DNA of 64,000 nt from Candidatus Latescibacterota bacterium. GTDB lineage: Bacteria > Latescibacterota > CBDEFO01. The stretch covers positions 128,001 through 192,000 of the forward strand of contig CBDEFO010000004.1 in assembly GCA_965237525.1 (NCBI GenBank), written 5' to 3'. Numbering within the stretch: position 1 is the stretch's first letter; each line of letters opens with the position of its first letter. The notes below the pieces were generated by a model, which searched no databases, was not told the origin of the DNA, and saw only the letters and a list, made by a program, of their open reading frames with translations. Shown here piece after piece: positions 1 through 64,000 of this stretch. The translations under genes were made by a program, and so were the position numbers.

Positions 1-211
1 GAAATTCTGTCTGAGAATCTGCAGACTATCAGATACTGGAGGTATTGACAAACAGAGAGGAAAAGATTATATTCTCAAATGCCATCGTAGGAATGCTATC
101 CCCTAACACGACGATCTCCGGCTTCGGCCTTTGGCCTTCGGCGAACCCGCTACGCGGATTTGGAAATCGCGGGGCCGATATGCGAAATAGCAATATATTG
201 AGGGTAGATCC

Positions 212-1300
212 ATGGGAGAAATACGGGGCACAAAACCGGGCATTATCCGCTCAGATCGGCCATTGATCGACTGCGACATCCACAATGAGCTGCCCTCCCT
301 GAAAACGCTCGTTCCGTACCTGCCGGACCACTGGTGCGACTACATCAACACCTCTGGCTTTATGGGTCCTGATGCAAACGACTATCCGAGGGGAGTGCCG
401 ACCTCAGCTCGACCCGATACTGCACCGCCTTCGGGTGATCCTCCGGGGTCGGACCTTGCAATGCTGCGTGAGCAGGTGCTGGAAGCCTGGGAAGTAGATT
501 ACGGCATCCTTACCTGCGCTTATCGAGTGCAGAGTGTACACAATGAAGACCTTGCGGCGGCACTGGCCTCTGCGTTGAACACCTGGCAGATCGAGGAGTG
601 GCTGGAGCCGGAGCCACGGTTGCGAGCCTCACTCGTTGTACCGAGTCAGAATCCGAAGCTGGCAGCTCACGAAATCGAGCGTCTTGGAGACCATCCGGGA
701 TTTGTCCAGGTGATGCTGCCGGTACGCTCTCAGGCTCCTTATGGGAATCGGCGCTATGACCCGATCTACGAAGTCGCCGTGCACCACGACCTTGTGATTG
801 GAATCCATTTTGGTGGAGCTCCCGGTCATCCCCCTACGCCGGCTGGTTGGCCTTCGACTTATCTGGAGGAATACGCCGGTATGGCACAAGTTTTCCAGTC
901 GCAGGTCATAAGCCTGGTCGTGGAAGGCGTTTTTGACCGGTTTCCGACCCTGAGGGTGGCGCTTATCGAAGGGGGCTTTACCTGGATGCCGTCGCTAATG
1001 TGGCGACTTGATAAGGAGTGGAAAGGGCTCCGAAGTGATACACCGTGGGTCAAACGGCCCCCATCAGAGTATATTCGTGAGCATATCCGTTTGACGATTC
1101 AGCCAGTTGATGAGCCTTCGGATCCCAAGCATCTGCTTCAGATTATTGACCAGCTCGATTCAGAGGAACTTCTGATGTTTTCAACGGACTACCCACACTG
1201 GCACTTTGATATCCCCGAGGAGGCTTTTCCGGTAGCGCTACCGGAGAGGCTTGCACATAAGATTCTGTCCGAAAATGCCCGTGCATTTTACCGGCTTTGA
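212..1300 (+). CDS. Amidohydrolase-fold protein (Amidohydro_2), probable subunit of an amidohydrolase-related oxygenase
   Basis: IDCDIH, GIHFGG, IEGG and FSTDYPHW motifs; paralogous to the next gene. Confidence 0.9.
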   Translation: MGEIRGTKPGIIRSDRPLIDCDIHNELPSLKTLVPYLPDHWCDYINTSGFMGPDANDYPRGVPTSARPDTAPPSGDPPGSDLAMLREQVLEAWEVDYGILTCAYRVQSVHNEDLAAALASALNTWQIEEWLEPEPRLRASLVVPSQNPKLAAHEIERLGDHPGFVQVMLPVRSQAPYGNRRYDPIYEVAVHHDLVIGIHFGGAPGHPPTPAGWPSTYLEEYAGMAQVFQSQVISLVVEGVFDRFPTLRVALIEGGFTWMPSLMWRLDKEWKGLRSDTPWVKRPPSEYIREHIRLTIQPVDEPSDPKHLLQIIDQLDSEELLMFSTDYPHWHFDIPEEAFPVALPERLAHKILSENARAFYRL

Positions 1301-1364
1301 GTCTGATATAGTTGACTGTGTAGACAAGAGCTTATACAAACCAACGAGCAACGAGGAAAGAAAG

Positions 1365-2462
1365 ATGGAAAGTACATTAGTTGCCGGGGAAAAGAAAAAG
1401 AAACCGAGGCCAAAACAAGTGGCCCTCATCGACTGTGATATTCATAATGCCCTGCCCTCGGAGGAGGTGCTGCACAAATACCTGCCCGACCGCTGGCGCA
1501 AGTATCACCAGATGGTGGGAATGCGCAGCTATTATGGTTCGTACTATCCGCGGATCGTCCCTAACGCTGCAAGGCGCGACGCCTGGCCTCCGTCTGGTCT
1601 CCCACCGGGTTCGGACCTCAGCTTTATGCAGGAACAGTTGCTCGATGCCTGGGACATTGAATACGGTATTCTGAACTGTCTGTCTGGTGTGGGTGGACAG
1701 CTTAACCTAGAATACGGTGCGGCTCTAGCACAGGCGATTAACGACTGGCAGGTCGAGGAGTGGCTCGCAAAGGAACCGCGGCTGCGGGCCTCGATCGCCG
1801 TTCCATACGAAGATGGAGAGTTGGCTGCTGCTGAGATTGATCGGGTTGGAGATCATCCCGGCTTTGTGCAAATCTTGCTGGTTGTACGCACAAGTGAACC
1901 CTTGGGACGTCGTAAGTATTGGAAGCTATACGAAGCGGCCGTGCGCCACGACCTGCCGATTGGTATTCATTTCGGAGGCGCTGGTGGCGGTCCAATTACC
2001 GGAGCAGGTTGGCCCTCCCACTACATCGAGGACCATGGAGGAATGCCGCAATCCTTTCAGGCCCAAGTGATCAGCCTTGTTTGCGAAGGAACCTTTGAGC
2101 GCTTTCCCACCCTCAAAGTTGCCTTGATCGAAGGCGGCTTTGCCTGGATGCCACCGCTGATGTGGCGGCTCGACCAAAGCTGGCAGCGGCTCAGGGATGA
2201 GGTTCCGGACTTGCGGCGGCTGCCGTCCGAGTACATACGCGAACACTTCTGGAACAGCACCCAGCCGATGGAGGAGCCACCCAAACGACTGTACTTCGAA
2301 CAGCTCCTTGAACAGCTCAACGCAGATGACAAGCTTATGTTCGCAACCGACTATCCACATTGGGACTTTGACTCACCCAACCGGGCCATTCCAGTGGAAC
2401 TGGCGCCGAAACTGAAGCGAAAGATCATGGCTGAGAATGCCCGCGCGCTCTATCGGTTGTAA
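1365..2462 (+). CDS. Amidohydrolase-fold protein (Amidohydro_2), second paralog
   Basis: Same motif set (IDCDIH...FATDYPHWD); ATG 1365 follows a GAGGAAAG RBS. Confidence 0.9.
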   Translation: MESTLVAGEKKKKPRPKQVALIDCDIHNALPSEEVLHKYLPDRWRKYHQMVGMRSYYGSYYPRIVPNAARRDAWPPSGLPPGSDLSFMQEQLLDAWDIEYGILNCLSGVGGQLNLEYGAALAQAINDWQVEEWLAKEPRLRASIAVPYEDGELAAAEIDRVGDHPGFVQILLVVRTSEPLGRRKYWKLYEAAVRHDLPIGIHFGGAGGGPITGAGWPSHYIEDHGGMPQSFQAQVISLVCEGTFERFPTLKVALIEGGFAWMPPLMWRLDQSWQRLRDEVPDLRRLPSEYIREHFWNSTQPMEEPPKRLYFEQLLEQLNADDKLMFATDYPHWDFDSPNRAIPVELAPKLKRKIMAENARALYRL

Positions 2463-2537
2463 AACTGAATCTTCTGCCATGCCTACTGGTCATGATGGAT
2501 AGGTAGATTCCAGCTCCAGCTGGCGAAAAGGACTCCT

Positions 2538-2981
2538 ATGGCAAAGTATATAGTTTCAACCCTGGACGAGATTCCGCCTGGTGAGCGCAAAATTGTCGAA
2601 GTTGAGGGGCGATCTGTCGGTGTTTTCAACATCGCCGGGGAGTTTTTTTCCCTTCGGAACCGGTGTCCTCACCAGGGAGGTCCGCTCTGCCAAGGCCGCC
2701 TTTTAGGCTTGCTCAAATCCAGAGTTCCTGGCGAGTACAGGTACACCTGTAAAGGTGAAATTCTTCGCTGTCCCTGGCACGGCTGGGAGTTTGATGTCAA
2801 GACGGGCCAGTCGTGGTGGAATCCCGCACGGATACGCGCCCGAAGCTACAAGGTGAGCGTAGAAACTGCTCCCAACGAAGATGCAGAAACAGCGATGCCT
2901 GGTTTGGAAAAGGGACCGTACACAGCTGAGACCTATCCCGTGTCCGTCAAGCAGCAACATGTGTTCGTTGAGATTCCCTAA
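2538..2981 (+). CDS. Rieske [2Fe-2S] ferredoxin
   Basis: CPHQG and CPWHGWEFD motifs. Confidence 0.92.
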   Translation: MAKYIVSTLDEIPPGERKIVEVEGRSVGVFNIAGEFFSLRNRCPHQGGPLCQGRLLGLLKSRVPGEYRYTCKGEILRCPWHGWEFDVKTGQSWWNPARIRARSYKVSVETAPNEDAETAMPGLEKGPYTAETYPVSVKQQHVFVEIP

Positions 2982-3330
2982 CGTCGATTATCCAGATGGC
3001 GGGGGAAGGTTAGGATAGATCGGATAGCGCCCCGAAGTTGAATGACGAGTCTCTTTACAAACAACCAATCCCTGATAGAATCAATCGGGGATTGGCTTCA
3101 TAATTTCGAGTACTTTGAACAGGCTGAAAGGATTATATCCCAAAAGTATTATGTCCTAAAAGGATTATGTCCCAACGGATCGATCACTATAACAAGAAGC
3201 ACCGCCACTCATCCTTGGGATATAAGACCTCAGAAGCGTGGAGAAAACAATTTTATCTGCTACCCCAGGTTGCTTAATCGGTGTCGCTTTCCGGGGGAGC
3301 ACTACAATGTCAGTTTGGAGGATCGGAAGC

Positions 3331-4932
3331 ATGCTAACTGACGTGCCTCAAAACCATGTGATCGAGATTTCCTTTGCCTCGACTTCCAGGTATGACGATC
3401 CGTACAACGATGTCGAACTCGACGTGCTCGTCACGACGTCTGACGGCGGGCAGCTTCGCATACCGGCTTTCTGGGCAGGCGACAACGTCTGGAAGGCCCG
3501 GTTCGCCGGAAACCGCCTAGGTGACTACACCTTCGAGACGGAGGCGAAAGCCGCCACTGATAACGGTCTCCATGGACAGACAGGAACCTTCAGAGTTCAT
3601 CGGTACGAAGGCGACAACGCTTTGTTGCGCCACGGCAGATTGCGCGTAGCGGATGATCGGCGGCACTTCGAGCACGACGACGGAACGCCGTTCTTCTGGA
3701 CGGGTGATACCTGGTGGATGGGGCTGACGACTCGCCTCGACTGGCCCCAGGGTTTCAAAGAGCTCGCAGCAGATCGCCTGGCAAAAGGCTTTAACGTTAT
3801 CCAGATTATCGCCGGGCCGTATCCCGATATGGAGGCCTGGGATCCGAGAGGGCGAAACGAAGCGGGTTTTCCATTTGCGGATGATTTCGAAAGCGTAAAC
3901 CCATCCTATTACGACCACGCGGATTTGAAGATTGCACATCTTGTGGGCACGGGGCTGGTGCCATGTATCGTCGGCATGTGGGGCTATTATCTGCCCAGAA
4001 TCGGTGTGGAAAGGGTCAAGCGCTTTTGGCGCTACCTGGTCGCCCGTTATGGAGCCTACCCTGCAGTGTGGTGCATGTGCGGCGAAGGCATCATGCCTTA
4101 CTACCTTTCCGAAACGCCCGAAGCGGATGCCGCGCTGCAGAAGAGCGGTTGGACTGAGGTCATGGCCTATGTGCGCGATATCGATCCCTACCGAAATCTC
4201 ATCACCATTCACCCAAACCAGTCAGGGCGCGCACAGGTAGAAGACCCCAGCCTCATGGATTTCGAAATGCTTCAGAGCGGGCACAATGATTACGTGAGCG
4301 TCTCGCGGACGATCGACAACGTCACCGAATCGGTCGATGCCGAACCGGTTATGCCGGTCATAGATGCTGAAGTGAACTACGAGGGCATCTTAGGCCGGTG
4401 CTGGCAGAACATCCAGCGCCTCTGCTTCTATCATTCCGTCCTCCGCGGGGCTGCGGGCCATACATATGGCGCCAACGGCATCTGGCAGATGAACACGTGC
4501 GAAACACCGTATGGCCCGTCACCCCATGGTCGCTGCTGGGGAAACACGCCATGGCGCGAAGCGGCGCAACTGCCCGGTTCCCGCCAGGTCGGACTCGGTG
4601 GACAATTCATGCAAAGGTTTCCGTGGTGGGAGCTACAGTATCGGCGTGACTGGGTGTCGGATGAGGCACCGGAAGACGACCCGTATGGCGCCGTGGCCGT
4701 GGGCATTCCGGGGAAACTGAGAATTGTGTACATGCCTATGTGTTGGGATCCGTGCCCCATCATCGGCATCGAGGCCGACATAACCTATGAAGCTTATTAC
4801 TTCGACCCGTGCACCGGGGAGCATGTCGACATCGGCAGGGTGGAAGCTTCGGACGAGGGTGCATGGACGGCGCCGATACCACCGGAGTGCCACGACTGGC
4901 TGCTTGTGATGGAACGCACTGTAAGTGTCTGA
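3331..4932 (+). CDS. Apiosidase-like / DUF5060-DUF4038 glycoside hydrolase-like protein
   Basis: PFFWTGDTWW, RYLVARYGAY, EVNYEG and GHTYGANGIWQ motifs; GGAGG RBS before ATG 3331. Confidence 0.75.
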   Translation: MLTDVPQNHVIEISFASTSRYDDPYNDVELDVLVTTSDGGQLRIPAFWAGDNVWKARFAGNRLGDYTFETEAKAATDNGLHGQTGTFRVHRYEGDNALLRHGRLRVADDRRHFEHDDGTPFFWTGDTWWMGLTTRLDWPQGFKELAADRLAKGFNVIQIIAGPYPDMEAWDPRGRNEAGFPFADDFESVNPSYYDHADLKIAHLVGTGLVPCIVGMWGYYLPRIGVERVKRFWRYLVARYGAYPAVWCMCGEGIMPYYLSETPEADAALQKSGWTEVMAYVRDIDPYRNLITIHPNQSGRAQVEDPSLMDFEMLQSGHNDYVSVSRTIDNVTESVDAEPVMPVIDAEVNYEGILGRCWQNIQRLCFYHSVLRGAAGHTYGANGIWQMNTCETPYGPSPHGRCWGNTPWREAAQLPGSRQVGLGGQFMQRFPWWELQYRRDWVSDEAPEDDPYGAVAVGIPGKLRIVYMPMCWDPCPIIGIEADITYEAYYFDPCTGEHVDIGRVEASDEGAWTAPIPPECHDWLLVMERTVSV

Positions 4933-5883
4933 TGGACCAGCAAGCGGTGTGAAAAACGAATCCGCCATGGGGGAACTGCTCGCTCCGTTCGGGAACACTT
5001 AATACTTCCCGAACTGAAGGGAACGCTATGAAAACGACGGCAACACCGGAAGAGATCCAGGATTATCCATGCGAGGGTATCGTGGACGGCATTGTCGTCG
5101 ACTGGGACGGCGGCGGCGCAGCAAGGGCAGCTGCTACTGCAACGTCTGGTTCTCCAGGTTCATGAAGATCAAGGGCTTTAAGGTGGAGCTGCCGGAGAAG
5201 GCTAAGTGTTCCCAACTTCTCGAGGACTGGGGGCAGGTCAAGTCATACGAGGATAACTTCTACAAGCGTGGGGTCGAGGTGTTCACGCGTAATGCAAGAT
5301 ACTTACAGGTGGTCAGTACCGATTTACAGGAACTAAAATTCAAGAGCTAAGACTATAGAGATAATATAGATTATTGCAACTAAATTTTAGGATTGAAATC
5401 TTACCATAGAACGGATATTTTCGACCGTCTAACTGAGTTCTTATGAGTGAATGGAGAGGTGTCTCTAATTGGAGAATTTAAACACAAAGAAAGTGATAAA
5501 TCAGAGGAAAATCTTATTTTGATTAAAAAAAGTACTTGTTGAAAAATGTAAAATCGGAGATCACACGGGTCCGCGCCGAAGGAAGAGTTGGCCTCTTTCC
5601 CGTCTCCGGCGCGTGACGCTGAATGATGAATCACTTACGCCGATGCGAGAACCGCAACATGGCTAGTGTCAAGAATATCCAAATTGCAACTATACGGATA
5701 TACCTGTAATTGTAATTAACCTCACTTTGCTAGCCTGCCTGTAAGAGCCGGTAGTGGGGGGTGATATCTTGAACGTAGGCTACCGATTCTGCCAGAGCTC
5801 CAAACATGCAGACACTGCGGCTACCGCACTAACTTAACAGAAGCAATTTAAACAGGTTATGCCTGCTTAGGTAAGGCACAGAA

Positions 5884-6640
5884 ATGACGAGATCACTGTC
5901 GATTGTGGAGGAACTGCGTTGCATGTGGTCCGGTGCCTCCATCTGCGGGGAAGGACCACTCTGGGACATTCAGCAGCTAGCCCTCTACTGAGTGGACATT
6001 GACGGGTGTAAGGCCCACCGCTACCGTTTGGCGGACGGAGTGGTCAGCACTTGGGAGTTGCCGGAAAAGACAGGCTGGCTGCTGCCGCGCCAAGGCTGCA
6101 GCGATTTCGTCGCAGGCTGCAAGTCCGGAATATATTTTATTGACCTCGACACTGGATCACGGGAATTCGCCATCGATCCGGAACCGGACCTACCGGGCAA
6201 CCACATCAACGATGGCAAGTGTGACGTGGACGGTCGTATCTGGGCTGGTACTATGGATGACGACGAGGTGAATTCACGGGCTGGCTGTACCGCATTGACC
6301 CGGACCTCAGTCACAGCCGGTGGGATGGTCCCTACAGGGTAACCAACGGCCCGGCAATCTCCCCGGACGTCCTGACCGTCGACACCGAGGGCTACATCTG
6401 GCTTGCGCACTGGGGCGGCAGCCGGATCACGCGGTTTGCACCGGACGGCAGCGTGGACGGCATCCTCGAAAGCCGGTGCCGAAAATGACGAGCTGCGCCT
6501 TCGGCGGACCGGAAATGGACCTGCTTTTGATCACCACTCCGGTGTGCAACGTGGACCTCACCCAATACCCGCAGGCCGGCGGTCTTTTCTGCGTGAAAAC
6601 GCAAGTGGAAGGCCTGCCCTCTCCAGTCTTCAAAGGGTGA
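5884..6640 (+). pseudogene. SMP-30/gluconolactonase family, decayed
   Basis: GEGPLWD, NDGKCD.DGRIWAGTM and TSCAFGGP motifs; in-frame TGA at 5989-5991, frameshifts and an apparent internal deletion near 6360. Confidence 0.85.
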
Positions 6641-6676
6641 AGGCCGCCTTTAGCGGTATAGAAAAAAGTTTCGATT

Positions 6677-7484
6677 GTGCTGAACACACGTGCTCTGTGC
6701 CGCTTTCGACAGAAGCTCTCAAAGGATGAGGCCGTGTACGGTCTATGGGTCGCTCGAGGCACCCAGCATCACTGAAATGGGCGTCGCACTTGGACTGCAT
6801 TGGATCGTCATCGATTCCGAACACGGACATCTTGACTGGGGAGACATCGTGGGCCACGTGCGGGCAGCGGTGCGAAGCAAGACGGTCATTTTAGTGCGCA
6901 TTGCAGCTGTCCGTGAGCCTCATCAGACGTGCCCTGGATATTGGTGCTGACTGTATAGCGGTTCCCTGGATCGAGACTGAAGATATGCTGCGCTAGGCAG
7001 TTGCGTACGCAAACTACCCGCCGCGTGGACGGCGCTGGATTGGCAGCGAACGGGCGACATGCTGGGGGCAGTCCGTCTCCGAACACGTTGCCGAAGCCGA
7101 CGAGCACGTAATGGTGGTGCCAATCGTTGAAAGCGTGGCCGCTCGTCGTAGCATCAACCAGATGCTTGAGTTGGACGGCGTCGACGTGTTCTTCTTTGGG
7201 CCCTCCGACTATTCATCTACAGCCGGGTATGCGGGGCAATGGGAGGGGCCACGCGTTGCACAGCACATCCTGCAGGCGAAGGAAGCCGGTGTGGCTATAG
7301 GAAAACACCGAGGTTTGCTGGCCACAAGCTACGAGAATCTTCACGAGCGTTACCAGCAGGGGTTCCGAATGCTCGGCCTCGGATATCGGACAGCGGCTTG
7401 CTGTTATGTAGCCTCCATAAGGCGCTGGACAGCGTAGGACGCGATTCAAAGTTGAGTCCCGGCCTTATGCCCGATGACGAATAA
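6677..7484 (+). pseudogene. HpcH/HpaI aldolase family, decayed
   Basis: WIVIDSEHG, PIVES and FFGPSDYS motifs spread over several frames, with an internal TAG. Confidence 0.8.
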
Positions 7485-7879
7485 CCCTTTGGGCCCTGCT
7501 CATAATGACTTGTTATTTGGGGAAGAGCATTGTGGCGAAAATTAGCCTGGACTATTCACAAAAACTGAATATTTTCTCATAAACAACTCTACTGTAACAA
7601 GTTATAGAAAAGTTTCGACGTTCTCGCAAAAGGCCCGATTGCTCAAGGCTAACGCTGAGCTAGAGCACGTACTAAGAAAAACTCCGGGAAATCGCAGCGT
7701 GAGCTTTACAACCACCACGGGGGCACTACAGCTTGCGATATACCGTAGCTAAATGAATCCATATGTACAGCGAAACACCTGTCGCGGGATCATGATCCTG
7801 GGAGATCGTCATATGGAACCCTCTCAAGCGGGCTTGTGTTCCCCCGCACCTGATACTCACTGATTCTATAGGAGCGAGT

Positions 7880-8932
7880 ATGCCACGAATCAAGTCTGAT
7901 GTGTTGAAGGATTTTACGGCCCGAATCTTCCGAGCTTATGGGCTGCGCCACGATGTCGCGGACATCGTGGCGGATTCACTCGTACTGGGTAACCTCAAAG
8001 GGCACGACTCGCACGGCGTAATCCGGGTCATGGAATATGTTGACTGGCTGGCCAAAGGCTGGCTTAACGCCGACGCCGAAATGAAGGTGGTCCGTGACGA
8101 CGGTGTGATCCTGATGATCGATGGCGATTTCGGATTTGGACAGGTGATCGGGCGGCAGGCGACGCGACTGGCAATTGACAAGGTGCGCCAGGAAGGGGTG
8201 TGCGTGATGACGATCCGCAGATCGGGACACCTCGGCCGGGTCGGTGAATTTATGGAAATGGCGGGTGACGCTGGGTTGCTGGCGTTTGGTTTCACGAACA
8301 CGCACGGCGGCGGCGTGCTGGCTGCGCCGTACGGCGGAAGAGAACGGCGGTTATCGGCCAACCCCATTCTTGGCGCGGCGCCGCGAGCCGATGGCGACCC
8401 GATCGTTATGGATATGGCGACGTGCTCCACGGCCGAGGGAAAGGTGAAGGTTGCCCGCGCGGCCGGCAAGCAGATACCCGAAGGCTATCTTGTCAACAGT
8501 GACGGGCATCCGTCGACAGATCCGGAGGATTATTACAGTGATCCACCGGGGGCGTTGCTGCCGATGGCGGGGCATAAAGGTTTTGCCCTGGCACTGATGT
8601 GCGACATTTTCGCCGGGGCTGTTAGCGGGGGTGAATGTAGCACGGAAGGTATTGCCCGCATAGCCAACACGCTTTTTGCAGTTTTTATTGACCCGGAGCG
8701 ATTCTGCGGCCGCGATTACTACTTCGAGCAGGTTGAACAGCTTGTTCGTTGGGTCAAGTCAAGCGAACTGATGGAGGGGTTCGACCGAATCATGGTTCCC
8801 GGTGAGCCAGAAGCGATTGCCGAGCAAGCCCGCAGTGCTGAAGGAATTCACATCGAGGATTCGACCTGGCAGAAGATCACGTCCGTCGCCGCCAGCAAGG
8901 GAATTGTTTACGATTTCGGTGCGGCTACGTAG
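7880..8932 (+). CDS. Ldh_2 family (malate/L-lactate/L-sulfolactate-type) oxidoreductase
   Basis: GHDSHG, SGHLGR, ANPI, DMAT and GHKG motifs. Confidence 0.9.
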   Translation: MPRIKSDVLKDFTARIFRAYGLRHDVADIVADSLVLGNLKGHDSHGVIRVMEYVDWLAKGWLNADAEMKVVRDDGVILMIDGDFGFGQVIGRQATRLAIDKVRQEGVCVMTIRRSGHLGRVGEFMEMAGDAGLLAFGFTNTHGGGVLAAPYGGRERRLSANPILGAAPRADGDPIVMDMATCSTAEGKVKVARAAGKQIPEGYLVNSDGHPSTDPEDYYSDPPGALLPMAGHKGFALALMCDIFAGAVSGGECSTEGIARIANTLFAVFIDPERFCGRDYYFEQVEQLVRWVKSSELMEGFDRIMVPGEPEAIAEQARSAEGIHIEDSTWQKITSVAASKGIVYDFGAAT

Positions 8933-8968
8933 CATAAGATCAATGATCCTTTAGAAAAGGAAGCAACG

Positions 8969-9148
8969 ATGAACACTCTGTCTCTTTTTGATTTAAGCGG
9001 CAAGAAGGTGCTGATTACGGGTGCAGGAGTCGGAATCGGAAGAGGCTATGCGTTGGCTCAGGCAGGTGCCGGGGCTGATATCGCCATGATTGACGTCAAT
9101 GAGACGTCAGGCCGACGCTGCTCCGGCAGTTTCCGGCATATTCAGTAA
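8969..9148 (+). pseudogene. 5' fragment of an SDR oxidoreductase
   Basis: MNTLSLFDLSGKKVLITGAGVGIG... (TGxxxGIG motif); truncated after 59 aa. Confidence 0.8.
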
Positions 9149-9176
9149 CCGGGATGGAATTCAGGATGGAAGCCTG

Positions 9177-10970
9177 ATGCCCAAGCAATCACAGCACCAA
9201 GACCTGTCACCACTGCCTCAATGGGATACAAGCTACCGCCTGCTCAAGCTGGGCGAGGATATCACGTTCCATTTTTCTTGTCCCGACACTGCCTACCCTG
9301 ATCATTTCGAGATCTTTCCGCGTTATCTAGAGGCGGCCGATCCGGGCGATGCGTTCGTGGCTGGTGGGGACCCTGACTGGCTCGACGAACTGGAAAAACA
9401 GCGGGTTGGACTGACTTTTAGCGGCGGGCGCGCCTCGGTCACTTACACACCGAAGGAGCCGGGTAGTTACATGGCCCGGTGGCGGGCCAGTGGCGAAACG
9501 TTTCATCGCTACTTTTCGGTCGTTGAGGACAACTGGATCGTGCTGCGATTCTCAGGCGGCTATGGCCCGGAGCCCGAGCCCAGCTTGCACGCCACCGGAA
9601 TCCCTCTGGATTATCGCTTACCGATTGAACAGTTCGACCCCAACGATCCGCTGTACCAGAAGTTACTCGGCTATCATCGGCACTACGGCGATTTGATTGT
9701 GCCAGTCCTGCCCGACACCCCAGATCTAAGTGAGGCCGAACGCGTGACCCTGTACGGCGACGGTCTGGCCAGGGTGCGCGAGCTGCTGCCGGATCCCGAT
9801 AGCGCCCGCTCCGTGCGCATCGAGATGATGCACGAATTTGATCCGGGCTATACCAATGCGCTTGAACAACTTGGCATCAACAATCACAGCGGACTGTGGC
9901 AGGCGAACGCCAGGCCGTGGCTGGGGATGCCTGAGTTTCCCTATTTCTGCTCGCCGATCGACTGCCGCAAGCCTAATCAGGGCCAGGGCGGCGCCGTCGT
10001 TGCCAACGCATGGGACTTCTGCGGCGGCTGGCATTTCATTGGACCCAACGCCTGGCATTACCGCGCCTCGAGAGGCCGCATCGAGGAGGCCGCCAAATGC
10101 CTGCGCCAGGGCATGCAGGAAGCCCAGATCCTGGCCGAGCTCAGCGGACATCCAGCCTTTCTCTATCCACTGTACGACGGTTTTGTCCCTCACGCGAAAC
10201 TTCGAATCCCGCCGGTCCAGAGCGAAGAAAAAACCAGCTTCGAATTCGGCCAGAGCTATCAACGGATGATGGCATTTGAGTTCCCTAAAGAGTTCAAGGT
10301 CGTCTACGCCCGCTCAATCGACGTGGCCGATTACTACAGCCGTCATTTTGAGATCACGCCGCGGACGATCTTTGTCAGCAAGACCGATCACGTGATGTAC
10401 GACACCTGGTGGCAGACCTCCTGGCACGATCAGCGGATGTTCGAGACGCGCGAGCGCATGCCCTGGAGCACGCGTATCTCCAGCATCATGCGCCAGCGAA
10501 AGTCGTATCCCAAAATCGAAGGCAAGCGCCTGGACGAGCAGCCGCCATTCAAGGACCCGCTTTCCTACGAATTCATTCTGATCGAAGATCAGAAACGATC
10601 AATCCGGTTTGAGCGAGAATGCCCCAATCCCATCTGGTGGTTCGATTACACCGGTCAGCAGCGCAGCCAAGAAGGTAGCGCCATTACGTGGACCGAAACG
10701 CCGGACGTCGAGATCCACCTGTCGCCGTGGTCGGGCAACGCAAATGAAAAGACCATCACACTGGAAATGGAAACCGACGCTCAGTTCGCGAATTACGCCA
10801 TCGCCCTGTGGGACCTGCCCGACGCGTTCGACCCGGACGGTCCGATCAAGACCAGCGCCGCCGAACAAATCTTGACCAGGAATACCGACGGCGAACACCA
10901 TCTGGTCCTGTTCTTCGACCTCAAACCGGGCGTGGTCCTGAACGTCACGATCCCGGTACGCAGCTCGTAG
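9177..10970 (+). CDS. Hypothetical protein (~597 aa)
   Basis: Long GC3-biased ORF; no family recognised. Confidence 0.75.
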   Translation: MPKQSQHQDLSPLPQWDTSYRLLKLGEDITFHFSCPDTAYPDHFEIFPRYLEAADPGDAFVAGGDPDWLDELEKQRVGLTFSGGRASVTYTPKEPGSYMARWRASGETFHRYFSVVEDNWIVLRFSGGYGPEPEPSLHATGIPLDYRLPIEQFDPNDPLYQKLLGYHRHYGDLIVPVLPDTPDLSEAERVTLYGDGLARVRELLPDPDSARSVRIEMMHEFDPGYTNALEQLGINNHSGLWQANARPWLGMPEFPYFCSPIDCRKPNQGQGGAVVANAWDFCGGWHFIGPNAWHYRASRGRIEEAAKCLRQGMQEAQILAELSGHPAFLYPLYDGFVPHAKLRIPPVQSEEKTSFEFGQSYQRMMAFEFPKEFKVVYARSIDVADYYSRHFEITPRTIFVSKTDHVMYDTWWQTSWHDQRMFETRERMPWSTRISSIMRQRKSYPKIEGKRLDEQPPFKDPLSYEFILIEDQKRSIRFERECPNPIWWFDYTGQQRSQEGSAITWTETPDVEIHLSPWSGNANEKTITLEMETDAQFANYAIALWDLPDAFDPDGPIKTSAAEQILTRNTDGEHHLVLFFDLKPGVVLNVTIPVRSS

Positions 10971-11196
10971 ACACCGGCAACAGTTGGACGCGTTTTTCAA
11001 GAGCACTGGTTCCCTCAAGACCTTAATGTCCGATGACAAATGATCGACTAACTCTTGAGATGCCAAAACGATCAGCTTTCCGCCCACCCGCGAAGCCATA
11101 ACATTCAGGCGATTCAGCGTCAAGGTCCAATCGTTCTGCCGGTGTCCTAGACTTAGAAGGCGAATACGTAGCGCACTCCAATAGCGCTAAAGCAAC

Positions 11197-12450
11197 GTGA
11201 GTTGCTTGTCTAAATGGCGGGTTCAGGCAGGTAACTTATCGTTAGAAAGACATGGACAGATAACGAGTAAGAAATGCTTAATGCGAAGAAGGAGCTCTTG
11301 TTTATTGAAAGAAAACTGGCATAGCTCGGCTGAATACCAACGCAGACTCAAAAGGGTACGGGCTGAGATGACACTACGGGAGCTGGATGGCCTGCTAATC
11401 TTCTCGCCGGCCAACGTGTACTACTTGACCGGGCACCACAGCATCGACTCGTGGGAGTTCCGAGGATTGGTCATCATGCACGACGGCGATCCGGTAATGC
11501 TTTTATGTAGCTTCGAGCGTGGGCGGTTCGTCGCCAGTTCATGGCTCGCCGATGCCGTCTTCTACGGACCCACGGACGACCCGGTTTCACAGCTTGCCGG
11601 AACAATAGAGGACTTGAACCTCGCAGCGGCGCGGCTGGGAATCGAACTGAATGCGCCGAACCTGAGCGTTGCGACCTACCAACGCATCGAAGAACAGTTA
11701 AATATGGCTAATCTGCTTGGTGCCGACCGCTTGGTTGATCGCATCCGCATGGTCAAGTCCGATGCGGAACTGACGTGCGTGCGCCGCGCAGCAGAATTGA
11801 CCAATATTGGACTCTGTGCGGCGCGTGAGGAAATTCATCCGGGTGTGTTCGATTACGAGATTGTCGCTGCCGCAACCGATGCTATGTTCCGCGCCGGTAG
11901 TCACCAGTTTGTCATGCAGCCGACGGTGGCGGTCGGTTATCGCAGCGGTCTGTCGCACAGCCAGCACGACAGCCTCCAGGCACTAACCGGCGATTCGATT
12001 TTCATCGAACTGAGCGGAAACTACCGTCACTATTCCGCCCCGGTTATGTACACGACCACCATCGGCCCTGTGTATGACGAGCGGGACGAGTTCCTTGACG
12101 TTGCCCATAGAGCCGCCGAAGCGATCATTGAACACGCGAAGCCGGGCGTCCGAGCATGTGACGTAGCTGACAAAGCGCTCGCCACGATGCGCTCGATCGA
12201 AGACCGCATCCAGTTTCACTACAACTTCGGCTACTCCGTAGGCATCAGTTTTCCGCCCCACTGGTTAGAAGAGTCGTATTTTCACATTCGTGCGACGAAT
12301 GAGGAGCGGTTACAAGCAGGCATGGTGTTCCACCTGCCGTTGACCATTCGCGTCCTCGGCAAGTATGGAGCGGGAACGAGCCGAACGATTGAGATTACCG
12401 AACAGGGCGCACAAGTACTAACCGGACAACCGAACACAATTGGATCCTGA
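11197..12450 (+). CDS. M24 family hydrolase, ectoine hydrolase DoeA/EutD-like (start uncertain, possibly ~11281-11305)
   Basis: Creatinase-type N-terminus (PANVYYLTG), IRMVKS.AE, GYSVGISFPPHW and GMVFH motifs. Confidence 0.8.
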   Translation: MSCLSKWRVQAGNLSLERHGQITSKKCLMRRRSSCLLKENWHSSAEYQRRLKRVRAEMTLRELDGLLIFSPANVYYLTGHHSIDSWEFRGLVIMHDGDPVMLLCSFERGRFVASSWLADAVFYGPTDDPVSQLAGTIEDLNLAAARLGIELNAPNLSVATYQRIEEQLNMANLLGADRLVDRIRMVKSDAELTCVRRAAELTNIGLCAAREEIHPGVFDYEIVAAATDAMFRAGSHQFVMQPTVAVGYRSGLSHSQHDSLQALTGDSIFIELSGNYRHYSAPVMYTTTIGPVYDERDEFLDVAHRAAEAIIEHAKPGVRACDVADKALATMRSIEDRIQFHYNFGYSVGISFPPHWLEESYFHIRATNEERLQAGMVFHLPLTIRVLGKYGAGTSRTIEITEQGAQVLTGQPNTIGS

Positions 12451-12460
12451 GGATGAACCT

Positions 12461-13214
12461 ATGCCAGATGAACAGGCGAAACAGGGCCTGACCACACGTA
12501 TCGCCGTGATTGCGCCGAGTGATGGCATCAATGACGACGAATACAACAACTATCTTCCAGAGGGCGGGGATGTCACACTGCTCTGGACGCGCTACGAAAC
12601 CTTGGCCTACGACAAACCAATTAGCGTGGGTATGGTCGCATCATACGGCGACCTGAATGCAATAGCGCATTCAGCACAGATGATGCGCATCACGCGCCCA
12701 CATGTGTCTATCTACTGCTGCAACTCGTGCAGTTTTGTCCACGGCCCGACGGGTGACCAGAACCATCCGAAACACCATCGCTGAAGCTACAGGCGGAGGT
12801 GCCACTAGCGTTACGAACGCCCAGGTCGAAGCTCTTCGAACGTTGGATGTAAAGCGTGTCGCTGTTGCAGCGCCCTACAGAGCGGAGGTGACCGCCAAGC
12901 TCGTTGAATACCTGGAGCAATCCGACTTTCAAGTTACGCAAAGCCGCTCGAAGGCATTCATCAGCGAGTGGCAGATTGGCAACTCACCATCTTCGGTCTG
13001 GTTCGACCTTGCCAAGCAGGCCGACAGTCGGGAAGCAGAAGCAGTCGTGCTCGCATGCAGTGGCATCCGCACCAGCGATATCATCGAGAGGTTTGAAGCC
13101 GAACAAGCGAAACCACTCATCTCTGCTCCTGCTGTTGTCATGTGGCATGCTTTGAGACTCGCGGGTATCAATACTCAATTCGATGGCAGAGGGGTACTCT
13201 TTGCAGAATATTGA
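12461..13214 (+). pseudogene. Maleate isomerase / Asp-Glu racemase family (EutA-like), one frameshift near 12760
   Basis: YCCNSCSF, VAAPY and LACSG motifs in two overlapping ORFs; the frameshift may be a sequencing error. Confidence 0.75.
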
Positions 13215-13474
13215 CTCATCGAGGTCTTGAAAGGAACCTGGGAGCCGGGTCAGACGGATCGCGAATCACCAAAAGAGGGATCGGGGGACGAATATGCACC
13301 AGTATCGATATAGGAAAAGGTACAATTGAATGATATACGAGATTATTACTTCCTATCAGCTAAGGGTTTTCACTCGTGTTTCGTGTTGTTCCCTAACTCT
13401 TTATTGTATTTATGGTTATAACTGATCACCTTTTACGGTGTTTCTTTGTTTTTCACGGTGCTTTGGCTTGTTCC

Positions 13475-13505
13475 AGTAGAAATTTAGTAGAAGTTTGGTA
13501 GAAAA
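13475..13505. repeat. Three (A/G)GTAGAA units at 11-bp period (candidate integrase arm-type sites, left end)
   Basis: Units at 13475, 13486 and 13497; matching set at 19922, 19933 and 19944. Confidence 0.6.
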
Positions 13506-13861
13506 GTAAAGGACAACATTGCCCAGGGCTATTCAGTGTTCCCAGAAGCGCTGTTGAGTAGGAGTGAAGCAACGTATCGAGGCCAATCAGGACTCGCGCA
13601 CCCCCGGACTGAGAACTGGAAACTCCGTGGCAACTACCAATCCTCTATTGACATCCACTGTCTGATTTTGTATCTTACCACCAAATTGATCTGCACTTTT
13701 GTATCTTTCCTCCTGATTGACCAACACTACCGATTACGAATACCAACGCCAAGATTGCAGAACTGTGACAGAAGATGTCACAATCGGGTCTTATTATTAC
13801 TCTAGGTAGTGACGAAGGAGCCCCTACAACAACTCTGGCTGTATAGAAAGGAGGCCTATCA

Positions 13862-14994
13862 ATGAGACAGGAACTCTTCAATACAGCTCTGATCCTGTTG
13901 GTCGCTTTGAATGCGCCTACCTATGCACAGGGTCTTTTCGGACCGAAGACCGACTATGCTGTCGGAAGCCGCCCTATGTCAGTATTCATTGCAGATTTAG
14001 ATGGGGATGGAGATAATGACCTGGCTGCGGCTAATGGTGGCAGCGATAATCTATCAGTGTTGTTGAACAATGGCAATGGTACATTTGCACCTAAGGTGGA
14101 CTATGCTGCTGGGTTTCAAGCCCTTTCAGTTTTCTGTGCAGATTTAGATGGAGATGGTGACAATGATGTGGCTGCGGCTAATCATGGATTTCTTGATTTA
14201 TTTGGTAGATTCTCCGGTAGTAGTGTATCCGTGTTATTGAATAATGGAGATGGCACATTTGCACCTAAGGAAGACTATGCCACTGGGGATAGACCCACAT
14301 CAGTCTTCAGTGCAGATTTAGATGGAGATGGAAATAATGACCTGGCTGTGGCTAATCAGGGCAGCTTTCCTGCACCAAGTAATGTGTCGGTGTTATTGAA
14401 TAATGGGAATGGAACATTTGCACCTAAGGTGGACTATCGTACTGGGAGCTTCCCCACTTCAGTGTTCAGTGCAGATGTAGAGGGCGATGGGGATAATGAC
14501 TTAGCTGTGGCTAATGGGAACAGCCATAATGTGTCAGTGTTGTTAAATAATAGGGATGGAACATTTGCACCTAAGGTGGACTATGATGCTGGCAGGTTTC
14601 CCTTTTCAGTATTCATTGCTGATTTAGATGGTGATGGGGATAATGACTTTGCTGTGGCTCATAGTGGCGGTGTATGGGTGTTGGGGAAACACTATGCCGC
14701 TGGGGATAGTCCCTCATCAGTATTCATTTCAGATTTAGACGGGGATGGAGATAATGACCTGGCTGTGGCTAATGCGGGCAGCAATAATGTATCAGTGTTG
14801 CTGAATCTGTCCGCTACCCCCGCTACCATAAATGAGTAGGCAGAACTATCATCAGACCTTCCTGAGACTTACGTTCTTCTATAGTCCGGGATGGCAAAGG
14901 TAATAATGGAAAGAGCCTTGCCAGCGGCGTTTATCTGTATCGTCTGGAGGTGGATGGATTTGTGCAGACAAGGAAGCTGGTCTTGATGAAATAG
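13862..14994 (+). pseudogene. Secreted FG-GAP/VCBS-repeat protein (ORF 13862-14839) with a broken FlgD-Ig-type C-terminal tail
   Basis: Signal peptide and six DLDGDGDND-type repeats. After the TAG the frame reads AELSSDLPETYVLL*, then ...DGKGNNGKSLASGVYLYRLEVDGFVQTRKLVLMK*. Confidence 0.8.
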
Positions 14995-15058
14995 GCTTAT
15001 TTCAAGTTAAATTCTAAAGAGAGACAAAGATACCTGTTGACATCAGCGCACAGAAAAG

Positions 15059-15166
15059 ATAGTAAAGGATCATGACGAATGGCGCGGGAGAAAGACGACA
15101 AATCTCATCGCCAGCGAAAACTCCATAAGCCCTGCGGCCAGAAGCGTGTCAAGATCTGACTTTGCC
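15059..15166 (+). pseudogene. glyA: 5' fragment of serine hydroxymethyltransferase, archaeal-like
   Basis: IVKDHDEWRGRKTTNLIASENSISPAARSVSRSDFA (LIASEN motif, SDF). Confidence 0.6.
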
Positions 15167-15222
15167 GATTCTGAAACAACACTGATACATTATCGCTGGT
15201 CTCATTAGCCACAGCTACTTAA

Positions 15223-16741
15223 AAGCCTTGTGAAATAGTTATGTCCCAGGCAGCGTCTGAAGCGCCGATTATGGGTCAAAGAGTAGCATATCGTATCGTT
15301 TTGCTGTGGAATAAGCAAAATAGTCTTATCAGAGTTCTGGTCAGCAAGGAACAGGAGCTGTTTGAAGAACAGGATGCACTGTCTTTGACAGACAGGGCAC
15401 ACATAGACGCTTTCCCCCTTCTTATGAAAGATACAAGCCTCTTGAGATTCTGTACTGTTGCAACAAGATTCAACTGTTCATTCAGTGAGGCTGGTCCTCT
15501 GTAACGGGCTCGTCCCATACCGTGTTGTTGCCTGGCTTCAGCAAAGATATGTTCACTGCGTTTACGGAGTCTCCGGGAGAGTTTGTAGTCAGCTGTTAAT
15601 GAGATAGACCGTGCATGATTTCTGGCTTTCGCCTCTCGCACTTTTCTATCCCGTTCGGCCTGAATATGTGCTGGATTTGTCTTGTTTTTCCATGTAGGAA
15701 TCGGTTCAATCTTCTCATCGGCTCGCAGAGGAATATGGGGTATGATTCCCCGGTCAAGTACATCAGCGATAAAATTACCAGAACCGTAACCGGTATCGGC
15801 ACTAAGTGTCTGAATGTCTTTGGGCATGGTGTATGTTTCAAGGTCATCTACCATCTTAAGGGCACTTTCGGGCTCTGCTGTCCCTGTCGCCTGCGTGCCC
15901 TGAGTCTCAAGGATTACTCTGCTTTTTGTGTCGATCAGATCATGGCCCATAAACGAGAGAAAAGCCCCTTTGCCCTTCGATTTGCTGTATAAGCGCGCGT
16001 CGGGGTCTGTAGTCGAACGGTGTGTTTGGTTCGTCCACTTTTCACCATGAAAGTCTTTATCCTGAGGATGCCCGGACCTACCCTTTGTCTTATCACCTTC
16101 AAAACCGATTCCCTTGAGATAATCATCAAGAGAAACAGGGGGTTCTATCGGCTCAATACTTTTCACTGAAGCATCAGCTTGTATCTGAGTGCCGTCGACA
16201 CTAAGGTGTTTACCGCTCACAAGACCGACATCTATGCAACACTGGACTACCTGACGCATTATCCGTTCAAACAACCCACTGGATGCCCACTTGTGATTGC
16301 GAAGCTTGTTGATCGTGCTCCTATCCGGAACCGCATCATCAAATGTCTGATGACAAAACAACCGATATGCCGCATGCATCCCCACTTCCTGACAGAGCCG
16401 ATTCTCACTCAAATTATACAGATAGCCAATAAGGATCATTCGAACAACTAATTCAGGATCAATACCGGGTCTGCCATTGTCAGGGCAATAACAATCTGAT
16501 ACAACGTCTCGTACAAATGAAAAATCAACTGCCTCATCAATCTGACGAAGGATATGATCCTCGGGAACTAAATCCTCCATCTGAAAATAGTGAAACATCG
16601 GATTTGTCTGTTCCTGCTTTTGTGGGGTCATTGTTTCCTCCATGTATAATATTATCAATAACATAATATAATACATCGGAGCTGCTTTATCAATGCTTGT
16701 TCTATACTACTTTCTGAATCTAAGGGTTTTTAACAAGGCTT
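15223..16741 (-). mobile_element. IS1182-family insertion sequence
   Basis: TIRs AAGCCTTGTGAAA (15223-15235) and TTTAACAAGGCTT (16729-16741); TTAA flanks at 15219-15222 and 16742-16745. Confidence 0.88.
15276..16631 (-). CDS. IS1182-family DDE transposase
   Basis: VPEDHILR, GRPGIDP, VDGTQIQADAS, STTDPDARL, ADTGYG and EHIFAE motifs. Confidence 0.92.
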   Translation of the reverse strand: MTPQKQEQTNPMFHYFQMEDLVPEDHILRQIDEAVDFSFVRDVVSDCYCPDNGRPGIDPELVVRMILIGYLYNLSENRLCQEVGMHAAYRLFCHQTFDDAVPDRSTINKLRNHKWASSGLFERIMRQVVQCCIDVGLVSGKHLSVDGTQIQADASVKSIEPIEPPVSLDDYLKGIGFEGDKTKGRSGHPQDKDFHGEKWTNQTHRSTTDPDARLYSKSKGKGAFLSFMGHDLIDTKSRVILETQGTQATGTAEPESALKMVDDLETYTMPKDIQTLSADTGYGSGNFIADVLDRGIIPHIPLRADEKIEPIPTWKNKTNPAHIQAERDRKVREAKARNHARSISLTADYKLSRRLRKRSEHIFAEARQQHGMGRARYRGPASLNEQLNLVATVQNLKRLVSFIRRGKASMCALSVKDSASCSSNSSCSLLTRTLIRLFCLFHSKTIRYATL

Positions 16742-16830
16742 TTAAATAAAGTAAAATACAGGGATCTCTCTTAAAAGTAAATAACAAAATACAAAACCCA
16801 ACAAAACATACTATACGAGGAGATGTGAAC

Positions 16831-18397
16831 ATGACTGCACGCAAAAAGGATCGGCGCGTATTATTCAATGATGACGGATGGATAATGGGCGCATATGGAC
16901 CTCCCCTGACCGTAGACCAAATGAGGGACAATATGATCGCACCTTACGAAGGGACACCGGTGGACACCTTTCTCTGGTCGATAGGAGGCCACGAGGTCTA
17001 CGACTACGAGACCGAAGTTGGAGAACTGTTCGGCGAAGGTTATGAAGACCTCGGCGCTGGACAAAAGAGGAAGTATGAAAACCTTCGGCACATGATAAAA
17101 GAGAACGGGGGGCCAGTAACGGTCATTGCCGACTTGTGCCGCGAGGCGGGACTGAGCTTCTTTCCCTCAGTGAGGATGAACGAACACTACGACATGGAGG
17201 AGTCAGCTCCTAACTACGGCCGGCTCAGAAGAGAACACCCGGAATTACTCATCGGCCGTACCGGAGAGGAGATACCGGACGGGAGCCTCGAATGGGGCAT
17301 CAGGACGGGTCTTAACTACGCGTTCCCGGAGGTGCGAGCTCACATGACCAAGATCATCTTCGAGCTGTTCGAGCGTTTCGACGTGGACGGTATAGAGCTG
17401 GACTTCATGCGCCATCCGGCCTTCTTCAGGGTTGAAGAGGCATACGCCAACCGTTACCTGATGACGGACATGATAGATCACATACGCCAGAGGATTAACA
17501 AGGTCGGCGCCGAGAGGGGAAAGAAACTCGAACTGGCGGCGAGGGTCCCACCGACACTGGCCGACTCTAAGAGGATAGGACTCGATGCCGAAGCATGGAT
17601 CAAAGAAGGGCTCATAGACATACTCATCGCGGGTGGAGGGTTCATTCCGTTCGAGATGCCTATCGCAGAGTTTGTGGAGGCAGCAAAGGGAACCGATTGC
17701 CAGGTCCTGTGGCTGCTTCGAGGCGCTCAGGCCGTTTGTGGATGAGGAATTGCTCAGGGCTGCAGCCGCTCGCTACTGGCGAGCAGGTGTCGATGGAATA
17801 TATCTCTTTAACTACTTCAGTATGTCAAACGAGTGGAGACGCAGCGTCCTGGCCCAGATGGCAGACCCGGATGCGCTAGTGCTTACTGACAAGCTCTATG
17901 AACTGGACTATTCTGATAGAGACAGGCCGACTTCCCAGCTCTGGTACTCGTTCCGGAACGCAATTCCTTTCGTTCAACTGCCCGTTACCTTGGACAAAAC
18001 GCTTGCCGAGCGCGGTGCGATCCTCCGCATGGACATCGCCGACGATATGGAGACAGTCACCGCGGATGGAACATTGTTGAAATGCATTCTCGTGCTGGGA
18101 TTCGAGGACATTATGGATGGAGACGAGATAGAGGTAGGCCTCAACCAGGTATCGGTCCCATGGAAATCGGGTAAGATTCCCTCAAATGGCTGGAGTCGCC
18201 GGGAGTATGAGCGGAACCAATATCCGGCTATGCTCAAAGAGGTCGCCCTGGAAGGTGACAGCATCGAGTTCCAAATAGCCAGTCCGCCGCTTAAACAAGG
18301 GGTGAACGAGCTTGAGGTCCGCCTGGTCAAGTCCGCCTCGGAGCGTACACAGCCGGTAGTCCTTAAAGGTGTAAGATTCTCAATAACCTACAAATAG
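16831..18397 (+). pseudogene. Glycoside hydrolase-like (GHL10/DUF187-like TIM barrel) protein, single frameshift near 17708
   Basis: FNDDG, PSVRMNE.Y, NYAFPEVR, DGIELDFMRH and GIYLFNY motifs; a 1-nt insertion splits the ORF (possible sequencing error). Confidence 0.7.
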
Positions 18398-18759
18398 ATA
18401 ATCCCGACGTGAATCTTCTTGGACTATGCAACGCGACGAGCAGCCGGACCCAGAGAGGAGCCTTCTTTCTAATCAGCTCCGCCTTGATCGCACCCCCTCA
18501 ACCACCACTTAAGCTAGAACCTTCGGCAGGTCCTCTAACTGCTTACCATTGTGGATCTTGAGGACTTGACACCTTCCTCAAGAAGCACTTAATGCCCTGA
18601 AATTGCCTTGCTTCTGTTCCGATTCTTTTTTATAATTAGTGCACGGATAAACGACACAATTTGGAGCGTAGGAACTGGCTTCTCTGAACTACTTTTGAGA
18701 GGCTATGGCTACTATTTGGTCACCGTCGGTCAACAGTCGCATTGCAAGCTCAATAAAAC

Positions 18760-18788
18760 TTGCATAAGGAAAGATTATCTTGTATATA
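18760..18788 (+). promoter_or_regulatory. Sigma70-like promoter
   Basis: TTGCAT-N17-TATATA upstream of the structured leader. Confidence 0.4.
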
Positions 18789-18813
18789 TAGTTTTATAAG
18801 AACGCTGCTATAG

Positions 18814-18927
18814 TTTACATTGCCAACAAGCCTATGGAGATAGCTCCTCCGCAGGGCAACGCCGAGAGTAAAAGCCGATGACTGGGTACCCCATCGAGTC
18901 GTCGGCTTTTTTGTTGGCAGACGTAAA
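18814..18927 (+). ncRNA. Candidate structured leader RNA (multi-stem)
   Basis: Outer stem TTTAC.TTGCCAACAA / TTGTTGGCAG..GTAAA; inner AAAAGCCGATGACT / AGTCGTCGGCTTTT hairpin; ends at an AGGAGG RBS. Confidence 0.5.
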
Positions 18928-18939
18928 GGAGGCAAAACT

Positions 18940-19104
18940 ATGAATAAGAATTCAAAGAAGGTTGGTCGAAAGACAAAGTTAACGCCTGAGCTGCAACAGG
19001 TTCTATGTGACATCTTTAAAGATGGCAACTTCGTCAGCACAGCATGCAACGCGGTCGGAATCGGCACACCGTTCCTACAAGAACAACATCAAGCGGCACC
19101 TTAA
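18940..19104 (+). pseudogene. Truncated phage-type HTH protein (terminase small-subunit-like N-terminus)
   Basis: MNKNSKKVGRKTKLTPELQQVLCDIFKDGNFVSTACNAVGI then runs into integrase sequence. Confidence 0.55.
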
Positions 19105-19948
19105 ACCGTTCTTCGGAGAGTACGAATTAACGGCTATCACACCAGAGTATATCTAGAAGTACGTCTCCAGAAGAGGAGCAAGAAGTTGTCTCCTCAGACG
19201 ATCAAGAACACGCTGTTTCCACTCAAGGAAATGTTAAAGCACGCCGTAAGATGGGGTTATCTTCGGGAAAGTCCAGCGTTATACATAGAGACGCCCAGAG
19301 TTCCCCACTACGAAATGGATTTTATGACGGTGGAGGAAATCCATATCTTCCTGAATCACGTGGCACAGAAGTGGTATGCGCTGTTCCTCACTGCTGTTAT
19401 GACCGTCATGCGTCGAGGAGAATTATTAGCTATGAAGTGGAATAACATCGACTGGAACAGAGAGCAGTACTTCGTCAGAGAGGCGCTATACAGGAAGAGT
19501 TTAGTCGAACCGAAGTCAGCTACCTCCAGAAGGGCGATCAACCTGTCTCCTACCCTAATGGACTCCCTTAGGGCGCACCGGGCACGTCAGATACGAGGAG
19601 AAGATGAGATTTGGGCCGGCCTACCAGGACCTAGACCTGGTGTTCTGCCATGAGGATGGAACACCCCTTGATCCGGATACAGTGAGAAAGCGGGAGTTCC
19701 ACAGGTATTTGAAGGATGCGGGCATCCGGCGAATCCGGTTCCACGATCTGCGTCATACTTACGCCAGCCTGTTGCTCACCCAAAGGGAAAGTCCCAAGTA
19801 CATTCAGAGTCAGTTGGGGCACTCTTCCATCCAGATCACATTTGACCGATATGGGCATCTCATGCCGGAAGCACACAAAGAGGCAGCGGAACGGCTTGAC
19901 ACAAGGGTTTTCGGATCGTTTAGTAGAAAAATAGTAGAAATTCGGTGA
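19070..19948 (+). pseudogene. Tyrosine recombinase (phage integrase), 5'-truncated with a stop and frameshifts
   Basis: KRHLKPFFG, MRRGELLA, RFHDLRHTYAS, QLGHSS and TFDRYGH motifs; TAG near 19155; frameshifts near 19180 and 19600. Confidence 0.9.
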
Positions 19949-19950
19949 AA
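19922..19950. repeat. AGTAGAA x2 + GGTGAAA at 11-bp period (candidate arm-type sites, right end)
   Basis: Located at the integrase 3' end, next to the tRNA. Confidence 0.6.
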
Positions 19951-19971
19951 GATAAGCCGAATTAAGAAATG

Positions 19972-20008
19972 ATTAATCCCTGTAACTGATTTAATTACAA
20001 GGATTAAT
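19972..20008 (-). terminator. Hairpin just 3' of the tRNA
   Basis: ATTAATCC-CTGTAA...TTACAA-GGATTAAT inverted repeat. Confidence 0.45.
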
Positions 20009-20011
20009 AGC

Positions 20012-20087
20012 TGGAGGGCTATGCGCGATTCGAACGCGCGACCTTTGGTTCCGGAGACCAACGCTCTATCCGCTGAGCTAATAGCCC
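20012..20087 (-). tRNA. tRNA-Arg(CCG)
   Basis: Cloverleaf: GGGCTAT/ATAGCCC acceptor stem, TTGGT-CTCCGGA-ACCAA anticodon arm, TTCGAAT T-loop, encoded CCA. Confidence 0.97.
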
Positions 20088-20201
20088 CAAAAGTTGTATC
20101 TCAGTACCTTGAGTTGTTCTCCGAAAAGATAATCAACAAAACCTTGGTTGTCAAATAATTCAATAAATGTTTCTCGTTTCCTCCTCGGACGTTGAGTTAA
20201 C

Positions 20202-21407
20202 CTAAGCTCCGAACTTCATGAGTCGTCCGGCGTGGGCAAGTGCCAAGGACATAACTTCAGTTGCGGGGAAAGTTCCCAACAGACCTTTGGCGCATTCGGT
20301 CTCTGAGAATGCGGCGGTACCGTCCTTTCTGCACCATCTGCTCTTTATTGTAAAGGGCACAGGGTGCCAGCTGTGAATTTTTAACGTCGCAGGTGTGGAG
20401 TGATCGCCTGTGATCATTATAACATCTGGGTTAAGGCCAGTCGCTTCTGGGATTAGGCTGTCTATCTCCTCGATGACTTCGACCTTGCCGGAAAAATTTC
20501 CGTCTTCTCCGAAACTGTCGGTCGTTTTTACGTGGAGATAGATGAAATCGTAGCTGTTGAACGCTTTTTTCAGAGCTTCAAATTCGTCAGATATCTCGGA
20601 ACTTGTGGGTATTACTTCCATTCCGACCATGCGGGCGACGCCGAGATAGTCCGGATACGTGGCGATGGCACCACCTTTTAGACCATAAACTTCGGACATC
20701 GGCAAAAAGTGCGGCTTTGTGTCGAATCCTCTCATAAGGATCATATTCGCGGGATGCTGATCTTTGAGGGCTATTTTGGCTTTGTCTACAAAGCTGTTGA
20801 TCAGTTGGGCTGTCCGCTCTGCCTTTTTGGAGTTCGCCTGGACTTTCTTAGGGAGAAGTCCCACTTCTTGGGGGTCGGTGTCTGTAAGTTCCGGGGAGAG
20901 GCCTTCACCTTTGAAGACTATTACTGCTCTATGGTCTTTCACCGGCTCCATAACAAATCCGACGTGGGGGAATTCTATGTCCCTTAAGATCTCGCACAGA
21001 CGGGCGTTTTCACTTGTGGCTATTCTGCCTGCTCTTCTGTCTGTGACTGTTCCGCTGTCATCTACGGTGGCGAAGTTGACCCTCGCTGCGACATCGCCTT
21101 CGTCTATGCCCAGACCGACTCCCATAGCGGCGACTGCGCCCCTTCCGACCTTGTGTTTAACGGAGTCGTAGCCGAAGAGAGCAAGGTGAGCAAGACCGCT
21201 TCCAGGGGTTATTCCCCTTTCTATAGGGATAGTCATTCCGCCCTGACCTTCTTTTGCTATCTTGTCCATATTGGGAGTCTTAGCCGTCTCCAGCTCAGTC
21301 TTCCCCGTATCAGGATGCGGAAGACCTCCCAACCCGTCTATGACAAGGAGAAATATCTTGGAATCCGACGGAACGACTAAGTCTTTGACAAATTCCGAAC
21401 TGATCAT
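20202..21407 (-). CDS. apgM: 2,3-BPG-independent phosphoglycerate mutase (ApgM type)
   Basis: IDGLGG, AKTPNMD, PGSG.AHL, GDHSTP and HSWHPVP motifs. Confidence 0.93.
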   Translation of the reverse strand: MISSEFVKDLVVPSDSKIFLLVIDGLGGLPHPDTGKTELETAKTPNMDKIAKEGQGGMTIPIERGITPGSGLAHLALFGYDSVKHKVGRGAVAAMGVGLGIDEGDVAARVNFATVDDSGTVTDRRAGRIATSENARLCEILRDIEFPHVGFVMEPVKDHRAVIVFKGEGLSPELTDTDPQEVGLLPKKVQANSKKAERTAQLINSFVDKAKIALKDQHPANMILMRGFDTKPHFLPMSEVYGLKGGAIATYPDYLGVARMVGMEVIPTSSEISDEFEALKKAFNSYDFIYLHVKTTDSFGEDGNFSGKVEVIEEIDSLIPEATGLNPDVIMITGDHSTPATLKIHSWHPVPFTIKSRWCRKDGTAAFSETECAKGLLGTFPATEVMSLALAHAGRLMKFGA

Positions 21408-21483
21408 CTTCAGTTTCCTTGTTTACTAGCCGATTGTGTGATCTGCCCCCGATTAACCCCAAATTGAACCTATTGGGGGCGGT

Positions 21484-22131
21484 CTACATCCCAGATTTAT
21501 GCTCTGATACTGCGATTACATTGGCGATGATCTCCAGACGCTGCCGGTGCTCCGACAGGAAAGCTGCCTCCTGTGGATTTTCCACAAGCGTCATTGTGAC
21601 CAAAGACAAAGCTTGGTCAACTTTACCCCCGATCACCAACTCTAAAGACTTTCCAAAGACTCCTGCTATTTGATCAAGTCTGTTTTGTACTATCTCCAGA
21701 TTGAATTTTGCATCCTGGTCATAAGCGTTTATGTCCAGCGCCTTCTTATAGGAACCAAGGGCTTCTGTTAGCATATTTTCCTTAAAGAAGGAATTTCCTA
21801 TATTGTAGTTCTTCATAGCCTCCAAAGCCGGTTCATCGGACGGCAGAGCCTTCTGATACTCCGAGATAGCCTCCTGGCGTTTGTCCTGTTTATGGAGGAC
21901 ATCTCCTGTATTTAGATGGATGCGAGATGAAGTAGGGTCTTCTATCTGAGCGTCTCGATACCACTTTTCAGCGCCCTCGTAATCCCCCTCAAAAAATAGT
22001 CTATTTCCCTCTTCCACCTTTGCTGCGACGCTATTCAGGTCATTCAGGAAACCCGCAATAGCCATCAGCGCTGAGGCCAAAAAGAGGATGATGAATATAG
22101 CCAGATGCCTTTTTGCCATTATGCGCCTCAT
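21484..22131 (-). CDS. TPR protein, BatC-like N-terminal part
   Basis: Signal/TM segment; YNIGNSFFK and DQDAKFNLE motifs. Confidence 0.75.
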   Translation of the reverse strand: MRRIMAKRHLAIFIILFLASALMAIAGFLNDLNSVAAKVEEGNRLFFEGDYEGAEKWYRDAQIEDPTSSRIHLNTGDVLHKQDKRQEAISEYQKALPSDEPALEAMKNYNIGNSFFKENMLTEALGSYKKALDINAYDQDAKFNLEIVQNRLDQIAGVFGKSLELVIGGKVDQALSLVTMTLVENPQEAAFLSEHRQRLEIIANVIAVSEHKSGM

Positions 22132-22135
22132 CCTC

Positions 22136-22666
22136 CTACCAGTCCTTTTCCGACCGGCTCCTTTGGATGCTCCGATCTCGGACATTCTTGGACACTTTCT
22201 CCTGATTCTCTATAAATAATTCCAAGAGTCTTGCTGCCTCCTTTTGGGCCTTTGTCATGCTTGTGTCGTCTCCACTTTCCTGGGAAATTTGTGAAGTATC
22301 CCCGATTGAATCTATCGGGGATTGACTCTGCGCGGCAAAAGACGTATCACTTTGAGCTTCCTGCTGATTCTGTACACCTGATGTATCAGCGTGAGTCTGT
22401 TGCTGCTGCTGATCTTGCTTTTGCATCTGTTCCATTACGCTCAAAAGAGCCGACGACTTTTGATGTTCTGGAGATACTCTAAGCGCCGCCTTCAAGTACT
22501 CTTTTGCCTCCTCCCATGCGGGGTCTTTGATCTGGCTCTTAGAGAATCGTGCGGCTCCCAGGTAGAAAAGCCGTTCTGCTCCCATGTCCGAACCGGTCTG
22601 TCCGAACGCTCTTACATGAAATAGAATAAGCAAAACGAAGAAAGCTTTTATAAATTCTTTTTTCAT
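22136..22666 (-). CDS. Exported Gln-rich protein with a BatC-like 'KDW' C-terminus
   Basis: Signal peptide, single TPR, Q-rich linker, ends in EKDW; contains the 21-bp element in frame. Confidence 0.65.
   Translation of the reverse strand: MKKEFIKAFFVLLILFHVRAFGQTGSDMGAERLFYLGAARFSKSQIKDPAWEEAKEYLKAALRVSPEHQKSSALLSVMEQMQKQDQQQQQTHADTSGVQNQQEAQSDTSFAAQSQSPIDSIGDTSQISQESGDDTSMTKAQKEAARLLELFIENQEKVSKNVRDRSIQRSRSEKDW
22300..22320. repeat. 21-bp palindromic mini-element (representative perfect copy)
   Basis: CCCCGATTGAATCTATCGGGG; copies start at 3070, 21458, 22300, 22741, 23897, 24060, 31421, 34015, 35047, 44313, 49623 and 62840. Confidence 0.9.
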
Positions 22667-22966
22667 TGTCCCTTATATTCAAAACGCGGACTTTCGGAAT
22701 GCTTACATAAAAAATACGATATCGACAGGATAAAATCAACCCCCAAATGAATCTATTGGGTTTCAGCCCCTGATTTTATAGGGGATCAACCTATTTGATA
22801 GGCAAGATGTCTGTGCGTATCAGATCGTAGGCTTATCGTTGATTCTAAAGATAGAGCCAACTGGGAATTTCCTTGTAAATAGTTCTTTACTTTGCAAGGA
22901 ACTGCACTTATCTTTGATATAAATTCTTCACAAAGTTTTGGGGCCTTAAAAAGGGAGACAGCAAAT

Positions 22967-23725
22967 ATGAGGACCAACCGTATCAAGGAAAAATTTAGAC
23001 GTGGACAGGCCGTAGCGGGCATAGGTTTATCTGTGCCGAATCCCATACTGGCAAACGCTCTCTCCAAGGTGGGTTTTGACTTTATGCTTTTCGATATGGA
23101 GCACTCATCCGTAGATAGAGCCGTTCTACCCTCTTTGATGATAGCCATTGAAGCCTCAGAAACAGAGGCGATAGTACGAGTTCCGTGGAACGATTTTGTG
23201 ATAGTAAAGCAGGTTCTGGACTCCGGAGTCTACAATATAATCTTCCCCATGATAAACAGCGCCGAGGAGGCCCGTCAGGCAGTTGCAGCGACCAGGTATC
23301 CGCCCGATGGGATAAGGGGCAGCGGACCCTGGCTCTCATCAGGATATGGTGCCTATACCGCCGAATATATGAAAAGATCCAACGATGAAGTCGGCGTCTT
23401 CATCCAGATAGAGCAGCAGAAGGCTGTGGACAACATGGAGGAGATTCTGTCCGTGGAGGGAGTTTATGGGACGTTCTGCGGGCCTTCCGATCTGAGTTTT
23501 TCACTTGGCAAGTTCCCCGGGGAGGCAGTTGGAGAGGTCACAGAGAGGTTCGAAAAGATCATGGAAGTGTGCCAGAAGAATAATGTAGCCTTCGGGTTGT
23601 CCACATCAGGTCCCGATGACGCTAAATCCTGGCTCAACAAAGGAGCTAAGCTTGTGACTCTCGGAGGGGACATGGGGTTTGCGCTGGACGGCGCAAGGAA
23701 GGCGTTGGACACTGTAAGAGGTTGA
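22967..23725 (+). CDS. HpcH/HpaI aldolase family
   Basis: FDMEH, VRVPWND, RYPPDGIRG, IQIE and GPSDLS motifs. Confidence 0.92.
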   Translation: MRTNRIKEKFRRGQAVAGIGLSVPNPILANALSKVGFDFMLFDMEHSSVDRAVLPSLMIAIEASETEAIVRVPWNDFVIVKQVLDSGVYNIIFPMINSAEEARQAVAATRYPPDGIRGSGPWLSSGYGAYTAEYMKRSNDEVGVFIQIEQQKAVDNMEEILSVEGVYGTFCGPSDLSFSLGKFPGEAVGEVTERFEKIMEVCQKNNVAFGLSTSGPDDAKSWLNKGAKLVTLGGDMGFALDGARKALDTVRG

Positions 23726-23837
23726 ATATTGGCTCCTGCAAAAGAGAAAAGACCTGCTGTGTTTCATCAATTCTCCTTCAGTGATTCCCCCGAAAAAGTC
23801 GTAGCGGCAGAGGCTGTATTTTTCAAGGTGTTTCAAC

Positions 23838-24380
23838 TCACAGACACTCCATCCCCCTTGTTCCCAGACCCTCTGGGAGCCGACAGACGTTTTTGTCCCC
23901 GATAGATTCAATCGGGGATTGAGCTATGTAGATATAATACCTCACAGAGGGATATCGCATCACCTGGATGTCCACAGTTCCATCTGACGGAGTCCAACAG
24001 CCTATAACCAGATCGGGGTTATATCTTTCCAGTGCCCCCTTTGCACTCATCCTCTGAATCCTTGATAGATTCAATCCGGGAATGGGAGGGGCTATGTCCT
24101 TCCAGTCTCCAGAGTCGACAGCTATGACATTGTGGCCCTCTTTGTGCATCCCTAAACTCAAAAGACCGACCCCTGCGCATACTTCTAGGACATTGTTGAC
24201 ATCCAATCGCCTTATCTGATCCGATAGAAGACGCACAAATTCCTGCGTGGGAAGGTGATATATCTCCCAATGCTCACAGTAATCGAGCCAGGAGTCTATG
24301 CCATCTACAGCCCCCGATTCACAGAGCCTGATATGCTCTAGGGCGTCTTTGTAGCTTGGAAGTTTGAGACGTGAATCCAC
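23838..24380 (-). CDS. SAM-dependent methyltransferase-like protein; true C-terminus probably continues in the 23606-23911 frame
   Basis: VLEVCAGVGLL...IAVD motif I; contains two copies of the 21-bp element. Confidence 0.6.
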   Translation of the reverse strand: MDSRLKLPSYKDALEHIRLCESGAVDGIDSWLDYCEHWEIYHLPTQEFVRLLSDQIRRLDVNNVLEVCAGVGLLSLGMHKEGHNVIAVDSGDWKDIAPPIPGLNLSRIQRMSAKGALERYNPDLVIGCWTPSDGTVDIQVMRYPSVRYYIYIAQSPIESIGDKNVCRLPEGLGTRGMECL

Positions 24381-25153
24381 GTTCTACGCAACGTTTCTAC
24401 GAATGGGGGACGCTTCCAGGAGGGGCCACGAGTTTCTCTAAAGTAGGTATGGATGCGCTTCGGGAGATCTTCCGGGAGCGGAGGCAGTGCGGGGAAACGC
24501 GTCCGGACCTTTTGTTCCAGAGCAGAAAGGTCGGACGGGACCATCTGGAGGATTTCTGTGAGGCATCCGGAGGCGATTTGGTTGTTGAGTCTGCAGATGC
24601 AGTCGTTGGCCCCTTCCAGGAAGTCCAGATATTTGGAGATGAGCGCCTCGACGCGGCGATTGTAGCGTGAGATTAGAGACTGCAGGCATTCGATCTGTCC
24701 GAGGACACGTCCCAGGTTCGGCCTCGAACCTGCCGTCGGCTCGGCGAAGAAGGGAGGCCAGAAGTCGAGGCCGAGGAATCTCGTGAGAGTCTGCCGATTT
24801 AGAAAGCATGCCACTAAAGGGATGCACTTCCGGCGGATTTCTTCCCCGATGTCCTTTAGGACTTTCGCCTCCCTGATCAGGAGTCCCTCAGCGTCCTGTC
24901 GCAGTTCCTCCGCTTCTTTGCGGTCCTGAAGGGGCTCAGGTAAAAGCTGGTTATCCTTGAGGAGCCTGTAGGCGATGCGGTGTTCCGGACCGCTGGCAAA
25001 ATAGTCCTCCAAGTCGAGAGGTCTTCCCCTGCCCGGGAGATCGTTGAAGTCCCCCCCGGCGATCGCGTCACGGAGAATTTCATCTATACTTCTATGCTCC
25101 GGGCGACCGTCGGACTGTAGGAATTTAGGCCTTTCTTCGGCCATAAGGATCAT
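24338..25153 (-). CDS. DUF1992 (DnaJC28-like) domain protein
   Basis: IDEILRDAIAGGDFNDLPGRGRPL...AYRLLKDNQLLP. Confidence 0.75.
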   Translation of the reverse strand: MILMAEERPKFLQSDGRPEHRSIDEILRDAIAGGDFNDLPGRGRPLDLEDYFASGPEHRIAYRLLKDNQLLPEPLQDRKEAEELRQDAEGLLIREAKVLKDIGEEIRRKCIPLVACFLNRQTLTRFLGLDFWPPFFAEPTAGSRPNLGRVLGQIECLQSLISRYNRRVEALISKYLDFLEGANDCICRLNNQIASGCLTEILQMVPSDLSALEQKVRTRFPALPPLPEDLPKRIHTYFRETRGPSWKRPPFVETLRRTWIHVSNFQATKTP

Positions 25154-25510
25154 CTCCTGACTCTTTCCTACAGCTTACGTGTAATTATGACAAAAAATAG
25201 AGATTTGTAAAGGCGTCTATCTAAATCTCGATCTTGCGCAAACCTAAGCCCAAATAAAGGGGATCTCTCTGTTCTCCACGTTTCCCTCCTCGGCACAAGC
25301 TCCAGAGGTACAGACTTTGTACGTAGGGCTTCCTTTAAGGCGATTCAACATTAAGCCACAGTCCCGTACAGCGTGAACCTATTCTTCCGATAGATCACGG
25401 GAGCTAAGTGTTCGAGGATTGAATTTTCAAATTGGATGACAAGTGACTGTTTTACAATATAATATAACAGAACACCGTCCAGATTCACATGCAGCAGGGG
25501 ATTATCCAAT

Positions 25511-25822
25511 CTATCCGTACTTCTTGACCGCTTCCTCGATGGCTGGTACTGCCTTCATCAGGTCCTCGGGAAGCATGACCGGGATGAGTTCGACGGCGGC
25601 ATTGAAGGCAAGGAACCATGGCTCCGCTATCGCCGGCATTTGCGAAGTGTCCTGCATATCCAGGATGATATAAGCTGCCCTCTTCCCGTTCTCCGCCACG
25701 AAGTACACTGCCTCGGGCTTTAGGTCGGCGAGGATGGACTCGACAATTTCGCCCATTCGGCCTTCCTTTATTGCTGCATTGCTGGCCTCAACATCCCAGA
25801 CAGCCTTGAATAAGAAACGCAT
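25511..25822 (-). CDS. Small conserved hypothetical protein (DUF3303-like)
   Basis: LKPEAVYF..NGKR, IAEPWF and PVM.PEDL pattern. Confidence 0.65.
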   Translation of the reverse strand: MRFLFKAVWDVEASNAAIKEGRMGEIVESILADLKPEAVYFVAENGKRAAYIILDMQDTSQMPAIAEPWFLAFNAAVELIPVMLPEDLMKAVPAIEEAVKKYG

Positions 25823-25885
25823 AGAATACCTCCTTTTGAGTAAGTTGAACATATACAAGCAACAACGAAACGCTGTCAGTCTAAC

Positions 25886-27058
25886 TTAAACACTCGGTCC
25901 GATGCGGTTGATGGCAAAAGCGTTGTATTCTTTCAAGATCTCGGCTTTCGTCATTTTTCCGGAAGCGGTGTCCAACAATTCGTTATATATTCTCTCCCCC
26001 GCTTCCTCTATCGAGGTGCCTTCAGAGAAGATGTCCGACAGGTCCACTTCCATTGTGGGTTTCATCAGCTCGAAGGATTCCCTGTGACCCGTAACCCGTA
26101 TTGTGATCATCAGTGGATGATTTATAGTGTGTCCTCCTCCCGTTGAGAAGAACATAATCTGCGCGCCGCCTGCCGCTATTCCCGTGATAGATTCGCCTCC
26201 GTGACCGGGTGTATCCATAATGTAGAGCCCTGGCTCTTTCCCCGGAGTTTGGGCGTACTCGATCACATCTATGATGGGCTTTGTGCCGCTCTTTTGAATA
26301 GCTCCTATCGATTTTTCCTCGATTGTTGAAAGTCCCCCCGCGATATTATCCCCTGTGGGCTGAGATCCCCTCAGATCGACTCCGTACTCCAGTATCTTCT
26401 TTTCCATAGCCTCTACAATATCGTATATCTTCTGAGCTACTTCTTCATTTACAGCCCTTCGGGCAAGCACGTCCTCACCTCCCATCATCTCTGTGGTCTC
26501 AGCTAATATAGACCTTCCGCCCTGGTCAATCATCATATCTGAGCAGTACCCCACAGCGGGATTGGACGCAAGGCCTGATGTGGTATCCGACGTTCCGCAG
26601 TTTAATCCTAACAGTATGTTGGAGACTCTTACTTCTTCTCTCAGGTTCGACGTGATCTCGCGTTGCATATCTATTCCCAGAGATATGCATTTGGAGGTAG
26701 CCTCCACAGCGCCTCCTGAAGCCCTGATGTTGACGGCTTCGACGGGCTTTCCCGTCTTGGAGATTTCGTGTGCTATCTCCTCGGCGGTGCAGCCCTGCTC
26801 CTTGAAGTGGTCAACGACGATGACTGCGCCGGCGTTCGGATTGGCGCCGTGGCCGACCAAGGTGTCAAACGTCTGTTTCAAATCGGGCGCTATCTGACAT
26901 CTCCCCAGAGGATGGACAATAGGAATTGTATTATCGAGTATATTTGCCACACGCTCGCATAGGGTATTGGCGTATAGGGTCCCCGAAAGCATCAAAAGGT
27001 AGTTTCTTACTCCTACGGAGCTGTCCTCTCGAACATATCCCCAGAATGTGTCTCTCAT
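25886..27058 (-). CDS. UxaA-family dehydratase/lyase, large subunit
   Basis: VGVRN, CGTSDTTSG.ASNP, GGLSTIEEKS.G and MDTPG motifs. Confidence 0.88.
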   Translation of the reverse strand: MRDTFWGYVREDSSVGVRNYLLMLSGTLYANTLCERVANILDNTIPIVHPLGRCQIAPDLKQTFDTLVGHGANPNAGAVIVVDHFKEQGCTAEEIAHEISKTGKPVEAVNIRASGGAVEATSKCISLGIDMQREITSNLREEVRVSNILLGLNCGTSDTTSGLASNPAVGYCSDMMIDQGGRSILAETTEMMGGEDVLARRAVNEEVAQKIYDIVEAMEKKILEYGVDLRGSQPTGDNIAGGLSTIEEKSIGAIQKSGTKPIIDVIEYAQTPGKEPGLYIMDTPGHGGESITGIAAGGAQIMFFSTGGGHTINHPLMITIRVTGHRESFELMKPTMEVDLSDIFSEGTSIEEAGERIYNELLDTASGKMTKAEILKEYNAFAINRIGPSV

Positions 27059-27059
27059 T

Positions 27060-27362
27060 TTACTTTTCCTTTTTTAAATCGCCGCGTCCTCTGTCGCTCT
27101 CGATGTTGTGAACGTGAACGTAGTCCCCCGCCTTGATGTCCACAGAAGCAGAGCCTATAGCCAGACCATACTTAAATACGGTCTCTCCCCTTTTTATATC
27201 CTCAAGGGCAATCTTATGACCGTAGGGGATGTCTTCTTCTGCGACAAATTCCAGATCCACGCCCTTGGCCCTGGCCTTTATCTGGTCTCCCTTCTTCACA
27301 TCACCTATCAGGGTAGCTACATTGTCCTGTTCTTGAACGATGACGTGGGCAATAGCTGGCAT
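27060..27362 (-). CDS. UxaA-family SAF-domain small subunit
   Basis: DNVAT, IPYGHKIAL, KYG..IG and VHVHN motifs. Confidence 0.88.
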   Translation of the reverse strand: MPAIAHVIVQEQDNVATLIGDVKKGDQIKARAKGVDLEFVAEEDIPYGHKIALEDIKRGETVFKYGLAIGSASVDIKAGDYVHVHNIESDRGRGDLKKEK

Positions 27363-27380
27363 AGCCTCTGTCCCTCCTTT

Positions 27381-28322
27381 TTACCTTAGAAACTTATCTC
27401 TCATACTGAAATATCTTTGCCCAGTATCTGGCAGGATCGTCACAACCCTTTTACCTTCGCCCAGCCTTTCTGCTATCTTCATCGCACCAAAGACATTTGC
27501 CCCTGACGATATTCCCATTAGTGCCCCTTCTTTCCTTGCGATCAACTCTGCAGTTTTAAAGGCGTCCTCATCGCTTACTGCTATCACCTCGTCCACCACG
27601 TCCATACCGAGCACCTCGGGTACGAAGCCTGCGCCTATGCCCTGAATATCGTGGAGTCCGGGCTTTCCGCCCGACAGAACTGCTGACTTAGCAGGTTCGA
27701 TCCCGACTATTAACACACCCTTGAGCTTTTCTTTTAGGGTCTGTCCCACGCCTGTTATAGTCCCCCCTGTACCTATTCCTGCAACGAAAGCGTCCAGTTT
27801 GCCTTCCGTTTCTGAGAGGATCTCCATCGCAGTGGTTTTCCTGTGCGCCTCGGGATTTGCGAGGTTTGTAAACTGGTGAGGCATAAAGCAATTCGAATTG
27901 TTCTCTACGATCTTCACCGCCACTTTTACCGCCCCCTTCATGTCCTCCTCTCCCGGTGTCAGGACTATCTCCGCCCCGTAAGCGGCCAAGAAATTCCTCC
28001 GCTCCATGCTCATGGTCTCTGGCATCGTCAAGATCAATCTGTAGCCCTTAACAGCCGCGACCATCGCCAGACCTATGCCCGTATTTCCGCTCGTCGGCTC
28101 GACTATGGTATAGCCCTCCTTCAATTTTCCCGATCTTTCGGCCTCCTCTATCATCGCAAGACATATCCTATCCTTTACAGAACCTCCGGGGTTCAGGTCC
28201 TCCAGTTTAGCGCATATCTCTGCCCAACCATTCTTTCTGATCCTGTCGAGACGGATCATGGGAGTTTTGCCTACTAACTCTAAGATACTCTCTTCGGCTA
28301 CTCTCAATATATCTCCTCCCAA
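27381..28322 (-). CDS. cysK: Cysteine synthase A
   Basis: NPGGSVKDR, EPTSGNTG, GTGGT and HDIQGIGAG motifs. Confidence 0.95.
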   Translation of the reverse strand: MGGDILRVAEESILELVGKTPMIRLDRIRKNGWAEICAKLEDLNPGGSVKDRICLAMIEEAERSGKLKEGYTIVEPTSGNTGIGLAMVAAVKGYRLILTMPETMSMERRNFLAAYGAEIVLTPGEEDMKGAVKVAVKIVENNSNCFMPHQFTNLANPEAHRKTTAMEILSETEGKLDAFVAGIGTGGTITGVGQTLKEKLKGVLIVGIEPAKSAVLSGGKPGLHDIQGIGAGFVPEVLGMDVVDEVIAVSDEDAFKTAELIARKEGALMGISSGANVFGAMKIAERLGEGKRVVTILPDTGQRYFSMRDKFLR

Positions 28323-28676
28323 GCAAGCTGACAGTAGTCAGCCGACGGGGTATTCCCCCTTCCCATCCCCTGAGATTGCTTCGTCAGACAGGGCGGAGTG
28401 GGTGCTTTGCTGAGGAGGCAAGAATCCGCGAAGCGGTCTGACCCACAAGTTTCATCCTGTACAAAGCTAGTCTTGATAATGTGATTGGTAGGTCAGACAT
28501 CTTAGTCTTCCTGCTGACCCCAGGGACTTCATCGCGAGGCGGAGTGGGTGCTGCGAGCGTTGCTACCACCACTTTTTGTAGGGGCACGGAATCCCAGCAA
28601 GGCACGCAATGGCGAAGTATGCGAAGTAATCTCACGACAGTAGTCAACGGAGAGGAGATGCCCATTATGCTGTCTA

Positions 28677-29687
28677 CTATTTTGAGATAGGTATTGCCGA
28701 GTTAAGAATCGGATAATATGGCGGATCCAGCGTCTGCTCGTCGCGCCAGTTATCGAGCTGACTGACGCGTTGAACGCATCCTATCGTACAGAATTTGCTG
28801 CAGAGCTTCTTCCGGCTGTACTCCTGTTGAATATTCCAGTTGGTGTACTCCTCAAGGGGTATACCCGGATTTCCGCGCTGTTGCGAACAGTAGTGGACAA
28901 GTCCATCTTCGCATATGTAGAGATAACGTGCACCGGCGCGACATTTCCAATCCACGTGCCCGTTTTTCACAAGTTCATCTTGGAATCTATTGTTGACGAC
29001 GTACGACCAGAAGTTGTTTGGATACCTCTCTTTTATCTGTCTGTAGACCTGGCAGGCCTTCTCGGACAGTGGCTTCATGAATCCGTCTTGTTGATGAATA
29101 ATGCCTATCGAATGCGAAAAGCCATATTGAACAGCGCGCTCTGAAATCAACAAGGCATCCTCAGCACGATCGTGCAAGGCACCTAAAACGCAATTGATGT
29201 TCACTTTGAAGTCCGCATAATCGGCAAGTAACTTAAGCTTTTTGTCCAGAACTTTTAAGCTTTTGACAGAGACTTCGTCCGGCTTGGCGTTGTCGATGCT
29301 GATCTGCATATGCTGCAGGCCGGACTCGTTAAGTTCCCTGATGCGATCTTTGGTAAGTAGATAGGCATTTGTAATCACACCTGCGACCATACGATGGAAA
29401 CGGATCCTTTCGATAACCTCTGACAGCTGAGGGTGCAAAAGGGGCTCGCCACCGGTAATCGTTATAGAAGCGGTCTTCAGTTCTTTGAGCCGGTCAATAC
29501 GTGCGAATAGATCAGGAATAGGAACCGGATCCGATGTTTGATCGTATTCGTTACAATAGGTGCAGCTGAGGTTACATCTCCTTATGGCGACTATCTGGGC
29601 ATTGATAGGGTGTTTGGTAGAAATCAGTGCGCGCAACAACTGTCTTGCTTCTTCCACCGTCAGGCGCACCTTAGATAGCCATTTCAT
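28677..29687 (-). CDS. Radical SAM protein with C-terminal Cys cluster
   Basis: CNLSCTYC, TGGEP, CRAGARY..., C..FCTIGC motifs. Confidence 0.9.
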   Translation of the reverse strand: MKWLSKVRLTVEEARQLLRALISTKHPINAQIVAIRRCNLSCTYCNEYDQTSDPVPIPDLFARIDRLKELKTASITITGGEPLLHPQLSEVIERIRFHRMVAGVITNAYLLTKDRIRELNESGLQHMQISIDNAKPDEVSVKSLKVLDKKLKLLADYADFKVNINCVLGALHDRAEDALLISERAVQYGFSHSIGIIHQQDGFMKPLSEKACQVYRQIKERYPNNFWSYVVNNRFQDELVKNGHVDWKCRAGARYLYICEDGLVHYCSQQRGNPGIPLEEYTNWNIQQEYSRKKLCSKFCTIGCVQRVSQLDNWRDEQTLDPPYYPILNSAIPISK

Positions 29688-29749
29688 AGTGCCCCCCTAT
29701 ATCTATAAAGACTGTAGTAGGTAGTCTCTGCGACTTTGAGCCTTTGTCA

Positions 29750-31168
29750 TCAGACAAAGGCCTCTCCGTCTATTTCACAGTTGTTCTTTTTCCCCATCAA
29801 TTTTAAGATGGAGGGAAAAATGTCAGCTGTCCTCAATTTCGTCCTTTTTATCTTATAGTTAATCAAAAAAGGGACGTGCATATGCTCTTTATGCATAGAG
29901 CCGTGAGATGATTTATGTTCGGGACTTTCGGACTCTGCCCTCCTCAGGTCGAACCCCTTATTGGCGCTCAAGACAATGTCACCACACCTTTTCGACTTAA
30001 ATATCTGAAGGAGCTGGATCGGGGTGTCAGGGTGCTCGGTATCGAACGTGGCCTGCAATACTTCTTGGTGTGTCATCCTTTCGGGCAGAGGATCGTATCC
30101 TGAGGGGTCTTCTCCTTCGACGCTGTAGATCACGGTGTTACCTTCACTTTTGATCTTTGCCTCTCCGTTTGGACCGGTTATGCGGATCGCTTCATTTTGA
30201 TCCTTGCTGGCGATCCATGCCACTTCATCTCTTTTTACCAGATCTGTGATGAGGTCCGGCGCGATGTTCCGAATCTCATCGTGATGTGTTCTCCTTGACC
30301 ATCCGTCGCAGTTTTTCAGATAGACGTTAGCCATTCCGTTGCCCGACTCCATGACCACAGCGTCGAAGCCGTTTCTGGATATCCTTGGATAGTGAAACGT
30401 CTTTAGCCCTCTGTTTTCCACAAATTCCACCAGATCAAAATGCGTATGGGTCTCGGTCAACCCGTGATCGCTGGCAATGATAAGCAGTGTGTCCTGGAGC
30501 CTGCCTATCTTTTTTAGTGCCTCGCCTGTTCTGCCCACAGCTTCATCTATCCTTCTGTAGGAGGCGAGAACCTCCTGGGAAAACGGAGACCCGATGTGCG
30601 AAAGTCCGTCAATTGCAGGAAAGACAGCATACACAAAGTCGGGACGCCTCCCAAGGGCTATCTCCAACAAGCGAGCCGCCGTCTTGTCCACAATAGGCCA
30701 AGGGTGAGCAAAGTGTCCCAAAAGCCAAAAGAACGCCTTCAGAACGTTTACTCTTTTGCCCCAAAATCCAGCTCCCCTGCTCAGAGAGCTGAAGATGTTG
30801 ACAGAGTTATCGGCTATCTCGAAAAGGGTCGTACGATCTTTATCGATGTCCCTGTTCATAAGGTAGTTGCCAGGGCCTATGTAACTTCTGAATCTGTACA
30901 AGCTGAAAAGGCCCTGCCTGAAATATCTTTCTCTATCGAACCACCTGATCCCAGGCAAGTTGCACGAACCGGGGAAGCAACCGGTGAGAAAAGGCAGGTA
31001 TGCCGGGCCTGTGGTGGATGGAAAAGCTGTCACCGCCCGAGTATAGGTCCCATCTTCAAGTACATATTTTTGTATGTTGGGCAATTTGCCAGCAGACAGC
31101 ATCTCCTCTGTGACATCAGCCCTTGCCCCATCAGCTAAGAAGATAATACAGGAATTGAATCTTTTCAT
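29750..31168 (-). CDS. Alkaline phosphatase superfamily / nucleotide pyrophosphatase-phosphodiesterase
   Basis: ADGAR, FPSTTGP, D..SH, SDHG and HGS motifs. Confidence 0.85.
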   Translation of the reverse strand: MKRFNSCIIFLADGARADVTEEMLSAGKLPNIQKYVLEDGTYTRAVTAFPSTTGPAYLPFLTGCFPGSCNLPGIRWFDRERYFRQGLFSLYRFRSYIGPGNYLMNRDIDKDRTTLFEIADNSVNIFSSLSRGAGFWGKRVNVLKAFFWLLGHFAHPWPIVDKTAARLLEIALGRRPDFVYAVFPAIDGLSHIGSPFSQEVLASYRRIDEAVGRTGEALKKIGRLQDTLLIIASDHGLTETHTHFDLVEFVENRGLKTFHYPRISRNGFDAVVMESGNGMANVYLKNCDGWSRRTHHDEIRNIAPDLITDLVKRDEVAWIASKDQNEAIRITGPNGEAKIKSEGNTVIYSVEGEDPSGYDPLPERMTHQEVLQATFDTEHPDTPIQLLQIFKSKRCGDIVLSANKGFDLRRAESESPEHKSSHGSMHKEHMHVPFLINYKIKRTKLRTADIFPSILKLMGKKNNCEIDGEAFV

Positions 31169-31323
31169 ATTCCACTGGGTTAGTAGAGACTGAGGGTTGT
31201 AAATAGGACACCCTTCTGTCTCTACCCGCTCTCCTCTTTAGGCCTAATAATTAACAAAAAAAGGCCGTGTATTAATTAAGGCATTGTACTATATTATAGT
31301 TATGCCGTTTAACCACCTTCGGT

Positions 31324-31464
31324 GTCATTGCGAGCCGGAGGCGAAGCAATCTCCATTCTGTGGTAGATGTAATACTCTCCGGCTCTCATAGGAGATCACT
31401 ATAAAACCTTGAGATTGCTTACCCGATAGACTCAATCGGGGACCGCTTTGCTGGTCGCAATGAC
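31324..31464. repeat. GTCATTGCGAG..GAAGCAATCTC / GAGATTGCTT..TCGCAATGAC palindromic repeat with a nested 21-bp element
   Basis: Inverted halves at 31324-31353 and 31411-31464; related copies at 50135-50186, 62825-62889 and ~28372. Confidence 0.7.
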
Positions 31465-31718
31465 TCCACCAAGTTTATGAATTAATCGGGTTAGTACAGT
31501 GACAGTTTTGAAATCTTCGGTATCTTTTCACGAGCCAATATCATTAAGTTCAAGTGTCTAAATTAACTATAAGAGTCATTAATGTCAAATATTTTTTCTC
31601 TTGATCTTGTGGCGCTAAGATAATATATTTAGTGGACAACAGGGAAAATGTACATAATCGAGGCTATTGCAGGTTGATCAGGGAACAACAGCACAAGAAC
31701 TACACAAAAGGGTAATCT

Positions 31719-32759
31719 ATGTCTGACAATGGGATAATAGATCTCAGGAGCGACACAGTCACAAAGCCGACAAAGGCGATGAGGGAGGCCATGTACGGAG
31801 CAGAGGTGGGTGACGATGTAATAGACGACGATCCGACCGCCCTTAAGCTCCAGGAGAAAGCGGCACATATTTTGGGTATGCAGGCGGCTCTCTTTGTTTC
31901 CTCAGGGACTATGGGAAACCAAGTCTGCATCAACGTCCTCACAGGGCCTGGTCAGGAGGTTATATGTTCGTCCACGGCTCACATACTGCACGACGAACTT
32001 GCGGGCCTGGCGATAAATTCAGGCGTAAGTGCAGTACCCATAGATTCTCCTTACGGCTACATCACAGCAGAGCAGGTAGAGGAGAAGATCAGACCAGACG
32101 TTTATTATTATTCCAAAACTGGACTGATAGAGATAGAAAACACTATGAATTACCCTGGGGGCAGGGTCTTCCCCCAAGAGGAGGTAGAAAAGATACTAAA
32201 GCTTGCCGAGAAAAGGTCTATCCCCCTGCATCTGGACGGAGCGAGGATATTCAACGCCGCTGTCGCGTCAAAAAGGGACGTTAAAGAGTTGGTGAGGGGG
32301 TTTGACTCCGTCTCTTTTTGCATGTCGAAGGGCTTGGGAGCGCCGATAGGCTCTGTAGTCGCGGGCAGTAAGGATTTTATAGAAGAAGCAAGAAGAGTGA
32401 GATATAGGTTGGGAGGTGGGATGAGACAGGTAGGGATTATGTGCGCTGCGGGGCTGTATTCACTGGAGAACAATGTCCAAAGGCTGGAGGAGGATCACAG
32501 AAATGCCGGACTCCTTGCTGATGGGTTGATGCAGATAAAGGGCATAAGACTGGATCCGGAGAACGTTGAGACGAACATGGTCTATTTGGATCCATCGGGG
32601 ACGGGGCTGTCTGCCGATGAGTTCATGCAAAGGTTAAAGGAAAAAGGAGTCTTGTCTTCGGGTGGCAGCAGACGGATTCGGATGGTGACTCATCTGGATG
32701 TGGATTCTGATGACATAAAAACGACGTTGAAGATCGTTGAGGAGACGCTGTCTAATTAG
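31719..32759 (+). CDS. ltaE: Low-specificity L-threonine aldolase
   Basis: DLRSDTVT, GDDV, SGTMGN, HLDGAR and SKGLGAP motifs. Confidence 0.93.
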   Translation: MSDNGIIDLRSDTVTKPTKAMREAMYGAEVGDDVIDDDPTALKLQEKAAHILGMQAALFVSSGTMGNQVCINVLTGPGQEVICSSTAHILHDELAGLAINSGVSAVPIDSPYGYITAEQVEEKIRPDVYYYSKTGLIEIENTMNYPGGRVFPQEEVEKILKLAEKRSIPLHLDGARIFNAAVASKRDVKELVRGFDSVSFCMSKGLGAPIGSVVAGSKDFIEEARRVRYRLGGGMRQVGIMCAAGLYSLENNVQRLEEDHRNAGLLADGLMQIKGIRLDPENVETNMVYLDPSGTGLSADEFMQRLKEKGVLSSGGSRRIRMVTHLDVDSDDIKTTLKIVEETLSN

Positions 32760-32787
32760 GGCATTGTCGCAAGGAGGCGCATATTTG

Positions 32788-33984
32788 ATGGATCCTGACT
32801 CTATTAATTCATTTATCGATAAAGAAGCTGTCCTCTTGATCCTCAAGGATCTCGTTGCGATCAACAGCGTGAATCCAGATCTGGAAGGCGGGATGGAAAC
32901 GGGCGAGGCGGAGATGGCTCGCTACGTAGCGGACTTTTTTGAGCGGCACGACGTCCCCTACGAAAGACAGGAGGTTATGGGCGGGCGACACAACGTTCTC
33001 GGAACAGTCGAAGGTGAGGATCAGGATCGGACTATACTGTTCGAGGCGCATATGGATACAGCGTCAGTTGCGGACATGACGATAGATCCGTTCAGTCCAG
33101 AGGAAAAGGACGGTCTGCTTTACGGGAGAGGTTCCTGCGACACCAAGGGATCTTTGGGGATGATGCTTCACGCTTTACTGGCAGTCAAAAAGATGCAGGG
33201 AAAACCGCCTACAAACGTTGTCGTGGCAGGCGTAGTGGACGAAGAACTTTATATGCGAGGAGCCATGCACCTGGGCGAATCTGGGTTTCGCGCCCAGGGC
33301 GCAGTCGTGGGAGAGCCGACAGAACTCAGGGTCATTCGGGCGCATAAGGGGGTTATGCGGTGGTGGATTGTCGTCAACGGGAAGGCGGCTCACAGTTCGA
33401 AACCGCACTTAGGAATCAATGCAATCACAAAGATGGCGGCTATTATACAAAATATCCAGGAGAGCATAGTCCCGACTTACGCAGAGATGGATCATTCCTT
33501 AACGGGCGGCCCCACACTGAACATCGGGAAGATCGAAGGCGGAATCCAGGTGAATTTCGTGCCCAACAGGTGTGCCATTTTCCTCGACCGCCGGGTGATA
33601 CCGGGAGAGGATCCACACGAGACTTTGAAACCCTTTGAGGAGCTTTTGGAGGATATGCGCCGAGACGATCCTGATCTGGATGTGACGATGGAGACGCCGC
33701 TATTTGCAGGAGCCGGGATGGAGACCTCGGAATCCGCACCGATTGTCAAGATCTCCCAGGATGCCTGTAAGGCGGTGACGGGCTACGACCGGGCCGAAGG
33801 TGTACCCTACGGAACAGATGCGGCGGCGCTGTCCAAGGCGGACATCCCCTGCGTCGTACTTGGGCCCGGCAGTATAGATCAGGCGCACGGAGCCGTGGAA
33901 TACATTGACATCGGGCACCTGGAAAAGGCGGTGGAGATCTACGCCAGGATTATGCTGGCAGCAGGAGCGTTGCCGAGGGAGTAA
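32788..33984 (+). CDS. M20 ArgE/DapE-family deacylase
   Basis: AHMDT, GRGSCDTKG, DEE, GEPT and GPGSIDQAH motifs. Confidence 0.92.
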   Translation: MDPDSINSFIDKEAVLLILKDLVAINSVNPDLEGGMETGEAEMARYVADFFERHDVPYERQEVMGGRHNVLGTVEGEDQDRTILFEAHMDTASVADMTIDPFSPEEKDGLLYGRGSCDTKGSLGMMLHALLAVKKMQGKPPTNVVVAGVVDEELYMRGAMHLGESGFRAQGAVVGEPTELRVIRAHKGVMRWWIVVNGKAAHSSKPHLGINAITKMAAIIQNIQESIVPTYAEMDHSLTGGPTLNIGKIEGGIQVNFVPNRCAIFLDRRVIPGEDPHETLKPFEELLEDMRRDDPDLDVTMETPLFAGAGMETSESAPIVKISQDACKAVTGYDRAEGVPYGTDAAALSKADIPCVVLGPGSIDQAHGAVEYIDIGHLEKAVEIYARIMLAAGALPRE

Positions 33985-34122
33985 GTGATCAACGCCGGCA
34001 GTTCTCCGGTTGATCCACGATAGATTCAATAGGGGATCGAGGATGGTTCCCATGATTTCCGTCCCCGCCACATTTAATTGGGGATCCTGCACCTCGGCTG
34101 TTAGAACATTACTGGAGGTTAT

Positions 34123-35022
34123 GTGGCCAAATGGGCTTGTGCGTTGAAGTTGAACGCGGATCGAAGCGTCGTTGAAGGAAGTGAGAAGGCACTCGGCGAT
34201 GCGATCCGGCGCGGGGCGGACCTGCGCATCTACACCGAATTTCTTCACAAAGAGCACGTCGACGTGGACTCAGACAGTGACGAACGTGTGCTTGAAGTAG
34301 CTGAATTCGGGGTCACATATCTACTTCAGGATTCCTGGGCGGCGGGAATCATGAGCCTGCGTCAGCCCATTGAACTGCCGGATGGCTTCGGACCACGCCC
34401 GTCGATGTCATTCTTTCTGTATAACCAGAATGGACAGCAGGCGATCGCTCGTCCATATCTCGACGGAGTTCCCGCAAAGGGTCAACTCGGCTCTTCGCCG
34501 CCTGACGCCTCACCGAACATGCCCAAATATTACACAGAGGACAGTTGGGATGAAGGGACCATTGCCCCGAGCAACAACTTCATTTATGACTTTGACGTCT
34601 ATCGCTTCTGCGTCTGTGGCTCTTGGCGTGAGGTATTCTCTCACGACGCCGATGGTGCTGTCAAATCTGGCTCTATCCAAGCTCTTGTCGAGGCATTTTC
34701 AGATGGGTATGAGGTGAAGGTGGGAGTCCGCGGCCTCTGTTCCGATCTGGCGAACGAACCGGCGGCCGCGGTAGATCACGAAGTGTTTGTTCAACTGGGA
34801 TCGTGTTACTACTACACGGATAAAGCATGCTTTATCGGCGGCTCCCATCCGGTCGTTCGCGTAAAACCCGGTAGTCCGTTGCGCTATGCAAGCCGCGGGT
34901 GGGACTTCGGCTGGTTACTGCTTCGCACGGATGGTTACGTGGCGTACAGGCGTTGTGATCCCTACAAGCTCACGTTTCGGGATGTTAAGGAGCGTCACGC
35001 GATCCGCTGGTTTGTCCGTTGA
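34123..35022 (+). CDS. Hypothetical protein with an internal duplication
   Basis: Open 299-codon frame with two similar segments (GSEKALGDAIRRGADLRI / GSIQALVEAFSDGYEVKV). Confidence 0.7.
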   Translation: MAKWACALKLNADRSVVEGSEKALGDAIRRGADLRIYTEFLHKEHVDVDSDSDERVLEVAEFGVTYLLQDSWAAGIMSLRQPIELPDGFGPRPSMSFFLYNQNGQQAIARPYLDGVPAKGQLGSSPPDASPNMPKYYTEDSWDEGTIAPSNNFIYDFDVYRFCVCGSWREVFSHDADGAVKSGSIQALVEAFSDGYEVKVGVRGLCSDLANEPAAAVDHEVFVQLGSCYYYTDKACFIGGSHPVVRVKPGSPLRYASRGWDFGWLLLRTDGYVAYRRCDPYKLTFRDVKERHAIRWFVR

Positions 35023-35131
35023 TGGGAAGTATTGAACTTCGGTAGCCCCCGATAGATTCAATCGGGGGTAGACAGTGGACATTGCTGAGGAATCGACAGA
35101 CCATTGCAAAGAACGTGAAAGGACAATTCTT

Positions 35132-36409
35132 ATGGCAATGGATACACTTTCAACAGAGTTATTTGATGAAATAGCTAAAATCTCCTGTGTTAATTCTCAT
35201 TCACATATCATGCCTGAAAAAGAGAGATTGGCAGAAGCCCCAGATGCCCTTGCCTTCTTCAGACATGCCTACGCTCGATCCGATCTGGTCTCCGCGGGGA
35301 TGTCCGAAGGCCAGATCGGGACTGCGTTAACGCTGGGACTTCCGCTTGAAGAACGCTTTCAAATCTTCGAGCCGTACTGGAGATGGACGCGTCTGACGGG
35401 CTTTTCGCAGTGCATAATCGAAGGGTTCCGGGATCTGCTCGGATTTCCGGAGTTGACAAAGGAGACAGTTGAACCGATCTCAGAGGCACTATCCCAGTAT
35501 AGCAAACCGGGATTCTACCGCGATGTGCTGAAAAAGCGGTCGAATATCGAGATCTCGGTGCTGAACATGGGAGATCTAATCGAAGTCGATCCAGAACTGT
35601 TCCTGCCGCTTCCACGCTTGAACCGCTTCAGTATGCTCGGATCTGCCTCCCAAATTCAGGAAATCGAACGGGATTACGACTTAAGCATCACAAACCTGGA
35701 CGAACATATCGAGGCCATTCGAGGAGTGTGCCGTGGATGGAAAGAGGCAAAGGCTGCAGGTGTCAAGATGTCTCAATCCTACCATAGGCGTATGGACTTC
35801 AAACAGCGACAGAAAGAGGATGCGGCGAAGATCTTCGATGGGCTGATGAGAGGGAATTATGCTGGATTAGATTCAGAAGAAGGTGTTCTATTAGAGGACT
35901 ATCTCGTTTTCGAGTGCTGCCGCGCTGCCTCTGACGCCGATCTGACGATACAATTTCATCAAGGCATACGTGCCGGAAATTACGGAAGTATGGACGGTTG
36001 CAGTCCAGCTGCACTTGCCGAACTGATGCAGACATTTCGGGAAGCCCGCTTCGACCTTTCGCACTCAGGCTATCCTTATCTGCGCGAAGGCGCCGTATTA
36101 GGCAAGGCTTTCAGCAACGTCTATCTGAATATGTCTTGGATCCACATCATCTCCCCGATAGGTTCGCGGACAGATCTCAAGGAGTGGCTGCGCATGGTGC
36201 CTTATAACAAGATAATCGCCTACGGTGACGATCTCCAGTACGTCGAGACGGTCTATGGGCATATAAAGATGGCCCGTCAGAATTTCGCAATCGCGCTTGC
36301 CGAGATGATCGAGGAGGGGTTTATTTCAGAATCCATCGCACTTGACGTAGCACAGGCGGTCTTCCACGACAATCCAGCCAAGATTTATGGGCTGAAAAGT
36401 ATACAGTAG
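35132..36409 (+). CDS. Amidohydrolase family protein (UxaC-like)
   Basis: NSHSH, QFHQG, HSGYP and NKIIAYGDD motifs. Confidence 0.8.
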   Translation: MAMDTLSTELFDEIAKISCVNSHSHIMPEKERLAEAPDALAFFRHAYARSDLVSAGMSEGQIGTALTLGLPLEERFQIFEPYWRWTRLTGFSQCIIEGFRDLLGFPELTKETVEPISEALSQYSKPGFYRDVLKKRSNIEISVLNMGDLIEVDPELFLPLPRLNRFSMLGSASQIQEIERDYDLSITNLDEHIEAIRGVCRGWKEAKAAGVKMSQSYHRRMDFKQRQKEDAAKIFDGLMRGNYAGLDSEEGVLLEDYLVFECCRAASDADLTIQFHQGIRAGNYGSMDGCSPAALAELMQTFREARFDLSHSGYPYLREGAVLGKAFSNVYLNMSWIHIISPIGSRTDLKEWLRMVPYNKIIAYGDDLQYVETVYGHIKMARQNFAIALAEMIEEGFISESIALDVAQAVFHDNPAKIYGLKSIQ

Positions 36410-36469
36410 GGCGTAGGCTAAGGCTAAGGGAAAGGCAAGTGGACAGTTCCGTTGCCTTAGCCTGTCTAC
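36406..36469. terminator. Inverted repeat between convergent genes
   Basis: AGGCTAAGGC ... GCCTTAGCCT flanked by GTAG/CTAC. Confidence 0.45.
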
Positions 36470-37552
36470 TTGTTTGTTGCCTCGCCCATCAGCTTTGAAC
36501 GGAGTTCATAAACATCCAAGCGCTTCTCTGTCCGCGCCGATTCGTTGCAGGCCTCCATCAATATCCATGTGTTCAGCGTGCTGTTCTGCAGCCAATCGCG
36601 GTCAGTTCCATCTTCAATAGCTTTTGCAAAGGCGTCAAACTGCAGGCGGTCATCCTCGATAAGACCTGGATGGAGGTCCTGCAGTGTGAGATCCTCCACG
36701 CATTCCCCCTTGCGATAGAGCTGGAGATTGCCCCCGTTCCGTATCAGATCCCCCTCCTCACCGTGCATCGTACATGAGCCGCTCCAACTGTAGGGACCGG
36801 CGTGAGCAGCCCGTGTCCCGCAGTAGGTCACAATAGCACCGTTGTCGTATTCAAAAAGTGTGTTGCCACCTGCTGTGCCCTCTATGCCAGTTTGAGCTAT
36901 CTCGGTATCCTGGCGGAGATGATAGCGCGCAGTGACATAGCGCGGCAGACCTGTAGCCGCGACGAGCTGGTCTAACTGGTGACTGGAACCGGAGTGGAAG
37001 AAGAGACCCGGAACGTAAGCGTCGGGCTGTTTCGACTCGGGTCCCGTCCAGAGGTTCTGGCGTATCCAGAAGCGAACCTCACCTGCGATGAGCCGCCCGA
37101 TGCCTCCGGGTTCCTTAAGCCACTTTCGCATTTTAGCCGCCGCCGGATTCCACCGAATATTCTGCCTCTGGACCAACATCAGATCGGAATGCATCCTGTG
37201 AGCTTCGATGATCGAGCGAAATTCATCCTGATTACAGGCGATAGGCTTAACGCAGAGCGTATGCATCCCGGAGCTCAGGCTCTCAACAATAAGCTCGGCG
37301 TGGGAGGTCGTAGAGGCGTATACTAAGCACACCTCCGCTGGATGCTCTTTGCAGGCCTCTGAAATACTGGTGTAGAGCCGGTCTTCAAGCCCTGGAGGGA
37401 CATTTCCCTCAAGCTTCTTGATCCCTTTCTTTGGACGCCTCTGTATTGATGTCCACTAACGCCACAGGCTCCAGACCTTTGGAGTTGATCAGCGCTTGAA
37501 GGCGCCCGAATGCAAAGTGCGTGCATCCAACATGAATGGTGGGGAGTGGCAT
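36466..37552 (-). pseudogene. Gfo/Idh/MocA oxidoreductase, frameshifted at the N-terminus
   Basis: MPLPTIHVG...VALVDI in one frame; H.L.VKPIA and H.LD in the main ORF. Confidence 0.65.
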
Positions 37553-37784
37553 ACTTTACCCTCCTGAAATTAAGTGAAAGATGTTGCATCCTTTATAGCC
37601 CCGTGAAGACTCCAGATACAAGACAATCTAGCTAAACCCCAGGGGTAACTCAAGGGTTTTCATCGGCAATTCACCCTTGACAACGGTCAGTTGATCGGAG
37701 TCTGGGGAAAAGGCTTATGGAGCATCGCCTAAGAAGATATCTTAAATCTCAAAAAGCCCCGTTACCGAGCAACAGGTTTTTGTC

Positions 37785-37813
37785 TTGACTTTCTTGTGTC
37801 TTTTTTGTATTAT
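37785..37813 (+). promoter_or_regulatory. Sigma70-like promoter
   Basis: TTGACT-N17-TATTAT. Confidence 0.55.
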
Positions 37814-37939
37814 CTTTATAAGAGTTGTAACCGTAAGTTTTGGTTGCGTAAAAACTTGTGGGTATAGCCGGGACATGCGTTTTGCGATATGAGCAAAACC
37901 GGATAGTAGATCAGGGTTTGCTCATATCTATGCTTATCT

Positions 37940-39337
37940 TTGTTAATAGGGAGGGATTCAAAGATGGCAGATGAACTGTTGCGGGGCGGCAGCAGGCAGG
38001 CGTCGGTATATACATATGGATTCTTTATCCTAATCATTATAGTCGTTTTCTCCTTTATAGCGTTCAAAGGAAAAAACGACAATGTAGAGGAGCTAGGTGA
38101 AAGGTCAGAACGACCTGCTGAAGAGCAGGAGACTCTCTACGTATCTTTCTCCGATACATTGAACAAGGGAGAATCTATCTATCTTTCACTTAAGAGAGGA
38201 GGGGTATCCGACAGGGCTACCCTGGAGTTGACAAACTCCCTGCAGAGCGTGATGAACCTAAAAAGATCTCTCCTTGGGGACAGCTACTTTGTGAACTTAG
38301 ACTCGACGGGCGCGATCGAAAGGTTTGAATATACGCCGGGAATAGAGGAGACCATTATCGCGGAGAGGCTCGAAGGCAAGTTGATCTCGCGCAAGGAGCA
38401 TATGCCCCTGGATAGAAGCATAAGGGCAACAGGGGGCATGATAGAGGATAATCTCTACAGTGCGATAGTTGACCTTGAAGGTCGTAAAGCCGGGATCTTG
38501 GTCGAAAGGTTAGCAGAAGAGATATTCGGATGGGACATAGATTTTTCGTCCGACCCCAGGCCCGGTGACAGATTCGGGATGGTGTTCGAGGAATACTTCA
38601 GGGACGGACAGTTTATAAGATATGGGATTATATTATCCGCCGAGTATCGAAGCAGGAAAAAGATCCACAGGGCTGTCTATTACGAAGACCCACAGGGAAA
38701 TAGAGGATATTACAATCCGGACGGTTCAGCCAAAAGGAAGATGTTTCTCAAACTGCCCTTAGAGTACTTCAAGAGGGTCAGTTCGGGATACACTCACAGG
38801 AGATTCCATCCCATCTTAAAGAGGTATCTTCCCCACTTCGGGATAGACTACGCCGCTTCTGTGGGAACACCTATAAGAGCAACAGCTGACGGAGTAATCA
38901 GCTACAAGGGCTGGAAAGGTCCCAACGGGAGGCTGATCAAGATCAAACACAAAAGAGGCTACGAGTCGTCCTACGGTCATATATACCGTTATCATAAGGG
39001 AATCAAAAAAGGCAAAAAAGTCAAGCAGGGACAGGTCATAGGTTATGTGGGTTCTTCGGGCAGGTCCACAGGTCCCCATCTGGACTATCGGCTCAAAAAG
39101 AACGGAGAGTTCATAAATCCCCAAAAGGAAAACATCCTCACAGCAGATCCTGTTGGGAAAGAATACGTAAGTAATTTCCTAGCGGTCAAAGATGAGATGA
39201 TAGGCAAGCTGGACGAAGTCTGGGAGGAGAAGGAACAGATTGCGCAAGTTGCTCAAAAGGATTCGACCGACGAAGCACTGGCAATCCAAAAAGATGGAAA
39301 ACCTTCTCTCTTTCGCATAATCTACAACCTTTTTTGA
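37940..39337 (+). CDS. M23 peptidoglycan DD-endopeptidase (MepM-like)
   Basis: N-terminal TM segment; HFGIDY, YGH and GRSTGPHLDY motifs. Confidence 0.92.
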   Translation: MLIGRDSKMADELLRGGSRQASVYTYGFFILIIIVVFSFIAFKGKNDNVEELGERSERPAEEQETLYVSFSDTLNKGESIYLSLKRGGVSDRATLELTNSLQSVMNLKRSLLGDSYFVNLDSTGAIERFEYTPGIEETIIAERLEGKLISRKEHMPLDRSIRATGGMIEDNLYSAIVDLEGRKAGILVERLAEEIFGWDIDFSSDPRPGDRFGMVFEEYFRDGQFIRYGIILSAEYRSRKKIHRAVYYEDPQGNRGYYNPDGSAKRKMFLKLPLEYFKRVSSGYTHRRFHPILKRYLPHFGIDYAASVGTPIRATADGVISYKGWKGPNGRLIKIKHKRGYESSYGHIYRYHKGIKKGKKVKQGQVIGYVGSSGRSTGPHLDYRLKKNGEFINPQKENILTADPVGKEYVSNFLAVKDEMIGKLDEVWEEKEQIAQVAQKDSTDEALAIQKDGKPSLFRIIYNLF

Positions 39338-39370
39338 AGTTTTCGGTAAACTCAGAAGGCCGGAGCTACT

Positions 39371-39754
39371 ATGGACTCAAACGAAGAGTTTGTAGAGAAA
39401 ATCGAAAAAGTAGCCAAGAAGCTCAATAAATATAAAAAAGAAGCCTATTTTTTCCTCTTTGCTGCCCTTGATCACACGGTCAATACGGTTGGCGAAAAGC
39501 GGCACGTCACAGGAGAGGAGCTTTCAAAGGGGATAAGCCAGTACGGCTTGATGCAGTATGGCCCTATGACCAAATCGGTCTTTGAGCACTGGGGGATTAC
39601 CAGAACAGAGGACTTCGGGGAGATGGTCTTTGCGCTTGTGGATTCCCAGTTGATGGGCAAGACGCAAGAGGACAGTATAGAGGACTTCAAGGATGTCTAC
39701 GATTTCGACGAGGAGCTCGATTGGAAGAAAAGAAAGAAGGGGTTCACTGGATGA
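39371..39754 (+). CDS. Conserved hypothetical protein (Minf_1886-like)
   Basis: EAY.F, RHVTG.EL, WGI..TEDFGE.VF.LV and DSIEDF motifs. Confidence 0.75.
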   Translation: MDSNEEFVEKIEKVAKKLNKYKKEAYFFLFAALDHTVNTVGEKRHVTGEELSKGISQYGLMQYGPMTKSVFEHWGITRTEDFGEMVFALVDSQLMGKTQEDSIEDFKDVYDFDEELDWKKRKKGFTG

Positions 39755-40920
39755 AAATAGCCTATTTGGACTGCTTTTCCGGTATAAGTGGGGATATGAT
39801 ATTAGGGGCTATGGTGGACACGGGACTTAAGATAGATGAACTATCTGATGAACTTTCAAAACTAAAAATAACGGGCTTCAGCCTGGAGAGCAAAAGGGTC
39901 GTAAGGGGACCGATAGCTGCGACTAAGCTGAACGTCATAGCAGAAGATACGAATCTTCACCGTCATCTACCCGATATAGTACATATTATAGATAGGAGTT
40001 CCATATCTCCTACCGCCAAGCAGAGGGCTCGGAAGATCTTTGAAAGACTGGCTGAGGCTGAGGCTAAGGTTCACGGAACTACTCCTGACAAGATTCACTT
40101 CCACGAGGTGGGGGGGCTGGACGCTATTGTGGATATTGTAGGGACTGCGGTGGGTCTGGAGCTTATGGGAATTGAGAAAATCTATTCTTCAGCTCTCAGA
40201 TTCGGATCAGGGTTTGCAGAATCGGCTCACGGAGTAATCCCCATCCCTGCGCCTGCTGTACTGGAACTATGTAAGGGGGTTCCTTCAGAGAGAACTGATG
40301 TAAAGGCGGAGTTGGTTACACCTACAGGAGCGGCGATTCTGACCTCCCTTTCTTCAGGCTTCGGGACGTCTCCCAAGTTCAGAACCGAGTCAATCGGATA
40401 CGGCGCAGGAGGAAGAGACCTCCAAGAGATGCCGAACGTGTTGAGGCTTCAGATAGGCCAGACAGTTGGTGAGTTCCAGCAGGACTATTCAATTGTAGTG
40501 GAAACAAATATAGATGATATGACTTCAGAGATATACGGCTACATACTCGACAGGATGATAGAATCGGGCGCAAAGGATGCCTATCTTTCTCCTGTGGTTA
40601 TGAAAAAGGGCCGCCCGGGGATAGTTTTGAGCGTCCTTTGTGATGACGATCACAAAGATTCGATAATTGAGACTATCCTGAACGAAACCACGACTATCGG
40701 GGTGAGAACATACAGAGTCGATAGGGTGATGTTAGAAAGGGAGTCGGGGTCCCTGGATACGGCTTTGGGACCTGTCAAGGTCAAGATCGCCCACCTGAAC
40801 GGATCCAGAAGGATCACTCCTGAGTTCGACGACTGTGCGCGTATAGCAAGAGAAAGAGAAATCCCAATACTTGAGGTCTATGCTGCTGTGCAGAAAGCAA
40901 CAGGAAACAAGCATAAGTAG
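39751..40920 (+). CDS. larC: Nickel pincer cofactor biosynthesis protein LarC
   Basis: DCFSGISGDM, IHFHEVG, TPTGAA and MKKGRPG motifs. Confidence 0.93.
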   Translation: MKIAYLDCFSGISGDMILGAMVDTGLKIDELSDELSKLKITGFSLESKRVVRGPIAATKLNVIAEDTNLHRHLPDIVHIIDRSSISPTAKQRARKIFERLAEAEAKVHGTTPDKIHFHEVGGLDAIVDIVGTAVGLELMGIEKIYSSALRFGSGFAESAHGVIPIPAPAVLELCKGVPSERTDVKAELVTPTGAAILTSLSSGFGTSPKFRTESIGYGAGGRDLQEMPNVLRLQIGQTVGEFQQDYSIVVETNIDDMTSEIYGYILDRMIESGAKDAYLSPVVMKKGRPGIVLSVLCDDDHKDSIIETILNETTTIGVRTYRVDRVMLERESGSLDTALGPVKVKIAHLNGSRRITPEFDDCARIAREREIPILEVYAAVQKATGNKHK

Positions 40921-40988
40921 ACAGCAAACAGTAACAGCATATAGGGTGGAGAGCTGGTGTCCCTGTCTACTGTCTACTCTTCTAAGAG

Positions 40989-41879
40989 GTGTCGCAAATG
41001 GAAACAGGAACGTTAAAACTGAAAGTGGGCTTGGCGGAGATGTTGAAGGGCGGTGTGATAATGGATGTGACTAATGCTGAACAGGCAAAAATAGCCGAGG
41101 ACGCTGGGGCTGTATCTGTTATGGCACTGGAAAGGGTACCCGCCGACATCAGATCAGAAGGCGGAGTCGCAAGGATGGCAAATATCAGCAAAATCAGGGA
41201 GATTATGGACATTGTCTCTATCCCTGTGATGGCTAAGGTCAGAATAGGTCACTTTGTGGAGGCGCAGATATTAGAGGCGCTGGGAGTTGACTTCATAGAC
41301 GAAAGCGAAGTCTTAACTCCCGCCGATGAGAACTTTCACGTAGATAAGTTCGCCTTCAATGTACCCTTCGTCTGCGGGGCAAGGGACCTGGGAGAGGCGC
41401 TGAGGAGAATCGGTGAAGGAGCAGCGCTGATACGGACCAAGGGGGAAGCAGGTTCAGGAAACATCGTGGAAGCCGTCCGCCATATGCGCAAGGTTATGGG
41501 ACATATCTCCAAACTAACTTCTATGAGGACAGACGAGTTGATGACAGAGTCAAAGGAGTTGGGAGCACCTTACTCTCTGGTCAAGATGGTAGCGGAAACA
41601 GGCAAGCTCCTCGTTCCCAACTTCGCGGCGGGCGGAGTCGCCACTCCCGCCGACGCTTCCCTTATGATGCAGTTAGGAGCAGAATCCGTCTTTGTGGGAT
41701 CAGGGGTATTCAAGTCCGAAGATCCCCCGCTGAGAGCAAAGGCCATAGTGGAAGCAGTAACCCACTACGACGATCCTGAAGTCTTAGTTAGAATCTCCGA
41801 ATATTTAGGAGAGGCTATGGTCGGGATAGAGATGTCTAGTCTATCAGAGGAGGAACTGTTCCAAAGCAGAGGGGTCTGA
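40989..41879 (+). CDS. pdxS: PLP synthase lyase subunit
   Basis: [18 protein letters not shown] and [11 protein letters not shown] motifs. Confidence 0.97.
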
Positions 41880-41881
41880 AG

Positions 41882-42445
41882 ATGATAGGAATTCTGGGGC
41901 TTCAGGGGGATTTTGACGCTCACAAAGGGACGTTGACGCGGCTCGGGGAAGATTCCTGTATAGTTAAGAGACCCCAGGGCTTGTCAAAAGTCGAAGGACT
42001 TATCATCCCCGGCGGAGAAAGCACAACCCTCTTAAAGCTTATGGAGGAGTATGCGTTTGTCCCCGCACTCCGAGACTTCCACAGTGGAGGAAAACCTATC
42101 TTTGGAACCTGCGCAGGACTGATATTGGTAGCAACGGAGGTTTTAAATCCCTCTCAATTCTCTTTGGGCTTTATAGACGTAAAAGTTGAGAGAAATGCCT
42201 ATGGCCGTCAGAGGGAAAGCTTTAGAAGCACGGGGAAGGTGAATCTTTCCTCTGAGTCTCAGGAGATAGACATGGTCTTCATCCGCGCTCCCAGGATAAT
42301 CAGTCTGGGCGATGGTGCCGAGTCCATAGGGACGCTCGGCTGCGAGTGCGTTATGGCAAGGCAGAAAAATGTCCTGGTATCGTCGTTTCATCCTGAACTT
42401 ACAGATGATACGAGGGTACATAGATACTTCTTGGACATGATCTAG
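41882..42445 (+). CDS. pdxT: PLP synthase glutaminase subunit
   Basis: PGGEST, GTCAG and FHPE motifs. Confidence 0.96.
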   Translation: MIGILGLQGDFDAHKGTLTRLGEDSCIVKRPQGLSKVEGLIIPGGESTTLLKLMEEYAFVPALRDFHSGGKPIFGTCAGLILVATEVLNPSQFSLGFIDVKVERNAYGRQRESFRSTGKVNLSSESQEIDMVFIRAPRIISLGDGAESIGTLGCECVMARQKNVLVSSFHPELTDDTRVHRYFLDMI

Positions 42446-42456
42446 GTTCAAGTTTT

Positions 42457-43221
42457 ATGATAAGACTAAGCCTGACATTTGTGCTACTTTATGCGTCTTT
42501 GGTCTTTCCCCCCGATAAGTCAGTTGCAGAGGAGATATTACGGGGATCGGCCGACGAGTTCGATGCTATAAAGATCCTCCCTCCCGATGACAAGTCCGAC
42601 AAGGAAAGGATAGTCTATGGGGATAACAGAGGCATCATTCACATACTCAAGCGGCAAAAGAGGGGCTATCTGGAGGAATGGAAAAGCAGAGAATTAGGAG
42701 GAGCAATCGGCGAAGTCTTCGTGGAGGATATGGACCTTGATGGTCAATTGGAGATAGTTGTCTATACCAACACAGGCAGGATATATTTCTGGGACCCCAG
42801 GACGCACAGGCTCATCTGGCAGTCTATACAGACCAAGTTCGAATCGATAACCTGTATGGAGATATACAACGTTGACGACGACGATCAGAAAGAATTTATT
42901 TTCATAGCGGATTCCCACCTTTACATATACGATGGTAAGGATCACTTCGAAGAGTGGAGGAGCGATAAGGAATACACAGCAGAAGATATGGTAATAGCCG
43001 ATTTTGATGCAGACGGCCAAGATGAGATAGTCTTAAATACAGGTTTTGTCCTGGACGCTAGATTCCGGGATTTTGAGTGGCGATACAGAGAACCGTTCGG
43101 TGATAGGCTCGGCATGCTGGACATAGACGACGACGGCATTTTAGAACTGATAGGTGAATCTGCAGGACGATTTTTAAGGATCTTTGACCTCGACTTGAAG
43201 AGGGAAAAATTGTTGGATTAA
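42457..43221 (+). CDS. Exported protein with FG-GAP-like D.D.DG..E repeats
   Basis: Signal peptide; DMDLDGQLE, DFDADGQDE and DIDDDGILE repeats. Confidence 0.7.
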   Translation: MIRLSLTFVLLYASLVFPPDKSVAEEILRGSADEFDAIKILPPDDKSDKERIVYGDNRGIIHILKRQKRGYLEEWKSRELGGAIGEVFVEDMDLDGQLEIVVYTNTGRIYFWDPRTHRLIWQSIQTKFESITCMEIYNVDDDDQKEFIFIADSHLYIYDGKDHFEEWRSDKEYTAEDMVIADFDADGQDEIVLNTGFVLDARFRDFEWRYREPFGDRLGMLDIDDDGILELIGESAGRFLRIFDLDLKREKLLD

Positions 43222-43349
43222 GAGCAATACCACTCCAGTGGTGATATGCTGACAATTACATGACAAGAAAAGGTAAGGAGAGCCAAAGTAACACCCCAAA
43301 GGGAATATAAGAACTCCCAAGAATAGGACAATGATACACAGGGAGGAAC

Positions 43350-43562
43350 ATGGAAACGGTAAAAGGTAAGATAAGATTTATTGTTTATCACAATCCCAAA
43401 GAGATATCCGAGATCAACATCAACGGCGAATCCTTGCATTGGGGCAACATAGGAGAGTGGGGGGAAGTGCTGAGAGAGGCACATAACTCCAGCAGAGTCG
43501 TAGAGGTCATCTACGACGGAGAAAAAGCGGATGTCAAGATTATGAAGGTAATTGTACTATAA
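43350..43562 (+). CDS. Small hypothetical protein
   Basis: Strong GGAGG RBS; 70 aa. Confidence 0.55.
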   Translation: METVKGKIRFIVYHNPKEISEININGESLHWGNIGEWGEVLREAHNSSRVVEVIYDGEKADVKIMKVIVL

Positions 43563-43605
43563 GACGGCCAAGGCATAGGCTAAGGCCAAGAAAGAGAGCA
43601 AGACG

Positions 43606-44793
43606 ATGTCAAAAGAGGTCAATGTAGGCCTGGTCGGCTATGCGTTTATGGGCAAGGCACACAGCCATGCCTACAAGGACGTATCCATGTTTTTTGACAT
43701 TGATGCTGTGCCGGTGATGAAAGCTATGTGCGGAAGGACCCGAAGGGCGGTGGCGGAGGCAGCCGAGAAGTTCGGTTGGGAAAGCTACGAGACTTCGTGG
43801 GAAAACCTAATAAAAAGAGACGACATAGACCTTGTGGACATATCGACTCCGGGGGATACTCACAGGGACATAGCTGTAGGGGCGGCTGAGGCTGGAAAGC
43901 ACGTCTTTTGTGAAAAACCGCTTGCAAACAACCTATCTGAGGCAAGAGAGATGCTATCTTCGGTGGAGGAGGCGGGTGTGAAAAACATGGTGGCGTTCAA
44001 CTACAGGCGGATACCTGCCGTGGCACTGGCTAAAAAGCTCATCGATGAAGGGAGAATAGGAAAGATATATCACTGGCGAGCTACATACCTCCAGGACTGG
44101 GTTATGGATCCCGATTTCCCCTTAGTGTGGAGGCTCCAAAAGGAAAAGACCGGATCTGGTCCGCACGCAGATTTGAACGCTCACATTATAGATATATCGC
44201 ACTATCTGGTGGGCGATATATCCGAGGTTGTCGGGATGTCGGAGACGTTTATAAAGGAAAGGCCGCTCCCGGAGGCGACGGACGATGCCCTGAGGGCGTC
44301 CGCTGGGCCTGTCCCCGAAGGATTCAATCGGGGAAGCACAAGGGGAGAGGTCACGGTGGACGATGCCACCTTGTTCTTGGCCAGGTTCGAAAACGGAGCT
44401 TTGGGCTCTTTCGAGGCGACGAGATTTGCGGGAGGGAGGAGAAATTACAACAGGTTCGAGATTAACGGGAGCGCGGGATCTATCGCCTTCAATCTTGAGA
44501 AGATGAACGAGCTTGTGTACTACAACCGCGAAGACGAGGGACATATCCAAGGCTTCAGAGAGATCATGGTCAACGAGAGTGTACATCCCTATATTTCAGC
44601 CTGGTGGCCTCCGGGACATATCATCGGCTGGGAGCACACCTTTGTTCACGAGGTAAAGGACCTGATGGACGCCATAGCCAATGACACTCAAGCCCATCCC
44701 GATTTTGCGGACGGAGTCAAGTGTCAGGCTGTGCTTGAAGCTGTGACTAAATCGGTGGAGGAGAGCAGTTGGATTAAGGTCTCGGAGCTTTAA
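43606..44793 (+). CDS. Gfo/Idh/MocA oxidoreductase
   Basis: GYAFMGKAH, CEKPLA and FNYRR motifs; carries the in-frame 21-bp element. Confidence 0.92.
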   Translation: MSKEVNVGLVGYAFMGKAHSHAYKDVSMFFDIDAVPVMKAMCGRTRRAVAEAAEKFGWESYETSWENLIKRDDIDLVDISTPGDTHRDIAVGAAEAGKHVFCEKPLANNLSEAREMLSSVEEAGVKNMVAFNYRRIPAVALAKKLIDEGRIGKIYHWRATYLQDWVMDPDFPLVWRLQKEKTGSGPHADLNAHIIDISHYLVGDISEVVGMSETFIKERPLPEATDDALRASAGPVPEGFNRGSTRGEVTVDDATLFLARFENGALGSFEATRFAGGRRNYNRFEINGSAGSIAFNLEKMNELVYYNREDEGHIQGFREIMVNESVHPYISAWWPPGHIIGWEHTFVHEVKDLMDAIANDTQAHPDFADGVKCQAVLEAVTKSVEESSWIKVSEL

Positions 44794-44795
44794 AA

Positions 44796-44847
44796 TTGTA
44801 GGGGCTGGGTCCTCTAGCCCTTGGGCGAGGAAACCTCGCCCCTACAA
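44796..44847. repeat. GTAG-family REP doublet
   Basis: TTGTAGGGGC...GGCGAGG-AAA-CCTCGCCCCTACAA. Confidence 0.7.
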
Positions 44848-44877
44848 AGAAATTGCAAAGCAAACGAGGATTGTCAA

Positions 44878-45840
44878 ATGAAACTTGGTGTCTTAACCGC
44901 ACTGTTCGGAGAACGGTCGCTAGAAGAGACTCTGGACTATCTATCTAAAGCGGGTCTGAGCGTGGTCGAATTAGGAACTGGCGGTTATGGGGGAAGTCCG
45001 CACTGCGACCCGGATGAGCTTTTGGGAAACGAGGACAAGCTCAACACTTTCAAGAAGACAATCGAAGACAGTGGATTCGAGATCAGCGCTCTCTCCTGCC
45101 ACGGCAATCCGATCCACCCGAACGAGGCGATAGCCAAAGAGCACCACGATGCCTTTGTGAAGACCTGTCAGTTATCCGAAAAGCTCGGAATCGATAGGAT
45201 TAACGGATTTTCCGGATGTCCGGGAGATTCGGACGACGCCAAGTACCCCAATTGGGTGACCTGTCCCTGGCCACCGGATTTTACAGAGATCGTAAACTGA
45301 CAGTGGGAGGAAAAGGTCATCCCCCACTGGCGCCAAGCGGCCAAGATACTTTCAGATCACGGCGCCAAGATCTGTATAGAGATGCATCCGGGCTTTGTGG
45401 TCTACAACTCAGAGACGCTTTTGAAGCTCAGGAACGAGTGTGGAGATAATATCGGTGCCAACTTCGATCCGAGCCACCTGTTCTGGCAGGGGATGGACCC
45501 CATCGCGTGCATAAGAGAATTAAGAGAGGCGATATTCCACGTGCACGCTAAGGACTGTATGGTCTACGAGGCTAACTCATCGGTCAACGGCGTGTTGGAT
45601 ACTAAACCCTATGGAGATGAGATCAACAGGTCGTGGATATTCAGGACCGTGGGATACGGCCACGGATACGAGTTCTGGAACGACTTTGTGAGCACCCTCA
45701 GGATGGTCGGCTACGACTATGTGATCTCAATCGAACACGAGGACAGCTTGATGTCCGTCAACGAAGGTTTGATGAAGGCGGTGACGTTCCTTCAGGAGGT
45801 CCTCCTCAAGGAGACACCGGGGCCCATGTGGTGGGCGTGA
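44878..45840 (+). pseudogene. Sugar phosphate isomerase/epimerase (AP_endonuc_2) with an internal TGA at 45298-45300
   Basis: SCHGNP, EMHPG, NFDPSH, HVHAKD and SIEHED motifs in one frame; stop at an expected Trp (N*QW). Confidence 0.8.
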
Positions 45841-45936
45841 GTTCTGGTATAATCTCTTATAAGAACGGAATGAGTAAAATAAGGCTTGACTTATCCCCTT
45901 ATTTTCTTTATCTTTGTAGTAACAAAAGGGGAAGTC

Positions 45937-46809
45937 ATGAACCTAATAACAGTCTTTCAAAAGTTTCCAGATCAACAAGCTTGTATCGGCCATTTAGAGC
46001 AAATCCGTTGGCCGGTGATAGCTCTTTGTCCTTTCTGCTCCAGCGATAAAGTAGCACGAAAGGCCGAGGGGGACAAAATTGGCCGCTGGAATTGCCATAA
46101 ATGCACTAACAGCTTTAACGTGCTATCTGGAACCATATTTCAAGGTACCCATATCCCCCTACAGAAATGGTTCCTCGCTATTGCCCTGATGGCCGACGCC
46201 AAGAAAAGCATATCCAGCCACCAGCTTTCACGGGATTTGGACCTGAACCAAAAGACCGCTTGGAGGATGCAACAATGTATCCGCTCCGCCATGACCTCGG
46301 ACGAAGGCGCCTTGCTCCAGGGAATTATCGAGATGGACGAAACCTACGTGGGCGGCAAACCGCGCTACAGAAACGCAGGCAACAAGCGCGGCCGCGGAAC
46401 TAGAAAATCCTCAGTAGTCGGGGCCGTTGAGCGCGGAGGCGAAGTAAAGGCCCAAGTGACCAACGATACCAAGGGCCGGACCCTGCTGGGCTTCATCAAG
46501 CAATCCGTAGAGGTCGCCAAGTCGGCTCTGGTGACGGACGATTACAGCGTCTACCGCAATGCGGGCCGGATGATGCCGCACATAGTCGTAGATCATCGCT
46601 ACGGCTACGTCAATCCTTTGAACCGAGGTATCCACACCAACACCATCGAAGGCTTCTGGGCCCTCATCAAGCGGGCTTGGTACGGCACCCATCATCACTA
46701 CTCCACGCGCTGGATGCCCTTGTTCGTAGGCGAGGCCGCATGGAAGTACAACCGCCGGAATGATCCCGACGGCGGGTTTACTGCGTTTCTGAAGGGGGTT
46801 TTCCGGTAG
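45937..46809 (+). CDS. IS1595-family (ISXO2-like) transposase
   Basis: Zn ribbon CPFC..CHKC; EMDETYVGG, VTDD and HTNTIEGFW motifs. Confidence 0.93.
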   Translation: MNLITVFQKFPDQQACIGHLEQIRWPVIALCPFCSSDKVARKAEGDKIGRWNCHKCTNSFNVLSGTIFQGTHIPLQKWFLAIALMADAKKSISSHQLSRDLDLNQKTAWRMQQCIRSAMTSDEGALLQGIIEMDETYVGGKPRYRNAGNKRGRGTRKSSVVGAVERGGEVKAQVTNDTKGRTLLGFIKQSVEVAKSALVTDDYSVYRNAGRMMPHIVVDHRYGYVNPLNRGIHTNTIEGFWALIKRAWYGTHHHYSTRWMPLFVGEAAWKYNRRNDPDGGFTAFLKGVFR

Positions 46810-46852
46810 CCAACACCGATCCTAACCCTATAAAGAACTGGTGAGGTAAGTT

Positions 46853-49267
46853 TTGAAAAGGAAGGACAGGGACTTTGCAACTGGAAAGCCCGTAGATCTT
46901 CAGAAGCCTGAAGAGCAGGTGCGTCAGGATACGGAAAGATGGCTTATTGAGGAACTTGGGTATATGTTTGAGCAGATTGATATTGAACATAGAATCAGGA
47001 TAGGGTCCAGCTCTCGCAGGGTTGATATAACTGTCTTCAAAACGGGCGAAAAGACGAAGAGGCACCAACACACGGACGTTCTTGGTTTGATTGAAACCAA
47101 ATATGATTCGATGGTTGAGGCCGAAGAACAGTTATGGTCTTATATGGCCGTGTCCACAGGTTGCGAGTGGGGAGTTGCGGCTACGCCGGAAGCGAGGCAA
47201 TTTTATCGAAAGTCAACCGAAGGTAAGATAGAGAGAATACCCGCAATACCTGTTGCTGGTCTTTCTGTTAACGAGGTGGTCAGGCTCAAGAAATCTGAAT
47301 TACAACCTGCACGAAACCTGAAGTTGAGGTTTAGAAGCATTTTGTACCACCTTTATTCAAACACCAACATTCAAAGTAGAACAAGACTGTGTAACGAGAT
47401 GACGAAAATGTTGTTCTGTAAAATATATGATGAGAATTTGGAATCTCCAACGCCTTATTTTCAGGTTTCATCTGGCGCAACGCATGAGGAAGTTAAGGGC
47501 AGCATAGAGAAAAATCTTTGGGCCGGCGTGCTGATGGAACTTTCTACAGCAGGCGTATTTTCAAAGAACGAAAGTATCATATTAGACCCTGATTCAGTAG
47601 CATATGTTGTTGGCGAACTTGAACGCATAAGCCTAAAGAATACCGATTGCGATGCAATCGGTGCGGCTTATGAAGTATTTGCCGAAAAGTATTTTGTCGG
47701 GGAAAAAGGTGAGTTTTTTACCCCTCGGATCGCCGTGAAGCATGCCGTAAAACTTATAAATCCCAATTATGCAGAAAAAATAATTGATCCTGCGTGCGGA
47801 TCGGGCGGTTTTATCATCTACGCCCTTGAACATGTGTGGGATGGGATCATGGCGACAGGGTTGAATAAGAAGAAGGCTAAGGCCCAGGCGCCGCTTCACA
47901 TTTATGGGATCGACAAAGAACCCGATCTGGTAAAAGTCGCTCGTTCCTATATGGCTCTTATTGGAGACGGCCACACTAATATCGTCGATGCGGATTCTTT
48001 AAAACCGATGGAAAAATGGAGCGAACGATCCAGAGTTGTTTTATCGGGTTCTGACGGCTCGCCAAGAAAGTTTGATATTGTCTTAACAAATCCTCCGTTC
48101 GGCGCTGATATAAAGGTGAAGCATTCTTATATTTTGGAAAATTTCGATCTGGGCCACAAATGGGAACGGAATAAAATTTCAGGGGAATGGCAAAAGACTG
48201 GCATGGTAACACCAACGGCTCCCCAGATTTTATTTCTTGAGTTATGTGTGCGACTCCTGAACGCTGGCGGTAGAATGTGCATAGTTTTGCCAGAGAGCGT
48301 GTTGGGGAATCCCACGCAAAGCCATGTCAGACATTGGATTTTGGATAACTTGAAGATTTTGGCTATTTGGGACTGTCCACAGAATCTATTTTTGCCACAT
48401 ACAAACACCAAGACCTGTATTTTGTTTGCCGAAAAGACAAAGACTAAAAATCAGGTAATAATGATGAGTGTTCTTAAGAAGAGCGGTCATGATGCAAGAG
48501 GCGCGGAAGTGCGGTCCGATACTGGGGATCTGGTTGAAGACTTTTCCAAAGCTGCCACTGATTGGGAAAACAGGCCTGCAAAGGATGATGATATCGAAAG
48601 TTGGCAGGGGGAGGTAAGGTTTTTCATAACCGACAAAAGGCTTCTAGATGATGACATTCTTGTCCCTCGGGTCTGTAGAAGAATAGCTGAACAAGGGCCT
48701 AAAACAGTCAAGTTGCGGGATCTGGAAGGACAACAGTTGATAAAAATAAGGACAGTTCCCTGTGATGTGAGGCAAAGCGAATACGAAATCGGTGGTGCCA
48801 TACCGTTCATTAGGACAACGGACTTTGGAAATATGGAATTGCGGCCACCCGTCCATAGGGTAACAAGATGTGTATATGAAAGAAACCGGAACAACCAGGA
48901 TGTTAAGGCCCTGGATATTTTCATCATTAAAGATGGCACATACAGGATAGGCGAATCAGTCATATTATTGGAGGATGACATAGAAGCAGTTCTCCAAGGC
49001 CATTTCTATAAAATAAGGGTTTTAGACGATAATAGGATAAATCCATACTATTTGTATTGGGCTTTAAGAAGATCACACTCAGTCATTCTCGATCTGGTCT
49101 TGGTGCAATCTACATTATCGTCAATAACTATTGATCGACTTCGGGATATCCGAATTCCTTTTATGTCTGAAAAGGTCCAGGAGGAAATAGGAAAAGAGAT
49201 GGAAAGTATACTTTGTGGCCGAAAAGCGTTTCTTAATCAGTACAACGATCTTTCTCACAAAAAGTAA
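46853..49267 (+). CDS. Fused restriction-modification enzyme (HsdR_N-like nuclease + N6-adenine MTase + TRD; Type IIG/IIC-like)
   Basis: PEEQVRQ, RVDI...IETK, GEFFTPR, DPACGSGG and TNPPFG motifs; C-terminal TRD-like IPFIRT..IRIP. Confidence 0.85.
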   Translation: MKRKDRDFATGKPVDLQKPEEQVRQDTERWLIEELGYMFEQIDIEHRIRIGSSSRRVDITVFKTGEKTKRHQHTDVLGLIETKYDSMVEAEEQLWSYMAVSTGCEWGVAATPEARQFYRKSTEGKIERIPAIPVAGLSVNEVVRLKKSELQPARNLKLRFRSILYHLYSNTNIQSRTRLCNEMTKMLFCKIYDENLESPTPYFQVSSGATHEEVKGSIEKNLWAGVLMELSTAGVFSKNESIILDPDSVAYVVGELERISLKNTDCDAIGAAYEVFAEKYFVGEKGEFFTPRIAVKHAVKLINPNYAEKIIDPACGSGGFIIYALEHVWDGIMATGLNKKKAKAQAPLHIYGIDKEPDLVKVARSYMALIGDGHTNIVDADSLKPMEKWSERSRVVLSGSDGSPRKFDIVLTNPPFGADIKVKHSYILENFDLGHKWERNKISGEWQKTGMVTPTAPQILFLELCVRLLNAGGRMCIVLPESVLGNPTQSHVRHWILDNLKILAIWDCPQNLFLPHTNTKTCILFAEKTKTKNQVIMMSVLKKSGHDARGAEVRSDTGDLVEDFSKAATDWENRPAKDDDIESWQGEVRFFITDKRLLDDDILVPRVCRRIAEQGPKTVKLRDLEGQQLIKIRTVPCDVRQSEYEIGGAIPFIRTTDFGNMELRPPVHRVTRCVYERNRNNQDVKALDIFIIKDGTYRIGESVILLEDDIEAVLQGHFYKIRVLDDNRINPYYLYWALRRSHSVILDLVLVQSTLSSITIDRLRDIRIPFMSEKVQEEIGKEMESILCGRKAFLNQYNDLSHKK

Positions 49268-49304
49268 TATATACTGCTATATGGTGGGAAAATCAAGCCT
49301 GATT

Positions 49305-49679
49305 TTACTCATTCCGAATCTCAATACCCTCTTTTTCGGCTTGGGAGACGATGTTGATCTGCTCGGTTTTCCGTGCGTACTCTTCGGGCGTATAGCATAA
49401 AACTTCCAGATTTTCAGGAAGATTCCAGTATCTGCTGACCTCAGCCGACCTTTGAGTAAACTGTATGTTTTGGAATGAGCGTGAGACGAGTATAAGATCG
49501 TAGTCGCTATCTATAAGTTCATCGCCCCTTGCGCGCGATCCGAAGATAATTGCCCTCTGAAGGGGGGACTCCGCGCTAAGTCGCTTCACAAAGCTCTTTA
49601 GGGCTTTCCAATCTATTCCGATCCCCGATTGAATCCTTCGGGGACAGCGCCTGCCTTTTTCAACAGTGTATGAACCCAT
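49305..49679 (-). CDS. Minimal nucleotidyltransferase (MNT antitoxin)
   Basis: FGSRARGD..SDYDL motif; its stop codon lies inside the IS TIR. Confidence 0.88.
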   Translation of the reverse strand: MGSYTVEKGRRCPRRIQSGIGIDWKALKSFVKRLSAESPLQRAIIFGSRARGDELIDSDYDLILVSRSFQNIQFTQRSAEVSRYWNLPENLEVLCYTPEEYARKTEQINIVSQAEKEGIEIRNE

Positions 49680-50035
49680 GCTTTTACCTTCTCGGAAGCT
49701 TCTACCAATGTTCCTATCTTAGCTGTATCGTAATTTTGTTCGGGCACTCCGTTTGCCGCATCTGGATATCGGGAGACAGAATACTCAGGGTTCAACAGCC
49801 TTAAAGAGGAGAGGATATTCTCCGGAGCTTCAAGGGTTTTCCCCAATTCTATCAGATTATGCGTTTTAGGCGGCATCTCTCGTTTGATCTCGATAATAGC
49901 TCCTTTGAGAGCCTTCTCTGCAACCTGATGCGAATAGAACGCCGCTGCGGACAGATGCCCGCTCTCCTTCAGATCCCGGACAGTATCCAGATCTATCTCT
50001 GATTGTTCAAGCCAATTTCGCGCTTCAAGTCTCAA
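49613..50035 (-). CDS. HEPN domain protein
   Basis: F.SHQ.AEKALK, KTHNL and SRYPD motifs. Confidence 0.88.
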   Translation of the reverse strand: MRLEARNWLEQSEIDLDTVRDLKESGHLSAAAFYSHQVAEKALKGAIIEIKREMPPKTHNLIELGKTLEAPENILSSLRLLNPEYSVSRYPDAANGVPEQNYDTAKIGTLVEASEKVKAWVHTLLKKAGAVPEGFNRGSE

Positions 50036-50300
50036 CGTTTGATCCAGCCTTGAGAACTATCAAAGAAAATAGTGGGTAGTCCAATAATAGCTAAAAGCTG
50101 GGCGATTGTCAAGCTGAATATCCGATAGATCAGGGTCATTCAGTCCCCAGTCCAGATTGCTTCGGGGCTTTGACCCTCGCAATGACTCAAGAGCAAAGTA
50201 GGGAATGTAAATTCAAGCCGAAGCACAGAGCAAAGCGAAGGGTCACCGAAGTAATTTCAAGCTTGCCTCTCCGAATCAGAATCCGATCCATATTTTATCC

Positions 50301-50329
50301 TTGCAATTCCGATGACAAAAGCTTATTAT
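50301..50329 (+). promoter_or_regulatory. Sigma70-like promoter of dppA
   Basis: TTGCAA-N17-TATTAT. Confidence 0.5.
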
Positions 50330-50352
50330 AGATAAAGGCAAATGGAGGTTAC

Positions 50353-51951
50353 GTGTCAGCAAGATTCTTGGCTCTACTACTACTTTTCCTTTTGTTCAGC
50401 GGATGCGGCGATACGTTTGACAAGAGTTCTTCGGATGCCTCGGCTGTCCTTGTGTTCGGGAGAGGAGGAGATTCGGTAGGCCTGGACCCGGCTTTGGAGG
50501 ATGACGGAGAATCGCTCAAAGTATGCGACAATATATACGACAATCTGGTTCAGTACAAGGACGAGACGACAGAGGTAGAGCCGGGACTTGCAAAGTCGTG
50601 GGACGTTTCGGATGACGAGCTAAAGTGGGCATTTCACCTCAGAAGTGGAGTCAAATTCCATGACGGAACTAACTTTAACGCCGATGCTGTTGTCTTTTCC
50701 TTAGGACGTCAGTTCTTCAAGGACCATCCTTTTCACAAAGTAGAGGGGACATATAAATATTGGAAGTCCATGGGGATGGATGACATTATCAAGGATATCT
50801 ACGCTACGGACGATTCTACGGTGGTCATCCAACTTTCACAGCAGAACGCAACGTTTCTGCCGAATCTGGCGATGAACTTTTGCGCCATTGTCAGCCCTCT
50901 TGCTGTGAAAAAGTGGGCAAACGACTATTTCAAGCACCCTGTGGGCACCGGACCTTTCAAGTTTGTCGAGTGGGTCAAGGATGAGAGGATAGTGCTGGAG
51001 AGGAATCCCGACTATTGGGGCGATCCTCCGAAATTGGGAAAGCTCATCTTCAAATCAATCCTCGAAAACTCTGTGCGGTTCTTAGAACTCAAGACCGGCT
51101 CTATCGACGGGATGGACAATGTTATCCCCGATTTTGTAGATGACATTAAATCGGATGACAATCTAAAGCTTTTGACTCAATTGGGCATGAACGTCGGCTA
51201 CCTTGCGATGAATATGGAGATGGAGCCCTTCAACGACAGGAGAGTCCGAATAGCGATAAATCACGCCATAAATAAGAAATCCCTGGTAGACAATCTGTAT
51301 CAGGGGCTCGCTATCCCGGCTAAAAATCCCATTCCTCCTCCTCCGGCTATGTGGGGCTATAACGATAGCATCGAAGATTACGCCTACGATCCCCAGATGG
51401 CAAAAAAGCTCCTCTCAGAGGCCGGATTCCCCGAGGGATTCGAGACCGAGCTTTGGGCTATGCCCGTTCCGAGACCCTACATGCCCCAGCCCCAGAAGAT
51501 AGCCCAGGCGCTTCAGGCGGATCTAACGGCTGTAGGAATCGAGGTAAGGATCGTCCGCTATGAATGGGGGACCTATTTAGATAAGGTGGAGAACGGCGAC
51601 CACCAGATGGCCCTGTTGGGATGGACGGGCGACAACGGCGACCCCGACAATTTCCTCTACGTCCTTTTGGACAAAAACGCCGCGGTTAAACCGGCTCAGA
51701 ACATCGCATTCTACAGGAGCGAGGAACTCCACGAGGTTCTGGTCGAAGCGAGGAGGATCACAGATAGAGCAAAAAGGGCGGAGCTTTACAGAAAGGCGCA
51801 GGAGATCGTACACAGTGATGCGCCCTGGGTCCCCTTAGTCCATTCGACCCAGATGGCGGTGTTTAAGAAGTCTGTGGTAGGGTTCAAACTCCATCCGACG
51901 GGGAATAAGATATTTAAGAACGTGTGGTTCGATTCGTCATTGAAGAACTGA
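50353..51951 (+). CDS. dppA: Dipeptide/oligopeptide ABC transporter substrate-binding lipoprotein
   Basis: Lipobox FSGC; LRSGVKFHDG, PVGTGPF, MPVPRPY and GWTGDNGDPDNF motifs. Confidence 0.92.
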   Translation: MSARFLALLLLFLLFSGCGDTFDKSSSDASAVLVFGRGGDSVGLDPALEDDGESLKVCDNIYDNLVQYKDETTEVEPGLAKSWDVSDDELKWAFHLRSGVKFHDGTNFNADAVVFSLGRQFFKDHPFHKVEGTYKYWKSMGMDDIIKDIYATDDSTVVIQLSQQNATFLPNLAMNFCAIVSPLAVKKWANDYFKHPVGTGPFKFVEWVKDERIVLERNPDYWGDPPKLGKLIFKSILENSVRFLELKTGSIDGMDNVIPDFVDDIKSDDNLKLLTQLGMNVGYLAMNMEMEPFNDRRVRIAINHAINKKSLVDNLYQGLAIPAKNPIPPPPAMWGYNDSIEDYAYDPQMAKKLLSEAGFPEGFETELWAMPVPRPYMPQPQKIAQALQADLTAVGIEVRIVRYEWGTYLDKVENGDHQMALLGWTGDNGDPDNFLYVLLDKNAAVKPAQNIAFYRSEELHEVLVEARRITDRAKRAELYRKAQEIVHSDAPWVPLVHSTQMAVFKKSVVGFKLHPTGNKIFKNVWFDSSLKN

Positions 51952-52019
51952 ATGTCCATTCTCATACCCAATGTTGGTATATCAGAGAATTGAAACAACT
52001 CTATTGAAGGAACAAATAA

Positions 52020-53280
52020 ATGAGTGATCCTCGGAAGGGTTGGATTCCCGGAGTTCTATCCAAGTCACAGATGAGAAGAACTGTGTGACATGTGGTTTTA
52101 TTAGGGGTGTTCAAGATCTTGGTGAGTCAATTGACTATTCATCGATTGACTCTGCATCTGACAGACGAAGGTTATCAGATGGTTGCAGTGGATCTGTAAA
52201 ACCATGGGGAGATAGATATGAGCATTCTTCATTAAGAAACAGGGACTTCGCCAAGCCTTTGGAGGCAAGACAAAGAAGATGGCACATTTATCACTTAAAT
52301 GCAAGAGAATACCTATGTATTCAAATTACATGAGAATATATCTTCTTTGAAAAAGGCCAAAATATATGGCCAAGCTACTGCAAAAAGCTCAGTCGGACGC
52401 GTGGATGTACTTGCTCGGCTCATCGTAGACGGAATGGATTGCTATGAGACGTTTCGATCCGGATCTGGTTTGAAAGAAGATAGGCTCCGGGGAAATGTAT
52501 CTCGAAATAACACCTATCACTTTCAATGTAAGAGTCAAAGAGGGGATATCGACTCTCACAGCTGAGGCTGTTTTATGGTAAGACCTCAGATACGCTGAAG
52601 TAGCATGGAGATGAATTATATGAATCCTTGTTGTCGCAATAGACGAGGAAAGAGACGGTTCCCTTTCTGTAAATCTTTCAGAAGTGGATAATTTCAGGGG
52701 AAAAAGTCTCGGCGTTTTATGCGAAGCAAATGCGAAGAGGGAGAGGAACTTATAGGAGAAAGACGAGGACGGGTTTATAGATCTATGGGAGCATGAAGAA
52801 GCTGAAGAGAAGCCTGTCTCCGTGTAAATATTGGAGATTCCTACGGAAAGACGAACACAATAGATTAAAAATTGGGAAAGGTAATTTTTACATTATGAGA
52901 TCCAAGGAAAGGATCTCTCTGCCGGGAGGAATTGCAGTATATTGCCGTGCAATGGATGAAACAATCGGGGAAATGCGAATTCATTATGCGGGTTTCGTTC
53001 ACCCTTTCTTTGGGAAAAACCGAAAGGACAAGGAGGACGGAACCCCACTAATATTTGAAGTCCGAGGACACGATGTTGATGTCAGCCTGAGACACGAAGA
53101 AAAAATGGCAAATCTTACTTTCTACCGTATGTCTCAAGACTGTAAAGAACCCCAGGATCGTAAACCTACCTCATATACTGGACAAGAGCTGAAATTATCC
53201 AAGATATTCCAAGGACTGGCCGTCTAAAGTGAAGGTGGAATAATGATGGTAGTGTGCAAGAGGTCATCGATGGAGGCTAA
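52020..53280 (+). pseudogene. dCTP deaminase (DCD / PF06559-type), multiply frameshifted
   Basis: KSSVGRVDV.ARL, EITPITF, FYIMRSKE, GEMRIHYAGF.HPFFG, FEVRGHDV and Y.GQELKLSK motifs across frames. Confidence 0.75.
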
Positions 53281-53282
53281 AA

Positions 53283-54336
53283 ATGGAAGACTTGTTCTCA
53301 TCAATTAAGAAAGGACTTCAAAATCGTTCGTTTGAACGAAGGGGATACCAAGAACTTAAGCGACCATTTATCTTACTTCAAAGACTTAGTGTCGGAAAAT
53401 GAAGAGATGTATCCTAACATTGAGAAGTGGGTTGATGATAAGGTTATTCCTGGGCTGAAGTCGTCTGAAAGGGCAGCTTTTGTAGGGTATTTGGATGAAG
53501 CACCCTGTCGATATCTGCCGTCGTGAAGCGGGGTAAGGATTCGAAATTCTGTCACCTTCGAATCCGTGATGATCTACAAGACATGCATCTGGGCGAAATA
53601 TTCTTTTCGTTAATGGCATTAGAAGTCCGCCACAAAGCCGAAGAAATCCATTTCACTCTTCCTGAAAGCCTGTGGGAAACAAAGCGTGAGTTCTTCCATT
53701 CATTTGGATTCAACGAGGCAACTGAGGCTGAGACCCAATATAGGCTATTCGATACTGAGTTAAGATGCTCATCCTCTTTCTCGGCAGTCTGGAGAGCTGT
53801 TTTGGATAGACTGCCTAAGATTGCGGACATCTTCTCAGTCGCTGGGTATTCTATGCACAATGGGTTATTAATGAGTATTCAACCAGAATATGCGGATAGG
53901 CTTTTAAGTGGAGCAAAAAAGAGCTGAGATACGCAGAAAATTTTCAACGAAGTGGGCTGGACAGAAAGTTAGCCTCTACGCCTCTTCTCCCTCGAATGCC
54001 CTGGTTGGTGAAGCGATGATAGATAGAGTAGTTGTAGGTGAGCCTGAGCGCATTTGGGCAGAGTTCAATTCTGAAACAGACTGTACGAAGGAGGAATTCG
54101 ATAAGTACACAGAGTCAGCCAAAGAGATTTACGCGATTGTATTTCATGAAGTGCTGCCCTACAAAGAGAAGATCTTTCTTACCCAAGTGTCCCATCTTCT
54201 AAACAAGGATTTAACACCTCCCCAATCTTATTGTACCCTTGAAAATAACAAACCATGGGTTGAGGCAGTATCTATTGCTGCACTCTTACATGGCAGCTTT
54301 AGAATTACAGAACCTCTGAATCTTCAATACAATTGA
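53283..54336 (+). pseudogene. GNAT-ASCH fusion protein, three frameshifts
   Basis: GNAT part: YPNIEKW..KV, KFCHLRI..LG, HFTLPE..FF.SFGF. ASCH part: LMSIQPEYA..L.G.K..EIR, LYASSP...VGE, PPQSY. Confidence 0.72.
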
Positions 54337-54341
54337 CATAT

Positions 54342-54374
54342 CCTTTAAACACCTTGTAGGTGATTATTTAAAGG
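54342..54374 (+). terminator. Hairpin at the end of the inserted cassette
   Basis: CCTTTAAA-CACCT-TGT-AGGTG-ATTA-TTTAAAGG. Confidence 0.4.
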
Positions 54375-54400
54375 TCACTAAAACGATTACTTGAAAGGCT

Positions 54401-55404
54401 ATGAGATCGTTCATCCTGAAGCGCTTGGCTCTGTTGATCCCGACGCTGTTGGGTATATCTGTTATGGTTTTTTAATGATCCACCTCGTGCCGGGCGATCC
54501 CGCTCAAGTGATGCTGGGAGAACGGGCGAGCGCGGAAAGCCTGGCGGAGCTCAGAGCTGAGTTAGGTCTGGATAAGCCGTTTTACGTCCAGTTCGGAAGA
54601 TTCTTCTTCGGACTAATACAAGGAGATTTGGGAAGGTCTATAAAGACGCACGAGCGCGTGATCGTGGAACTTAAAAACAGATTCCCTGCGACGGTGGAGC
54701 TGGCAGTTGCAAGCATGATCTTATCCTCCATAGTCGGAATCTCAGCTGGAGTGCTGTCGGCCGTAAGGCGCGGCACCATCTTAGATTACACTGGGATGAT
54801 GGCCGCTTTGATAGGCATATCTATGCCTATATTCTGGCTGGGGCTGATATTCATACTCATCTTCTCGGTGAGTCTGGGGCTTTTCCCTATATCGGGAAGG
54901 TTAAGTTCAGATGTAGAGCTGGAGGTTGTGACCCGATTTTACGTGATAGATAGTCTGCTCGGCGCAAATATAAGAGCTTTCAAAGATGCCCTGTGGCACC
55001 TATTTCTGCCCGCGGTCGCCCTGGGGACGATTCCGATGGCGGTGATCGCAAGGATGACCCGATCAAGCATGATAGAGGTGATGGGCGAGGACTATATAAG
55101 GACAGCCTGGGCGAAGGGGCTGTCTGAGAGGATCGTGGTCCTGAAGCACGCTATGAAGAACAGCTTCACACCGACGCTGACCGTGATGGGCATCGAATTC
55201 GGATATTTGTTGGGCGGAGCGATAATAACTGAGACGATCTTTTCGTGGCCGGGTGTCGGCAGATGGTTGCTCTTTGCCGTTCAGGCGAGGGATTTCAGGG
55301 CCGTTCAGGGAGGAGTCCTTTTGATAGCGATCACATTCGTCTTGATCAACCTTATCGTGGATCTCCTCTATGCGTGGCTCGACCCGAGGATAAAGTACGC
55401 CTGA
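54401..55404 (+). CDS. dppB: Dipeptide ABC permease (T6 homopolymer frameshift near 54470, likely error)
   Basis: MRSFILKRLALLIPTLLG..., PGDPA, GDLGRS and DYIRTAWAKG motifs. Confidence 0.88.
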
Positions 55405-55408
55405 CGAT

Positions 55409-56272
55409 ATGTCGAATGAGCGTCTTCAAGGAAGGAGTCTGCTCTATGAAGGATGGAGGAGACTCAAGAGGAACAAGCTGGCGATGATCGGAGGAAGCAT
55501 CCTTGTCTCCTTCCTTCTAATAGCCATCTTAGCGCCGGCGATAGCTCCTCAGGACCCTATTCAACAGCGTCTTTACAGCAGATTGACTCCTCTGTCTACG
55601 GAATCTCTCTTCGGGACCGACGATTTTGGGAGGGACATCCTAAGTCGGGTTATCTACGGAGCGAGGATCTCACTTAGGATAGGCTTGGTCTCGGTCGCCA
55701 TCGCGCTGATCGTAGGTACTGCCATGGGCTTGGCCGCTGGATATTGGGGCGGGTTCGTGGACAATCTGATCATGAGGTTTGTGGATGTGATGCTCGCCTT
55801 TCCGAGCATCCTTCTGGCTATAGTGATCGTGGCGATCATAGGTCCGAGCCTAAACAACGCTATGATAGCCGTGGGCATCGTCGTGATTCCCCAGTATGCA
55901 AGGCTGATCAGGGCTTCGGTGCTGACGATAAGAGAGCAGGAATACGTTCAGGCGGCGCGGGCTTTAGGGGCGAAGGACAGCAGGATCATATTAAGGAGCA
56001 TACTTCCAAACTGTGTGGCGCCTCTGATAGTTCAATCTACTATCGGTATGGCGACGGCCATACTCGACGCCGCCGGATTGAGCTTTCTGGGCTTGGGCGC
56101 ACAACCGCCGACGCCCGAATGGGGAGCTATGTTGAGCGGAGGACGAGAGTTGATACTCAAAGCCCCGTGGGTATTGATGTTCCCCGGCCTTGCGATATTA
56201 CTCTGCGTACTGGGATTTAATCTCTTAGGAGATGGATTGAGAGATGCGTTAGATCCCAGGATGAAGGTTTAG
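55409..56272 (+). CDS. dppC: Dipeptide ABC permease
   Basis: GTDDFGRDI, EYVQAARALG and GDGLRDALDPR motifs. Confidence 0.93.
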   Translation: MSNERLQGRSLLYEGWRRLKRNKLAMIGGSILVSFLLIAILAPAIAPQDPIQQRLYSRLTPLSTESLFGTDDFGRDILSRVIYGARISLRIGLVSVAIALIVGTAMGLAAGYWGGFVDNLIMRFVDVMLAFPSILLAIVIVAIIGPSLNNAMIAVGIVVIPQYARLIRASVLTIREQEYVQAARALGAKDSRIILRSILPNCVAPLIVQSTIGMATAILDAAGLSFLGLGAQPPTPEWGAMLSGGRELILKAPWVLMFPGLAILLCVLGFNLLGDGLRDALDPRMKV

Positions 56273-56414
56273 TAGGTCTAGATAAGCTTTGGGTTATGTA
56301 TTCCATAGCTGAGAGCGAACATTTTCCTTAGCCTGCGTTTTCACTTGCAGCAGATGCTCTCCTAGCAGTTTCTGAAAGGAAATATACACAAACCTCTTGG
56401 GGAGGAATGTTAGT

Positions 56415-59400
56415 ATGGATGCCAAATTTTCTAAAGGCGATAAAGTTATAATTAGAGCACTGGGCAACAGGAAGGGTATAATTGATGCTGAACACGACGT
56501 AAAAAAAGGCAGATTATTGTACCCTGTTTCTATTGATCCAAACCAAGAAAGTAGTCCCTATTACCCAGAAGATTCACTGGAAAAATTTGTTCCACTAAAA
56601 TCAGTAGAACAACTATTAAAAGGAAAAGAATTTTCTGATATTGAGGATTTTATTCAGACACTGATTTATAGAAAACTGGAGAGACCTCTAGCCGACAATC
56701 TATATACGTTTTATGCCTCACGAACACAATTTCTGGTTCACCAATTTAAGCCCGTCCTTAAATTTCTCAATACGCCCAAACAAAGGCTTTTGTTGGCGGA
56801 TGAAGTTGGATTAGGCAAAACCATTGAGACAGGTATTATTCTCACAGAAATGTCTGCACGATTAGGGCAATTGTCCAGAGTTTTGATTGTATGTCCTTCC
56901 ATGTTAACCCAGAAATGGGAACAGGAGATGCACAAACGATTTAGCTTAGATTTTAGTATTTTGGACAGAGATGACTTTAGAAAATTCTTGGAGAAATATA
57001 CCAGATATGGAGAGGGAGAGAAACTAAAGGGCATAATTCCTCTCCAAATTGTTAGGTCAAAGGAAATGATCAAAAGCTTAAGAGAGATAGAACCACACTT
57101 TGATATTGTTGTGGTTGACGAAGCACATCACATGAGAAATCCTGAAACCCTAAGCAGTAAACTTGGTGAGGTTTTATCAGAATTATCAGATGCAATGCTT
57201 TTCCTCTCTGCTACACCTTTGCAATTGGGAACACCTGACCTCTTTAATCTTCTTGGTCTTCTCATCCCAGAAGAGTTTTCAGATTTTCCTTTGTTTCATA
57301 ACCTCATTGAACCTAATGAATATATTAACAATGCCCTGCGGAGATTACATGATCCATCTGCTGCACTTGAATTACTTAAGAAAGTCGAAGAAACATCTCA
57401 AAAAGAAAGGTTCATCAAAAATTCTTTCTATCGTGAAGCAATGGATCTGCTTAGCAATAATAGCAAACTAACCCGTGAACAAGCGATTCGTCTGCAGAGA
57501 CTTTTGATAGAGTTGAATTGCTTATCCTATGTATTTACCAGAACGAAAAAGAGAGATGTTCAAGTTGAATTTCCTATTAGGGAAGCAAGAGTCATTCGGG
57601 TTGAATTTACGCCAGAAGAGATGAAGTTTTACGATGCAGTCACGGATTTTGTCTCGGAACGCTTTACAGCAAGAGATGGTCTTCACAAGGAATTTCTTTT
57701 GCAGTCATAATGCCTCAAAGACAGGTGGCAAGCTGTATTCAAGCTATGAAAGAAAGTCTTGATGATATAGTCAAGAAAAGAGTTATCAGAGCCCCATCTG
57801 TAGATAATGGAGATATGATCGACTCTTCCCTTGATATTGATTCATCTTGGGAATTAGAAGACGGAGAAGTCTTTTCTATTTCGAAGCTTAAAGAAACTGC
57901 CAATAGAATAGGCAATATTGACACAAAATTTGATAGGTTTTTGGAAGTATTACGTAACCTCGAAGAAGAAGACCCCAGTGCAAAGATAATCGTGTTTGCG
58001 TTTTTTAAAAAGACTCTGGAATATCTAAGAAGAAGATTAGAAGGTACAGAGTATAGTCAAAAGGTAGGCCTAATTCATGGGGATATTGCTACAAAGCATA
58101 GACAGAAGATTATTAAGAAGTTTCGCCAAACAGATGAAATAAAAATTCTACTTTCTTCTGAAGTCAGTGGTGAGGGGTTAGACTTTGAATTCTGTACTGT
58201 AGTTTTTAACTATGATTTACCATGGAACCCAATGAAAGTGGAGCAGCGAATCGGTCGGCTAGATCGTTATGGTCAACGCCATGAAAAAATTCTTATTTAC
58301 AACTTCTCAATGGTGGGAACTGTAGATGATGAAATTTTGAACCGTCTGTACCGAAGAATAAATATTTTTGAGAGGTATATTGGAGACTTAGATGCCATCT
58401 TAGGAGACCACATAACAAAGTTAACAAGGGAGATATTTAATACAAAGCTAACTGCTGCGCAGAAGATCACAAGGATTGAAAAAGTAAGTGAAAATATAAA
58501 AAGAAGGCAGACAGAATTAGAAGAGTTTGAGAGAGAGTGCCAGAAGTTTATCGGTCAAGATGAATATTTCAATCAAGAAACCACAAGAATTAGGGAGACG
58601 AAGCGCTTCATTACTTCAATTGAAGTAAAGTTCTTTCTTGAATTCTTTCTTAAAAGCAATTTCCCAAAAACCACGTTGCTTTGTCCCAAGAGCGGAAGGT
58701 CCGACGTGTTAGTTCTCAAATGTGACGATGATTTTCGCAAATTTGTTAGACAATATTCCCCTAAAACTGATAACATAAGCGAATTAGAGAGAAAATTAGA
58801 ATTTGACGGTGGTATCTTGGTAACTTTCAAGGACGAAGAAGCCTGTAGAGACGAATCTTTGGAATTCATTACAATTCATCATCCAATAGTCAAAGCAATA
58901 AAACAGTACTATGTTGAGAATAATCAAAAGATCCATACCACAGCACAATTCCGCTTAACAGGAAAAACTGAATACCAAGGTAAATACATTTTTCTCATAT
59001 ATTTGTTAGAAAAGAGTGCGTTAAAGACCGATCTTATTTTGGTACCAATTCTTGTCAACTTGGAAAATAGTAAAGTCAACGTAGTAATGCATGAACTTTG
59101 CGATTGGTTCTTGGGTGAAATTGTGGAAGCAAAATCCCCAGGCGATGAAACTCTGGCAACGTACGAAGTCCAGAACTTTGAAACAGCATTTAAAGAGGCA
59201 GGATAATATATTGAGATGGCTCGCGATGATGAGCAGCAGAAGCTAAGGAGAAGTAACGACACATTAGTAAATAACCAAATTGAAAGTGTTAAACAGGCAA
59301 CTGAAATTAAAATAAAGAAAAGCGAAGACACTATCAGGAAACTTAAACAGGGAGGCAGTACCGAAGAAGATCCTATAGTTAGGCTTCACAGAGGAATAAT

Positions 59401-59515
59401 CCGGAACGTTCGAGATCATATGGACCAGAAAATAAGAGAATTAGAGCAAAAAAGAACTGTTTTGGTGACGTTTAATCTTATTGCGGGTGGAGTAGTGGAA
59501 ATTGAAGAATCATAA
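56415..59515 (+). pseudogene. SNF2-family helicase (RapA/HepA-like), frameshift near 57685 and TAA at 59204-59206
   Basis: LADEVGLGKT, DEAH, SATP, EGLD, YDLPWNP and EQRIGRLDR motifs; AT-rich. Confidence 0.85.
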
Positions 59516-59663
59516 TCCGGGCATAGTCGGAAAAATGGCTAAGCAAAAGGGTCGCCTAAAACATATTAGATGCTCAAAGTCAACAAGGAACTCTTGAGTG
59601 CCGGGCGTGGCAACTTCTGTAATTGGCAGCATTAGACCAAATAAGACGCTGAGACAACAGAAT

Positions 59664-59972
59664 GTGTCAGACAGTCCATATTCCAAGTTTGTCAAAGACG
59701 AGTGGATCCTTCGCGACTATCTGGCTGTCGATCGCACGGTCCTCGCCAATGAGAGGACTTTCCTTGCATACATACGAACCGCTCTGACCCTCTTTATAGC
59801 CGGGGTGTCTTTCATCCAGTTCTTCGATTCTGTCGCGATCGAAGTAGTCGGATGGATATTCGTCCCTGTGGGAATAGCGACTTTCATAGTGGGATTTACA
59901 AGATACAATAAGATGAAAGGCCTAGTTCAAGGAATAAAAGAGGATGACACTACTACGCCTAACACACATTAA
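59664..59972 (+). CDS. DUF202 membrane protein
   Basis: RT.LANERTFLAY.RT motif. Confidence 0.85.
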   Translation: MSDSPYSKFVKDEWILRDYLAVDRTVLANERTFLAYIRTALTLFIAGVSFIQFFDSVAIEVVGWIFVPVGIATFIVGFTRYNKMKGLVQGIKEDDTTTPNTH

Positions 59973-59985
59973 AAGTGATACAGTG

Positions 59986-61989
59986 ATGGGAAGTTACGCC
60001 AACAAAATATTAGTCTTATTCCTCCTCATCGCGGGCTGTGCGGCGCCTGGTCACCTGAAAACGAGCTCAAGGCCCGGGGAGGAGACGGAACTTAAAAGCG
60101 AGGCTTTGATTCACTTTGTCACGGCTAAAGCGTTCGAACTCAGAGAGAATTACTACGCCGCTATCGTGGAGTTTATGGAAGCAGCAAGGTTAGATTCGAC
60201 TTCAGCATCTATATATTACGCTATAGCCCGAAACTACATGGCGCTTCGTGAATTTGACCATAGAGCCTTAGAGTTCACTCAAAAAGCGATAAGAAGAGAC
60301 CCCTCCTTTGAAAAGGCGAACAATCTTCTGATCAACCTCTATCGCAAAAAGGGTGACAGTATCGGAATGGAGAGAGGAATCAAGAAGCTTATAGAACTCG
60401 AGCCGAGAGATTATAACAGGTATTTTGATCTCATCAATCTGTATTTCCGCGAGAACAGGTCAGAACAGGCTATAGAGATACTCGACAAGCTGGAGACCAT
60501 AGAGGTTCTCCCAACTAAGATACGTTTTGCGATAGCGAGGAATTACTCGGTCCTTGGAAAGATGCCGAAGGCCAAGAAGAACTACCGCAGGGTCATCGCT
60601 GACGATCCGAATTTCGTGGACGCCTGGCTGAGATTGGGTCTGATTCTGGAATCTGAAGGAGATAAAGAAGGGGCAATGGAGCTTTACGAGGAGGTCCTGA
60701 ACCAAGAGGCACTGAAGGGAAATCCGAGGGACATAGATATATTCGACAGGCTCTCCTCGATATACCTTTCCGATGACGATCTGATAGACAGAGCGATAGA
60801 GAAGACAGGAGAAAATAGGGACTTCCTATATTACTTGGGTTCGACCTTCTTGACGAAAGGGAAATTCAAAGAGGCAGAGGTCGTGTTTAAGGCCCTTGCA
60901 GATGAGGGAAAAGACGATAAGGCTTATAATCTTTTGGGAGCCTCGCTGTCGGCTCGAAAGAAGTACGATGAGGCAGTCTGGGCGTACAAAATGGCGTTAG
61001 AGGTTCAGCCGAATAATAGCGACTACCTGCGCTCTTTAGGGCTTGCGTTAAGCCGCTCCAAGCGTCACGATGAAGCGGTGGAACTATTTCGATCCCGTCT
61101 TGAGGAGGAACCGGACAAGAAGCTCTATCTCTTCGGACTGGGCCAGGCTTTGAGCCTGGCAGATTCCCACAATGAGGCGATTGAAACGCTCCGCTCCCTG
61201 GTGGAGATGGAGCCGGACAACGTTGAGTATGAGTATGGGCTTGGGGACGCTCTGTACAGATCGAGTTCTTACACCGAGGCAGTAGCTGTGTTTCGGGCGC
61301 TCCTTGAGCGAGATCCCAATAATACAGAATTTGCACTTTCACTGGCCTACACGCTAAGCCGCGCAAAACTTCACAAAGAGGCAATTAAACTTTTCAGAGA
61401 CCTCCATATGGGCGACCCTGAAAACGAAAGCTATCTTTTTGGATTAGCTCGGGCTTTGAACCGTTCCGGAGCTTACGATGACGCCATTCAGATTTATGCT
61501 TCTCTTGTGGAAAAAGATCCCCAGAACACAATCTATCTATTCGGGTTAGGAAATGCCCTGGAACGAACCGGGTCCTCCGATGAGGCGGTAAGCACATTTG
61601 AGACTCTGCTCAGGATAGATCCAGACCATGCGTTCGCCCTTAATTACTTAGGTTATATATTCATAGAAAAGGGTATAAAGCTGCACGAATCGGTCGGGAT
61701 GATCAAAAAGGCATTAGTCCAAGAACCCCAAAACGGACCATTTTGGGATAGCTTAGGATGGGCGTATTACCAACTAGGACAGTTAGACAAAGCCGAGGAA
61801 TACCTGGATAAGGCCGTTACGTTTGTGAATGAGAACGATAAGGAAAACGCCGTTATATTCGATCATTTGGGCGATATTTCGTTTGCCCTGGAAAAGTTTC
61901 AAAAGGCCCAGACTCACTGGATCAAGTCCCTTCAGATAGATCCTGAAAACGACAAGGTAAGGGAAAAGCTTGGGAGGCTGTCAAAATAG
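59986..61989 (+). CDS. TPR-repeat lipoprotein
   Basis: IAGC lipobox; many TPRs; ALNYLGY...DSLGWAYY...DHLGD. Confidence 0.88.
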   Translation: MGSYANKILVLFLLIAGCAAPGHLKTSSRPGEETELKSEALIHFVTAKAFELRENYYAAIVEFMEAARLDSTSASIYYAIARNYMALREFDHRALEFTQKAIRRDPSFEKANNLLINLYRKKGDSIGMERGIKKLIELEPRDYNRYFDLINLYFRENRSEQAIEILDKLETIEVLPTKIRFAIARNYSVLGKMPKAKKNYRRVIADDPNFVDAWLRLGLILESEGDKEGAMELYEEVLNQEALKGNPRDIDIFDRLSSIYLSDDDLIDRAIEKTGENRDFLYYLGSTFLTKGKFKEAEVVFKALADEGKDDKAYNLLGASLSARKKYDEAVWAYKMALEVQPNNSDYLRSLGLALSRSKRHDEAVELFRSRLEEEPDKKLYLFGLGQALSLADSHNEAIETLRSLVEMEPDNVEYEYGLGDALYRSSSYTEAVAVFRALLERDPNNTEFALSLAYTLSRAKLHKEAIKLFRDLHMGDPENESYLFGLARALNRSGAYDDAIQIYASLVEKDPQNTIYLFGLGNALERTGSSDEAVSTFETLLRIDPDHAFALNYLGYIFIEKGIKLHESVGMIKKALVQEPQNGPFWDSLGWAYYQLGQLDKAEEYLDKAVTFVNENDKENAVIFDHLGDISFALEKFQKAQTHWIKSLQIDPENDKVREKLGRLSK

Positions 61990-62746
61990 GAGTCTCTTGA
62001 GGCTTTTGGGCTTTGTACTCGTTCTACTATGTGGATGCGCCCAGAGCGGTCTAATGAGAGATTTAACTCTCCAGGATGTAATTGCCGCTCTCCGTAGGAA
62101 CGAGCAAGATTTAAGGGACTTGTATGGGGGAGCAAACGTATTCTTGGATGTGGACGGGGTAAAGAACAGGGTCTGGGCATATGTGGCGTTTAAGAGTCCG
62201 GACTTAATGAAGATACAGGTAAATGGGTCGTTAGGCGTAAACGTCATGACGGCGCTGGCTTTCGGGGATAGTTTGGGGGTCTATCTCCCAAAAATCAAAA
62301 GTGCCGTAAAGGGAAAGATAGATGGCGATATATTCTTGCGGCTTTCAGGCATGGACTTCGGACCGGACGATCTGAGGCTCGCCTTTTTAGGGATAGTAAA
62401 TCTAAAAGAAGAAGATATAGCAAATGTCATCGAGTTCGATTTGCAGGACAATAGATGGCTGATCGTTCTGGACGAGGGCTGTAGAATTCGCCGGGTCTGG
62501 ATAGATAAGAAAGGAAGAGTTCCACTGGAGGAGTCCGTCTATGATCTGAGCGGAAATTTAGTCTTCAGACGGATAATGAAAAATTACAAGAAGACAGGAG
62601 GCGTCCTGCTTCCCAATCAAATCGAGATATTTCACCGCCAGAACACCGCTAGAATCGAGTTTATCCATCGAAAGGTAAACAGAGGCGTGGACGATAAGAG
62701 CTTTCAGATGAAAATTCCACAGGGTGTAAAGGTGGAGAGATTCTGA
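61970..62746 (+). CDS. LolA/LolB-like lipoprotein (DUF4292-like)
   Basis: LCGC lipobox; beta-rich; F.MKIP C-terminus; follows the TPR gene. Confidence 0.6.
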   Translation: MGGCQNRSLLRLLGFVLVLLCGCAQSGLMRDLTLQDVIAALRRNEQDLRDLYGGANVFLDVDGVKNRVWAYVAFKSPDLMKIQVNGSLGVNVMTALAFGDSLGVYLPKIKSAVKGKIDGDIFLRLSGMDFGPDDLRLAFLGIVNLKEEDIANVIEFDLQDNRWLIVLDEGCRIRRVWIDKKGRVPLEESVYDLSGNLVFRRIMKNYKKTGGVLLPNQIEIFHRQNTARIEFIHRKVNRGVDDKSFQMKIPQGVKVERF

Positions 62747-62990
62747 CGACGTTCCCATTGAGGGAAAATGAGCTCGCTTCAGGGATTGATCCCCCACAAT
62801 CACTACAGACCCCAGCCAAGCAACGTCAATGCGACCTCCCCCCGATTGAATCTATCGGGGGTTAAATCGGGCGGGAGCAAAGCAATCTCAATTCTGGGTT
62901 GTCTGATAGAAAATCCCTTCCTTACAGAGGAAGCATTAGCCCAGAGTGGAAGCTCCATATGAAATAAAGATAAAATCTTCGGAGGTGAAA

Positions 62991-63686
62991 ATGGCCGACG
63001 AGCAAAAGCGACAATTTGTAAATTTTTCCTTCTACAAAGTAGATAGGTCATGGAGAACGTTACCTTCTGACGAAAAGCAAGAAGGAAAAAGAGACTTAAT
63101 GGCCGTTGTGGAGGATTTCTCATCAGATGTTAAATGTTTGAGCTATTCTACTGTGGGCATGCGACCCGATGCCGATCTTATGCTGTGGCGGATATCATAT
63201 TCTCTGGAGTCGTTTCAAGAGATGACGACAAAACTCCTGTCAACCGGCTTGGGGAAATATCTAGACACTACATATTCGTTTCTATCTATGACCAAAAGAT
63301 CGACCTACGTGGATAAACACACCCACGAAGGACAGGAAGGTGTGAGGTTGACTTTAACTCTAGGCGAGGGGAAATATCTCTTCGTGTATCCATTTGTCAA
63401 GACCAGAGAATGGTATCTCCTGACTAAGCCGACACGCCAGGGCATAATGAACGAACATATACAAATAGGTCACAAGTATCCGTCTGTGCTACTGAACACC
63501 ACCTATTCGTTCGGTCTGGACGATCAGGAGTTCGTAGTAGCGTTTGAGACTAACAAACCCGAGAATTTTCTCGACCTCGTGATGGAACTTCGAGAGACAG
63601 AATCGAGCAGATACACAGAAAGGGATACTCCCATATTCACCTGTATTGCCCGTGATCTTGAAGGTGCGATCGATGCTTTAGGGTGA
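62991..63686 (+). CDS. Chlorite dismutase family / coproheme decarboxylase (ChdC/HemQ-like)
   Basis: VYPFVK..EWY, M.EH..G and YSFGLDDQEF motifs. Confidence 0.88.
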   Translation: MADEQKRQFVNFSFYKVDRSWRTLPSDEKQEGKRDLMAVVEDFSSDVKCLSYSTVGMRPDADLMLWRISYSLESFQEMTTKLLSTGLGKYLDTTYSFLSMTKRSTYVDKHTHEGQEGVRLTLTLGEGKYLFVYPFVKTREWYLLTKPTRQGIMNEHIQIGHKYPSVLLNTTYSFGLDDQEFVVAFETNKPENFLDLVMELRETESSRYTERDTPIFTCIARDLEGAIDALG

Positions 63687-63693
63687 TATAATA

Positions 63694-64000
63694 ATGATAT
63701 TCCAGACCCTACTAAGATTCTTCCGACGGCTGAGAAGATTAAGATACAAACGTGTGATCGTCTTCGGGGCTGTCCTCCTGATCTTGGGCACCTTCGGGAT
63801 ACTCTACTTTGAAAAGGGGGAAAACGATCAGTTCTCGGACTATAAGGACGCCGTCTGGTGGCTCTTTGTGACGATGACCACAGTCGGCTATGGAGATAAG
63901 TTCCCCGTGACTTTAGGAGGAAGGATCACAGCCGGAGTCGTAATGATCATCGGCATCGGGCTTTTGGGAGTGCTTATCTCTGTGATTACGGAAAATCTCT
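63694..64000 (+). CDS. Potassium channel protein (partial, runs off the window)
   Basis: WW.FVTMTTVGYGD selectivity filter. Confidence 0.92.
   Translation, partial: MIFQTLLRFFRRLRRLRYKRVIVFGAVLLILGTFGILYFEKGENDQFSDYKDAVWWLFVTMTTVGYGDKFPVTLGGRITAGVVMIIGIGLLGVLISVITENL

Follow-up and report, generated by a model that had tools for sequence, protein, structure and literature searches.

A dispersed 23-nt hairpin with filled and empty orthologous sites in Candidatus Latescibacterota

The SDRs of the Nostocaceae can sit inside one another as well as inside heptamer repeats and mini-transposons, and their hairpins carry compensatory changes. They are described as very short, dispersed, apparently mobile repeats, for which the passages cited name no enzyme (PMC3116915, PMC5861425, PMC2884548, PMC4390886), and their reported range is the Nostocaceae (PMC5861425). 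CGTC-tagged REPs, some units of which are intragenic, have an unpaired terminal CGTC/TGTC tag, an 8-9 bp stem, a 4-5 nt loop, and a CCA tail, and are mostly arranged as head-to-head dimers; no transposase is assigned to them in the sections cited (PMC3733652). Ssn is a single-strand nuclease that needs a tag in NTS/SRM repeats, and the cited part of its description does not show it to integrate DNA (PMC11893778). GTAG REPs and REPINs with a RAYT are short hairpins recognized as single strands, with frame-preserving gene insertions in subclass 2.4 (PMC6006769, PMC8266576). Rickettsia palindromic elements (RPEs) are 105-146 bp of palindromic DNA, lie in frame in conserved proteins, and are likely neutral (PMC2229807). 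In this study, we analyzed a much shorter palindrome, which an earlier note had reported 12 times in a stretch of 64,000 nt (the window) of a Candidatus Latescibacterota genome, G000. The genome used for comparison, G001, is an independent sister species (single contig, 98% complete, 94% identical). Genes were called with our own hexamer-based caller.

The hairpin and its copies

All 12 copies were confirmed at their coordinates and match levels, against 0.00 expected by chance (100 window shuffles). Four are perfect, those at 3070, 31421, 34015, 44313, and 49623 match 19/21 positions, that at 24060 matches 18/21, and those at 21458 and 22741 match 17/21. The T before and the A after the palindrome, noticed earlier, are present in 8/12 copies; because three other copies have C and G instead, the flank belongs to the element as a covarying base pair. 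The unit is thus 23 nt, not the exact 7-codon 21-mer proposed before, and the net gains seen most often, +19 and +20, disrupt the reading frame. The copies and one host gene are as follows.

3069..3091, minus strand, 23-nt copy with a T..A terminal pair; intergenic; orthologous site absent in the G001 sample
21457..21479, plus strand, 23-nt copy with a C..G pair and a compensatory A-T at stem position 5/17; adjoins the remnant of an older copy; filled in G001
22299..22321, plus strand, perfect 23-nt copy within ORF 22136-22666 (minus strand; no Pfam match), reading SPIDSIGD in a Q/S-rich linker; filled in G001; spanned gap-free by sequencing run X2
22740..22762, plus strand, decayed copy (17/21); intergenic; filled in G001
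23896..23918, minus strand, perfect 23-nt copy replacing 4 target bases (net +19), with a frameshift in the final portion of ORF 23838-24380; allele empty in G001
24059..24081, minus strand, older copy within ORF 23838-24380, reading PGLNLSR; filled in G001
31420..31442, minus strand, copy with net +20 in the GTCATTGCGA..AAGCAATCTC REP arm of a multi-copy MITE-like repeat of ~250 nt (about 31246-31494); empty in G001
34014..34036, minus strand, copy (19/21); intergenic; G001 copy in a diverged context
35046..35068, minus strand, perfect copy with a C..G pair, adjoining CTGTCTAC-type heptamer repeats; context diverged in G001
43606..44793, plus strand, host gene, Gfo/Idh/MocA-type oxidoreductase (395 aa vs 386 aa in the sister species)
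44308..44334, plus strand, tagged copy of 27 nt (CCTG plus the 23-nt hairpin) in this gene, adding nine residues (GPVPEGFNR), with no target loss or duplication; missing from G001 and five outgroup orthologues; in run X2, not in run X5
49622..49648, plus strand, tagged copy of 27 nt within the final codons of a gene with a HEPN domain (Pfam HEPN; 49613-50035, minus strand), reading VPEGFNRGS; empty in G001 and run X5
62839..62861, plus strand, perfect copy with a C..G pair; intergenic; 17-nt sibling hairpin remnant on the right

An extra remnant with 5 mismatches was seen at 34063, near copy 34014..34036. Across G000, the repeat site of copy 31420..31442 holds a copy in about 35 cases and none in 9-11; hence one REP-site insertion was spread by hitchhiking with the MITE-like repeat. 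Five window copies lie within ORFs and the consensus is open in 4/6 frames, as had been claimed; the frameshifting copy at 23896, however, makes no in-frame loop. The IS, R-M, and SNF2 genes of the window indeed lack copies, but this is uninformative, with 0.12 copies expected there at the genome coding density; elsewhere in G000, copies lie inside multi-copy IS-like and MITE-like repeats.

A genome-wide count, which the earlier note had called for, gave 631 copies in G000; 117 are perfect, and 552 differ from the consensus at no more than 3 positions, a level at which the reversed-genome control gave 0. These correspond to 553 independent contexts, the other 78 copies folding into shared larger contexts. 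The hairpin has an 8-bp stem, closed by the covarying terminal pair, and a 7-nt loop. The terminal pair is complementary in 418/553 independent contexts (250 expected), double changes at stem pair 5/17 are Watson-Crick in 40/40 cases (8 expected), and the folding z is about -3. The only oriented tag is CYTG (60/553 contexts). Intergenic copies make up 82%, and 58/631 are internal to genes, which occupy 79% of the genome. The nearest neighbor is closer than 200 nt in 69/545 cases.

By analogy, the hairpin appears to work like the cyanobacterial SDRs and the Rickettsia elements, and would be a variant of a known phenomenon, tiny palindromes in coding genes. With 23-27 nt and 631 copies, it resembles SDRs (about 20-27 nt) by description. 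Filled and empty sites and compensatory changes are all observed here, as is nesting: copies nest in themselves, in heptamer repeats, and in mini-transposon-type repeats. Unlike SDRs, the family occurs in Ca. Latescibacterota and deltaproteobacterial-type records; it has no fixed target octamer, in contrast to HIP1 for SDR5, and its 23-4 and 23+4 junction classes were measured. CGTC-tagged REPs are approached by metagenome relatives of the hairpin: these carry the TGTC/CGTC tag, their stem begins with A-T, and they have the CCA tail; the 8-bp stem is also within their 8-9 bp. The GTCA tag was found in 62/122 metagenome/viral copies vs 4/553 G000 copies, and the ATCCA tail in 21/60 tagged relatives vs 1/553 G000 copies. 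The G000 copies are thus without tag or tail, their loop has 7 nt rather than 4-5, and the core alone moves. In-frame insertion in conserved protein genes is common to RPEs and this family, but the present unit has 23-27 nt and most of its insertions are not multiples of three. GTAG REPs differ in that the hairpin has no GTAG/GTGG guide at its foot, does not surround a RAYT gene, and is not paired as in REPINs. DDE-mobilized MITEs differ in their constant target-site duplication and transposase-like terminal repeats, whereas here target loss is commoner than the 4-nt repeat (25/553). The exact element sequences did not occur in the literature searched, namely freely accessible main texts.

Filled and empty sites

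Comparison of G000 with G001 revealed empty alleles for 43/158 G000 sites and 26/142 G001 sites, and 115/158 G000 copies lie at syntenic sites filled in G001; about 1/5 to 1/4 of sites differ. Because orthologous sites of the sister species are filled or empty in both directions, the element is mobile and no artefact, which bears out the mobility proposed before. An adapter or assembly artefact is likewise contradicted by this synteny, by the presence of copies in runs of other studies, and by their decay and covariation. Polymorphic copies are nearer the consensus than shared ones (p=0.04). The ancestral state is empty for the oxidoreductase and PheS, as judged from outgroups, and the direction is proven for these two genes only. 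The suggestion that the element is lineage-specific held within the phylum, where it is confined to one genus, but not beyond, since genomes of deltaproteobacterial type contain repeated identical copies. Among the latter, cross-genome DNA searches yielded pairs inside repeats but no clean orthologous ones.

In-frame survivors were found in PheS, Fmt, ProA, LpxD, SecA, and FabF. Peptides had been proposed to be added to real proteins, and alignments agree: PheS gains 6 aa (relative to 8 relatives), Fmt 6/7, ProA 7, and the oxidoreductase 9; the gain in essential proteins is 5-9 amino acids. The predicted structure of the oxidoreductase is too poor for placement of the insert (mean pLDDT 52); the term loop is therefore based on the alignments alone. 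FabF gave no match to solved structures at E 1e-100. The frame was kept in 9/10 events in genes vs 9/30 in spacers (Fisher p=0.002), and a unit suited by itself to in-frame insertion, as once envisaged, is contradicted by the frameshifting +19 and +20 gains. The in-frame copies in genes are likely survivors of selection whose insertion kept the frame by chance; purifying selection would be the reason that coding copies keep it. The peptides that the element adds are probably passengers that the proteins tolerate rather than functional modules.

Junctions of the insertions

The length spectrum was determined from 31 simple events, 38/69 filled/empty pairs being too complex to classify. Eighteen events add 18-20 nt, with about 4 target bases lost, and eight add 25-27 nt, with a 4-base duplication or a CCTG tag. 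In three +25/+26 pairs, the shorter allele could have arisen by slippage between short repeats already present, in which case no insertion with duplication took place. Direct repeats of 4 nt flank the 23-mer in 25/553 contexts (4.5 expected), without excess at 5 nt; they also flank 7/57 coding copies (0.8 expected) and 6/122 metagenome copies (0.3 expected). One such copy (C8:963021) has a single-copy empty allele. Precise +27 tagged insertions occur in G000 and in deltaproteobacterial repeats. The 4 extra bases of the CCTG-tagged class are no copy of the target, so at least two routes or registers are involved. The target preference is a symmetric 5'-YYDR on both sides. Target loss varies from 0 to 11 nt, with substitutions nearby, and such ragged junctions are only partly accounted for by a clean staggered cut. 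The 23-4/23+4 signature is what the present analysis adds.

How the hairpin may move

We favor, with a probability of roughly 0.6, a selfish 23-nt hairpin, likely a detached CGTC-type REP stem-loop, that probably enters ~4-nt staggered nicks as folded single-stranded DNA; the nicks would be made by a host or in-trans nuclease. The metagenome relatives point to an origin from a tagged CGTC-type REP, whose stem-loop would have become detached. The structural covariation suggests that the whole hairpin would move as a folded single strand, and the 23-4/23+4 symmetry that a host or in-trans nuclease would make nicks about 4 nt apart. The hairpin would need no transposase of its own. Insertions lose ~4 target bases (net +18 to +20), or duplicate 4 bases or carry a CCTG-type tag (net +27). 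A model with heteroduplex and cuts 4 nt inside the hairpin was rejected, as the predicted half elements were not found: 0/263 exact cores have at least 3 mismatches in a terminal 4-mer. Local donor copying was not seen. As for a phage vector, also rejected, the exact core was found 0 times in viral contigs and a looser pattern 7 times.

We infer mobilization in trans by a putative nuclease, although no candidate tested tracks all carriers: none of RAYT, Ssn, reverse transcriptase, and Ku was found in all of them. Reverse transcriptase was not found in G000, G061, and G064, nor Ku in 5/5 carriers searched. An Ssn-like GIY-YIG is encoded by G000 and 24 other genomes among the 120 phylum genomes searched, but was not found in G001 and G061-G064. 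The earlier note had suggested looking for a RAYT/Y1 or GIY-YIG gene flanked by copies. Such flanking was seen for tagged relatives at one metagenome locus, L292, where two of them border a 93-aa GIY-YIG gene reminiscent of Ssn, but not for the untagged G000 copies, which flank none and lack the tag required by Ssn. A 66% identical homologue in G000 is flanked by other CGTC-type hairpins. The strict published SRM pattern matched 0/553 G000 copies and 0/71 tagged relatives (loop 2 nt too long); it is insensitive, because it also missed the flanks of the Ssn-like gene of G000. The 29 genes with copies on both sides in G000 are all ordinary, and G000 shares no neighboring mobile gene with 20 deltaproteobacterial regions. 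Across 129 metagenome/viral loci, no mobile neighbor was shared, apart from the GIY-YIG gene of that single locus and an RT of group II intron type present in 3 loci. The present-day absence of an enzyme is weak evidence, because enzymes may have been lost after bursts.

A RAYT (HUH/Y1 transposase) of another REP family could instead move the hairpin in trans, by a single-strand cut and strand transfer, which we consider rather unlikely. The single RAYT of G000 carries subclass 2.4 motifs, and G062 encodes a 52% identical homologue. The G000 gene is flanked by GTAG REPs, one of which, just downstream, is interrupted by a hairpin copy; copies often lie within REP arms or loops. The +27 tagged class is precise without duplication, like an IS200/IS605-type insertion. 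Y1 matches number 10 in G061 and 13 in G062, but a copy lies within about 1.5 kb at only 1/24 Y1 loci of deltaproteobacterial genomes. Pfam Y1_Tnp gave 0 matches in G000 and G001, and the NCBIfam RAYT models gave one sub-threshold match in G000 and none in G001, which nevertheless has its own insertions. The hairpin also lacks the GTAG guide, a 4-nt loss or duplication is unexpected, and replication-strand bias is weak at most (212 vs 174, p=0.06), in a genome with patchy GC skew. Characterized RAYTs, in the part of the source cited, cleave between C and T (PMC8266576). Improbable as well is an SPDIR-like process, a documented one (10.1101/2024.07.02.601687, as far as cited here), in which single-stranded fragments of copies anneal at fork microhomologies and are patched in, the hairpin being the best exonuclease-resistant fragment. 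Neither a targeting nuclease nor a special gene would be needed. The ragged junctions, the substituted flanking bases, and end matches of 1-2 nt such as the central CG fit this process, and both flanks are common to another copy in 35 cases vs 12 in shuffled data (at least 4 nt, repeat-free contexts).

That the copies spread only by being carried along in larger units (MITEs, IS elements, tandem duplications), with empty alleles arising by hairpin deletion, is very improbable. The 78 copies in shared larger contexts and the amplified REP site illustrate carrier amplification, and slippage by some short direct repeats is possible; the 553 independent contexts, however, and the single-copy essential genes that carry the hairpin where outgroups do not, argue against it. 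Empty alleles moreover hold 3-5 bases that the filled allele lacks, and deletion by itself could not produce these. The outgroup-polarized coding insertions largely refute this explanation. We give equally little credence to the idea that selection in the host keeps the hairpin as a functional signal, be it a terminator, a protein-binding site, or a methylation site. The stable hairpin, the central GANTC word, and the intergenic majority would suit such a signal, but orientation relative to transcription is unbiased (176 vs 160), density is alike in convergent, divergent, and co-directional spacers, GANTC is neither over- nor under-represented, the window has no Rfam match except a tRNA, and many sites differ between the two species.

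Type II topoisomerases cut with a 4-nt stagger and are linked to E. coli REPs. A bolder reading, in our view unlikely, is that no smaller DNA unit than this hairpin propagates itself and is common to several bacterial phyla. A host enzyme of universal occurrence with a 4-nt stagger (a type II topoisomerase being the candidate) or an unrecognized integrase would integrate it, and it would be steadily adding loops to essential proteins.

It has long been asked how repeats shorter than 30 nt move, among them SDRs and REP-like hairpins that lack a tag. The present family supplies a defined substrate, with exact ends, tolerated variants, and a target preference, and its 23-4 and 23+4 junction signature is a constraint that any proposed enzyme must reproduce. 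Closely related genome pairs offer dozens of filled/empty events. As judged from sequence, a blind process followed by a selection filter may create protein loops even in such central genes as those of PheS, Fmt, and SecA.

Copy number and boundaries of the hairpin

The 12 window copies of the palindrome were recovered with the coordinates and match levels reported in the earlier note, and none is expected by chance. The genome-wide count proposed there gave 117 perfect copies and 552 with at most three mismatches in the genome of the window (G000, 4.58 Mb), and 0 for a reversed control. The count rose to 631 when the central base was left free and as many as four mismatches were allowed; merging of copies within larger repeats left 553 independent contexts. 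A few copies were counted twice because the prfA-fabF region is present, near-identical, on two contigs (C2:18154-21570 and C4:546138-549551), possibly an assembly overlap or a strain mixture. Copies with one mismatch numbered 374 in G000, 360 in a sister species of the same genus (G001), and 0 or 1 in each of 59 other genomes searched. A looser, arms-only pattern gave 328 and 291 matches in this pair versus 0-4 in 149 other genomes of the phylum. G000 aligned with loci of a named Ca. Latescibacterota record, mostly at 87-99%, and this fixes where the organism belongs. Identical copies were also present in records named as Deltaproteobacteria or Thermodesulfobacteriota (non-Latescibacterota made up 12 of the 56 loci listed), and these deltaproteobacterial-type carriers hold tens of copies per genome.

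The mobile unit measures 23 nt. On either side of the 21-nt core lie bases (T-A in 243 contexts, C-G in 172) that are complementary in 418 of the 553 contexts (250 expected), an excess not seen at positions beyond them; this covarying terminal pair replaces the seven-codon, 21-nt unit proposed earlier. Stem pair 5/17 showed 40 double changes, all Watson-Crick (8 expected). The folded strand has an 8-bp stem and a 7-nt loop (z ~ -3), and the same pairing was seen in 49/51 deltaproteobacterial copies and 113/122 metagenome and viral copies. Scrambled ends were absent from all 263 exact cores; the element therefore arrives intact.

G000 also contains several palindromic words with 125-136 occurrences apiece, likely parts of one putative, very high-copy insertion sequence. 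A 17-nt sibling hairpin with identical arms and a shorter loop has 17-18 copies in G000, and the 23-mer also inserts into it. The window holds one remnant:
Window 62862-62872, remnant of the 17-nt sibling hairpin

Filled and empty sites

The comparison of G000 covered 1.2 Mb, roughly a quarter, of the G001 genome (mean identity 94%) and was limited to sites where one or both flanks were single-copy. Empty sites were found in G001 for 43 of 158 G000 copies and in G000 for 26 of 142 G001 copies. Eleven window copies were comparable, four empty and seven filled, two of the latter in diverged contexts. Empty alleles, which the earlier note had suggested seeking among orthologs, thus exist, for example in PheS and in the oxidoreductase gene (Gfo/Idh/MocA) at 44308. 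The latter copy is a gain of 9 residues, because its 27 nt are missing from G001 and five outgroup orthologues. They are present in one sequencing run of another study (X2) and absent from a second (X5, ~98% identical), which also lacks the copy at 49622 in a HEPN-domain gene. PheS carries an additional 6 residues in both G000 and G001 compared with 8 relatives, the subset of 12 further loci in which the anchors were found. The filled and empty sites, the outgroups and both runs rule out an adapter or assembly artefact. The G001 orthologue (L017:8101-9586) of the HEPN gene (window 49613-50035) is interrupted by ~1.1 kb.

With G000 genes taken from our own gene caller, 58 of the 631 copies fell inside genes and 517 between them, in a genome with 79% gene coverage. 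The four open frames accounted for 56 of the 58. Hosts included PheS, ProA, SecA, FabF (two copies), a phosphohexomutase, MeaB, LpxD, an ABC exporter and Fmt. In alignments with solved structures, the element coincided with a gap of 6-7 residues for PheS, Fmt and ProA; the LpxD gap was longer. Among 40 pairs with a net difference of 1-31, frame was kept in 9/10 genic pairs versus 9/30 in spacers (p=0.002); the one genic pair that broke frame was window copy 23897, whose +19 shift falls close to the end of its ORF. It is highly probable that the element is mobile and that its coding copies are survivors of selection for frame. The earlier remark that recent cargo holds no copy is true in the window but carries no weight (0.12 expected).

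Copies also lie within long ORFs of a deltaproteobacterial-type genome (L213:3588-5897, L220:6463-7806, L217:6505-7104 and L221:1817-2647), one of them encoding a UvrD-like helicase. At window 56397-59206, an SNF2-type helicase is divided between adjoining ORFs of 437 and 498 aa, possibly through a frameshift.

Junctions, proposed mechanism and candidate enzymes

The junction spectrum was built from 31 simple pairs among the 69 filled/empty ones; the other 38 were too complex and were set aside. Net gains were +18 (5), +19 (7), +20 (6), +25 to +27 (8) and others (5). In the +18 to +20 class, the 23-mer stands in place of ~3-5 target bases, frequently with CG in the middle. The +25 to +27 class takes two forms, a 4-nt direct repeat around the 23-mer or a tag on one side. 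The repeat was seen in 25/553 contexts (4.5 expected), 7/57 coding contexts and 6/122 metagenome copies, and 5 nt showed no excess; at C8:963021, the sister allele carries the four bases once. A CCTG or CTTG tag stood on one side of 60/553 copies (5 expected). Position 7 was A in most of these, and such copies insert 27 nt with the target little or not changed (G000 and one deltaproteobacterial repeat). On both flanks 5'-YYDR was preferred, also in repeat-free and coding contexts. The hairpin often inserted into copies of itself, into heptamer repeats, or into the arm or loop of another REP. A multi-copy, MITE-like repeat of ~250-270 nt made of CGTC-type REP arms (window 31246-31494) has gained the hairpin at each of two distinct sites.

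These junctions suggest nicks staggered by ~4 nt, whose overhang would then be lost or kept, with a folded single strand transferred into them by a host or in-trans enzyme. We rank this account as a whole above two rivals, at a probability of about 0.6. Two points weigh against the staggered nicks: the ends of the junctions are ragged, and slippage could account for three of the +25/+26 pairs as losses. Microhomology patching of the hairpin, as set out in 10.1101/2024.07.02.601687, appears improbable. Movement in trans by a RAYT is unlikely, if slightly less so. G000 has one RAYT, and none was found in G001:
L189:1417-1971 (G000:C8:1476094-1476648), RAYT, apparently intact, between two GTAG-type REPs
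This gene falls below the NCBIfam cut-off, is missed by Pfam Y1_Tnp and carries subclass 2.4 motifs as in PMC6006769. Since its flanks are GTAG REPs, one interrupted by a hairpin copy, it is a neighbour and not a proven partner.

No tested enzyme (RAYT, Ssn-like, reverse transcriptase or Ku) was common to all carriers; the genomes searched were incomplete or sampled, and a lineage can lose an enzyme, so the result is 'not found' rather than 'absent'. The Ssn-like gene was found in G000 only among six carriers searched, the G001 search giving none. Reverse transcriptase had two matches in G001 (L156, L158) and none found in G000.

Tagged relatives and known systems

In metagenomes, the commonest hairpin context was a REP with a (T/C)GTCA tag (62/122); 21/60 tagged relatives had an ATCCA tail, and position 7 was A or G in most. 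In G000, position 7 is T in 476/553 copies, and tag and tail are missing. Except for a longer loop, the tagged relatives fit the CGTC superfamily as described in PMC3733652. The search suggested earlier, for a RAYT or GIY-YIG gene flanked by copies, showed two such tagged relatives flanking a 93-aa GIY-YIG gene in one metagenome locus (L292); untagged copies in G000 were not placed in this way, and the RAYT there has GTAG REPs at its flanks. Ssn nucleases have been described with flanking repeats of this kind (PMC11893778). Such hairpins lay on both sides of 9/28 homologous genes versus 0/22 control windows. The G000 gene is as follows:
L159:1444-1722 (G000:C4:479839-480114), Ssn-like GIY-YIG gene, 92 aa, between inverted dRS3-like CGTC hairpins
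The stem-loop probably detached from a tagged REP; the tagged REP may instead have derived from the bare stem-loop.

The 23-nt hairpin behaves like the SDRs of cyanobacteria and, within genes, like the Rickettsia elements presented in PMC2229807. It differs from each named family in a tested feature, and its exact sequence was absent from the literature searched (supplements and subscription papers lay outside the search). The present analysis contributes the 23-nt boundary, a junction spectrum with two peaks, the frame-selection test and the tagged-REP relatives.

Follow-up and report, generated by a model that had tools for sequence, protein, structure and literature searches.

The window, a 64,000-nt stretch of a Candidatus Latescibacterota assembly (GCA_965237525.1, contig CBDEFO010000004.1, positions 128,001 to 192,000), contains the peptide transport genes dppA and dppB, which are separated by an insert of 2,471 bp as assembled. 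The insert carries two genes in the same orientation, referred to here as the cassette: a two-domain dCTP deaminase (DCD) and a GNAT-ASCH fusion. The features, in window coordinates, are as follows.

50353..51951, + strand: dppA (SBP_bac_5), a host gene, with the insertion site at its 3' end
51924..54394, no strand: strain-variable insert, delimited by the empty site in genome G001 and by the joint (51923-54395) in run X4
52020..53280, + strand: cassette-type two-domain dCTP deaminase (DCD_N + DCD_C, dUTPase fold), from frameshift-aware alignment and Pfam
53283..54336, + strand: GNAT-ASCH fusion, 93% identical to P0001 (349 aa), with three assembly-error breaks
54339..54378, + strand: weak hairpin 3' of the cassette, a possible terminator of marginal fold
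54401..55404, + strand: dppB, the downstream host gene, with one base missing from the assembly after 54468

A preliminary description of this DNA had noted an AT-rich insert of about 2.4 kb between the two dpp genes, and this holds in composition as well as size, with a GC content of 0.427 in the cassette region against 0.503 in dppA and 0.523 in dppB. Fourteen bp at the 3' end of dppA are replaced by the insert, which gives that gene a new C-terminus and stop codon. In G001, from the same genus and about 95% identical, the dppA-dppB joint has 14 other bases instead of the 2,471, and the same empty joint is also present in run X4. The insert is recent and polymorphic among very close strains. 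Within the host phylum, a full GNAT-ASCH fusion was found in just one of 168 genomes (G000), with ASCH-only matches in 15 others. The neighbors named earlier, a restriction-modification (R-M) gene, HEPN-MNT, and SNF2, are present near the insert in the window. A block of IS1595 and R-M genes and the SNF2 gene are also absent from G001, so the region consists of three separate strain-specific additions. In two more distant relatives, the dppA-dppB gap is occupied by MNT-HEPN, Panacea, Mutator-transposase, or Fic genes. No target-site duplication is seen in the insert junction alignments, and no promoter site was found upstream of the cassette, where consensus sites are fewer than in shuffled sequence. 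The hairpin reported after the second gene does exist (stem at 54350-54362), but it is marginal, with a z of -1.95 and 14 of 200 shuffles folding equally well.

The DCD stop codon (TAA, 53278-53280) and the GNAT-ASCH start codon (ATG, 53283) are separated by 2 nt, as originally observed. Frameshift-aware alignment to the closest intact proteins puts the window DCD at 82% identity to P0121 and 79% to P0122; DCDs of intact relatives are about 400 aa long. Pfam matches in the window are DCD_N (52299-52562, E 2.9e-7), DCD_C (52781-53224, E 1.2e-27), and, in the second gene, the PUA/ASCH-like family DUF365 (53908-54333, E 1.4e-6), with a weak match to GNAT (E 0.039). In the intact relative P0001, the ASCH profile scores above its cut-off.

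Relative to these proteins both reading frames are broken: the DCD shows 14 shifts and four stops against P0121, or 20 shifts and one stop against P0122, and the GNAT-ASCH gene three shifts against P0001. With over 20 breaks as assembled, the cassette could be taken for a functionless pseudogene remnant in this genome, a reading that is nevertheless given almost no credence and was rejected, since the breaks trace to assembly errors. All of the frameshifts consist of one extra base in the window sequence. Over 982 bases of the window, a 953-nt short-read contig from run X1 has 29 gaps and eight other differing letters, and at least 11 of the bases it leaves out fall inside the insert. The three GNAT-ASCH breaks and the two 3' DCD breaks are missing from contigs of run X1 and of runs X2/X3, which together represent two studies. 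The frameshifts are assembly errors rather than decay, and since the short-read contigs lack the extra bases that were checked, the organism most likely carries intact genes. Intact relatives at 80–93% identity also speak against a remnant.

The pairing of the two genes is found well beyond this genome. Loci were collected in two directions, from a GNAT-ASCH alignment in genomes (best 80 of 89 matches) and from a DCD alignment in metagenomes (best 80 of 434, 69 of them distinct), with five in each set put aside for lack of room beside the anchor gene. A DCD lies directly upstream of GNAT-ASCH in 72 of the 75 remaining genome loci, and one of the three others (L090) does have a DCD, with an internal stop; GNAT-ASCH lies downstream of the DCD in all 75 of the remaining metagenome loci. 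Linkage is near-obligate and in a fixed order among these best-ranked loci; the preliminary description would have been refuted had the genes been unlinked in other genomes, and it came through this check. It also appeared in a DCD_C scan of one acidobacterial class that was not anchored on GNAT-ASCH (one unpublished genome left out), where an adjacent GNAT-ASCH gene accompanied all four cassette-type DCDs and none of 16 stand-alone DCDs. On one contig the two proteins are fused in a single 724-aa chain (P0241). Identity matrices for DCD and GNAT-ASCH are correlated (rho 0.58; maximum of 500 permutations 0.20), a value to which shared descent contributes, and the nearest neighbor is identical for both proteins in 30 of 60 cases. 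No third gene is conserved, the next commonest cluster occurring in nine of the 160 best-ranked loci from both searches. A description of the DCD and GNAT-ASCH pair was not found in the literature searched; Iyer et al. (2013; PMC3763556), which was outside that search, may list the architecture.

By record titles, hosts belong to at least seven phyla (Acidobacteriota, Planctomycetota, Verrucomicrobiota, Myxococcota, Bacteroidota, Thermodesulfobacteriota, and Pseudomonadota). Most copies are from uncultured Acidobacteriota, Planctomycetota, and other soil or sediment lineages. Cassette GC is below that of the flanks in all 60 loci with at least 6 kb of flanking sequence, by a median of 9.6 points, compared to nine of 15 stand-alone DCD controls, with a median difference of -0.6. 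Insertion sites differ between copies. No integrase or transposase travels with the cassette among the 160 loci, and no full-length GNAT-ASCH or cassette-type DCD was found in viral contig, phage, and plasmid collections, where the only matches were stand-alone ASCH genes and stand-alone DCDs. Overall, this is a compact, horizontally moving two-gene module with a patchy distribution over many phyla.

The DCD model matches PDB 2r9q (TM 0.72) as well as classical Dcd and Dcd:dut structures. Four intact relatives score 167–188 bits against PRK07559, below the curated cut-off of 283 bits. In a quick IQ-TREE reconstruction with 64 cassette and 19 stand-alone DCDs, the two groups fall on opposite sides of a long branch (SH-aLRT 100), so that the cassette enzymes form their own clade, apart from the stand-alone ones, as the idea of a specialized module had implied. 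A housekeeping DCD orthologue was considered and rejected, given the sub-cut-off PRK07559 score, the separate clade, and a histidine in motif 3. Residues common to both groups (P0121 numbering) are D43, K118, S119, R123, Q175, H305, A307, E330, Y369, and Q372, with S119, R123, and E330 invariant in 62 of 62 cassette DCDs. The motif-3 position, H311, is His in the same 62 of 62 and in 120 of 120 protein matches, while it is Asp in 19 of 19 stand-alone DCDs (AGFFDPGFG). Other positions that differ between the groups are T116, Y138, Y291, C292, and E344; of the differing positions, T116, Y138, Y291, H311, and E344 are clade-specific invariant residues lining the pocket. One cassette-type DCD (P0204) is fused to an AAA_17 kinase. 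Four cassette-type DCDs had no PADLOC match.

Ser119, Arg123, Ala307, and Glu330 align with Ser111, Arg115, Ala124, and Glu138 of E. coli Dcd, and because of this the cassette enzyme would be expected still to deaminate dCTP. H311 aligns with Asp128 of the same protein, in a C-domain hhalign match that is weak alone and whose motif-3 register is backed by a separate comparison, and also with the motif-3 Asp of the M. tuberculosis Dcd:dut. In Dut, the catalytic Asp coordinates and positions a water molecule, and a D83N variant is nearly inactive (PMC5519681); motif 3 forms a nucleoside hairpin (PMC4827122). Since Glu takes its place in the classical Dcd of the host itself, the Asp is probably not needed for deamination. 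A strong Dut match was found in only one of 16 genomes with stand-alone DCDs, versus seven of eight with classical Dcd. With most of the former lacking Dut, the distribution suggests that the ancestral enzyme was bifunctional and that the cassette form would have lost the dUTPase step. The loss is not certain, as the His may itself act as a general base.

Genes within two positions of the cassette on each side (269 genes, 79 loci; matches judged by hand) were compared with those at control loci. A true defense neighbor is present at 13 of 79 cassette loci, with four more borderline, compared to two of 20 random loci (77 genes, after removal of two overlong proteins) and none of 15 stand-alone-DCD loci. 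The difference per locus, 13/79 against the pooled 2/35, does not reach significance (p 0.14); counted by gene, it is 21/269 against 3/137 (p 0.025), for genes that are not independent. One copy (L051) sits between a pAgo/TIR-APAZ system and a defense reverse transcriptase (DRT), and there are clear defense islands at L060, L071, and L083. Most copies are among housekeeping genes. A defense or conflict role, as proposed at the outset, is plausible; the enrichment of defense genes in the neighborhood is modest.

The same neighborhoods could be read as those of an accessory metabolic module with no role in conflict, providing a regulated alternative route to dUMP and dTTP or a salvage of acylated cytidines, with GNAT-ASCH as regulator. 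Besides the mostly housekeeping neighbors, nrdJ (class II ribonucleotide reductase) is just upstream in five loci (L046, L064, L065, L097, and L152), some DCD clades follow host phylum, and 12 of 30 cassette hosts (metagenome-assembled genomes) have no other detected Dcd. The remaining 18 do have a separate Dcd in some form (E <= 1e-20); a classical Dcd is present in G000 and G001, and the cassette DCD is redundant there and in G034. This redundancy, the consistently low GC, the polymorphism among very close strains, the differing insertion sites, and an ASCH domain of toxin-antitoxin type make a purely metabolic module quite improbable. It is likely that the module has some role in conflict or modification.

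The model of the intact GNAT-ASCH protein P0001 (mean pLDDT 88.6) has an N-terminal GNAT domain (approximately residues 10–170) and a C-terminal ZmASCH-like domain (approximately residues 192–338). The GNAT fold is well matched (Foldseek E ~1e-8; Z 14.8 and rmsd 2.3 Å over 142 residues to 7l1k), as is the ASCH domain to ZmASCH (Z 17.6, rmsd 2.6 Å, 141 residues). The GNAT domain has many invariant residues and an atypical acetyl-CoA motif, with D, N, or H in place of the first Gly of the canonical motif, and Phe at the position where many GNATs have Tyr. The ASCH motif GxKxxExR (K211, E214, R216) is present in 60 of 60 sequences, and the positions of ZmASCH Tyr47 and Ser128 (taken from PMC5615036) are kept in 58 and 54 of the 60. 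The Lys53 position is variable.

Among annotated systems, the ASCH domain matches PDC-M11B (E 6e-28) and GevA (34% identity, E 5.8e-24). GevT and GevA, which are PDC-M11A and B in PADLOC, are labelled toxin and antitoxin in the phage PhiR47_2 record PV340567.1, roles that come from the GenBank labels alone; no paper on them was found in the literature searched. The GNAT domain matches PDC-M11A weakly, in two of five proteins (E 3.5e-4 and 9.8e-5). Homology of this domain to GevT was also sought by direct profile comparison and was not significant (score 3.2 against a best shuffle of 4.6; hhalign probability 1.2%).

The preliminary description suggested that all three domains could converge on the cytosine C4 amine. 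More broadly, the GNAT domain could N4-acetylate cytosine in nucleotides, DNA, or RNA, the ASCH domain could read or erase the mark, and the His-variant DCD could deaminate or clear the pool of dCTP, whether modified or not; alternatively, phages with modified cytosine could be the target of the pair. The clade-specific invariant residues of the DCD pocket, which may reflect a changed substrate, are consistent with this, and Bell et al. (2020; PMC7641849) report a proposal by Iyer et al. of DNA-base acetylation for (PIN)-GNAT-EVE/ASCH operons. Direct support for a shared C4 target was not found, however: the ASCH domain is of the GKER/ZmASCH type rather than the YqfB type, and while several GKER-type proteins deacetylate ac4C, ZmASCH, the closest solved structure, did not hydrolyze it (10.64898/2026.02.27.708502). 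Nor is the pair accompanied by a conserved third gene such as a nuclease or helicase, and the asymmetric decay described next is not predicted. A cytosine-modification role is considered improbable.

The reading preferred here, at a rough probability of 0.45, is that the dUTPase-fold DCD is a toxic effector converting dCTP to dUTP, which GNAT-ASCH would restrain until a phage is sensed. With the dUTPase step lost, dCTP would be drained and dUTP left behind, and phage DNA synthesis would be stalled or poisoned with uracil. GNAT-ASCH would be the antitoxin and sensor, its ASCH domain reading nucleic acid, and would hold the DCD off by binding or acetylation. The purpose would be abortive phage defense rather than pure addiction. 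Patterns of gene loss provide modest evidence for this assignment. Of 66 loci with an intact GNAT-ASCH gene and room for its partner, six have a deleted, truncated, or interrupted DCD, whereas with the DCD intact GNAT-ASCH is broken in none of 57 (Fisher p 0.03, for two different collections in which kin are not independent). Such a pattern is expected where loss of an antitoxin would leave its toxin unchecked. The counts leave out four loci whose anchor gene was itself broken (GNAT-ASCH in three, DCD in one), and assembly errors could account for some of the six DCD breaks (L049 has one frameshift, and L081 a run of Ns nearby).

In GevTA, the annotated toxin is the GNAT-bearing protein, which is the opposite assignment. 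The roles could accordingly be divided the other way here, with the DCD making dUTP or another deaminated nucleotide as an alarm and GNAT-ASCH acting as the effector; the ASCH domain would either quiet a GevT-like GNAT or read the signal, and the GNAT domain would then acetylate aminoacyl-tRNA or protein. This would fit the labelling of GevT (GNAT-EVE) and GevA (ASCH) and the weak PDC-M11A matches, and there is a precedent in Kongming, which uses a deaminase-made dITP signal (10.1101/2024.12.20.629578). No Dut match was found in G000 or G001, so that dUTP could persist there, and an orphan GNAT-ASCH would stay silent without its signal. In most cells, though, dUTP is quickly hydrolyzed; the direct comparison with GevT and the atypical acetyl-CoA motif also count against such an effector, and the arrangement leaves unexplained why the DCD is never seen without its partner. 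An alarm-and-effector division is rather unlikely on present evidence.

Returning to the DCD as effector, a more far-reaching and doubtful version is that loss of the Asp turned a housekeeping dUTPase-fold enzyme into a dedicated dUTP generator with an acetyltransferase-ASCH switch. This would be a new class of phage defense in which dUTP would poison phage DNA or play, among pyrimidines, the alarm role that dITP has in Kongming. If the preferred reading is true, immunity through dCTP depletion would have a second route, structurally unrelated to the first; a dUTPase-superfamily enzyme would have been recruited for conflict via a visible change in its active site; and a function could be assigned to GNAT-ASCH proteins, which Bell et al. 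(2020) left uncharacterized. Small in size and available in nature as intact copies and as one fusion, the module lends itself to clear-cut predictions, on which of the two genes is toxic and on whether dUTP or dUMP is made. Current tools would overlook it, there being no PADLOC model for its DCD.

Among the closest known systems are GevTA/PDC-M11, which also combine GNAT and ASCH. The cassette ASCH is homologous to GevA and PDC-M11B, and the AAA_17 kinase fused to P0204 is typical of those operons. There, a separate (PIN)-GNAT-EVE gene is followed by a stand-alone ASCH gene; in the cassette, GNAT and ASCH are in one chain with no EVE or PIN, and a dCTP deaminase is upstream. Bell et al. (2020) treat the (PIN)-GNAT-EVE and ASCH operons as predicted toxin-antitoxin systems and make no mention of dCTP. 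Sharing the ASCH domain without the architecture, the module is not grouped as GevTA.

ZmASCH (PDB 5guq) has the same ASCH fold, the GxKxxExR motif, and the Tyr47 and Ser128 positions; it differs in that its Lys53 position is variable in the cassette domain, and in that the latter is fused to GNAT. The YqfB-type ac4C amidohydrolases have a GK[T/S]R octapeptide (10.64898/2026.02.27.708502) whose Thr is replaced by Glu (E214) in 60 of 60 cassette sequences. The stand-alone DCDs (PRK07559, PF06559/PF22569, PDB 2r9q) have the fold with two domains in common with the cassette enzymes, as well as the active-site Ser, Arg, His, Glu, and Gln, and, with Dut strongly matched in just one of 16 of their genomes, look bifunctional. 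Cassette DCDs are only about 28% identical to them, form a separate clade with the Asp-to-His change in motif 3, are always paired, and are low in GC.

The likeness to Kongming is one of analogy only: both pair a deaminase with a nucleotide- or nucleic-acid-binding partner, and the cassette has no HAM1 or Sir2 component. Depletion of dCTP by deamination is itself a proven defense (Tal et al., 10.1101/2021.04.26.441389). Like the deaminase of Tal et al. and AvcID (PMC10511110), the cassette is accessory and horizontally spread, and its deaminase is predicted to deplete dCTP by conversion to dUTP under the control of a second component. The deaminase of Tal et al. and AvcD have a zinc-dependent CDA fold with an N-terminal kinase, whereas the cassette DCD has a dUTPase fold and no PADLOC match; AvcI is an RNA, while the second component of the cassette is a protein. 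By analogy, the module would work most like the dCTP-depleting defenses, without being a member of that family.

The gap between dppA and dppB, which holds the cassette (the dCTP deaminase, DCD, gene and the GNAT-ASCH fusion gene), is a recurrent insertion spot, since in two further members of the phylum (L285:3138–8026 and L286:2604–8307) it contains MNT-HEPN, a Panacea antitoxin split by an IS element, and a Fic gene. Features on either side in the window include:

45866–49314, IS1595 transposase and an 804-aa HSDR_N/N6-methyltransferase/specificity fusion
54401, start of dppB
56273–59660, DrmD-like SNF2 helicase

The same-genus genome with an empty cassette site (G001, ~95% identical) lacks the first block at the corresponding place, and at that of the helicase has an amidase and one other gene. 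Within dppB the window assembly is one base short after 54468; the base is present in three sequencing runs (X1, X2, X4) and in G001. The helicase reading frame is also interrupted, at 57707–57710, possibly by another assembly error.

No match to a trimeric or dimeric dUTPase was found in the whole genomes of G001 and the cassette-bearing G000, each of which has four matches to uracil-DNA glycosylase. Among 16 genomes with a stand-alone two-domain DCD of PRK07559 type (L182, L187–L198, L200–L202), just one has a strong match to a separate dUTPase; because most lack one, the PRK07559 enzymes are suggested to be bifunctional.

Elsewhere, at L046, L064, L065, L097 and L152, the cassette has a co-oriented class II ribonucleotide reductase gene upstream, and DUF5131 recurs nearby at five loci (L057, L060, L071, L145, L171), corresponding to PDC-M30/M41 in the three scanned. 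In phage PhiR47_2, the GNAT-EVE and ASCH proteins GevT/GevA (labelled toxin/antitoxin in PV340567.1) are encoded immediately after cI (L287:1944–3372), and are PDC-M11A/B in PADLOC. One cassette-type DCD, P0204, carries an AAA_17/adenylate-kinase-like domain fused at its N-terminus, a layout that echoes the kinase-deaminase order of the CDA-fold defence enzymes.
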